From a virus (taxonomy: Duplodnaviria; Caudoviricetes), in the IMG/VR virus record IMGVR_UViG_3300037484_001209, positions 1 through 38,395 of that record: DNA of 38,395 bases; one strand, written 5' to 3'. Within the stretch, counting starts at the first letter, position 1. Each line of letters starts with the position of its first letter. The translations under genes were made by a program, and so were the position numbers. Below, one piece after another: positions 1 to 38,395 of this stretch. Below the pieces are notes generated by a model. It was given only the letters and a program-made list of their open reading frames with translations. It had not been told where the DNA came from and did not search any database.

Positions 1-30
1 ATATTAATTCCGATTTTATTCTTTTGTTTT

Positions 31-765
31 TTATGCCGCAGCAAGATATGTAGCCGAGATCATTAGCTCACCCCCAGTGCTAACTTCTTGTACCAATAAA
101 GACGAAATGCCAACAGACGTATCCCAATTGTGTAAAATTATCGACGTGGAATTTACCTTCACATATCCGCAGGGCACGTTCCCAGCGGCAATTGCTAATC
201 CAAGTCCGTATCCTACTGTTATAGATGAATACACCCCCGCGTTTTCAGATACAAATGGTAAACCGTATATTATTATCGCCTTTGTTCCTATCATTGGTGC
301 GTAAGTGGTGGTCTCGATGCCTATTCTCAAATTTATTTGTACCAATCTTCCTATTTTTATATAATTTCCCACTTGATATCGATGATTTGCCGCCGATAAA
401 ATATTTCCTGAGATATCTCTAAATTCTGGTGTAAATGTTCCTTCCTCGTAATCATCTAAAGTGTTTACGTTGGCGGAGGGAACTTGAGCAGACGGAAAAG
501 TTATTCCCTTATTAGCGTATATTAATTCCGTGGATTTAAACGAACCACTGGTGGTAACCGAAGAAGACAGAATCAAATCTCCTGTTGAATTTATTATTTT
601 TCCGCGGACATCAAGATTCTGATTAACAAAAAAATTATCTGAACCTGTAACATAAAATTCAGGAACCAATATAGAAGAACTCAAAGACAATTTTGTAATC
701 TGTTTACCTGGCGCTGTAACGCCATAGTTTAAGGTTAAATTTTGATTCCTGCTCTTATTGACCAT
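31..765 (-). CDS. Tail fibre / virion-associated protein (244 aa)
   Basis: Contains NTLDDYEEGTFTP followed by YIKIGRLV...IYGLPF, a C-terminal module common in phage tail-fibre proteins. Last gene of the baseplate run. Confidence 0.7.
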   Translation of the reverse strand: MVNKSRNQNLTLNYGVTAPGKQITKLSLSSSILVPEFYVTGSDNFFVNQNLDVRGKIINSTGDLILSSSVTTSGSFKSTELIYANKGITFPSAQVPSANVNTLDDYEEGTFTPEFRDISGNILSAANHRYQVGNYIKIGRLVQINLRIGIETTTYAPMIGTKAIIIYGLPFVSENAGVYSSITVGYGLGLAIAAGNVPCGYVKVNSTSIILHNWDTSVGISSLLVQEVSTGGELMISATYLAAA

Positions 766-773
766 AAAATATA

Positions 774-3125
774 TTACGTTTCGTTTGTGTTTTTATCTGC
801 TTTAATTAACCTTCCCCATATGATAAGGTTTTTATTTTCTTCTGCCTGTCCTACGCGATGTTTTGCCTTCACGCGCGCCTCGCGTACATTTGTCAGTGGT
901 ATATCAATCGGAAACCCTATTTCCGTTATACTAAGATCTCCGTAGTTTATTGACTTTTTGTATTCTATATCCCGCAGAATTCCTTCAACCTTACTCCCAG
1001 AAACCAAATATTCTATAGCATGTTCAGGAGCATAACCAAGATTCTTTAGGGGTTTCCTCTCTACCATAATAATAACATCATCCAGTGTTCCACTAAACTC
1101 TTTTTTCACATAACAATATAGAGACAAATGATCATGCTCTGTTACGTTATAGCTAGTACCTGGTTGAAACTCTGTTGTCAGCTTACCTGAGCGCTCGCCC
1201 GCAGAAAAATCCCCAAAGCCTTTAATGAGACCTTCCGTGTCACTCTGGGATGGCCACATTACATGGACAACAGATCCAAAGTGATTTACCTGAATTATGC
1301 TGTCTTCTGTATTTCCTATTTTGCCTGTAGTTTGAGATCCCAAAATCATGCTTGGCATCTGGAAAATCCCACACGAATGTGGGAATTCTGCAATGTTGTT
1401 TTGCCAGTGTTGTTCTCGTCTATTTGGGTTTTCATTGATATTCACAAATTTTAAACTTTGATTTTCTACATCCTTAAAGTACTCTACGGCACCATTGGTT
1501 AGTTTTTGATAATAATCAAATTTAATGTTGTCAATGGTTTTGCTTGTCGCGGAACCGTCAGAAGACGACAATCTAACCCTAACATACCCAACAGGCGGAT
1601 GAGAAAGTAATCGACCCGTATTATAGCTTGAAGAAAGTCCGCCAGAAATAGAAGTTATAGAGCCATAACTAATATCAGACCAGGAAGTTTTACTTCCACT
1701 CAAATCATTTGTTACTATTTCTACAAAGTCAGAAAATTGACCATCATAGTCGAAATCCAGAGAAAAATTGTATGTGGAGGCTTCTCTTTTCGAGAGATTG
1801 AAAAGGGAAGACATTTGCGAATCTGAAAATTCATACCCACGAACAGAATCTTTAAATTTCAAACCATAAACCAGTTCACACGGATAAGCCGCCTTGAATT
1901 TACTTTTGTCTTGATTGAGCAAACTCTGGAGGGACAGACTATAGATAGAGCCAGTGTTGTTTGTCCCTACTGCAAATAGCAAATTTTTATATTTATCCGT
2001 CACAACAAAACCGTAAGAACTTTGATATATTGGGTTGTTACATACGTTTTTCCAGTAATCGCCGTTGCTAGAGGAATTCACATACCCAGCACCTCCAGCA
2101 AGTAGCCATAAATTATTGTCATAGTCCTCCTTGATGTAATTTACTCCAACAATAAATGCAGCAAGAGAATAAAAACTAGACTGTTCCCACGATCCACTCA
2201 CTCCACCAGCCGTGGAGAGAAAAAGCCCATCGCCAGAGTACGTCCAAAAAAAACCATTACTATCAAAGTAAAGAACGTTATCGTTACCGTTAAAATGGTT
2301 CGGATAATAGAAGTTATCCACCCATGAGCCAGAGCCGTACAGGGGGGCAGAAAGAAGGGATCCGCTTAAACCAACTCCCCACGTATTAAATTGGTAATTT
2401 TTCATCGCGGCGACAGACAAGGTACTTCCGCTGTATAGGAACCCGTGACAGGTAATTTCTGTAGGGCAGTAAATCGAATTTATTTTTTCGAATGTACCAG
2501 CAGCGCCGCCCTGGCTGGAGGTGAAGATATTAAACTCTACCTTATTGTGCGCGACTGCGCCGAGGGCAATAATATTCTCGTCATCTTGATTTATATCGAA
2601 TTTGAAATCATTCATAAAATCCACACCAGACAGACCATCGTTGCCCCTATCAGTGAGAGCCGAGGAAGATTGAAAAACTAGATCCCAAGATACCCCCTCA
2701 TTGGAGGAATAAAACAAAACTACAGATTGATCGGCGGCGAGGTTTTGGTAGGATCCTGACTTTCCGAGAACATAAATTTCTCCAGCGGAATTTAATTTTA
2801 TATCGTGGAATGCCGCGCTACATTGTGTTTTAACAATATCCCAGTTATCACCGTCATCTACGCTCTTAGCTATAAATCCATAGTAACCAACCAATCCTAT
2901 CGAATATATAATCCCTAAATCTTTATTTGTTGCTATATTATAAACTGCGGCGTCTACCACATCAGAAGATGTGGAATATACAGAAAACAATGAACCAGTC
3001 ATGGATGCCCGAGCGGAGAGTTCAATGTATTTTTTATTGTTAGAAAAATAATGTTCTTGATCTATCGAAGAGTCTACACTCTTTATCCTAAAACCGTTAC
3101 CTAGCTTTTTGTTAACAAATGACAT
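774..3125 (-). CDS. Virion structural protein with BNR/Asp-box beta-propeller repeats (783 aa)
   Basis: Asp-box-like repeats KSVDDGDNW, YSSNEGVSW, SSSNGDYW, STAGGVSGSW. Ser/Gly-rich and located in the baseplate operon. Confidence 0.65.
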   Translation of the reverse strand: MSFVNKKLGNGFRIKSVDSSIDQEHYFSNNKKYIELSARASMTGSLFSVYSTSSDVVDAAVYNIATNKDLGIIYSIGLVGYYGFIAKSVDDGDNWDIVKTQCSAAFHDIKLNSAGEIYVLGKSGSYQNLAADQSVVLFYSSNEGVSWDLVFQSSSALTDRGNDGLSGVDFMNDFKFDINQDDENIIALGAVAHNKVEFNIFTSSQGGAAGTFEKINSIYCPTEITCHGFLYSGSTLSVAAMKNYQFNTWGVGLSGSLLSAPLYGSGSWVDNFYYPNHFNGNDNVLYFDSNGFFWTYSGDGLFLSTAGGVSGSWEQSSFYSLAAFIVGVNYIKEDYDNNLWLLAGGAGYVNSSSNGDYWKNVCNNPIYQSSYGFVVTDKYKNLLFAVGTNNTGSIYSLSLQSLLNQDKSKFKAAYPCELVYGLKFKDSVRGYEFSDSQMSSLFNLSKREASTYNFSLDFDYDGQFSDFVEIVTNDLSGSKTSWSDISYGSITSISGGLSSSYNTGRLLSHPPVGYVRVRLSSSDGSATSKTIDNIKFDYYQKLTNGAVEYFKDVENQSLKFVNINENPNRREQHWQNNIAEFPHSCGIFQMPSMILGSQTTGKIGNTEDSIIQVNHFGSVVHVMWPSQSDTEGLIKGFGDFSAGERSGKLTTEFQPGTSYNVTEHDHLSLYCYVKKEFSGTLDDVIIMVERKPLKNLGYAPEHAIEYLVSGSKVEGILRDIEYKKSINYGDLSITEIGFPIDIPLTNVREARVKAKHRVGQAEENKNLIIWGRLIKADKNTNET

Positions 3126-3155
3126 TATTTATTTATTCCGTTTTTTAGTGTATAG

Positions 3156-6100
3156 TTAATTGTTGTTTCTATCTTTGTCTGCTAATATGTTTTTAGTGTA
3201 ATAATTTTTGAAGTTTAAAGATTCTTGAGAATCTTTATTGTCAATTAAGGTACTTCCGTTAATCTTTTGAGCATAAAAAGACGGCCTATATGTATTGATA
3301 ATTGGAGTAGTCGCCTGGAAGAGTGTACCCGTAATATTCAAACTAGCGGAGGCCAAAAGAGAAGGAATGCCAAGTAACCCCTCGCCCTCGCCGCCCAAAA
3401 TGGCGGCGAGGGCGAGGTTGTAATTACTTACACAAGAAGCATAAATATACTCACCTCCCTCTGACGAGTTTACGGAAGGTATAAAATTACAAATATTGTT
3501 TTGAGAAATTAAATTAACATCTTTATTACTTAATTTAATTTCATGAAGTGAAGAGCCAGCGACAATATTATAAGCAAGGAACTGATCAGAGTCAAGAACG
3601 TGAGCGCCAAATATTAAGTACTGTTCGCCAGAAGAATAATCTTTAATCAGTTTCGCGGAATCGATAGAACTAACCCCAGGCGTGCCATATTGATAAAAAT
3701 CTAATAACGTATTTCCTGAATCTTCAGATTTTAATATCACACCTATTGAAGGGAGTACTAATTCTCCATAGAAATATAAAACACTTGAATCTTTTTCTTT
3801 TTCTGCCCCATTTAGAGTGTAGAGACTAGAGGTGAAAACAGTAGACCAACTAGATCCACCATTAATCGTAGTTCTAATAATCCCATACTGATCGTTGAAA
3901 TTGCTTCCAACTACAACAATATTATTTTCATCCACGCATACGATATTTCTTGGACGCTCTTGAGGACACAGCACACCGTCTGTTCCTGGATAGAAAATCA
4001 TATCGCTCGTTCCCCACGAGCCCGTAATTCCAAGCGAAGAGGATCTTACAACCCATGCAGATCTATTAGCTGCGCCAGATAAAAACATACCATCGCCAGC
4101 GCAATACAATTTTCCAGAAGGAGCAATACTTAATGACCTTGCCGTGGACGTATAAGAAGTACCCGAGCTGGGCATAAAAATGTCAACAGATCCCCACGAC
4201 CCCGAGGCGCCCCCAAGAGAAGATGACCTTACACAAAAAGATCTGCTTAGTTGCCCGCACGCATAAATTGTATCGTCTGAATCGTTCAGCGTGAAAGCAC
4301 GTACAGCATCAAAAAGATAGCTCTCATATCCGAATAATACGTCATTAGACAACGAGGAAAAAACGTTCCCCACGATAGGATAAGGCCGACCCTGATCTAC
4401 AATTTCCCACGGTGAACCAGATCCAGATCTGTAAATGGTCCACTGGCCATCGTGGCCCTCACTAGAAGGAGACACCATGGTTCCCCCCACAAACAAATAA
4501 AAACCGCTAGAAAAAACAGCATAAGGAGTAAAGGACCCGCTATTAAAATCTAAAGCCTTGAATGTAAATTTGTGTGCAGGATCGGTCGGCTTTGAATTTC
4601 TCCAATCCTTTGATGCGCCATCGGCAAATGTCGATACCATCCTGCTCTGTATTGACGCATCAATAGCCACCGACGACTCCCGTGGGAGCGTAAAAATACC
4701 ATCAACAGTGTGCTTTGTATCGCTTTCGTAAGCAGATCGAACCTGTGTACCTTTTGTGGCGTTGGTGTCTGCGAAGTAATTCATGTTGTTCGCAGAGATG
4801 ACCGACGAAGCACTAATCGCAGCTTCAGGTATTTCTACTGGGGTTCGGAAAATCGGATATTTGTAGCCGTACCGTGGGCGTTCGAGAAAATGGCTTTCAA
4901 CCACATGTTCGCCGCCGACGAATTTCACCCTGGCAGGGAGAAGTTGTTTGATTGAATCGCTGATCTTTCTGTCAAACCACTTAAATAGTTCAAAAAATGC
5001 CGTAAAATGGACGCTATCACCTAATCTTTCAAAATAAATCCTTCTATACGCTTCCAGATCAGCATACTCGTCTCTATACTTATTTACAGGATTTCCTATT
5101 GCCTCATTCAAGACATCAAATGTAGAAAATATTTTTGTAATATCTTTATTTAGCGCATCAACCAAGCTAAATTCCAGCGAAACTTCATTCGTATCATCTG
5201 CAAGATCTTGAATTGATAATTCAGTTTTGTTTCTGATTCTTATTTTGTTTTCTGTCCAGCGCAGATCCACAGACGGACTCAGATGACTATATTCAAGCAA
5301 AAATTTCTTGTATGGGTTGTGGTTCCCCAGAAACATAGAGCCTGTGGCCGTATGGCCGTTTCTAGACAAATCTAAAACACCATTGAGGTTACCAGCGGTG
5401 TCGGTAATTACATTTTCTCCCAGGGGCCAGTGAGCGCGTAGAGGGTGCGGTGTCTCAGCTGGATTATTGGTTCCAACGCTAAGGAAATTTAATGCATGAT
5501 CATTCATTTCGGATGAAGACAATTGACGATTCCAATATCTGTATTCCCCCATAAATCCCTGGGCAGGGAACTGGAACAGGGAACCAGACGATGCACCCAT
5601 AATAAAATCAAATTCATCAGTCAACAACTCCACAAAAGCGCCCGTCATGGCAGAAGAACCGATGAACGATGAACTGAAATCCAATTCACCATTTCTAGTA
5701 GTTCTAACTTCGATAAACGGCATTGCTGTAGGGGAAATACCTGCAACAAGATAAACTATATCGCCATTAAATACTGGCACAGACGATCCAGAGAAGAAAT
5801 ATCCATCGCTAGATGTTAACATGAACTTTCCAGAAGTGGATCCTAGTGTGTCAACATTCCACAGCAACGATACAGAAGAGCTAGCACCAGCAGGATCCAC
5901 AAATTGCCATACAGCGCCAGTCAGTAGACTGGCCGCATAACTTGCAGAAGCGAATGGTAATTGTATTGTGGTTTCGACTGTATAACTACCGTTAGTGACC
6001 GCGCCCTGCACGGATGGAACCTTAATGAAACTTGAGCTTAAACTCCCAGTCCCGAAGCCCATCAGGGATGTAACTTTTTCTTTATTTATTCTTTCATCAA

Positions 6101-8252
6101 TAACAGATCCGCCAGGAAGGTAGCCGTATTCTTTAATGTTAATATTTTCTTTGTTGATCCCTAGCACGTTAAAAAACGCATCCAAATTGTTCCGTTTACC
6201 CTTTGTCGCCAAAAGGTACGGGAGGTTGTTTAAAATTCTTCTCCAAAATTGATTTCTGATCTCATACAAGGGAACTTCCAAGCTTCCAGAAGCCAAAACT
6301 CCATCGCCAAAAAAGAATTCAAGAGGATTGGCATCTCCAAAATGCTCCGTTATTTTCCATCCAAAATATTTCGTTAAATTAGGCAAAAATAAGTCTGGAG
6401 TATCGCCCGCATTATCATAATTTGTGACCTTTAAATTACCGAATTGATCAATGTAGAGCTTTAATTCATCGAAAAATCTAGCCATTGCCAAGCTAAAAGA
6501 AGTTAAGATGTTTTCTTGTTTTAAATCTTCTTCTATCACTCCGATAGAAATCAAATTGAAAATATAATTGTTATTATTTGTATCGTATAATGATGCAGAA
6601 AGTACCAAACTCGCACTAAATTGCAAAACATCAGGATGAAAATTGTACAAAATAGGGTCTCCAGGATCTGCGGTATACGCAGCACCTGAGACGCGAGAAG
6701 TGGAAGAATTATAATTTACAATTTTACCATGAATTCCATTTTTAGAATAGTCTATGACCAAAGAATCAACAGAATCTACATCAGTAACGCCTTCGTTAAA
6801 TTTATAATATAATGAAACATAGCTATTAGAATCAATGGGTCTGCTGTAGTTTTTAGAGTAAAAAAGACTACTTGCAGTGTGTAAAACCATAACATTATCA
6901 ATCGAACCAGAATACATATCGAAAGAAGAAGAGGCATGATACAGAGTGCTACCACTGCCAATGAAAATTTTATTTGGTATCTTCTCAATCGGACCATAGC
7001 TTATGAGTGCGGAGTTTTTGCATTGGTTATTAACAAAAAGTGAGGCAACTTGGCCATCATAAATGGCACCAACAGAATTAAAACTGGAAGTGAAAGAAGA
7101 ATAAGAACAACTCAGGGAAATTTTCTCTGACCCCGAAAAGAAATCAAATTTCAAATAAGAATCGGCGGCGCCAGAAAAATACAACTCATAGCCAATCTTG
7201 TTGTCCAAATACCCCGTCAAGGGTGTTTTTACATAATTTATCGATATTTCATTGCTTGATAAAACTTCCGATAATTGAGCACCCAAAATATAAGTATTGA
7301 CAGTAGAATTATCACCAACAAATGTCCTATCTGAATCGCCCGTGGCAGGACCTACGTTATAATCGTGCAACCCTGTGCCTGCGGCCAGAAAAAGGCCAGA
7401 ACACCTGTACCAGCCATTCCCGACAGATTCAATGTAAATTTCATCGAACGGGCCCGCAGAGCCCACTACCCCACTTATAAGATCAAAATACGCTTCGGCG
7501 CCCGCTATCCCCACCACATCCATATGAATCCAGGGTTTATTGCCTGGCTTGGCGTACACAGAAAAAAGATACTCAGCGCCAACCGTTAATTGCCGAGCTT
7601 GGCTTACGAAATGCTCGGACGATACACTATTGGCCACCAAAGAAACAGAATCCGTGTTGCCAAAAGGATCCAGTATGCCCGCATCCAATGACGCAGTAGT
7701 ATTATATTTCACCCAATTATCTGTATCAAAATTTTCCGAAGCGGAAAGTAAATTTTGATATTTAACGGTGTCAATCAATACTGGGTTCATGCCGTTAATG
7801 ATAGGGTTGACCCACGCAGATACCTGGAGTGATGATGAACCCAACAGCAGTGAGTTATTTACGTCGGAAGCACTAATATATTGGTCAATTCCATCAAGCT
7901 CTATATACCCTACATGTCGTGGCCACTGATCAAAAACATACTTTTCATACCCAGATCCCGTCAAATGAAACGCATCTTTTTCTTCCGTAGACCCGTTGTA
8001 AGGATAGTCATTTAAGATTTTCTTTTTTGCAATTTCAAATTTTGAAACAGCCGAATCAAAAAAAACATGGTTAGAAAAATCAGAATAATCTATCCTAAGT
8101 TCAGTTTTCGTCTTACTTTCAAGTAATCTTTTTATTTTTTCTCTTTCTTCTATGAAATCACCAAGATCATCAAAAGATAAAGTCGGCGAGGCGAAAGAAT
8201 TCCTGGCTTTAAGCTCTGGATTTACTAACTTTAAATTAGTTTTTCGATCCAT
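3156..8252 (-). CDS. Large multidomain baseplate wedge/receptor-binding protein: LamG-like domains, wedge (P2 gpI / T4 gp7-like) segment, C-terminal beta-propeller (1698 aa)
   Basis: LamG signatures (IELDGIDQYI...VSAWVNP; AIYDGQVASLFVNN...YSGSIDNV; YYKFNEG; EYRYWNRQLS; AHWPLGE). Wedge-like segment LPNLTKYFGW...FWRRILNNLPYLLATKG. Asp-box-like repeats near the C-terminus. Lies downstream of gp6. Confidence 0.7.
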   Translation of the reverse strand: MDRKTNLKLVNPELKARNSFASPTLSFDDLGDFIEEREKIKRLLESKTKTELRIDYSDFSNHVFFDSAVSKFEIAKKKILNDYPYNGSTEEKDAFHLTGSGYEKYVFDQWPRHVGYIELDGIDQYISASDVNNSLLLGSSSLQVSAWVNPIINGMNPVLIDTVKYQNLLSASENFDTDNWVKYNTTASLDAGILDPFGNTDSVSLVANSVSSEHFVSQARQLTVGAEYLFSVYAKPGNKPWIHMDVVGIAGAEAYFDLISGVVGSAGPFDEIYIESVGNGWYRCSGLFLAAGTGLHDYNVGPATGDSDRTFVGDNSTVNTYILGAQLSEVLSSNEISINYVKTPLTGYLDNKIGYELYFSGAADSYLKFDFFSGSEKISLSCSYSSFTSSFNSVGAIYDGQVASLFVNNQCKNSALISYGPIEKIPNKIFIGSGSTLYHASSSFDMYSGSIDNVMVLHTASSLFYSKNYSRPIDSNSYVSLYYKFNEGVTDVDSVDSLVIDYSKNGIHGKIVNYNSSTSRVSGAAYTADPGDPILYNFHPDVLQFSASLVLSASLYDTNNNNYIFNLISIGVIEEDLKQENILTSFSLAMARFFDELKLYIDQFGNLKVTNYDNAGDTPDLFLPNLTKYFGWKITEHFGDANPLEFFFGDGVLASGSLEVPLYEIRNQFWRRILNNLPYLLATKGKRNNLDAFFNVLGINKENINIKEYGYLPGGSVIDERINKEKVTSLMGFGTGSLSSSFIKVPSVQGAVTNGSYTVETTIQLPFASASYAASLLTGAVWQFVDPAGASSSVSLLWNVDTLGSTSGKFMLTSSDGYFFSGSSVPVFNGDIVYLVAGISPTAMPFIEVRTTRNGELDFSSSFIGSSAMTGAFVELLTDEFDFIMGASSGSLFQFPAQGFMGEYRYWNRQLSSSEMNDHALNFLSVGTNNPAETPHPLRAHWPLGENVITDTAGNLNGVLDLSRNGHTATGSMFLGNHNPYKKFLLEYSHLSPSVDLRWTENKIRIRNKTELSIQDLADDTNEVSLEFSLVDALNKDITKIFSTFDVLNEAIGNPVNKYRDEYADLEAYRRIYFERLGDSVHFTAFFELFKWFDRKISDSIKQLLPARVKFVGGEHVVESHFLERPRYGYKYPIFRTPVEIPEAAISASSVISANNMNYFADTNATKGTQVRSAYESDTKHTVDGIFTLPRESSVAIDASIQSRMVSTFADGASKDWRNSKPTDPAHKFTFKALDFNSGSFTPYAVFSSGFYLFVGGTMVSPSSEGHDGQWTIYRSGSGSPWEIVDQGRPYPIVGNVFSSLSNDVLFGYESYLFDAVRAFTLNDSDDTIYACGQLSRSFCVRSSSLGGASGSWGSVDIFMPSSGTSYTSTARSLSIAPSGKLYCAGDGMFLSGAANRSAWVVRSSSLGITGSWGTSDMIFYPGTDGVLCPQERPRNIVCVDENNIVVVGSNFNDQYGIIRTTINGGSSWSTVFTSSLYTLNGAEKEKDSSVLYFYGELVLPSIGVILKSEDSGNTLLDFYQYGTPGVSSIDSAKLIKDYSSGEQYLIFGAHVLDSDQFLAYNIVAGSSLHEIKLSNKDVNLISQNNICNFIPSVNSSEGGEYIYASCVSNYNLALAAILGGEGEGLLGIPSLLASASLNITGTLFQATTPIINTYRPSFYAQKINGSTLIDNKDSQESLNFKNYYTKNILADKDRNNN
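3380..3417. repeat. Perfect 16-bp GC-rich inverted repeat with 6-nt loop, inside a CDS
   Basis: CCTCGCCCTCGCCGCC (3380-3395), loop CAAAAT, GGCGGCGAGGGCGAGG (3402-3417). The arms are exact reverse complements. Confidence 0.95.
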
Positions 8253-8253
8253 A

Positions 8254-9636
8254 TTAGACTACCTTGAACAAAAATTCATCTTCTAAAATCTTCTTTTCTC
8301 GCTGATTCACATCAATAAGAAATCTTAATCTGTATACAAACCCAGGTACAAAACTTTTCATACAAATATTAAAGTAATTTCCATTTCCATCATAAGAAAG
8401 TTGAGTATACGGTACAGAACCAGTGCCAAACGGAACAACCACTTCCCCAGTATCATCGTTCATTATACTATAGTACATCTTTTCTATACAGTCTTTTGAT
8501 ACATCCAAAGATGCACTTGATACATACCCTCTATGAGATATTCTGCTCTTTTTTCTTACATTCGTTTTAATGCGTGCTTCTTCTTCGGTTCCGTATACTC
8601 TTTTTAAGTTTGTAATATTCACAACAAATTCCTCATATTGATCAACAGAAGACCCAGTTAAAATCAACGGAGTAAAATTGCCAGTCATATACACTTTTGA
8701 ACCAGAATACCAGATATCATAAAAAGAAGAAGAAAAGCTGCTTGTGCTGGAAATATAAACGGAAGCACTCAAAATTCCAGTAGCTACCTGGTATGTGGAA
8801 AATGTCTGAGAATAGCTTGCCGAAGTGCCAATTAGATGATCTTGAATTTTGACAGTAACAGGATCTGAAACAGTGGCTAGGTCGCCCCTGATGAAGTTGT
8901 ATAACAATAATTTGTTTTCTATATCAAATCCGAAATTTTTCCTATTATCCTTTAGTATATCACCCCACCGAGCCTCAATATATGGCAACTTATCTATGTA
9001 TTTTGATTCTCTTCCGTGAAATTTTTTCACGTAATAATCAACAGAATTAGACTCTTCCGTGTCTCCAAGCTTCAGTTCGAGACCATTGTTGGCCAATCCC
9101 CCAGTAAGCCAGGAATTAACCATACTAGTGACATTCACCTCTAAATCTTCATCGCCTACGTCAAAATGTTGAGATCCGCTACCATAACCAGAATTCAAAA
9201 AATCAGAGCCAGTCAACACCCATGCAGCGGTAGAACTTGCGCTCATCCAGTTTGCATAGCCGTCATCCCTAAATTTAGAATCGTCCATCCCTCGACCTTC
9301 ATCCCAGCTTCTAGAGATGGGAAAAATAAATAAATCATAACTCGAAGGAACGGTGCTGTCGTGTTTCATGTCATACATTTTTAAAAGATATGACACGCTG
9401 GATGATGGTATGGATTTTTCTTCGAAAATTTTACCAGACAACTCGGTGATATTAAACTGCAACAAACTCCTAGCAAGCTCAACGCTGCCAGAGGTTATTT
9501 TATTTTTAAGCGAAAAAACATTAAGTGCAGGGCTAAAGCCGTGATTACTTCCTGTAGCCAAGGACGCCGCTGTACCATTTATGGACTTGTTAGTAATCCA
9601 TGAATCTTTTTGACTATAAATGCGATACCATCCCAT
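8254..9636 (-). CDS. Baseplate-associated structural protein, DNRLRE-like beta-sandwich (460 aa)
   Basis: ARSLLQFNI...FPISRSWDEG...LEVNVTSMVNSWLTGGLANNGLELK...KFHGRE...PYIEARW pattern resembles DNRLRE-type domains. Translationally coupled to gp6. Confidence 0.55.
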   Translation of the reverse strand: MGWYRIYSQKDSWITNKSINGTAASLATGSNHGFSPALNVFSLKNKITSGSVELARSLLQFNITELSGKIFEEKSIPSSSVSYLLKMYDMKHDSTVPSSYDLFIFPISRSWDEGRGMDDSKFRDDGYANWMSASSTAAWVLTGSDFLNSGYGSGSQHFDVGDEDLEVNVTSMVNSWLTGGLANNGLELKLGDTEESNSVDYYVKKFHGRESKYIDKLPYIEARWGDILKDNRKNFGFDIENKLLLYNFIRGDLATVSDPVTVKIQDHLIGTSASYSQTFSTYQVATGILSASVYISSTSSFSSSFYDIWYSGSKVYMTGNFTPLILTGSSVDQYEEFVVNITNLKRVYGTEEEARIKTNVRKKSRISHRGYVSSASLDVSKDCIEKMYYSIMNDDTGEVVVPFGTGSVPYTQLSYDGNGNYFNICMKSFVPGFVYRLRFLIDVNQREKKILEDEFLFKVV

Positions 9637-11468
9637 TATCGTGCAGCTCCTGCGAGGTCTTTATTTGGATATTTAATTTCCACAATTGAGTTTTTTGGAA
9701 TGTAAATTATTCCATTCTTTTTGTTTTGCTCTGTATTAAACGATATCGAAGAATACGATCGACCATCAAAAGTCCCAACTCTGTTTTCTATGTTTAGATC
9801 GATCAAGGAAATTACACCTGGGACCGAGGCGATCGTCGTATAAATGTCGGTGATATTAATTGGTTGTCCTAGGGACCATGTATTTACATCGAAAAGATCC
9901 TTAAGAGCCAAAATACAATTTGCGATAATTTCCGTCTTGTTGACATCTGGAGTTGATAGGACGTTAAAATTGACTGAAAAATTTATTATAGAACCATCCA
10001 AAATTTCAATAGCATCAGTAAACATCCTAAATCTTGAAAGATATGTTTTTAGATTTTTCTTTAGATCTGCGGGGGCGGTAGTAATCATTCCTGACGAATT
10101 CCTAGATAACACTACGAGTTCTACAGCCGACTTATTGACAGCACTTAGCTGTGCAGATGCACGAAAAACAGATCCAAATTTTGAAGGCATAGACAAAGAT
10201 CTGGCAACAAAATCTGGAAGAGTAACAACTCTGGATTGAGATGCATGAATTGCAGGAATTAGTTGTTTAATCTCCTCTAGTGATAGAACATCCCTACCCC
10301 CCTGAATAGGAGAAGGATTTAGAACTGAAAAGGAATTTGAAACATCCCTAAGAACAGACTGATTTAATGTAGAGTCCCCTACTTCAAAAACGTGGTCTAC
10401 TACCGTGTCAATTTCCTGAGAACCAACACTAGTATTGGAGCCTCCACCAACCCTGTATTTGACTGTAAGCGTGGTATTAACTGGAGCTAAGCCAAGTGTT
10501 CTTGTTTTTAAGAAATTTTGAGGATCCAAAGAAAAGTCAGTAAATGTATCTTTCCCATACAGAGGTAAAGATAAATCTCCAAGATCTGGTATGAGTTCTC
10601 CATCAAAAGTTTGCGCGTCGCCAGTCCCGAAGATCAAAGATGTTTTATTGGTAACAATATCATATTCAGTTACAAATCTATAAGGAACAGATCTTAAACG
10701 CAACACAAACGGAACCTCCGATGCGTCGGCGCTTGTGTTTGCTGCCCCCTCGAAAAGCGTATCCTGCGCGAGATAATCTACTTCAAACCACTCATTTCCG
10801 TTTGAGTCTGTCACCTTTAGAACTTCAAGGACATCTTCTTCGGGTATTGTTAATTTTTTAAACGATTCATACGAAGTCACACTGAATGTGGTAGTTTTTG
10901 TTTCCCCCGCCTTCACTTCAACACCAGAGACCTTTATGGCAAAAGATACTGGTTCTTGTGTCTGCGGATTTCTACTGGAAACTTGAACATATTTTGAGTC
11001 TTGTATATTAACTTTGGAAAAATCTGTGTCTGTCAATGTTTCGAAAGTGCCGCCGTCTTTGCTTTTGCCTTTAGCCCCTCGTTTTACCGTCCCAGCGTAT
11101 CTCATGTCTGGAATTATATTAGCGTTTACAATCCTTGCTGGTAGCTTTATGAATGCATCGACCACCCCTGTGGCGGCCGATTTACCAAACGGCTTGAACC
11201 CTAACTGTTTGGCGTGTTTTAAGATATTTTTCATCTCAACGGCAGATTCAGTAAAACTCTCATTAACTGATTTATCTAAATAAAATGATAAGTTGTCCCC
11301 AATAAACGAAACCAATTCCGTCAGCAAAATCCCAGCGTTTGATTCATTAAAATCTGATACTGTATCTGGAAAATAAATCCTTAAATGTTCAATAAGATCT
11401 CGTTTAAAGGAGTCGAAATCTCTATTAAGATAGCGAATATTTCTTTTTTTTGTAATAGTAGTCGACAT
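9636..11468 (-). CDS. gp6: Baseplate wedge subunit, T4 gp6 / baseplate J-like (610 aa)
   Basis: YLNRDFDSFKRDLI...SDFNES...LSFYLD...ESF...AKQLGFKP; LIFGTG; VKYRVGGG; GGRD...EEIK...QSRVVTLPDF. These are hallmark gp6/J motifs. Confidence 0.9.
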   Translation of the reverse strand: MSTTITKKRNIRYLNRDFDSFKRDLIEHLRIYFPDTVSDFNESNAGILLTELVSFIGDNLSFYLDKSVNESFTESAVEMKNILKHAKQLGFKPFGKSAATGVVDAFIKLPARIVNANIIPDMRYAGTVKRGAKGKSKDGGTFETLTDTDFSKVNIQDSKYVQVSSRNPQTQEPVSFAIKVSGVEVKAGETKTTTFSVTSYESFKKLTIPEEDVLEVLKVTDSNGNEWFEVDYLAQDTLFEGAANTSADASEVPFVLRLRSVPYRFVTEYDIVTNKTSLIFGTGDAQTFDGELIPDLGDLSLPLYGKDTFTDFSLDPQNFLKTRTLGLAPVNTTLTVKYRVGGGSNTSVGSQEIDTVVDHVFEVGDSTLNQSVLRDVSNSFSVLNPSPIQGGRDVLSLEEIKQLIPAIHASQSRVVTLPDFVARSLSMPSKFGSVFRASAQLSAVNKSAVELVVLSRNSSGMITTAPADLKKNLKTYLSRFRMFTDAIEILDGSIINFSVNFNVLSTPDVNKTEIIANCILALKDLFDVNTWSLGQPINITDIYTTIASVPGVISLIDLNIENRVGTFDGRSYSSISFNTEQNKKNGIIYIPKNSIVEIKYPNKDLAGAAR

Positions 11469-11488
11469 TGTATAATCAATCCTCTTCT

Positions 11489-11866
11489 TTATCTAATCCG
11501 TTGTTCAAGACTACCTTCTAGCTGACCTATGGAAAATTTTAATTTTACATTTATTTCGTTAGCGTTTAGTCCTTTGTTGGAATTGTAGTCTTCAACTATA
11601 ATTGAATCTATTTTTACAAAAGGCATCCATTTTTCCATAGCAACCGATACAGAATCAACAACACGCTGAGATGCGTCTGGGGCTTGATCAAATACTATAC
11701 CTCTAAGATTTGCCCCAAAATCATAATGTATAGGTCTTTCACCGTGATTTGTCAAAAGTAACATCCTAATATTGTCGGTCACCGCCTCAATAGTAGATTC
11801 GTTGATCTGAAAAGCCCCCCTCGGCGAGTGTTTCATGGGAAACTTAAAATTGATGCCTTTTGCCAT
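11489..11866 (-). CDS. gp25: Baseplate wedge protein gp25 / GPW family (125 aa)
   Basis: NIRMLLLTNHGERPIHYDFGANLRGIVFD...EKWMPFVKI matches the GPW_gp25 consensus. Confidence 0.92.
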   Translation of the reverse strand: MAKGINFKFPMKHSPRGAFQINESTIEAVTDNIRMLLLTNHGERPIHYDFGANLRGIVFDQAPDASQRVVDSVSVAMEKWMPFVKIDSIIVEDYNSNKGLNANEINVKLKFSIGQLEGSLEQRIR

Positions 11867-11870
11867 GTGA

Positions 11871-11877
11871 ATAATTA
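11871..11877 (-). promoter_or_regulatory. Candidate late-promoter motif TAATTAT, 4 nt upstream of the gp25 ATG
   Basis: Same spacing as TACTTAT upstream of the gene starting at 36950. No Shine-Dalgarno present. A gp55-like sigma factor is encoded in the window. Confidence 0.3.
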
Positions 11878-11900
11878 GTTGGATTATAATTTATTGTATT

Positions 11901-12125
11901 TTATAATGCCAAAAGAACAGCACCAATTCCTGGAACATCGATCACTGTCACTACGTCTGTAGGGAGCCAGGTAATAACAAACTTATCAGATATACATATA
12001 CCAGAAAATATTTGGTTTGCAGGATCACTTATCGTAACAACATAAGCTTCTTCTTGTTGCCGTCCAGGCGGTTTAAACATGCAGGCATCATTAACCACCA
12101 AAGTATTTACCAAGGCTGTAGGCAT
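11901..12125 (-). CDS. Small hypothetical protein between spike and gp25 (74 aa)
   Basis: Start overlaps the stop of the gp5-like gene (TAATG). Beta-rich composition. Confidence 0.55.
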   Translation of the reverse strand: MPTALVNTLVVNDACMFKPPGRQQEEAYVVTISDPANQIFSGICISDKFVITWLPTDVVTVIDVPGIGAVLLAL

Positions 12126-13219
12126 TATTCTATTTTATTTTTTCTTGATAAGATATTTTGAGAGATGAGGGATTTTATAGTATTTAAATTGGTTACCAAC
12201 ACGGGATTAGACGGTATTGGGATAGAACCCAAAGCCCCAACTGGACCTGTACTAATTGCGTCAATAATTTTTGTCAATTCACCAACAAGCTTATTCCCGA
12301 GTACTGCTTGTTCTTGAGCGTTGGATCCTAAAAATATTTCTTGCGCGTCAATGTATATATTTCCACCCTCAACCACCAATTTCATTCCATTTCTTGCAAT
12401 TATTCTTATTTGGTCGCTTTTAATTCCGATAGAGGCAGAGGGGCCTGACGATTCTCCAACATTAATAGAAAAATTACCATCCACATCAGAATTGGCAGTA
12501 ACATAAATTCTAGATTTATCACTTGATAAATCCATATTATCTTGTACGCTGCGACCTGTAACAATGTCAATAGTTCCTGCTCGTTGGCGCTGCCCTGATC
12601 CAATATCGCTTGGACGATCGCGACCTAAAACAATCATTGAATCATTAGATCCTTCAATTACACGATCACCAACACGAGCGACAAACGGCAAACCTTCTTC
12701 GATTTCAAACTCAGGCGAGACTGATATTGATGATAGTTCGGAATTTGTATCTTGTACCGCTTGTTCTATCCCTACAGAGCTAAATTCGTTATTTGGATCG
12801 TCTTGATATTTTTTTATGCCTTGAACATAATTTTTATTGTCAACGTTGTTTGGTTCGGAGACTCGGCATAACCATAGACCGTGTGATTTTCTGCCTGCAT
12901 CTTCGAAAATCACATATATATGCTCTCCCTCTTTTGCGGGGAATATGTCATGTGTGAATATGGGCCAAAAAACTGGTAAATCTTCAGGGTCTAAGTCTCT
13001 ATCTCTTCCGTTGGTAATCACTCTTGCTCTTATGCTATTCTTGGGATTTGGAGGATCTTGTTCGAATTGTCCCCCAACCATGTCAATTGAAACCACAGAT
13101 GCACGATAAAGGAAATCGTAATCATCCAAATTTCCATCGACGTAATCTTTAAGAAGATTGTTGAAAATCCTATCTGGGCTTAGTATTTCTTTTGCCCTTA
13201 TCGGGCGGCGGTGAGCCAT
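12125..13219 (-). CDS. Baseplate central spike / hub protein, gp5/gpV-like (364 aa)
   Basis: N-terminal OB-fold-like FPAKEGEHIYVIFED; GDRVIEGSNDSMIVLG; C-terminal IYIDAQEIFLGSNAQEQAVLGNKLV typical of spike proteins. Upstream of gp25. Confidence 0.7.
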   Translation of the reverse strand: MAHRRPIRAKEILSPDRIFNNLLKDYVDGNLDDYDFLYRASVVSIDMVGGQFEQDPPNPKNSIRARVITNGRDRDLDPEDLPVFWPIFTHDIFPAKEGEHIYVIFEDAGRKSHGLWLCRVSEPNNVDNKNYVQGIKKYQDDPNNEFSSVGIEQAVQDTNSELSSISVSPEFEIEEGLPFVARVGDRVIEGSNDSMIVLGRDRPSDIGSGQRQRAGTIDIVTGRSVQDNMDLSSDKSRIYVTANSDVDGNFSINVGESSGPSASIGIKSDQIRIIARNGMKLVVEGGNIYIDAQEIFLGSNAQEQAVLGNKLVGELTKIIDAISTGPVGALGSIPIPSNPVLVTNLNTIKSLISQNILSRKNKIE

Positions 13220-13456
13220 TTAGGCGTCCCTCTTTCTTATCTCTTCCTCTACAAGGGTGAACAACTTTTCTGGTTCTGAGGCGTTAAATCCCCTCTTGAC
13301 AAGTTCGGCAGAAATTATTTGCAATTCTTGCCTATATTTCCCAAATTTTTCCATTAACGGAGCTATTTCTATCGCTAAAGGAACGTATTTATCAATTAAA
13401 GAATTGTAACGATCTACCAGATCCTCTAAATTAATATTTGTAAGATCGTTACTCAT
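13220..13456 (-). CDS. Hypothetical protein (78 aa)
   Basis: Tightly packed between neighbours, helical composition. Confidence 0.65.
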   Translation of the reverse strand: MSNDLTNINLEDLVDRYNSLIDKYVPLAIEIAPLMEKFGKYRQELQIISAELVKRGFNASEPEKLFTLVEEEIRKRDA

Positions 13457-13760
13457 TATTTTTTTCGTTTATTTCTTCTGATATTTTACGTAGATCTTCT
13501 TCAGAAAGATCTTCGGTGTCTTCTTTATCTTTTTGCAAAACCTTAATTAGTTCAACAACTTGACTTGTTTGTTTTACCAGCAAATCTCCGTATTTTGCCA
13601 GCGTATCACCAGAAACAGCATATCTCTCTATGCTTCCAGAGAGTAGTCCTTTCAACTCAAAAAAAACTTCCTTAATGGACTCTCTATCTTCGGTTAATTG
13701 CCCCCAAAGGTGGTCATATACATCCGCTATAGTTTTATTTATTGTATTTTTTCTTGACAT
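13449..13760 (-). CDS. Hypothetical helical protein (103 aa)
   Basis: GGGGA SD-like site upstream; packed operon position. Confidence 0.7.
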   Translation of the reverse strand: MSRKNTINKTIADVYDHLWGQLTEDRESIKEVFFELKGLLSGSIERYAVSGDTLAKYGDLLVKQTSQVVELIKVLQKDKEDTEDLSEEDLRKISEEINEKNNE

Positions 13761-13778
13761 TTAATATCCCCAACAAAA

Positions 13779-14522
13779 CTACACTTCACCATTTAAATAT
13801 CTTTTTCGAAAAGAATCGTATCGTTTTCTTATTCTGTTTAAGTTGGTAGCAACTTGTTTCGTTGTGCATCCAGTTATTTCTTTTATGTATAGAAATATCC
13901 CTTTTTTGTTATAAATAGGAACAAGTTCTGGGTTAGAAAGTAACAATATTATGGCCTCTAGAACCATTCTTTCTTGCTTTTTGACAACCTTCGAGCGCCA
14001 TTTTTTTACTTCTTCTGAAATTAATATGTTAAATTCGGTTTCTATCAATTTTGATTCATAATCGTGAGATAAGGTATCATCAGTCTTTTCTAGCTTCTTT
14101 ATTAGTGCAGAATCTAAATTTACGTCAGATTTTGTCTTTTGAAAAGTTTTAGCACGCTGAATGAACCAGTTTTTGGCGGTGACATTAAAATAAGAAAAAG
14201 CTTTATGACCTCGTGTGGCATCAAATTTGTGTAATATCTCAAATAAAAATGAAACACAATCATTTTTTAGTATAGAAATATCACCAATAGAATTAAATTT
14301 ATAAACAAATATAATATTTTCTACCAATTTCATCAAAGCTGGGCGTATCCTGGTGGCAAATATTTCTTTCTTTTTTTCTGTGTCAAGTTCTCTCTGAAAC
14401 TCGACGATGGCGTCTTCTACTTTTTGATCAAAATAAATCCCACCAGAAGGAGTGGGGGAGCCGTCAGAATTGTTTTTCTTTCTCTTGATTTTCTTCTTTG
14501 GCGATTGTTGTTTCTCTTGCAT
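13779..14522 (-). CDS. gp55: Phage late-transcription sigma factor, T4 gp55-like (247 aa)
   Basis: IYFDQKVEDAIVEF...LMKLVENII...DCVSFLFEILHKFDATRGHKAFSYFNVTAKNWFI parallels sigma region 2 of gp55 (FDPEK...FAYF). Confidence 0.75.
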   Translation of the reverse strand: MQEKQQSPKKKIKRKKNNSDGSPTPSGGIYFDQKVEDAIVEFQRELDTEKKKEIFATRIRPALMKLVENIIFVYKFNSIGDISILKNDCVSFLFEILHKFDATRGHKAFSYFNVTAKNWFIQRAKTFQKTKSDVNLDSALIKKLEKTDDTLSHDYESKLIETEFNILISEEVKKWRSKVVKKQERMVLEAIILLLSNPELVPIYNKKGIFLYIKEITGCTTKQVATNLNRIRKRYDSFRKRYLNGEV

Positions 14523-14826
14523 TTATATATCCTACTATGGTATTTCGAGCTATGACTAACAATCTAAAAATATTTTGTATATCTGGATCGTTGGCAATTA
14601 ATTGTCGTCCTTTCATTAGTGAATCAAGCGTCTCGACGACCTGATTCATATCTTCTATTGTGGTAGTAAAAAACTCTTCATATTTCAAAGCTAAACTTAG
14701 CACTTCTTGCCCATTTTCGAGGGCTTCTTGGTATTCTTTGTTTTTCTTTTTCCCCAAATAAAAAGAATAACCAAAATATCCCGACAACAACGATAATAGC
14801 ACACAAAGAACAATCAGTAAAATCAT
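14464..14826 (-). CDS. Single-pass membrane protein with coiled coil (120 aa)
   Basis: N-terminal hydrophobic stretch MILLIVLCVLLSLLSGYFGYSFYL followed by KKKNK. ATGA coupling to the upstream gene. Confidence 0.65.
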   Translation of the reverse strand: MILLIVLCVLLSLLSGYFGYSFYLGKKKNKEYQEALENGQEVLSLALKYEEFFTTTIEDMNQVVETLDSLMKGRQLIANDPDIQNIFRLLVIARNTIVGYINARETTIAKEENQEKEKQF

Positions 14827-15101
14827 ATTCGTATTCCTTTTTTTTTATATCGCATTCCACACAATGAACCATAAAATTCATTTGACGCCCGAAAAATAGA
14901 AATACCACACGAAGAAACCGACGCGGTGGTGACCTGCCTAGCATTAACATTACATATGGCGATCTTGTGGGCGGGATCACAAAGATGCAGAACGAAATCT
15001 GCATCTCCTTCGGAGCAAGGAGGCAGCGTAGGCGGCGGTGGGTTGGTGTGATTGAATGACTTGCAAAAATCCTCTCTGATTTTTCGGTCCTTACCCGACA
15101 T
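14823..15101 (-). CDS. Cys-rich hypothetical protein (92 aa)
   Basis: Strong SD GGAGG upstream; coupled to the downstream gene. Confidence 0.55.
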   Translation of the reverse strand: MSGKDRKIREDFCKSFNHTNPPPPTLPPCSEGDADFVLHLCDPAHKIAICNVNARQVTTASVSSCGISIFRASNEFYGSLCGMRYKKKGIRI

Positions 15102-15164
15102 ATCGTCCTCCCCCCACCAATAATAAAACCGAAAATAACAATATTTTTTTCATATTTCTCTTTG

Positions 15165-15365
15165 TTATTCTTCGTTTTTTGCGCAATATTTGCAAATATA
15201 ACAACCATTTCGTAAAAAGATAAGAGATTCCCTGAAAAATAAAGAACAATTAACACACTCTATAGTTTTATCATTAAATGTACGAGCATGGTTATTTGCA
15301 TATTTGTTAAGAGAAACAAGACATGGCCTTCTAGTGTGGCCCTTACCGTTTTGACCTTTACTCAT
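15165..15365 (-). CDS. Small putative Zn-finger protein (66 aa)
   Basis: CVNC...CKYC pairs; GGAG SD. Confidence 0.55.
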   Translation of the reverse strand: MSKGQNGKGHTRRPCLVSLNKYANNHARTFNDKTIECVNCSLFFRESLIFLRNGCYICKYCAKNEE

Positions 15366-15377
15366 ATATCTCCCCTC

Positions 15378-16133
15378 TCAAAACCCCAAGGTTTCATATT
15401 CCATTTTATATTCAAGCACGGCTTCATGATACTTTATCGTCTCGTTCGGATACTCTTGCAACTCTCCAGCGATTACTTTCTTTACATACGTTGGGCCAGC
15501 GTTATAAGCTCTCACGGCCAAAGACATATCTCCATTAAAAAGATTTAACATCTTCCACACATACCAAACTCCAAGTTGCACGTTGTCTTTGACCTTAAAA
15601 GAATTAAAAAATGTCTTATTCAAATCCGAAGCACACTCTTTGGCGGTTTCGGGCATTAACTGCATCAGGCCCTGCGCGCCTGCGCGTGAAACTGCTTGAG
15701 GATTAAAAGCTGATTCACGCTTTGTTATGGCCAAAATTAATGATATTGGAACGTCGTATTGTTCAGAATAATCAACGGCGGCGGTAGAGTATGCTGTTAA
15801 CCCATTAATATCTGGAGTATTTTTGTACCCATACCGAGAAATTGTATCTTGTACTGCTTTTCTTACCTTCTTAATTTTTGCCCAGCGCTTATCTGCTGGA
15901 GATATGGACTCTTCCAAGAGGGATACCTGTTCAGAAATTATCTTCATTTTTAGTAGATTTTCATCAACATTCGAAGCCAATAATATATTTTCACTATTAA
16001 GCTCGGCATGCTTTGCTGAAAGCTCTAACCTGACAAGAGTTAATTCTTGGCTGATGAGAAAAGAATACGCCGCCAAAGCGGTCACAAATGCGGGCATTAC
16101 TATAAATAAAAACACATTTTTTAAAATATTCAT
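15378..16133 (-). CDS. Lytic transglycosylase (SLT, GH23) with N-terminal TM helix and coiled coil (251 aa)
   Basis: AITKRESAFNPQAVSRAGAQGLMQLMPETA...NVQLGVWY...AVRAYNAGP...ETIKY are the canonical SLT motifs. AGGAG SD. Confidence 0.93.
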   Translation of the reverse strand: MNILKNVFLFIVMPAFVTALAAYSFLISQELTLVRLELSAKHAELNSENILLASNVDENLLKMKIISEQVSLLEESISPADKRWAKIKKVRKAVQDTISRYGYKNTPDINGLTAYSTAAVDYSEQYDVPISLILAITKRESAFNPQAVSRAGAQGLMQLMPETAKECASDLNKTFFNSFKVKDNVQLGVWYVWKMLNLFNGDMSLAVRAYNAGPTYVKKVIAGELQEYPNETIKYHEAVLEYKMEYETLGF

Positions 16134-16298
16134 TCAACTCTCCTATTTTGTAAAATGATCCGCAACAGTTTGAACGATTCACGCAAAAGGTTTAATTTTA
16201 TATTCGAACCTTTAACCAGCAATCATTAAAGCAGTTTCTAAAGATAGCCAAACTTCTTTTGTGAGGATTCCCCCATGAGTTTAAAGCGCATCATAAAA

Positions 16299-16325
16299 AT
16301 GATATCTCATCCGAAAAAAAGTCAA
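16299..16325 (-). promoter_or_regulatory. Possible sigma70-like promoter upstream of the SLT gene
   Basis: Minus strand TTGACT (16325-16320), 15 nt, TATCAT (16304-16299). The spacer is short, so the call is weak. Confidence 0.25.
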
Positions 16326-16335
16326 GAAAAAAAAA

Positions 16336-16635
16336 CTACAGATCTAAAACATCTGACACTGCAAACCCGTTGTCTTTGTTGGTGACATATCGATAGAATG
16401 AAGAAAAACTAGGAAAATCATCACGGAAGCGTTTTGTCTTTCTAAGCGATGTTAAATTATCCTTCAAATTTTCAAGTTTTTGAGTGTCCATCGTTTCCGC
16501 TGGTAATCTGAGTTCGTCGAAAAGTAGTTGCATATTATCATTAATAACTCTTCCTACCGTTTTTCCGTCTTCTGCTTTCTTGACCTTGTAGATTTCCTTG
16601 AACTTCTTACGCAGTCTTTTATTTTTTGTAATCAC
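16336..16635 (-). CDS. Hypothetical basic protein (99 aa)
   Basis: AAGGAG SD upstream of the GTG start. Confidence 0.65.
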   Translation of the reverse strand: MITKNKRLRKKFKEIYKVKKAEDGKTVGRVINDNMQLLFDELRLPAETMDTQKLENLKDNLTSLRKTKRFRDDFPSFSSFYRYVTNKDNGFAVSDVLDL

Positions 16636-16680
16636 TCTCTAATCTCCTTTTTAGTAAAAGTTAAATCGTAATGCATTTTA

Positions 16681-16863
16681 TCACGAAAGTTTACGAGGAG
16701 TAAAGGTTGTTTTTGGCAGTTTTACAAAAAAATATCCACCGAGACATTTAGAACAAATATATTTTTGGTATAAATCCATTTCTAACGCGTTTAATATTGT
16801 CCTGTTGCAATAAGGACAGATTACTTTAATTTTATTATTGTTTTTGTTAAAAAACATTACCAT
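16681..16863 (-). CDS. Small Zn-ribbon protein (60 aa)
   Basis: CPYC...CSKC motif; overlaps the upstream gene. Confidence 0.55.
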   Translation of the reverse strand: MVMFFNKNNNKIKVICPYCNRTILNALEMDLYQKYICSKCLGGYFFVKLPKTTFTPRKLS

Positions 16864-17161
16864 ACCTAGTCTTTCTGTATGATATTTTTATATTACCGAG
16901 AAGATGAACAAATAACTCTAAAGCCGCAAAACACATATCATCATAAACAGGAGATATAATACTAAGTTTAATCTTAACTTCGTCTAGAGAGTAGGAAATA
17001 TATGTAGTTTTATACTTTAACACTTCAGTGGACAACCGTAGATTTTGTAATGTTATTCGTAAAATATTATCAATTTCATTTTCTGGGACCATGTTTTTTT
17101 TAGAAGCAATAATTTCAACACAATATTCAGAAGGCTCCTGTGGCTTTGCACGGTTTTCCAT
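16847..17161 (-). CDS. Hypothetical protein (104 aa; start moved to the ATG at 17161)
   Basis: GGAGG SD precedes the ATG of MENRAK. Confidence 0.6.
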   Translation of the reverse strand: MENRAKPQEPSEYCVEIIASKKNMVPENEIDNILRITLQNLRLSTEVLKYKTTYISYSLDEVKIKLSIISPVYDDMCFAALELFVHLLGNIKISYRKTRYGNVF

Positions 17162-17222
17162 ATTTGCCTCCAATCTAACTGCCAATCTTTTTCAAAAAAG
17201 CCACCAAGATAATTTCTCGCAG

Positions 17223-17978
17223 CTACGAGGCCATCCTGGAGAGCTGCTGAGCACACACAATCAAACTAGAAAAACTCAACTCTCTTTTCTTTAGCGCATT
17301 CTTTGTATTTTTACCGACAATCCCGTCTACTTCCCCAATTTCATAATATCCCAATCTTATTAGCTGGGCCTGGATAAACATCTTTAATTGAATTACTTCG
17401 GGGACATAGCTGTTCCACTTTCCTATGTCTAGAATAGCACATTTTGCTATTAAAGTATAGTCCAATGTATCATGTTTAGACTTTCCTGCGTCTTGGTATG
17501 CATTGGCCCAATCAACCCCTGGATAGTCAAAATGCCAAGCTTCACTAGCACCTAAATCTGGGATGGTAATAATGGGATAAAATCCTATAGGTTTAGCAAT
17601 ATCCCAGAATTTTTTTAGCCATTTCTCTTTGGTGGTGTCTTTAAAATTTAACTCGCCTACAGAAAAATCTACAGCTCTTCCAGCTTGGTGAAACGATCCA
17701 CCAGGAGGGGAAACATACGCTGCTTTTTTACCCGTTAAGAATTCTTTTCTTGCTCTATCTTGCATTTCCCAAGTTCTAGATAATTCTGTAATGTATAGCT
17801 CACCTTTGTTTTCTTTAACTTTATCATTTAATTTTAGCAAAGCTATAAACATATCAGGAGTGATATAAGATGTTTCTCCAAATACAGAAACATCCCATCT
17901 TTCGTTTGGGTTTTTACTTTTTTTGTAGGAAGAAACCATCCCACTTGCCGCAACGGTATTTATTCTTTTCATTTTCAT
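17223..17978 (-). CDS. Endolysin: peptidase M15 domain plus C-terminal peptidoglycan-binding domain (251 aa)
   Basis: SRTWEMQ...SPPGGSFHQAGRAVDF...EAWHFDY (Zn ligands H, D, H). C-terminal QAQLIRLGY...VDGIVGKNTKNAL is PG_binding_1-like. Confidence 0.88.
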   Translation of the reverse strand: MKMKRINTVAASGMVSSYKKSKNPNERWDVSVFGETSYITPDMFIALLKLNDKVKENKGELYITELSRTWEMQDRARKEFLTGKKAAYVSPPGGSFHQAGRAVDFSVGELNFKDTTKEKWLKKFWDIAKPIGFYPIITIPDLGASEAWHFDYPGVDWANAYQDAGKSKHDTLDYTLIAKCAILDIGKWNSYVPEVIQLKMFIQAQLIRLGYYEIGEVDGIVGKNTKNALKKRELSFSSLIVCAQQLSRMAS

Positions 17979-18025
17979 AATAAATATCTCCTATATTGCT
18001 TACTGTAGTATTACATCTCTTATAA

Positions 18026-18058
18026 TTTATATATATTTTATATATATTTTATATATAT
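18026..18058 (+). repeat. Three perfect tandem copies of the 11-mer TTTATATATAT
   Basis: Units at 18026-18036, 18037-18047, 18048-18058. Confidence 0.9.
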
Positions 18059-18202
18059 TATTACATACTATTAAACGTAATATTACTAATTAAAACCTGT
18101 TTACTTACTGTAATAAATAGTATATAATAAAGGGCGGTTAAAGAGGGGGGGAATACAAAAAGGTTTTTTAAATATGTGTTTTTGTTGTATTTTAATGTAA
18201 AA

Positions 18203-18222
18203 TTACAGTAAACTTACTGTAA
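18203..18222. repeat. Inverted repeat TTACAGTAA-AC-TTACTGTAA directly after the cupin stop codon
   Basis: Perfect 9-bp arms with a 2-nt spacer. Confidence 0.85.
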
Positions 18223-18223
18223 G

Positions 18224-18631
18224 TCAATCACCCTTCAAAAGTCTATAACTGTCTTCTTCGAAATGTTGAGTTGAAAATTCTGTAATCAAAGAATCTTCTA
18301 ACGCAACTACTTGATGTACTCTTCCTGCAGGAATGTGAAAATATTCGCCTGCTTTTAGAATTGTTTTGTTGAAATATGTTCTGTAAAGATCATCTTTGAG
18401 CAAAACTTCTTTATTTTTTTCAAACCCACTACTGAGAAATTCTGTTCTATCATCCCACCAAACCTCTATCATTCCACTTGTTATATAAAATGTTTCTGTT
18501 TTTAATTTATGAAAATGAATTGAACATCTTTTATCCTTTCTGAAAAATAAAAGTTTTCCACAGTATTTTTCGCTGTTCACTACCCAAAGTTCATAACCCC
18601 AATTTTTAGGCACAAATTTATTAAATTCCAT
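18224..18631 (-). CDS. Cupin-fold protein, sugar isomerase-like (135 aa)
   Basis: KNWGYE...YCGKLL...CSIHFHKLKTETFYITSG...FHIPAGRVHQ is the two-motif cupin metal site. Confidence 0.85.
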   Translation of the reverse strand: MEFNKFVPKNWGYELWVVNSEKYCGKLLFFRKDKRCSIHFHKLKTETFYITSGMIEVWWDDRTEFLSSGFEKNKEVLLKDDLYRTYFNKTILKAGEYFHIPAGRVHQVVALEDSLITEFSTQHFEEDSYRLLKGD

Positions 18632-18632
18632 G

Positions 18633-19526
18633 TTAAATTACCTCATTTCGACTTACATAACAAGTTCCAAATTTTTCAACAGACTTTTGTGCAACTTTAT
18701 TCGCGTATCTGATTGCGTCCTGTAAATTATATGTTTCTACATAATGCATAACTAAACTGGCCAAGAAGACATCGCCCGCGCCGATGGCGTTGGCATTTTT
18801 AACTGTCTGAGATGTAAATATTTCACTGTTTTGACTTTTGTTGAGTAAGACAGCCCCATTTTCGCCCTGAGTGATGATAAATGTAAAATAATTTTCTGGG
18901 TGTGTCCACTTAACTTTATCCCATTCTTTTTGATTTAATTTAAAAAATATTTCTTTGTTTTGTAAAGGCATCCACCTGGATATATTTGTGTTTTTAGTGT
19001 CAATAAAAATTGGACATTTTACGTCTTCGTGTGAAAGTGAGGTGACTATGGAATCATCCACTAAGCCTTTGTTATAGTCACTTACTACTACAGCGTCGAA
19101 GTTTTTTATGTTATAAAAAAAACATTTGTTCTTATATCTTTGCAGGTCGCCATCATGATAACGAAGCCTATTATCCAATCTCAGCTGTTGTTTGTGGGTT
19201 TCCGATTCGATTATTCTTGTTTTTATTAATTCTCTAGTGTGAGGTTTAACAAGACTGGAAGATTTTAGAATTACTTCGTCGTATATTATGTTTTTTTGTT
19301 TTAACAGATTCGCCGTAAATCGAGATATTATGGAGGAAACATATACTTCGTCTTTTATTCTAGATAAAGACTTAATGTTGCTTGCTGCGTTTAAACATCC
19401 ACCGAGTAGATATTCTTCTTCTACAAAATCTACCACAGGTATTGTGGGATCTTCTGGAGATTGGCGAGTTGAAATACCATAAACATAATGATCAATAATT
19501 CCATCGCCCAATACTAGAATTTTCAT
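18633..19526 (-). CDS. hldA: Heptose 7-phosphate kinase-like PfkB protein (HldE/RfaE domain I) (297 aa)
   Basis: ILVLGDGIIDHYVYG..TRQSPEDPTIPVV (compare RISPEAPVPV), KTRII, VVSDYNKG, IGAGDVF. Confidence 0.85.
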   Translation of the reverse strand: MKILVLGDGIIDHYVYGISTRQSPEDPTIPVVDFVEEEYLLGGCLNAASNIKSLSRIKDEVYVSSIISRFTANLLKQKNIIYDEVILKSSSLVKPHTRELIKTRIIESETHKQQLRLDNRLRYHDGDLQRYKNKCFFYNIKNFDAVVVSDYNKGLVDDSIVTSLSHEDVKCPIFIDTKNTNISRWMPLQNKEIFFKLNQKEWDKVKWTHPENYFTFIITQGENGAVLLNKSQNSEIFTSQTVKNANAIGAGDVFLASLVMHYVETYNLQDAIRYANKVAQKSVEKFGTCYVSRNEVI

Positions 19527-19960
19527 ATTATTTTTTTGATTATTCTTTCTACAATTTTTGTCGTCGAAAATCTTTTATCTGTATCGTAATGTTTTACTGT
19601 GAACAAATCTTCTCCAATAACGTTTCCTTTCCAGTCTGATCCTTTAACTATAAAAAACGGATGGATTTCTTTTATTAAGTTATATAGCTCCTCGTTCGTA
19701 GAGAAGGTATACACACAATCTATTAACTGTGTATCACGACTACGAGAAGAAGTCAATGACAAAATCGCTTCCGATCTTTCTTCTAGGGAAAAAATCGGAC
19801 GATAGTCCCCTTTATCTGCTTTCACTTTTTCGTCCGAGTCGAGAGCAACAACAACCTGACCCTTCGGCCCAGCAAGATACCTACAGTAGTTTAATAAATT
19901 ATAGTGTCCTGGATGCAGACAGTCAAAAACGCCATTAGTAAATACAACAAATGGAATCAT
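19523..19960 (-). CDS. hldC: Heptose 1-phosphate nucleotidyltransferase-like protein (HldE/RfaE domain II) (145 aa)
   Basis: VVFTNGVFDCLHPGH, LDSDEKVKADKGDYRPI...ER, VKGSDW, STTKIVERI. Confidence 0.88.
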   Translation of the reverse strand: MIPFVVFTNGVFDCLHPGHYNLLNYCRYLAGPKGQVVVALDSDEKVKADKGDYRPIFSLEERSEAILSLTSSRSRDTQLIDCVYTFSTNEELYNLIKEIHPFFIVKGSDWKGNVIGEDLFTVKHYDTDKRFSTTKIVERIIKKII

Positions 19961-19961
19961 T

Positions 19962-20831
19962 TTAAAACTCCAAATTTGAAGTGCAAGCTCCAGGAATATC
20001 TTCCCAATCGTACTTTTGTCTAGCTACCAAATTTTTCGTCCACACCGATTCAAGAATCATTGGGTCTAAGTTGTTTTGCTTCGCAAAAAATATTAATGAA
20101 TTTAAATCTTTAGGAAAACATTTCCCACCAAAGCCAAAAAGACCATCAACTCCAGGCACTTGTGTGTGTGACTTTCCAATTCTTTTATCTTTCGAGGTCA
20201 GATTCGCCGCCTCGTCGTATGAGATATTCATACTTTTACATATTTCATACATTTCGTTAAAAAACATAACCTTCGTTGCCAAAAAACAATTACTCATGTA
20301 TTTAACCATTTCTGCTGTTGAAGTTTGAGTTTTAATTATTTCTGCTGGAGTTTTCTGCTGTAAGGTAAATTTTTTAAAAAGATTTTCGAGTTTTAATATG
20401 TTGTTGACGTGGGGGTAAGAGAAAGGAATACCTAATATTATTCTATCTTGTTCAAGAAAATCATTTATAAAGTTTTTTTCGGTTAAAAATTCTGGAGAGA
20501 AAACAAAAGTATGTTTTGGATATTTTTTTTGAAAAGATTCAGTACTACCAGGAGGAACCGTACTTTTGATGACTATCGTTTTTGATTTCTTGGAGAGTTT
20601 ATTGATGTTTTTTAGCTCCTCTTTTATGATCGATAGATCCGTTTCTCCTGTGCTAAAATCTGTAGGAGTGGGAAGACAAATAAATATAATCTCGCTGTTG
20701 TCAACAACCGAATCTAAGTTTTCTGTGTCTTTGTATTTGTCATAAACACGTATTTCAGCAACGGATTGTAATCCTGTTTCGACCGCGAACCCCACAAACC
20801 CGTATCCAACTATTCCAACCTTATTTGACAT
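19962..20831 (-). CDS. ugd: UDP-glucose/GDP-mannose 6-dehydrogenase family, short form (289 aa)
   Basis: GYGFVG, CLPTP, IKSTVPPG, PEFL, AEMVKY..N.FLA.K..FFNE, GFGGKCFPKD (catalytic Cys). Confidence 0.88.
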   Translation of the reverse strand: MSNKVGIVGYGFVGFAVETGLQSVAEIRVYDKYKDTENLDSVVDNSEIIFICLPTPTDFSTGETDLSIIKEELKNINKLSKKSKTIVIKSTVPPGSTESFQKKYPKHTFVFSPEFLTEKNFINDFLEQDRIILGIPFSYPHVNNILKLENLFKKFTLQQKTPAEIIKTQTSTAEMVKYMSNCFLATKVMFFNEMYEICKSMNISYDEAANLTSKDKRIGKSHTQVPGVDGLFGFGGKCFPKDLNSLIFFAKQNNLDPMILESVWTKNLVARQKYDWEDIPGACTSNLEF

Positions 20832-21619
20832 TTAATTAAGTAACTTTCCTTCCATTTTGGGTGATCTTTCATCGCCAGCGGATGTGCTCCTACATATTTT
20901 CTTACAGTGTGATTTGGACTGTAAATTTTACCATCATCATTAAGATACCAATCGTATTCAAACGGTTTTCCTGTGTTGTGATAGTTTTTTCCAAATCTCG
21001 TCTCCCACCATTCTTTTTTTAGATTAAAACGTGAAAAATTATTTTTGCAAAAAGCATAATGATGATATTTTACATATGGAATTTTTAGTATATTATTTTG
21101 TGTCCATTCTGCGTTTTCCCATTTCATATAATTATCATCTATGAATAAACAACCTGGGGTGATCTTAAATAGACGAGGAAATTCTTGGTTTGTATAGTGC
21201 ATCAAATCGTTAACAAAGGTTAAGCTAGCGAAGTAGGCAGCGTATTTGTTTTGATTTTTCATTAATTTTGTAATATTTTTTATTATGACAAAATTTTCCT
21301 TAGAATACACCTCGTCGCCATCGATAATGAGACACCATCCGCTATTGTTATTAAGTTTTTTTACAAAAGAAAGACCAACATTGCGCTGGTCTTTATCTGA
21401 TTTTTCGTTTGAATATAAGATATGAACATTATGTTCGTATTTATATTTTTCGATTATTTCTATGGTTGCGTCGGTTGATCGAGGATTTGCACCACAAGAA
21501 ATTGTTTCTTGGTACGCTCCCTCAACAATAACAAGATTATCTACGTAAGGTAGACAGGATTTTATTGCATAATCAACAAACTCCGCCTCGTTGTAGACGG
21601 TCATAAGAACAGATAGCAT
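20810..21619 (-). CDS. Glycosyltransferase family 2 (269 aa)
   Basis: MTVYNE...VIVEGA...STDAT...IIDGDEV (DxD)...HHY. Confidence 0.85.
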   Translation of the reverse strand: MLSVLMTVYNEAEFVDYAIKSCLPYVDNLVIVEGAYQETISCGANPRSTDATIEIIEKYKYEHNVHILYSNEKSDKDQRNVGLSFVKKLNNNSGWCLIIDGDEVYSKENFVIIKNITKLMKNQNKYAAYFASLTFVNDLMHYTNQEFPRLFKITPGCLFIDDNYMKWENAEWTQNNILKIPYVKYHHYAFCKNNFSRFNLKKEWWETRFGKNYHNTGKPFEYDWYLNDDGKIYSPNHTVRKYVGAHPLAMKDHPKWKESYLIKCQIRLE

Positions 21620-21633
21620 ATCTCATTCGCTTT

Positions 21634-21855
21634 CTAATATCTTGTGATATTGGATTCTTGCTTGGATCTTGCGTCGCTTTCTGATTTCAAAGTGGAAAGT
21701 TTCCCCTTTAGCCCTGCAACTTCGTCGCTCAATTTTCCAAGCATGAGAACGATGTTGTTAGACTGCTGAGTAAGGCTTCTGACTGCAGATATCATGTCCT
21801 GCATTTCCTTTTCTACTCCCACCACCTGCTTTTCTAGTTCCATATTCGTAGGCAT
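21634..21855 (-). CDS. Small coiled-coil protein (73 aa)
   Basis: AAGGAG SD; heptad pattern. Confidence 0.65.
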   Translation of the reverse strand: MPTNMELEKQVVGVEKEMQDMISAVRSLTQQSNNIVLMLGKLSDEVAGLKGKLSTLKSESDARSKQESNITRY

Positions 21856-21879
21856 TATTTTCTCCTTTTGTTATATAAA

Positions 21880-22827
21880 TTACCGCACAGAGCCACATTC
21901 TAACATTTTCGTGTAGTAATGTAAATATTTTTTTGCAGCCGCGGAAGAAGAAAATAATTCTAAGGCTACCGCTCTGCATTTTTCTGGATTTATTTTTGTT
22001 ATATTTAAGGTAGCTTTGGCTACGTCAGACTCACTCTTACAAATAAACCCCGTTACGCCGTGAAAAACAATCTCGGACATAGACCCAGCGTTGGAACCTA
22101 TTATGGGCGTTCCAGACATTAAAGATTCGCTGACCGTAGTAGGACACGCATCGGGAAGTCTTGTGAGTAAAATTAACGCTTTTGCTTTTGAAAGTATTTC
22201 AGCCTTTTCTTGACCGTTTACTGAACCGATGTATTCTATGTTTTTATCACAAAGAAATTTTACTTTGTTTATAATGGATTGATTCTTCCCTGTTCCTGCT
22301 ATTTTTAACTTAAATTTCATTTTTTTTGCCAACTGAATAGTATCAAATAGCCCTTTTCCGTTCCCCCAATCTATTCCTGCCATGAATAAAAAATAATCTT
22401 TTTTTTCTTTTTTGTAGATAAATTCTTCAGGATCAGCGCAAGTCCACACATAAGCTGGGCAATTAAGCCTGGAAGATACAAACTTACTAACACAAATCAT
22501 ATGCGGATTTTTTGTGGTTTTTTCATACCACTCTCCCTTTGTTTCTTCCATCCCTCCTCCGTGTAAAGTTACTACCCACGGTTTTCCTTCGGCTAACTCG
22601 CCGTAATTTTTTCTTGTGGGCTCCCATTGATGAAAATGAACAATATCACAATCTCTTGGTATTTCTTTCACTAAAGGCGCAGGCGTGTTTGTGGAGTTAC
22701 AATTTAATAGCATAGACACATCATGTCCTAGACGCACGAAACTCCGTGTTATTCTCTCTATAACCCTCTCTGCTCCCTGCGAATCTTTGGCTGGAGCTTG
22801 GTATGGATGAACCATACAAATTTTCAT
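21880..22827 (-). CDS. Glycosyltransferase family 4 (GT-B) (315 aa)
   Basis: GAERVI...GHDV; KGLFDTI; DACPTTVSESLMSGTPIIGSNAGSMSEIVFHGVTGFI. Confidence 0.88.
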   Translation of the reverse strand: MKICMVHPYQAPAKDSQGAERVIERITRSFVRLGHDVSMLLNCNSTNTPAPLVKEIPRDCDIVHFHQWEPTRKNYGELAEGKPWVVTLHGGGMEETKGEWYEKTTKNPHMICVSKFVSSRLNCPAYVWTCADPEEFIYKKEKKDYFLFMAGIDWGNGKGLFDTIQLAKKMKFKLKIAGTGKNQSIINKVKFLCDKNIEYIGSVNGQEKAEILSKAKALILLTRLPDACPTTVSESLMSGTPIIGSNAGSMSEIVFHGVTGFICKSESDVAKATLNITKINPEKCRAVALELFSSSAAAKKYLHYYTKMLECGSVR

Positions 22828-23852
22828 TATAAAATTAAATCTCCTTCTGCTCCAAACTTTTTCATATTATTGGTGTAGTATTTTTTTAAGTCATCAAGGC
22901 CTTCAGCCAACGCGATAGATGGCCGCCAGCCTAGACATCCCAGGGCTAACTCGTTGTTGGCAAGGGACATGTGGGCCTCACCAACCCGCTCTGGGGTGTT
23001 TTTAATTTTTACCGCACAGTTGTCTGTTAGTGTTTTCTTCACCATATTTGCAACTTCATTAATGCTGTAGTTTTTTCCTGTTCCTATGTTGAGTGTTAGG
23101 TTGGTAATTTTTTCATACTCAAGGGAGTTTAATTTGTCCATTGCTAGGATATTTGCCTCTACCACGTCACTTACGTGAGTAAAATCTCTTCTTTGCTCTC
23201 CATCTCCGACAACAGTTAAGGGTTGTCCTACCAGCGCCTGTCTAAAAAATAGCCCCACGACGGGAGCATAAGCACCCACGAGCGGCGAGCGACGCCCATA
23301 AACATTAAAATATCTTAAAGATACATTTCTTATTTGATAAGATTTTCCCCATGTTTTTATCAAAATTTCGGCAGCGTATTTGGACGCAGAATAGGAGGTT
23401 TGACAATCAGGTTGATCTGTTTCTACAGAAGCCCGCGTTACTTGTTTTCCATAATAACTGGAAGATGCCGAATAAACAATATTTTTTATATTGCACATTC
23501 TCATGAGTTCTAAGACATGAAGGGTTCCTGTCAAATTAACGTGATATGTCCGCATCGGAGCATATACCGACGGCTGAATGCGCGCCAATGCCGCCAAGTG
23601 AAAAACACCTTTGACGTTTTGAAAATATGAAAAATTTTGTGATATCTGAGTCCAATCTGATATATCCATTCTTACGATGGTCAAATTGGGGTTGGTCGAA
23701 TGAAAGGACAAATTTTCCATAAAACCAGTAGAAAAATCATCTACCACTATGACTTTTGCTCCTTGACTTAGCAATTTTTCTGTAATGTGACTACCAATAA
23801 ATCCAGCCCCTCCAAATACAACAAATTTATCTTCTTCTACATATTTTTTCAT
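22827..23852 (-). CDS. NAD-dependent nucleotide-sugar epimerase/dehydratase (extended SDR) (341 aa)
   Basis: GGAGFIGSH, FHLAA, YSASSS, YSASK (YxxxK), LRYFNVYG, GDGEQRRDFTHVSDVV. Confidence 0.92.
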   Translation of the reverse strand: MKKYVEEDKFVVFGGAGFIGSHITEKLLSQGAKVIVVDDFSTGFMENLSFHSTNPNLTIVRMDISDWTQISQNFSYFQNVKGVFHLAALARIQPSVYAPMRTYHVNLTGTLHVLELMRMCNIKNIVYSASSSYYGKQVTRASVETDQPDCQTSYSASKYAAEILIKTWGKSYQIRNVSLRYFNVYGRRSPLVGAYAPVVGLFFRQALVGQPLTVVGDGEQRRDFTHVSDVVEANILAMDKLNSLEYEKITNLTLNIGTGKNYSINEVANMVKKTLTDNCAVKIKNTPERVGEAHMSLANNELALGCLGWRPSIALAEGLDDLKKYYTNNMKKFGAEGDLIL

Positions 23853-24418
23853 TTCGCTTTTCCTTTAAACCCATAAAAAATTTCTTTGTCATTGTTTACG
23901 ATTTTGTACGATTCATAATTTTTAAACGGTTCATCTATTGAAAAAGAATGTACATGAGATTTGTCTCCGTTCCACGCCGTGGCATATGGAACAAGTATTA
24001 TAACATTTTTACGACAATGATTAATGATATTTTTTACTACTGCAACGGGATCGCTGAGATGTTCAAACGTGTGCATTGATACAATATAATCAAAATTTTC
24101 ATTTATCTCTTCTTTTTCTATGTCAATGCAACGAAATGTTCCGCGAGGGAAAAGAGATTTATTTTTTTCTGTTATGACGCTTGAAAGATCCGTGCCAAAC
24201 CACTTGACCAGTGGATATTTTTTCGATAATTTGTCAAAGTGATCTGCATTGCCACATCCTATGTCTAACAGTGAAAATTCTTCGTTAGAAGGCAAAAATC
24301 CCATAGAAAAAAATCTATTAAACTGATCTGCAATATTTCTATTATGAGGTTGCCTTTGCGAGTGTTTTTCGTTCCAAAAATTTTTCGTATTGATGTTTTC
24401 TTCTTTTATCTTAACCAT
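23849..24418 (-). CDS. Class I SAM-dependent methyltransferase (189 aa)
   Basis: LLDIGCGNA, GTDLS, FDYIVSMHTFEHLSDP. Confidence 0.88.
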   Translation of the reverse strand: MVKIKEENINTKNFWNEKHSQRQPHNRNIADQFNRFFSMGFLPSNEEFSLLDIGCGNADHFDKLSKKYPLVKWFGTDLSSVITEKNKSLFPRGTFRCIDIEKEEINENFDYIVSMHTFEHLSDPVAVVKNIINHCRKNVIILVPYATAWNGDKSHVHSFSIDEPFKNYESYKIVNNDKEIFYGFKGKAK

Positions 24419-25178
24419 AAATTATTTTTCCTGCGCTCATGTCGTGAAACGGATGATTTTTCATTGTCTCTGGGTGGGTGCCAGTGAATTCATATATGGG
24501 TATATCTGCAGGTAAGATATATTCATTTTCTTTGATTTTATAATCGTTTTTGATTGCAGGATTTCCGTCTTTAGCGAACATGTATTCCTGTTTCATTTCC
24601 CATCTTTTTTTATTTCTTACATATCCGTAATGAAAAATATTTCTACCAGGGATGGTTAGAATCGGATGTTTTCCTCTCTGGTTTCCCCACATTACTTCAT
24701 TGTCATAAACAAATTTTCCTGCAGGTTTTGTTTTAAATATTCTAGGATAGGTTCCCGTGTAGTAGTGTTTAAAGTCATTAACAAAACAATATTCTTGTAC
24801 CCTTATTTCGTGTGCTGTCCTTTGGCTTTTCATATAGGCGTCGGCTATAATCTGAGCTGCGGTTGTCCATACTTCATCGCTATCAATCATAATTGCCCAA
24901 TCACTGTCATTCTCAACGGCGTGGCGATATCCAGTCTCGTAATGATCCCTGTGCTCTTGAAGATTGACCTGCGTTAGGAATATCTTTTTGTTGTCAACAT
25001 ACTTAGAGATTACATCTAATGTCCCATCATCCGATCTTGCAGGGCGCCCGCCTTCCATTGTTATTTTAAAGGCTCCTTCGACTATAATCATTTCGTCAAC
25101 CCAGTCTTTAACAGATAAAATAGCGCGCTCTACGTAGTCAATATCATTGTAAACTATCATAAAGGCCGTTTTTTTCAT
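24411..25178 (-). CDS. Glycosyltransferase family 2, paralog of 20810..21619 (255 aa)
   Basis: MIVYND...IIVEGA...SDDGT...IDSDEV...FHYGY. Confidence 0.85.
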   Translation of the reverse strand: MKKTAFMIVYNDIDYVERAILSVKDWVDEMIIVEGAFKITMEGGRPARSDDGTLDVISKYVDNKKIFLTQVNLQEHRDHYETGYRHAVENDSDWAIMIDSDEVWTTAAQIIADAYMKSQRTAHEIRVQEYCFVNDFKHYYTGTYPRIFKTKPAGKFVYDNEVMWGNQRGKHPILTIPGRNIFHYGYVRNKKRWEMKQEYMFAKDGNPAIKNDYKIKENEYILPADIPIYEFTGTHPETMKNHPFHDMSAGKIIYG

Positions 25179-25980
25179 CGAATTCCCTCATTAGTTTTAT
25201 TTGAGTAAAAAGATCTTCTTGCGAAGACAAGAACCACACGCTAGATAGACTTCTATCGCAAAAATCTGAAACATAAGGAGTGATATTTAAATTCAATTCA
25301 TAGATATTAGAAACTAAATGAAGCAGACTGTTCTTAGTGACTGGACTTCCTGAATAGTAGTGTCTTACTCCTTTCCAATACCTGTCGAACACTATAACTC
25401 CCGCAATCATGCGAGCCAAATTAAGTGCTGTTACACCGTTCCATTTGTGGTTTACATACCCACAGCAGTCTTTTCCTTTCTGAGATTTTGCCCACTCCAA
25501 AAAAGACAATTTTCTTTTCTTTTCGGATCCTATAATCGAAGTTCTAATAACTGTTGCTTCTAACGGTTCGCCTAATGATTTTGACTTTCCGTATATATCT
25601 GTTGCGTCGTGAATATCGTTTTCATTGTACTGCCCCTTTTCTCCGCTATAGACACAATCTGTACTAATGTGGATCAACTTCACTCCATTAGCAGCACAGG
25701 CTTTTTGCAATATATGAGGGAAAACAGAATTTACGGCAATCATTTCGTGAGTAGATATGTCCGTTCTTTGTTTTACAATCCCAACACAGTTTACTACAAC
25801 GTCTATTTGATTGATTTTTATCAACATAGACATAGATTTTTCTGTATTTGATGATATTTCAAAATGAGGATTGGTAGCTGGGATAAAAACATCACAGACC
25901 TCGCGCAACACGGATGCGACATAGAATCCCAACATCCCGCTTGAGCCGAGCACCATTACTTTTGTTTTTTTAGATGACAT
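25144..25980 (-). CDS. RmlD-like NDP-4-keto-6-deoxyhexose reductase (278 aa)
   Basis: GSSGMLG, VVNCVG, NSVFPH, IHISTDCVYSG, YGKSK, RTSIIG. Confidence 0.88.
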   Translation of the reverse strand: MSSKKTKVMVLGSSGMLGFYVASVLREVCDVFIPATNPHFEISSNTEKSMSMLIKINQIDVVVNCVGIVKQRTDISTHEMIAVNSVFPHILQKACAANGVKLIHISTDCVYSGEKGQYNENDIHDATDIYGKSKSLGEPLEATVIRTSIIGSEKKRKLSFLEWAKSQKGKDCCGYVNHKWNGVTALNLARMIAGVIVFDRYWKGVRHYYSGSPVTKNSLLHLVSNIYELNLNITPYVSDFCDRSLSSVWFLSSQEDLFTQIKLMREFDEKNGLYDSLQ

Positions 25981-26944
25981 GTTTTTTTCTCAAAAATTCT
26001 TCAATTTCTCCCAAATCTAGGAGATCGTCTTCTGAGGAATATTCTTTCTGTGGGCTGCTCGTAAATGATTTTGTGGAAAAAATATCATGTACAATATAAA
26101 CGTCCCCACTGTCTTCTGTTCTGGTAAGTTCTTCCTCCGAGATAAGAATTTCATGGATTTTCTCTCCAGGCCGAATTCCTGTTTCTACGATCTGCAGCTT
26201 CTTCCCCGATACTTTAATCAACATTTCTGCTACGTCATAAATTTTCGCAGATTTAATTTTTGGTATAAAAATTTTTCCGCCATCCTCGTCGTTTAATGCT
26301 TTAAAAATTAAATCTACCGCCTCGGCAAGACTCAACAAGAATCTGGTCATTTGGTTGTGTGTTACATTTAAATTCAAATCGGAATTTATTCTTTCTTTGA
26401 AAATTGGAATAACTGAACCCGTGGATTCCAATACATTTCCGTAGCGAACACAATTATGAATATTTGATTTTCCATTATTACCCTTTAGGTGTATTCTTTC
26501 CTGTATCGCTTTTGTCATCCCGTACAAGTTGACTGGCTTGCAACTTTTGTCTGTAGAAATAGATAATATTTTTATTCTTCTTGTCGGGTAAATTCTAGAA
26601 TATTCCGCAGAAACTTTCGCTACATTTTCTGAACCTATGATGTTGGTTAAAATTGCCTCATGTGGATTTTCTTCGCAAAGAGGCACTTGTTTCATGGCGG
26701 CAGCTTGGATTACGAAGCGAGGACAGCAAGAAAAAAATGCATCGCGAACAGCATTGTAGTCTCTTACGTCCCCAACAATTGATATGATGTCAGGATATTT
26801 TAATTTAAGTTTATGATGTTTTGATTCGTCCCTGGAAAAAACAGCAACTCGCCCCTTAAGTCCTGCGTTTGAAGTAAATAAGGTATCTATTAGTGCTTTA
26901 CCTAGAGAACCTGTGCCTCCAAAAATTAAGTATGTAGCTTGCAT
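25970..26944 (-). CDS. UDP-GlcNAc 4,6-dehydratase (inverting), FnlA/PseB-like (324 aa)
   Basis: GGTGSLG, FSRDE, GDVRD, AAAMKQVP.CE, STDK..PVNLYG.TK, RYGNV..S.GSVIP, MTRF, GIRPGEKIHE. Confidence 0.92.
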   Translation of the reverse strand: MQATYLIFGGTGSLGKALIDTLFTSNAGLKGRVAVFSRDESKHHKLKLKYPDIISIVGDVRDYNAVRDAFFSCCPRFVIQAAAMKQVPLCEENPHEAILTNIIGSENVAKVSAEYSRIYPTRRIKILSISTDKSCKPVNLYGMTKAIQERIHLKGNNGKSNIHNCVRYGNVLESTGSVIPIFKERINSDLNLNVTHNQMTRFLLSLAEAVDLIFKALNDEDGGKIFIPKIKSAKIYDVAEMLIKVSGKKLQIVETGIRPGEKIHEILISEEELTRTEDSGDVYIVHDIFSTKSFTSSPQKEYSSEDDLLDLGEIEEFLRKKHVI

Positions 26945-26957
26945 TATATATTATTTC

Positions 26958-27758
26958 CTATAGGATATTGTTTGAAACTTTTTTATATCTTCCCTTTATG
27001 TTCATTTTTTGTCTAAAGTGTTCTATTGTTAGACCCCATTTATTTTGAAATATGTCGTGACCATTTTGTAATCGTAAGTCAGCTGGAAGTTTCGAGAGAG
27101 TCTTACTAACAAAATGATAAACATTACTGTGTGAAAGCATTACAAAGTGGCGACACCCCGCGCTGTATGCCGATGCGGCGATGTCGTGATCCGACGCGTA
27201 TCCTGGGAAATAAGATACATCTACTCCTCTAAAGTCATTCCATAAAGATTTTGGCATCCCAATCGGGTGAGAATATTGTATCGTATTTACTTTGGTATTT
27301 TTAAAATAAGTTTCAAAATAGTATGTCAGTAGGCTTTTTTCGTTAAATGTTTCTGGGGTGACTCCGTGGTTTGATATAATATATTCTGGGTTGTTCCCTA
27401 GTGGCTCAATAAGACACGAAGAAATGGTATATTTCTCTATTTTGCTGTTTTGAAATTTTTGAATCTGTTTAAAAATTTCAATATCCCATCCTGGAAGGGG
27501 ATACATATCTGCATTGATATCTATAATAAAATCGTACTTTGATTGGTTTACGGCGTAATTTACCGCTGAAACTCCTTCGTTTTGTTTTGATCTTGTATGT
27601 TTAATGTGGTTGTCTTTCAGCCACTGCTCAGTTCCGTCTTCGCTTCCATTGTCGTGAACTATAAATTCATATGGAATTTTGGTATTTTGTTTTAATCCTT
27701 TATACAGGATTTTTAGGTATGGGAGATCATCCCAGGCGCAAACACATATAGAAAACAT
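26958..27758 (-). CDS. Glycosyltransferase family 2 (266 aa)
   Basis: IVHDNGSEDGT, INADMYPLPGWD, GVDVSYFPGYASDHD, VYHF. Confidence 0.87.
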   Translation of the reverse strand: MFSICVCAWDDLPYLKILYKGLKQNTKIPYEFIVHDNGSEDGTEQWLKDNHIKHTRSKQNEGVSAVNYAVNQSKYDFIIDINADMYPLPGWDIEIFKQIQKFQNSKIEKYTISSCLIEPLGNNPEYIISNHGVTPETFNEKSLLTYYFETYFKNTKVNTIQYSHPIGMPKSLWNDFRGVDVSYFPGYASDHDIAASAYSAGCRHFVMLSHSNVYHFVSKTLSKLPADLRLQNGHDIFQNKWGLTIEHFRQKMNIKGRYKKVSNNIL

Positions 27759-28394
27759 TTAAACCTCTTTTTTTACAATTCCAAGACCAGTTTCTACTTT
27801 GGTGTCCAAAATAAGAACACTCCATCCTTCTGTCTTTATTTCTGACAGAAATTTATTTATTCCATACTGCACCGCTACAGCGTCGTGAAACAATATAATA
27901 GAATTTTCTGTTAACAATGGTTGCATGGCTTTCCATTCTTTCCTCGTATACTCGTATGTGTGAGCAGTGTCTATAAAGAGTAAATCTAATTTAAAGTCTT
28001 GAACCGCTGCGTCATTGAGCCACCCAACGGAATCCTTTCTATAAAGTGGTATATGAATATCTTTTTCCCACAAAAAAGAACATGCATTGTTGATGGCAAC
28101 CTGATCGATATCGACTGTATAAAAGTGATCTTTCGGATCCCGCCCTGTATCTTTTAATGCTTCCGCGATGTGCGCAGTGGAATATCCCCAATTAGTTCCT
28201 CCCTCGAATACAATATGTGGTTCTTTTAGGTAGGTAAGAACATATAAAATTTCCGCTACGGTTACTTCTACTGTTCCGCCTCCCCACCGCTGCCAACTTT
28301 TATCTCTTAGTTTTGATAGCGCAAACGTAAAATCGCGTTGATCTATCATCAAAAAATTACAAATTTCTTCTATATATTTTTCTGTTGGATTCAT
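27759..28394 (-). CDS. Class I SAM-dependent methyltransferase, Methyltransf_24-like (211 aa)
   Basis: FEGGTNWGYST, YTVDID, DLLFIDTAHTYE, ILFHD. Confidence 0.85.
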   Translation of the reverse strand: MNPTEKYIEEICNFLMIDQRDFTFALSKLRDKSWQRWGGGTVEVTVAEILYVLTYLKEPHIVFEGGTNWGYSTAHIAEALKDTGRDPKDHFYTVDIDQVAINNACSFLWEKDIHIPLYRKDSVGWLNDAAVQDFKLDLLFIDTAHTYEYTRKEWKAMQPLLTENSIILFHDAVAVQYGINKFLSEIKTEGWSVLILDTKVETGLGIVKKEV

Positions 28395-28987
28395 GTTATA
28401 TTATTGTTTTTGAACGTTATAGAATAAAATCTACTATCTAGAATCTTGTTCAATTCTTTGCTCACATCCTTCCATTCAAGCTCACCCGCACCACATCCTG
28501 GCCTAGGTATCACGATGCAGGTTAAATTGTTTTCATCTGCAATTGTTTTTAATTGTCGTGCAGAATTAAGAATGATATTTAAATCTGCTTTCGCCGCCCA
28601 CCCTGGAACGGTATTTCCAATTTTAAACAGATTAATCATATGTTTAACTACATTGTTTCCGTCAAATTTGGTATAGTCTGGCTTTACGGGAAAAGCATAA
28701 AGACGAGCATTAATTTCCTTGAACTTTCCTAAATTATGAACCTTTCCCGCACCATCCGAGGAAATAAGAGAACCGAGCAATAAATCTAAATTTGCATATT
28801 TGAATTTATATAGAGCTTCCAGAGCACAACCACGGCCCATTACTGCTCCGCCATTTTTTTTAACAAATCCGTTAGTTGTTATACAAATAGCATCTGGAGA
28901 TATATTTGTGTGTAAAAAGCCACGAGTAGGTAGTGGTTGAATTAAATAAGATTTGGGGTTAAACAAATCTCCGTATAGATCTATCAT
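28391..28987 (-). CDS. Macrodomain protein, TARG1/DarG/Poa1-like (198 aa)
   Basis: AICITTN...VMGRGCA, YAFPVK, IVIPRPGCGAGELEWKDV match the TARG1/DarG-type macrodomain pattern. Confidence 0.8.
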   Translation of the reverse strand: MIDLYGDLFNPKSYLIQPLPTRGFLHTNISPDAICITTNGFVKKNGGAVMGRGCALEALYKFKYANLDLLLGSLISSDGAGKVHNLGKFKEINARLYAFPVKPDYTKFDGNNVVKHMINLFKIGNTVPGWAAKADLNIILNSARQLKTIADENNLTCIVIPRPGCGAGELEWKDVSKELNKILDSRFYSITFKNNNIT

Positions 28988-28999
28988 TGTTGTTTTCTC

Positions 29000-29788
29000 C
29001 TATCGTATTTTAACATACCATGGAATAAGGTTTGGGTGCCATACTGCTGGGTGGTTAACGTTACTGTACCCTCTTGTTTTCCATTTGTCAACAAAAAAAG
29101 CGTACGGTTTGTTGGAATCTTTATCAATAGTTTGTTGATTGTTCGATTTCCCCTGTAGATGATATACGAGAGAATCGTATACGACCCAAAAACGACGGCA
29201 ACCTGAATGATAGGCTTCCTGAACCAAATCGTCGTCCGTACAATACGAATAATAGGAAGGGTCAACACCATTCATTTTTTCCCACAATTTTCGGTGCATA
29301 AAAAACGGCATTCGATAACCTGACACGATTGTATTGTCTTTATATTCTTTAAAGTCGTGGAGTAGCTTTTCTTCTTCGAATTCATTCCATTCTTTTCCAT
29401 AATCTTTTATTACATGAAATTCTGTGTGACCCTTGGTGGGCTCGATAGACCGCGAGCAAAGAAGAAAAGAGGCTGGTGGGAGATTTTTTACGGCAGATAG
29501 CATCGGCGTATCCCAACCTGGAAGAAGGTACATATCAGTGTGTGGTAGATAAAAGAAATCCCCTGCGGCGACCCTAGCACATTCGTTTAACGCAGCATTG
29601 AGCCCAACATTTTTACCATTGCCTATTATTTTTATATTTACATCAGGTTCTAGTCTACCATTCCCGCCATTATCGTATATTATCAATTCAGTTTCTACGG
29701 AAGTGTTTTTTCTCCACCCTGGGAGAAATACTCTTTCTAGTAGTTGCTCGGACTTGTATGCTGCGAGGAGGAGACTAATTTTTGACAT
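29000..29788 (-). CDS. Glycosyltransferase family 2, paralog of 26958..27758 (262 aa)
   Basis: LIIYDNG, NVGLNAALN, HTDMYLLPGWD, GVDPSYY...DDD, VYHL. Confidence 0.87.
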   Translation of the reverse strand: MSKISLLLAAYKSEQLLERVFLPGWRKNTSVETELIIYDNGGNGRLEPDVNIKIIGNGKNVGLNAALNECARVAAGDFFYLPHTDMYLLPGWDTPMLSAVKNLPPASFLLCSRSIEPTKGHTEFHVIKDYGKEWNEFEEEKLLHDFKEYKDNTIVSGYRMPFFMHRKLWEKMNGVDPSYYSYCTDDDLVQEAYHSGCRRFWVVYDSLVYHLQGKSNNQQTIDKDSNKPYAFFVDKWKTRGYSNVNHPAVWHPNLIPWYVKIR

Positions 29789-30485
29789 AAAGTAAAAATC
29801 CCCCCATGTGTCCCTTCAGACGGCTCTCGGCTCCACTAATACATTTGACGGTGTAGCCGTTCTTTGCAAAAGCGTTCATTTGAATGCATCTTTCCCAAAA
29901 ATTATCACTCACCTGATCGTCTATAAAAATTACAAATTTGTCTTGGGTACTCCGTTTAAACTCGCTAAGCTCCTTGAGCATATGACTCATGGTGTGCAAG
30001 CTATCGTGAGAGAAGAAGGATGTGCCTAGAAATGCTTCTTTTGGGTACTTTTCCTTTATATAAAGTAAAGAGTCCGTCCCTGTTTCCAATTCCCAGTTAA
30101 TCGAGCCCTTCCAGCGCTCGGGCACCAGGGTAGCAATTTTAGATAAATCATCAGATAATTCTACAGAAGTAACCCGACCGTAGTGTTTTCCCGCGGCTTC
30201 CAAAATAAAAGAGGTATAATATCCTCCCGAAACACCCGTTTCGAAGGAAAATATTGGTTTATAATATCTTATTAAGGCGTATATAACACACCCATTAAGA
30301 GTTGTTCCAGCCCCGCCGAGGGGAGTACGTTTTTTCCAGTCAAAATCTTTTTCTCTGTCTATTATGATCCTTTTAAGATCTGGGTTTAGTTTTATCTCTT
30401 TTTCGACGTAATTTTCATAAAGATTTTCATTTATGTCAAAAGCTTCCTGAACATCTTCTAGCGCTATCTTTATTAGCTCCCACAT
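29775..30485 (-). CDS. Class I SAM-dependent methyltransferase, Methyltransf_24-like (236 aa)
   Basis: FETGVSGGYYT, TSVEL, FSHDSLHT, IFIDD. Confidence 0.78.
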   Translation of the reverse strand: MWELIKIALEDVQEAFDINENLYENYVEKEIKLNPDLKRIIIDREKDFDWKKRTPLGGAGTTLNGCVIYALIRYYKPIFSFETGVSGGYYTSFILEAAGKHYGRVTSVELSDDLSKIATLVPERWKGSINWELETGTDSLLYIKEKYPKEAFLGTSFFSHDSLHTMSHMLKELSEFKRSTQDKFVIFIDDQVSDNFWERCIQMNAFAKNGYTVKCISGAESRLKGHMGGFLLYVKN

Positions 30486-30488
30486 TTT

Positions 30489-31487
30489 TTATTCTTTGTG
30501 CGTTTGTACAGACTCTATCCACTCCTGCATTATGGAGGGTCCTGGTTGATCTAGCTTGAATTTATATTTTACTTTGTCGCTATCCTCGCCACCTTGTTTG
30601 TAAAGATGCTGCGCGAGTTTTTGTACTTCTTCTAGGATTTCGAAATCGAATCCTGGAAATCTGTCTTGTGATTCTTCTTGATAGAGCAGCGACCACAGCT
30701 TATCCCAGACCCCTCCCTTCTTCAGCTGTTCAGTCTTTCTTGGGATAGAACACCAAGAATAATGGTACACGGAGGGTATGTGGTTTACGAGTTGATTTAT
30801 GATTTTGGCATAATCGGCTGGGACGTACAGTCTTGCTGTCTCAATTTGATCGCTGTAAAATCCAACATGAGGCAACATTTCATTATTCATGGTGTTTACG
30901 TATTCGCAACCATCCGACATTCCTTTCTTGGCATAAACGCGACCTGTTTTTTCGTCGGTGACTCTGGCATGATTGTTTATGCCGTGAGTAATCTCTGGCT
31001 TATTGCGGGATAATCTCCACTTCCAGGCATGTCGCCGCCCTGTAACCTCTTCGCCGTTACCCCACATTTCGATTACAGGAAGGTGAAGGATGTCTGCTTG
31101 TTTGGGAAATTTTTTTACCATAAGCTTGATTTTTTCGTAATCTCTTTCGTGGCATACCTCATCACAATCTTGCTGCCACAAGAACTCATTCTCACACAAA
31201 GCCCGCGCGAAACCCTTTTGAATGCCGTCGATGCCAGGCTCTTCCCAGTCAAATTCCTTTTGAAATAATTTAATTTTGTTATCTTTTTCGGCCTCAGACT
31301 GCAGCAGCTCCCAAGTTCCATCGGTAGAACATCCGTCAACCACAACCACTTCGTCACAAAACCCTAACATGCTTTTAATCGATTCTACAAACGGATAACT
31401 TGCCGCGTTGTAGGTGGTAGTATATCCCGATATCTTTCTGTAAATTGGTTGATATGCGAATTCTTGATTTCGTGTTAGTTTATTCAT
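30489..31487 (-). CDS. Glycosyltransferase family 2 (332 aa)
   Basis: YPFVESIKSMLGFCDEVVVVDGCSTDGT, QQDCDEV, VYHYSW. Confidence 0.88.
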   Translation of the reverse strand: MNKLTRNQEFAYQPIYRKISGYTTTYNAASYPFVESIKSMLGFCDEVVVVDGCSTDGTWELLQSEAEKDNKIKLFQKEFDWEEPGIDGIQKGFARALCENEFLWQQDCDEVCHERDYEKIKLMVKKFPKQADILHLPVIEMWGNGEEVTGRRHAWKWRLSRNKPEITHGINNHARVTDEKTGRVYAKKGMSDGCEYVNTMNNEMLPHVGFYSDQIETARLYVPADYAKIINQLVNHIPSVYHYSWCSIPRKTEQLKKGGVWDKLWSLLYQEESQDRFPGFDFEILEEVQKLAQHLYKQGGEDSDKVKYKFKLDQPGPSIMQEWIESVQTHKE

Positions 31488-32389
31488 GATGGTACTCCAT
31501 ATTGTTGTAATATATTTCTTATATTTCCTTCTGTTATTTTTTCTAGAAATGATATCCTAACGAAATGTTTTATGTCATTTTTGTTGTTAGCGATTTTTAA
31601 GTTTTTAATTTTGTCCATTTTTTGAATATATTTTAACTTTGACTCCCCCCCAAAGATTTTAACTTCTTTAAAGTGTTGCTCTCCGTCGTATTCTATTGCT
31701 AATTTTATTTCTGGCACAAACAAATCTAACCGCATGCGGCGGCGGTTTTTTAGCCAGCCAAATTTATTATATTCTGTTAAAATTTTATAATCTGGATAAA
31801 TTCTACAAAGTATATCTTTTATTTTTGTTACAGTCCTTCCCGTCTTACATGAGGGACACCACGTTTTACCGTTCAAGAGCGAATCGAAGCATGCCATCCA
31901 GGTGTGACCTTTTTTGCATTTCCATGAAAGTTTCGTATGAGCGTTTTTATAGGATTTAGATAAACACTCTCCACCCATAAGACCTGCAAACTCTTTTATA
32001 AAACTTAAATCGTGCTTGCTTACTCCCGCGCATATAGCACACCATTTATTTTTATTTTTAATATTGTCGAAATTTGCATGCCACATATGTCCTTTGGCGC
32101 ATTCCCACTGTAATAATTCTTTAGCGTTATTATATACAGAGCTTAAACATCTGCCGTTTTTGAGGGCAGCCACCTCGCGGCATTTGGTTATTGAGTGTTT
32201 TAAGACTTCGCTGCAAGAAGCACATTTACTTTTTCTAAACGATGAATAACTACAATAATATTCATAACCACAAACTTTGCACATCAATAAAAGCTTGGTA
32301 TTGCAATTTTTATACGTGCCAGAAACAATAATTATATTATTATTTTTTAATAATTTAACAATATAATTGTGGCTAAGCGCTTTTCCCAT
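31484..32389 (-). CDS. Putative free-standing homing endonuclease: Zn-ribbon repeats plus Vsr-like PD-(D/E)xK domain (301 aa)
   Basis: Repeats G.CLS..Y.NA...L.W.C.KGH.W.A.FD.....WC..C (two clear copies, one degenerate). C-terminal RLDLFVPEIKLAIEYDGEQHF. Confidence 0.75.
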   Translation of the reverse strand: MGKALSHNYIVKLLKNNNIIIVSGTYKNCNTKLLLMCKVCGYEYYCSYSSFRKSKCASCSEVLKHSITKCREVAALKNGRCLSSVYNNAKELLQWECAKGHMWHANFDNIKNKNKWCAICAGVSKHDLSFIKEFAGLMGGECLSKSYKNAHTKLSWKCKKGHTWMACFDSLLNGKTWCPSCKTGRTVTKIKDILCRIYPDYKILTEYNKFGWLKNRRRMRLDLFVPEIKLAIEYDGEQHFKEVKIFGGESKLKYIQKMDKIKNLKIANNKNDIKHFVRISFLEKITEGNIRNILQQYGVPS

Positions 32390-32395
32390 TTCTTA

Positions 32396-34567
32396 TTATT
32401 CGTATTCTTTTAGTAATCTTACGCAAGCCTTAAATATTTCTTCTGCTGCAATTTCGTTAATGGGCCCATTTCCGTCTGGGTTTTTGACACATCTATTTTT
32501 GTAGCACGCGCGATCAACGCAACCGCTTCTTCGTTCGCTCTGTAAAAGAATATACTTGGCAGATGCCATATCTGGGACCCACGGGCCTGTACTCGATGCG
32601 TAAGAACATCCGAAAATCGCCACCAAGGGTGTCCCCAACCCCGCCGCCACATGCATAGGCGCACTGTCGATTCCTACATGCACCACGGCACCCGAAAGTA
32701 CCTGTGCAAGTTGATTATAGGACGTTTTTCCTCTTAGATCGATATCCACTTCGGCGTACTGTTTATCTTCCCCTGCTCCTACTTGCACGACTTTCAAATC
32801 TGGATAGAGGGATTTTAAATTTTGTAGAACTTCACTCCACTCTTCATAATTTCTCGCCTCCCATCGCCCCACACCCGAGCCAGGGTGGAAAGTTAGATAT
32901 GCGCCACCTGATTCGTTAAACCCTTCAATCGCTTCCTTCTGTATGAAATAATTTCCAAGTTTTGTATTGCAGTGATTCGCATACTCATCAGCGAGCAATC
33001 TCCCTTGCCCTCTTTTGATCCAATTGCTGAATGTATATTGTGTTGCGACATTGGGGGTGAGGGCAAGATCAAATAAACCCTCTAGTAGATCTACATTGAT
33101 CATAGTCTCGTTCCACGGAATAACCTTGTGAATATGTGGATTATCTTTTAATATATCCACATATTTCATATCGGTTGCAAAATAAATTTTGCATTCTGGT
33201 GGTAATTCTTTTACTAGCCCATCAATTACTGCTGTCGAAATATAGACATCACCCGCGCTCATGGGCATTGTGTATATGACATTGTAATCGTTAGGTGTAT
33301 CAATAAACGCCTGAAGGTGCCCTTGGGGCGATATTTTGCTCTCTGTCTCTCGAATTAAGTGCTGTCTGATGGTATTTACGAAGTTTTCGCCTACTTTTTT
33401 GGTGTCAAACTCGTCTCGAACTGTTGCAGATAGTTCCTGCGCCCACTCATATGGCTTGATGTAAGATGATATAATTTTTCTCATCTTTCGTTTTACGTCG
33501 TCTTCTTTTGCGTTGGCCCATCGTGAGCCCTTAATCATTACATTTTCCCACACAGCAACGTCGGGGATCTCGCGTAAGTCGTACTCCACTGGAAGCCATT
33601 TGCCTCTGTTTAGAAAATCAAGATGGCCCGACCAATTTGTAGCAATAACTGGCAATCCGCAGGCGGAGGCCTCTAATAGAGGTAAGCCGAATCCTTCACC
33701 GTGAGTGAGCGAAATAAATGCCTTAATCTTTGGGTGGTTATAAAGATCTGCCATCTCCTCGTCAGTCAAGTTTGCGTGAATTAGGTAAATTGAGGGCACG
33801 TCTTCTGCTTTGAAATTTGATTTAATTTCCTGTAATCGAGTCTTTACTAAACTATAATCCATCAAAGAATTCTTAGCCATGTTGACTTTTAATACAAGAC
33901 CAACATCCTTTCTTCCTTTAAAAGTTTCAATGAAGTATTTTACAAGCAGTGCGATGTTTTTACGATCTTCGCCGTACGTGCCTCGTCCCCATTGCCCGAC
34001 ATGAAGAAAATTAAATTCTGGCTCAAGATCAAAAAGATTTTTTTCTATCACACGAGGAAGAAATAGACTGGTATCTACACCTTCGTGACACACGATAACA
34101 GGTTTTACTACTTTCATTTGTCCCGATTGCTGCGTTCTGGGATCCTGCCACTCTACAATAGTGTTACAAAGGCTTTCCTTGCTGTGTTCGCTGGGAACGA
34201 CAATCAAATCCATTTCGTTGCATTTCTGCACCCATACAACCGCGACACGATCAACTTCAATCCCTGCCGTTACCCCAACGTTGAAAGTACCTTGCCTTTC
34301 AAATTCGTTTGGGATTGTAATGTGAACAAAGAGATCAAACTTATTATTTCCGTTGTGTTTTTCGGCAACTCTTTTTTCTACAAGCTTACGGATGGTTTGC
34401 TTTTCCTCTGTATTCTCGGTGAGAAATGAGGTATGCCCCCAGTTTATATTTTCGACATGTACATCGAAAATAGGATCTTGAAGCAACGCTGTGAGAATCT
34501 CGCGAGCATGTTTTCCATAGCCTGATTGTGTCAAAACTGGACCTTTTAGCAGCGTCTTAATCTTCAT
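32396..34567 (-). CDS. Bifunctional glycosyltransferase: N-terminal GT4 plus C-terminal GT9 (ADP-heptose heptosyltransferase-like) (723 aa)
   Basis: GT4: SGYGKHAR...RKNI...EGFGLPLLEASACGLPVIATNWSGHLDF. GT9: SAGDVYIST...ILKDNPHIHKV...FHPGSG...DLRGKTSYNQLAQVL...VGIDSAPMHVAAGLGTPLVAIFG plus a C-terminal Cys cluster. Confidence 0.9.
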   Translation of the reverse strand: MKIKTLLKGPVLTQSGYGKHAREILTALLQDPIFDVHVENINWGHTSFLTENTEEKQTIRKLVEKRVAEKHNGNNKFDLFVHITIPNEFERQGTFNVGVTAGIEVDRVAVVWVQKCNEMDLIVVPSEHSKESLCNTIVEWQDPRTQQSGQMKVVKPVIVCHEGVDTSLFLPRVIEKNLFDLEPEFNFLHVGQWGRGTYGEDRKNIALLVKYFIETFKGRKDVGLVLKVNMAKNSLMDYSLVKTRLQEIKSNFKAEDVPSIYLIHANLTDEEMADLYNHPKIKAFISLTHGEGFGLPLLEASACGLPVIATNWSGHLDFLNRGKWLPVEYDLREIPDVAVWENVMIKGSRWANAKEDDVKRKMRKIISSYIKPYEWAQELSATVRDEFDTKKVGENFVNTIRQHLIRETESKISPQGHLQAFIDTPNDYNVIYTMPMSAGDVYISTAVIDGLVKELPPECKIYFATDMKYVDILKDNPHIHKVIPWNETMINVDLLEGLFDLALTPNVATQYTFSNWIKRGQGRLLADEYANHCNTKLGNYFIQKEAIEGFNESGGAYLTFHPGSGVGRWEARNYEEWSEVLQNLKSLYPDLKVVQVGAGEDKQYAEVDIDLRGKTSYNQLAQVLSGAVVHVGIDSAPMHVAAGLGTPLVAIFGCSYASSTGPWVPDMASAKYILLQSERRSGCVDRACYKNRCVKNPDGNGPINEIAAEEIFKACVRLLKEYE

Positions 34568-34580
34568 TTACAATCTCCAA

Positions 34581-35834
34581 TTAAATTTTAGTAAATTTTA
34601 TTCTATTTTTATTTCCGTGTTCTTTATATTCTTTGATTTTTTTGGACAAAGCACCATCCCATGAATTTACCATGTCGTCAAGCTTGAAAAGCTTTCGCGC
34701 ATGTTCTGCACACTCTTGTCCTAACTTTTCAATATCCGCTTGTGTCATATTGTACATTTTAAGATATGCGGCCAAAATATCTTCATCGGCACATCGGCAA
34801 TCAAAAATATACGGAATTTGTTGACTGCCTGTTAGTGATTTTACTTTGGGGTATATTGATACACCATACTCTTTTCCTGTTTCTGCATCGTAATTTTGAT
34901 CCTGCAGCCCGCCCGTGCGTACAGAGATGACGGGGGTTCCGCACATTAAGCTCTCTAAGCTGCTCAGCCCGAACCCTTCATTGTTGCTCAGGTTGACCGT
35001 ACAGTCTGCAATATTGTAAAATATAGCCATTTGCTCTGGCGGAACCCTCTGGCTAGAGAAGGCAATTTGATCCTGTCGGAGCCCAAGGAGCTTACATACC
35101 TCAAGAAGGTTTGCCCCTTCGAGGTCGTGAGGATCTGAGTGAAGTAATAGAAACGCCTTATCTTGTCCTACTACGTCTAACGTTTCCTTAAAGGTTTTTA
35201 TAACATCAGAAGTCATTTTACGTCTAGCGTTACGGCTATTGTAAAAATACATAAATTTGTCTTTATTGGATCCAAGCGCCGCCGCTTTGTGTTTTGCTAT
35301 ATCTGCGGTGGAAAATGGTCGAAATACTTTTTTGTCTACAGCGTGTGGGATATAGCCACAATCTGCGTGATTTAACGAGGTTAAGATGCTGTGAGTTAGT
35401 TTGGAAATACAGCCGACATAATCACACGAATCGTAAAAGTCCTTATTGAACTCGGGGATTGGGAACTCGTCCCACACATGATAGTACAAAATGGGGATTC
35501 CTCTGTCCTTTATTTCGTCGGACATCCCAATCAACCACGAATAGAATCTAGGGTCGGTCATTATCCAGATTGCATCTGGCTTTTCCACTTCCATTAGCTC
35601 TCTTACTATGGTCTCATCGCCGTAGCCATCAACTGGAAAAATAATCCAATCATCTCCGAACTCTTGCACCTTCTGGGGTCTGTAGTCTGGATGTTTTACT
35701 GCCCCCCCCAAGCTCCTTATTTGATATCTGCCAGTCCTAAGCAGCCCCTCGAAAATGTATTTAGATTGCGTCCCCACTCCAGAGCTAACCAGGGGATGGT
35801 CGCCGAAGGTTAAAATTTTATATTTTTCTGTCAT
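34581..35834 (-). CDS. Glycosyltransferase family 4 (417 aa)
   Basis: SSGVGTQ, IPHAVD, RNARRK, EGFGLSSLESLMCGTPVISVRTGGLQDQ. Confidence 0.9.
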   Translation of the reverse strand: MTEKYKILTFGDHPLVSSGVGTQSKYIFEGLLRTGRYQIRSLGGAVKHPDYRPQKVQEFGDDWIIFPVDGYGDETIVRELMEVEKPDAIWIMTDPRFYSWLIGMSDEIKDRGIPILYYHVWDEFPIPEFNKDFYDSCDYVGCISKLTHSILTSLNHADCGYIPHAVDKKVFRPFSTADIAKHKAAALGSNKDKFMYFYNSRNARRKMTSDVIKTFKETLDVVGQDKAFLLLHSDPHDLEGANLLEVCKLLGLRQDQIAFSSQRVPPEQMAIFYNIADCTVNLSNNEGFGLSSLESLMCGTPVISVRTGGLQDQNYDAETGKEYGVSIYPKVKSLTGSQQIPYIFDCRCADEDILAAYLKMYNMTQADIEKLGQECAEHARKLFKLDDMVNSWDGALSKKIKEYKEHGNKNRIKFTKI

Positions 35835-36505
35835 GGTTTATAGCGTCCAATCTCCTTTAAGTATTGTATGTCTTTTCTTGTTTTTATCTTGTGATCGGCT
35901 TCCCAAATCGGTTGTAGATTCGTATAATGACAGGCTTTTAAAAATTCAGCCCTACTTCCCAAGTTGAAGCTTGCAATTGGTGTTATATGATCAATGTGCC
36001 ATCCGTTTTTTCCGTAATTTTCCCATGTCATTTCTGGTTGAAATTTAGATTCAAGATATTTTTTTAGCTCCACCGTAGTGCAGCCAAGATCTTTTATCGC
36101 GGATCCCTGCTTGACTCCATATTTTTTGGTGGCACGAGCGAGCCTACTACGTAAAATAATAGATAATTTGAAATGTATATCTACTTTGTTTCTTTCTCTT
36201 TTATACGTTTTTATTTTTTCCTTATTATTATTATCGTATTTTTTTGTAGTTTTACGTCTGGTTTCTATTCTGCTCGGAAAAGAAGCTCTAATTTTATCAT
36301 ACTCTTTTAGTTTTTGTAAGTTATCAAGTCTATATTTCTTATCTATTTTCTTTTTACATTGTTTACAGTTTGGTCTCAACCCGTCATAAGATATTTTTCT
36401 TGCATGGAATTCGCTTTTTAATAATTTCTTGTTGCACTGCGTGCAAACCTTTGTATCACTATTTATTCTACGTTTTATTTCTTTCGGATCAAGTTTACTT
36501 GTCAC
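35831..36505 (-). CDS. Putative HNH-type homing endonuclease with N-terminal Zn finger (224 aa)
   Basis: KVCTQC...EFH...CKQC; LGC...LKKYLE..F...MTWENYG..WHIDHI.P...CHYTNLQPIW..DH. Confidence 0.82.
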   Translation of the reverse strand: MTSKLDPKEIKRRINSDTKVCTQCNKKLLKSEFHARKISYDGLRPNCKQCKKKIDKKYRLDNLQKLKEYDKIRASFPSRIETRRKTTKKYDNNNKEKIKTYKRERNKVDIHFKLSIILRSRLARATKKYGVKQGSAIKDLGCTTVELKKYLESKFQPEMTWENYGKNGWHIDHITPIASFNLGSRAEFLKACHYTNLQPIWEADHKIKTRKDIQYLKEIGRYKP

Positions 36506-36507
36506 GT

Positions 36508-36744
36508 CTACTTCCCCAAAACAAAATCGTTCACCTGCGTCATTAATTCTTCAAGCTTGGCCTTGGTTTTTTCACCTTCCAACGCCGTCTTTGCGTCGTC
36601 GAGGTTTCCGAACGGCCCCAGCGTAAGCACCACGGCCATCATGGAAATGTAAGCGCCGTCAGATACCTGAACGACATTACCTACTTCTTCGTTAATCCAA
36701 ATGACTCTGCCATCTGCACTTACTTTCCTTTCCCAGCTGCTCAT
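36508..36744 (-). CDS. Hypothetical protein (78 aa; start moved to MSSWERK)
   Basis: AAGGAG SD before the ATG at 36744; ATGA overlap with the upstream stop. Confidence 0.65.
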   Translation of the reverse strand: MSSWERKVSADGRVIWINEEVGNVVQVSDGAYISMMAVVLTLGPFGNLDDAKTALEGEKTKAKLEELMTQVNDFVLGK

Positions 36745-36950
36745 GTAATCTCCTTTTTTGATACTACAGCTGAACCAGAAAAACAAATTGTTCCGCTAAT
36801 GTAGTTTACTACAAATAAATTTATAGCATCCTGCAGCGTTTTGCCGTCTCTGTTTTTTAGTGTAAACTCGAACTTTACGTAATCAGATTCTTCTACCCTG
36901 CTTGAAAACATTTTTGGATTTTGAAATCCTATTTTTTTTCTTCTTCCCAT
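36741..36950 (-). CDS. Small putative ribbon-helix-helix DNA-binding protein (69 aa)
   Basis: KMFSSRVEESDYVKF...GKTLQDAINLFVVNYI fits a strand-helix-helix RHH pattern. Confidence 0.5.
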   Translation of the reverse strand: MGRRKKIGFQNPKMFSSRVEESDYVKFEFTLKNRDGKTLQDAINLFVVNYISGTICFSGSAVVSKKEIT

Positions 36951-36954
36951 ACAT

Positions 36955-36961
36955 ATAAGTA
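36955..36961 (-). promoter_or_regulatory. Candidate promoter motif TACTTAT, 4 nt upstream of ATG, heading the glycosylation gene run
   Basis: Same spacing as the motif before gp25; no SD present. Confidence 0.3.
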
Positions 36962-37007
36962 TACATCTTCTATTGTTCGTTCCAAGAAATGTACACAGAA
37001 ATCCACA

Positions 37008-37793
37008 CTATTTGCAATGTTCGGATCTGTAAAAATAGCAAGGATGTCCTTCACCGTAACGTAGACAGCTAGTTCTGTTTTTGATGAAGATTTTTCTGTT
37101 GATAGCACTTAGGGGATCGTTCATCCACCTAAGAGCGTTCGCCACCTTTTTCGGTCCAGAAGTAATTCTTATTGTTTTTAGCGGTGATTTTGATTTTTGC
37201 TTTTCTATCACAACAAAATATGTCTCTATATTTTTTGGATCTATATTTTTGATTACAGAATAAAAATGTTTATAAAGCGTTAGCTGGTATTCTTTCGCTG
37301 CGTCTTTATATTTCACGAAAAAGAACGAAGATCCTGACGTTTTAAAGTCTATAATGACCACCTTGCTCCCTGTTTGTATGATGATATCAACAAACCCTTT
37401 AAACATCTGTGGCCACTTTTCGGAGGCAAGATGAAAAAGTCTTTCCTCGACAGAAAGAACTTTAAAGTCTGGGAAGTGCTTTTCTAATTCTTGTTTAATG
37501 TTCGTGAATATTTTTTCTACATTTTCTTTGTAATCTATACATTCTAACTTGTACAATGAACAAAATTTAATCCATCGTCGGTTAAATTGCTTTAATGCTT
37601 CCTGCGGGGTGATTTTATCTTGTAAAATATCTTGGACATATGCGTGAATCCATTTACCAAAAATAGTATCATGGCTGTTTGACCACGGTTTCAGCCCCAT
37701 TATTTGAGCTAAATTAAAATAATGTGGACAATAATGAAAGTCCCGCAGAGAAGAGAAAGAAATATTTTTTACTGTACGTGGTTTTTCGTTCAT
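37008..37793 (-). CDS. PD-(D/E)xK nuclease, Cas4/RecB-like (261 aa)
   Basis: SFSSL...CPH, FGKWIH, VEERL, FKGFVDII, IIDFKTS, QLTLY, and three C-terminal Cys completing a four-Cys Fe-S-type set. Confidence 0.88.
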   Translation of the reverse strand: MNEKPRTVKNISFSSLRDFHYCPHYFNLAQIMGLKPWSNSHDTIFGKWIHAYVQDILQDKITPQEALKQFNRRWIKFCSLYKLECIDYKENVEKIFTNIKQELEKHFPDFKVLSVEERLFHLASEKWPQMFKGFVDIIIQTGSKVVIIDFKTSGSSFFFVKYKDAAKEYQLTLYKHFYSVIKNIDPKNIETYFVVIEKQKSKSPLKTIRITSGPKKVANALRWMNDPLSAINRKIFIKNRTSCLRYGEGHPCYFYRSEHCK

Positions 37794-37799
37794 AGTATG

Positions 37800-38000
37800 T
37801 TAGTTTATCAGCTTGGTAAAATTGTCTGTACTTTCCATCCCTGTGCCATCCACCTGTTTGTCCACATCTGTAAATATCTTTTTTAGAATCGCATTCATTT
37901 CTCCATATTCCATTGGTTCTTCTGATGTGGAAAGGTTATAAAAAGTAAGTTCATAGTCGCCAGTTTCTGTGTCCATTGTAATTTCACATTTAATTTTCAT
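37800..38000 (-). CDS. Hypothetical acidic protein (66 aa)
   Basis: Fills the gap between neighbours in the same orientation. Confidence 0.6.
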   Translation of the reverse strand: MKIKCEITMDTETGDYELTFYNLSTSEEPMEYGEMNAILKKIFTDVDKQVDGTGMESTDNFTKLIN

Positions 38001-38006
38001 AAGCGC

Positions 38007-38393
38007 TCACTTTAAAAGTTCATTAATTTTATAGTTGTGCATGTTTTTTGTATACTGATTACTGCAAGAGCCGTACAACAGAAAGCACCATCTATTTGGA
38101 TATTGTGGGTTGACACTGTTTCCTTCCCCGTCCGTAAGCAGGAACACTGCTTTTGGATACTTTTTCAAATTGAGCTGGATATAATCTTCAATTATATTAA
38201 AATATGTTCCGCCGCCACCCTTCGGCATATCATCGGAATTGATATTATATGGATAACATTTTGTATCAAAAGTAATTGCTTTTACTTTATAATGTTTTGG
38301 CGTATTCTTCACCACAGAAATAAACAAAGATATTGCAGCTTTGTCAATAGACCCTGACGTGTCAATGGCAACAAATATTTCTTCTTTTTCTTG
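38007..38393 (-). CDS. VWA-like domain protein (DUF2201-type C-terminus), 5'-truncated by the window edge
   Basis: The frame stays open to the window end and reads QEKEEIFVAIDTSGSID (MIDAS DxSxS), then GGGGT...LLTDGEG. The 106-aa ORF in the track is only part of it. Confidence 0.85.
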   Translation of the reverse strand, partial: QEKEEIFVAIDTSGSIDKAAISLFISVVKNTPKHYKVKAITFDTKCYPYNINSDDMPKGGGGTYFNIIEDYIQLNLKKYPKAVFLLTDGEGNSVNPQYPNRWCFLLYGSCSNQYTKNMHNYKINELLK

Positions 38394-38395
38394 AT

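What the first reader, a model, noticed from the sequence alone, without database searches (positions are those of the whole stretch)
31..35834. Candidate phage-encoded, sequon-directed virion O-glycosylation (possibly heptosylation) system
Seen: a ~17.6-kb co-oriented island with 9 GT domains, 3 methyltransferases and several nucleotide-sugar enzymes, including heptose kinase/nucleotidyltransferase and a GT9 domain. It lies upstream of a baseplate module whose presumed outer proteins are full of [S/T]-[G/A]-S tripeptides. Known: virion glycosylation occurs in some mycobacteriophages and in giant viruses, and bacterial autotransporter heptosyltransferases (AAH/TibC) put ADP-heptose-derived heptose on serines. 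Inference: this phage makes its own sugar donors, attaches a first sugar to Ser/Thr in the tripeptide, then extends and methylates the glycan, giving a glycan-coated virion. I do not know of a described phage with a heptose-based, sequon-directed coat.
Basis: partly seen in the sequence, partly recalled or inferred. Interest (0 to 1): 0.92.

Follow-up and report, generated by a model that had tools for sequence, protein, structure and literature searches.

The report
Motif-guided phage sugar coat with heptose
Three tail-region proteins of this large phage carry the tripeptide Ser/Thr-Gly/Ala-Ser four to eight times more often than chance, and it likely marks where two phage-encoded sugar transferases start a sugar coat on the virus particle that is likely extended with heptose, although no chemistry shows this yet.

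Summary
The island (17.6 kb, 9 GT domains, 3 methyltransferases, HldA/HldC-like genes) is real. The [ST][GA]S excess is real in 3 of 7 structural-region proteins. It is a lineage-wide trait of Immutovirus/RM378-related large myophages and is absent in T4.

The only island genes shared across the lineage are two GT4s, predicted to form a heterodimer (ipSAE 0.87, best control 0.00). They are the likely initiating enzyme.

Heptose is not the sequon sugar: Immuto and 8 of 10 near-complete relatives keep the motif without HldA, and AAH/TibC gives no match. In this phage's own branch, HldA/HldC and a GT4-GT9(-GT2) fusion are conserved, so heptose is likely an extension sugar.

Counter-evidence: one clade keeps the intact pair but lost the rest of the island and most motif sites. 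The pair is therefore not sufficient, the fold does not need the motif, and the co-variation rests on two events.

The scan noted the motif, the pair and the cupin before on other DNA. The pair-only clade and the heptose fusion line were not in the notes I saw. Nine literature searches found no description.

Verdict: new variant of virion glycosylation, about 55% likely, testable on cultured Immuto.

The parts
34581..35834 (-). GT4-A, lineage-wide GT-B glycosyltransferase; likely half of the initiating enzyme
   Evidence: Pfam GT4; present in 19 of 19 islands clustered; model pLDDT 86.8; top Foldseek match chlorovirus B736L, 3oy2; predicted to bind GT4-B through its C-terminal residues 410-417
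33350..34567 (-). GT4-B domain (residues 1 to about 406 of the 723-aa protein), lineage-wide partner of GT4-A
   Evidence: 19 of 19 islands; E-x7-E motif intact; ipSAE 0.87 vs best control 0.00
32396..33292 (-). GT9 heptosyltransferase-like domain fused to GT4-B; likely adds heptose to the growing glycan
   Evidence: PF01075 E 1e-14; best NCBIfam matches WaaQ/WaaF type; 116 of the best 119 homologues are GT4-B fusions
31484..32389 (-). Homing-endonuclease-like gene between GT9 and the next GT2 (passenger)
   Evidence: PHROG 559, E 6e-45
30489..31487 (-). GT2; fused behind GT4-B-GT9 in many relatives, likely the next step after heptose
   Evidence: PF00535; on the same chain in 67 of 119 homologues
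19962..30485 (-). Variable accessory island: four more GT2, one GT4, three methyltransferases, PseB-like, RmlD-like, epimerase, UDP-sugar dehydrogenase (no Pfam C-terminal domain hit), macrodomain-like gene
   Evidence: content differs between relatives
19523..19960 (-). HldC-like nucleotidyltransferase
   Evidence: TIGR02199 E 8e-23, under the cut-off
18633..19526 (-). HldA-like heptose-7-phosphate kinase
   Evidence: TIGR02198 E 3e-38, under the cut-off; upstream of the wedge in 14 of 14 own-branch loci with a full 10-kb flank
18224..18631 (-). Cupin (D-lyxose isomerase-like); candidate stand-in for GmhA
   Evidence: near HldA in 11 of 12 distinct loci; GmhA in 0 of 11 HldA-bearing records
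9636..11468 (-). gp6-like baseplate wedge; no motif excess; lineage marker
   Evidence: PHROG 219; 0 vs 1.3 motifs; 33-36% identity to Immuto and Mel-JY01
8254..9636 (-). 460-aa baseplate-region protein with a DNRLRE/CBM-like domain; 11 motifs; candidate acceptor
3156..8252 (-). 1698-aa protein with LamG and spike-fibre domains; 23 motifs; candidate acceptor
774..3125 (-). 783-aa protein with a BNR/beta-propeller-like N-terminal half; 9 motifs; candidate acceptor
   Evidence: atlas model of low confidence, pTM 0.45

Best explanation
This large phage likely glycosylates its own outward-facing virion proteins in the host cytoplasm: a predicted heterodimer of two lineage-wide GT4 enzymes would put the first sugar(s) on a Ser or Thr of the enriched [S/T]-[G/A/S]-S tripeptide, the fused GT9 domain would then add a phage-made heptose, and the fused or adjacent GT2 and the variable island enzymes would extend and methylate the chain. 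SHOWN: the motif excess and its grammar; conservation of the GT4 pair; the GT4-GT9-GT2 fusions; HldA/HldC conserved in this branch; loss of the motif in relatives whose island shrank to the pair. PREDICTED: the heterodimer. INFERRED: that the acceptor is the virion, that the motif is the attachment site, which hydroxyl carries the sugar, the order of steps, and that the donor is a heptose.
For: (1) Lineage-wide excess: 48 of 53 IMG/VR wedge loci at p<1e-3; 30 of 30 further GT4-A-bearing records x2.8-6.8; 26 of 26 own-branch loci x3.9-8.6; Immuto x4.2 and Mel-JY01 x5.5; RM378 x2.2 genome-wide. Controls: T4 x0.37, GAP32 x1.46, LR756511 x0.68, TJE1 x1.0, Mae-JY09 x1.3. (2) Sequon-like grammar in 120,403 pooled residues: SGS x5.0, TGS x5.8, SAS x2.7, TAS x2.8, but SGT x1.7 and other xGS at most x1.2. 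Pro follows the motif in 7 of 1355 cases vs 38 of 1219 after [^ST][GA]S. (3) The fold does not need it: at the 7 commonest motif columns of the 460-aa family, 118 of 175 cells of positive phages hold the motif vs 4 of 63 in the pair-only clade (counted; alignment). (4) Location: excess in tail-sheath, spike and fibre-region proteins and mildly in the major capsid protein; none in the wedge, the 162-aa tail protein behind the sheath, the hub or the tape measure. (5) Only GT4-A and GT4-B recur in all 19 islands clustered. In GTDB, GT4-A appears on 11 MAG contigs; the 5 inspected share the phage gene order. (6) Heterodimer model: score 0.87, best of 3 controls 0.00; the mark was reached by 116 of 157 solved and 2 of 215 mismatched pairs; runs agree in at least 97% of contacts, partner pLDDT at least 90. 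(7) The island is soluble and hypervariable. (8) Heptose step: HldA in 14 of 14 own-branch loci with a full flank; GT9 fused to GT4-B in 116 of 119 homologues, with the GT2 on the same chain in 67; all 4 GT9-bearing records of 49 also carry HldA, which is in 11 of 49.
Against: No chemistry. The GT4 pair is not sufficient: 7 of 7 records whose island is the pair alone have intact E-x7-E motifs yet a motif excess of only x0.3-1.9. The co-variation rests on two events: one clade of 10 rows (SH-aLRT 97, quick tree; the careful search did not finish) and LR756508. LR756508 has GT4-A and other sugar genes but no GT4-B, and only 160 of its 484 kb were read. GT4-A's fold matches are mostly small-molecule and lipid GTs (sucrose-phosphate synthase Z 34.6, BshA, PimA), and B736L's own activity is unknown (PMC9614988). 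Hydrophobic flanks on both sides (58% vs about 40%) also fit a structural strand-turn preference. The excess of Asp/Glu at lost sites is not significant (35 of 169 vs 15.5%, p 0.08). HldA and HldC score under the family cut-offs; no GmhA or GmhB was found in this 16%-complete record; 7 of 11 HldA-bearing records have no GT9 hit.
Confidence: 0.55

Rival explanations
1. The virion is glycosylated at the motif, but the sequon-reading enzyme is one of the variable accessory GTs (a GT2-like fold); the GT4 pair does another conserved job.
For: The motif tracks the accessory island, not the pair: 7 of 7 pair-only records are weak or negative. G008, with the pair plus one 220-aa GT2-like gene, is positive at x3.1.
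Against: No third family is shared: the G008 gene has 4 homologues among 4804 pooled proteins after three profile rounds, and the commonest other sugar-enzyme cluster is in 14 records. A fixed motif read by ever-changing enzymes is less parsimonious. GT4-A itself changed in the pair-only clade: distance ratio to the wedge 1.03 vs 0.67, and 7 near-invariant columns changed (pairs are not independent and not at matched depth).
Confidence: 0.13
2. The island builds a glycan on another acceptor (host envelope lipid or LPS, phage DNA, or a small molecule), and the tripeptide is a separate structural or other post-translational feature of this lineage's tail proteins.
For: GT9 matches LPS heptosyltransferases best. 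GT4-A resembles small-molecule and lipid GTs. The pair sits next to a PD-(D/E)XK nuclease gene. Phage GTs are known to act on DNA and host serotype (passage in PMC12619734). Motif flanks are hydrophobic. Joint loss is seen in two events only.
Against: No transmembrane protein, flippase or polymerase in the island. Orthologues lose the motif and stay alignable over their full length. The motif recurs in unrelated folds (LamG, CBM-like, propeller, fibre, sheath) and is absent from T4. Pro is excluded after the motif.
Confidence: 0.25
3. One reading: an AAH/TibC-like enzyme puts heptose directly on the motif serine.
For: HldA, HldC, the cupin and GT9 are conserved in the window's own branch. Aah adds heptose to Ser/Thr at strand-loop-strand sites (passages in PMC3835316), and 9 of 11 motifs start in coil in the 460-aa model (7 of the 11 lie in segments with pLDDT under 50).
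Against: No TIGR04414 match. Immuto (complete) has neither HldA nor GT9, yet x4.2. Eight of 10 records at least 90% complete lack HldA and are all positive, x3.1-4.2. LR756511 has HldA and no excess in the 50 kb read. The part fused to GT4-B is GT9 here but GT2 or an MptE/Maf-like domain elsewhere.
Confidence: 0.06

Closest known systems
Mycobacteriophage virion O-glycosylation (Freeman et al. 2023, Cell Host Microbe; not held, known here only from citing passages in PMC12619734 and PMC11652166)
   Same: Phage-encoded glycosyltransferases; O-glycans on virion proteins; proposed shield.
   Different: There the glycans are at the C-termini of capsid and tail-tube subunits. Here there are dozens of internal tripeptide sites on baseplate-region, spike and sheath proteins, a conserved GT4 pair, own nucleotide-sugar genes and a hypervariable island. 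No glycan is shown here.
Chlorovirus (PBCV-1, NY-2A) self-encoded capsid glycosylation (passages in PMC9614988)
   Same: Soluble virus-encoded GTs and methyltransferases, multidomain GT fusions, atypical sequons. GT4-A's top Foldseek match is chlorovirus B736L (3oy2, E 2e-19, 17% identity; VIA Z 32.6, rmsd 3.5, 367 aligned, rank 2).
   Different: Those are N-glycans on Asn of a eukaryotic virus. B736L's activity is uncharacterised, and the match is at the level of the general GT4 fold.
AAH/TibC autotransporter heptosyltransferases (passages in PMC3835316)
   Same: Cytoplasmic O-glycosylation of Ser/Thr at many loop sites; heptose chemistry.
   Different: No family match. Aah reads a structural motif with no sequence consensus, whereas here there is an ordered tripeptide. 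Heptose genes are dispensable for the motif.
GtfA/GtfB of serine-rich repeat adhesins (mechanism recalled, no paper read)
   Same: Two adjacent GT-B enzymes acting as a complex to start O-glycans on Ser-rich proteins, followed by variable extending GTs.
   Different: TIGR02918 matches only 62 positions at 18.6 bits (cut-off 574.6). Both phage GT4s keep E-x7-E, whereas GtfB is recalled as non-catalytic. The targets are folded domains, not repeats.
Immutovirus, Mel-JY01, RM378 and the 'moraphages' (PMC12619734: passages and one part of the text)
   Same: The window is a distant member of this group of large myophages (wedge 33-36% identity; shared GT4 pair). Four GT families are reported in the moraphage core genome.
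   Different: That paper proposes no target or motif. Whether the window is a moraphage, or whether its GT4s are those core families, was not tested.

Membership tests
AAH/TibC heptosyltransferase system | Sequence match to TIGR04414 | tested here: not met
   0 candidates at E <= 1 in the window; none at 1e-6
AAH/TibC heptosyltransferase system | Heptose attached directly to Ser/Thr | not testable with these tools
   Needs mass spectrometry; the gene distribution argues against it
AAH/TibC heptosyltransferase system | Acceptor at the start of a strand-loop-strand motif | tested here: inconclusive
   9 of 11 motifs start in coil, but 7 of 11 lie in segments with pLDDT under 50
ADP-heptose pathway (GmhA, HldA, GmhB, HldC, HldD) | HldA kinase and HldC nucleotidyltransferase | tested here: inconclusive
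   Best matches, E 3e-38 and 8e-23, but under the curated cut-offs
ADP-heptose pathway (GmhA, HldA, GmhB, HldC, HldD) | GmhA isomerase | tested here: not met
   None in the window (record 16% complete) or in any of 11 HldA-bearing records, two of them at least 90% complete; a cupin sits in its place
ADP-heptose pathway (GmhA, HldA, GmhB, HldC, HldD) | GmhB phosphatase and HldD epimerase | tested here: inconclusive
   No island ORF annotated as GmhB; epimerase 22827..23852 matches GalE (E 3e-53) better than HldD (7e-32), both under the cut-off; the rest of the genome is missing
GT9 heptosyltransferases | PF01075 over the gathering score | tested here: met
   54.7 bits vs 22
GtfA/GtfB system | TIGR02918 match over the cut-off | tested here: not met
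   18.6 bits vs 574.6
GtfA/GtfB system | Two GT-B proteins forming a complex | tested here: inconclusive
   The model supports binding, 0.87 vs 0.00; a prediction only
Virus-encoded virion glycosylation (mycobacteriophage or chlorovirus kind) | Soluble virus-encoded glycosyltransferases | tested here: met
Virus-encoded virion glycosylation (mycobacteriophage or chlorovirus kind) | Glycan shown on virion proteins and dependent on the viral GTs | not testable with these tools
   Needs mass spectrometry and mutants
Phage DNA glycosylation (hmC or TET plus GT) | GT coupled to a base-hydroxylating or hydroxymethylating enzyme | not tested
   No such family among the window's 46 ORFs; relatives' whole genomes were not searched for it

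The most novel reading that the evidence does not exclude
A very large, mostly uncultured lineage of tailed phages runs its own cytoplasmic, sequence-directed O-glycosylation system. A GT4 heterodimer reads a three-residue sequon, [S/T]-small-S not followed by Pro, on folded virion proteins, and swappable cassettes then build serotype-like coats. In this branch a GT4-GT9-GT2 assembly line makes a heptose-containing coat from a heptose pathway that uses a cupin instead of GmhA.
Probability: 0.4. Interest if true: 0.88.

Novelty: new variant of a known kind. Interest (0 to 1): 0.62.

Why it matters
If true, it gives a sequence rule for spotting glycosylated phage particles from genomes alone, in a lineage with about 12,000 stored IMG/VR stretches matching the wedge patterns (tool estimate). 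It would explain these phages' hypervariable, membrane-free sugar islands, and supply a soluble, short-sequon protein O-glycosyltransferase for glyco-engineering. The pair-only clade is a natural 'uncoated' control. Cultured members (Immuto on Flavobacterium sp. LMO8, RM378) make the idea testable in one mass-spectrometry experiment.

Tried and rejected
- DNA repeat or composition artefact: rejected (40 different 9-mers for 43 motifs; shuffle tests).
- General property of myophage tails: rejected (T4 x0.37; GAP32 x1.46, p 0.012, a slight excess).
- Heptose as the sequon sugar: rejected on gene distribution.
- 'The GT4 pair predicts the motif': rejected as a sufficient condition.
- A replacement motif in the negative clade: all tripeptides and gapped words were screened over about 32,500 residues; no Ser/Thr motif stood out, and the top words look like shared orthologous positions.
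- A single GT4-A residue as predictor (T to I in GVGTQ): fails; G066 and G081 carry I, have large islands and are positive. At the 'KQSG' glycine that changed in all 7 pair-only records, the motif-positive window itself has Ser.
- A universal third GT: not found.
- Spread of the motif to unrelated small phages with distant GT4-A-like genes (TJE1, Mae-JY09; 24-27% identity, no GT4-B hit): none. Unrelated phages with a full pair were not found or tested.
- G010 seemed to have the motif without GT4-A, but its contig ends inside the island.
- GtfA/GtfB chains are not among the listed fold matches of GT4-A; this does not exclude them.
- Single-protein scans of IMG/VR gave one locus each.
- The careful wedge tree did not finish in two runs; the quick tree is used.
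- Whole records of the own-branch metagenome contigs are not held, so their GT4-A/GT9 content is inferred from protein searches and matching contig lengths, not read directly.

Full report
WHAT THE WINDOW IS. The window is the whole held record, a 38-kb virus fragment about 16% complete, with nearly all genes on the minus strand. In order of transcription: nuclease genes, a 17.6-kb sugar island (35834 to 18224), lysis genes and a late-sigma-like gene, a hub-like gene, gp25, a gp6-like wedge, and four large proteins. Among 50,697 phage records the full-length wedge matches only Mel-JY01, the Immuto phages and the 484-kb LR756508, at 33-36% identity (6 of 81 matching records). The protein collection holds at least 2078 relatives. 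The host is unknown.

THE OBSERVATION. The island holds 9 GT domains, 3 methyltransferases and the named nucleotide-sugar genes, and none looks membrane-bound. [ST][GA]S is enriched four- to eightfold in 3 of the 7 structural-region proteins tested and not in the wedge, gp25, the hub-like protein or 31..765. It is not a DNA repeat.

THE MOTIF IS A LINEAGE TRAIT WITH A GRAMMAR. Of 80 IMG/VR wedge loci, 68 were scored and 53 had at least 800 residues downstream; 48 of these 53 were enriched at p<1e-3. Three of the other five are short loci at x2.8-3.9, and two are truly low. Thirty further records (the 30 loci returned of 43 matching, 44 searched) were all enriched. In the window's own branch, 26 of 72 metagenome loci passed the length filter and all 26 were enriched; some are near-duplicates. 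T4, GAP32, LR756511, TJE1 and Mae-JY09 give x0.37, 1.46, 0.68, 1.0 and 1.3. In 38 pooled positive loci the first position takes S or T, the middle G > A > S, and the last almost only S. Pro after the motif is rare (7 of 1355 vs 38 of 1219), charged flanks are depleted and hydrophobic flanks enriched; homologous sites inflate these counts. In the annotated Immuto genome the excess is in spike, fibre-region and sheath proteins and not in the 162-aa tail protein behind the sheath, the hub or the tape measure; capsid proteins show 3-5 motifs vs 1.1-1.6 expected in five genomes.

ONLY A GT4 PAIR IS SHARED. Clustering 333 island-region proteins left GT4-A and GT4-B as the only sugar genes in all 19 records. 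The rest changes from phage to phage: GT2, GT11, GT29, aminotransferases, sulfotransferases. RM378 has GT4-A followed by a diverged GT4-B; LR756508 has GT4-A alone; LR756511 has neither. GT4-A folds as a standard GT4 (pLDDT 86.8). Its top Foldseek match is chlorovirus B736L, second in the VIA list behind sucrose-phosphate synthase; B736L is uncharacterised (PMC9614988, passages). The two GT4s are predicted to bind: score 0.87, best of 3 controls 0.00; the mark was reached by 116 of 157 solved and 2 of 215 mismatched pairs; runs agree in at least 97% of contacts, partner pLDDT at least 90. The closest contacts are GT4-A residues 412-417 with GT4-B residues 259-267. This supports binding and does not show it.

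THE CO-VARIATION TEST GAVE A MIXED ANSWER. Of 44 records scored the same way, 33 are positive (x2.2-5.5) and 11 weak or negative (x0.3-2.1). Seven of the 11 reach the island, and in all seven it is the GT4 pair alone, between the nuclease and the late-sigma genes. Three of these (G077-G079) were picked because their island was bare and then proved low, so that part was a prediction. Three more are fragments that do not reach the island, and one is LR756508. On the wedge tree ten of the 11 form one branch (SH-aLRT 97) nested among positives, so there are two events, not eleven. In the 460-aa family the pair-only clade lost the sites one by one (TGSN to TDSN or TDAN, YSGS to YSDE, YTGS to HSEE) and stayed alignable: 4 of 63 cells vs 118 of 175. 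So the fold does not need the motif. The pair in that clade keeps its catalytic motifs but has drifted faster, and seven near-invariant GT4-A columns changed. G011 keeps 4 motifs in the capsid protein and 6 in the sheath, against 1.1 and 2.4 expected. My reading: the pair primes; the advantage of many sites depends on the extended glycan; after the island was lost the pair kept at most a few sites. The alternative, that an accessory GT reads the motif, is not excluded: G008 is positive with the pair plus a single GT2-like gene, though that gene is rare and the record is 25% complete.

HEPTOSE: AN EXTENSION STEP OF THIS BRANCH. Among 49 records (the window and 48 IMG/VR relatives) HldA is in 11, GT9 in 4 (3 over the cut-off) and GmhA in 2. 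All four GT9 records have HldA (chance 330/211,876 by my arithmetic, ignoring kinship), and no HldA record has GmhA. Eight of the 10 records at least 90% complete lack HldA and are all motif-positive. Immuto has neither HldA nor GT9. AAH/TibC gives no match. So heptose cannot be the lineage's linking sugar. In the window's own branch the picture differs. HldA lies upstream of the wedge in 14 of 14 scored loci with a full 10-kb flank (two are near-identical; L436, with 8.3 kb, shows none; L440 and L479 were dropped by the length filter). The GT9 domain has 173 homologues within the length range searched (397-1266 aa, so stand-alone GT9 proteins could not appear). Of the best 119, 116 are fused to GT4-B and 67 also carry the GT2 that follows in the window. 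A GT4-GT9-GT2 chain suggests an ordered assembly line with heptose after the GT4 sugars; this is inference.

COMPARISON AND NOVELTY. It works like mycobacteriophage and chlorovirus virion glycosylation and, in layout, like GtfA/GtfB (recalled), but it fails the family tests for AAH/TibC and GtfA. Nine literature searches found no description of this motif or of a heptose-bearing phage coat. The library lacks most subscription papers, Freeman 2023 was not held, and no supplements were read. Papers seen: PMC12619734 (passages and part 2 of the text); PMC9614988, PMC3835316, PMC11652166 and PMC12582341 (passages); all others as search listings only. Earlier AI notes of this scan report the same motif with the pair, a predicted binding of the pair and the cupin-for-GmhA idea on other DNA. 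I tested these myself, and their repetition is not support.

VERDICT. Virion O-glycosylation started by the GT4 pair 0.55; started by an accessory GT 0.13; other acceptor 0.25; heptose directly on serine 0.06. New variant of a known kind; interest 0.62.

Noticed in passing
window 18224..18631: A D-lyxose-isomerase-like cupin lies near HldA/HldC in 11 of 12 distinct loci, while GmhA is absent from all 11 HldA-bearing records; candidate non-orthologous heptose isomerase. A HAD-like ORF of about 100-113 aa often sits beside it in relatives but not in the window.
   Followed up: partly
window 31484..32389: A homing-endonuclease-like gene lies exactly between the GT9 end and the GT2 that is fused to it in 67 of 119 homologues; it starts 7 bases after the GT9 stop codon and overlaps the GT2 start. 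Not tested as an intron.
   Followed up: no
window 28391..28987: Macrodomain-like (DarG-like, under the cut-off) gene inside the island; might recycle or remove ADP-linked products.
   Followed up: no
window 19962..20831: The UDP-sugar dehydrogenase is 289 aa with no Pfam hit for the C-terminal UDP-binding domain; own-branch relatives are similarly short (about 290-330 aa).
   Followed up: no
G026, G027, G028, G011, G077-G079 (L398-L400): Pair-only phages have more acidic downstream structural proteins (Asp+Glu 13.8-16.7% vs mostly 10-13.6%), as if charge replaced a glycan; one clade only.
   Followed up: partly
L204:3441-4932 (Mel-JY01): GT4-A is split into two adjacent ORFs (190 and 302 aa), yet the motif excess is strong; the genome also has a 1227-aa GT4...GT9 protein at L200:4747-8430.
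   Followed up: no
L175:10922-12979 (G002): GT4-B is fused to an MptE/Maf-like domain and followed by a PseB-like gene; Maf proteins are recalled as flagellin O-glycosyltransferases.
   Followed up: no
L423:6619-11050: A 4.4-kb phage-like stretch (nuclease, partial GT4-A) sits between masked runs in a WOR-3 MAG chromosome; other GT4-A and GT4-GT9 homologues carry DPANN, CPR or Pelagibacter MAG names, probably mis-binned phage contigs.
   Followed up: partly
L050 and L053, downstream of the wedge: Besides SGS/TGS, T-P-S is strongly enriched (40 vs 3.2 and 32 vs 2.5), probably a repeat protein; it may be a second acceptor type.
   Followed up: no
window 15378..16133 and 17223..17978: Two cell-wall enzymes between island and baseplate: an SLT transglycosylase with an N-terminal hydrophobic segment, and a VanY-like peptidase with a peptidoglycan-binding domain.
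   Followed up: no
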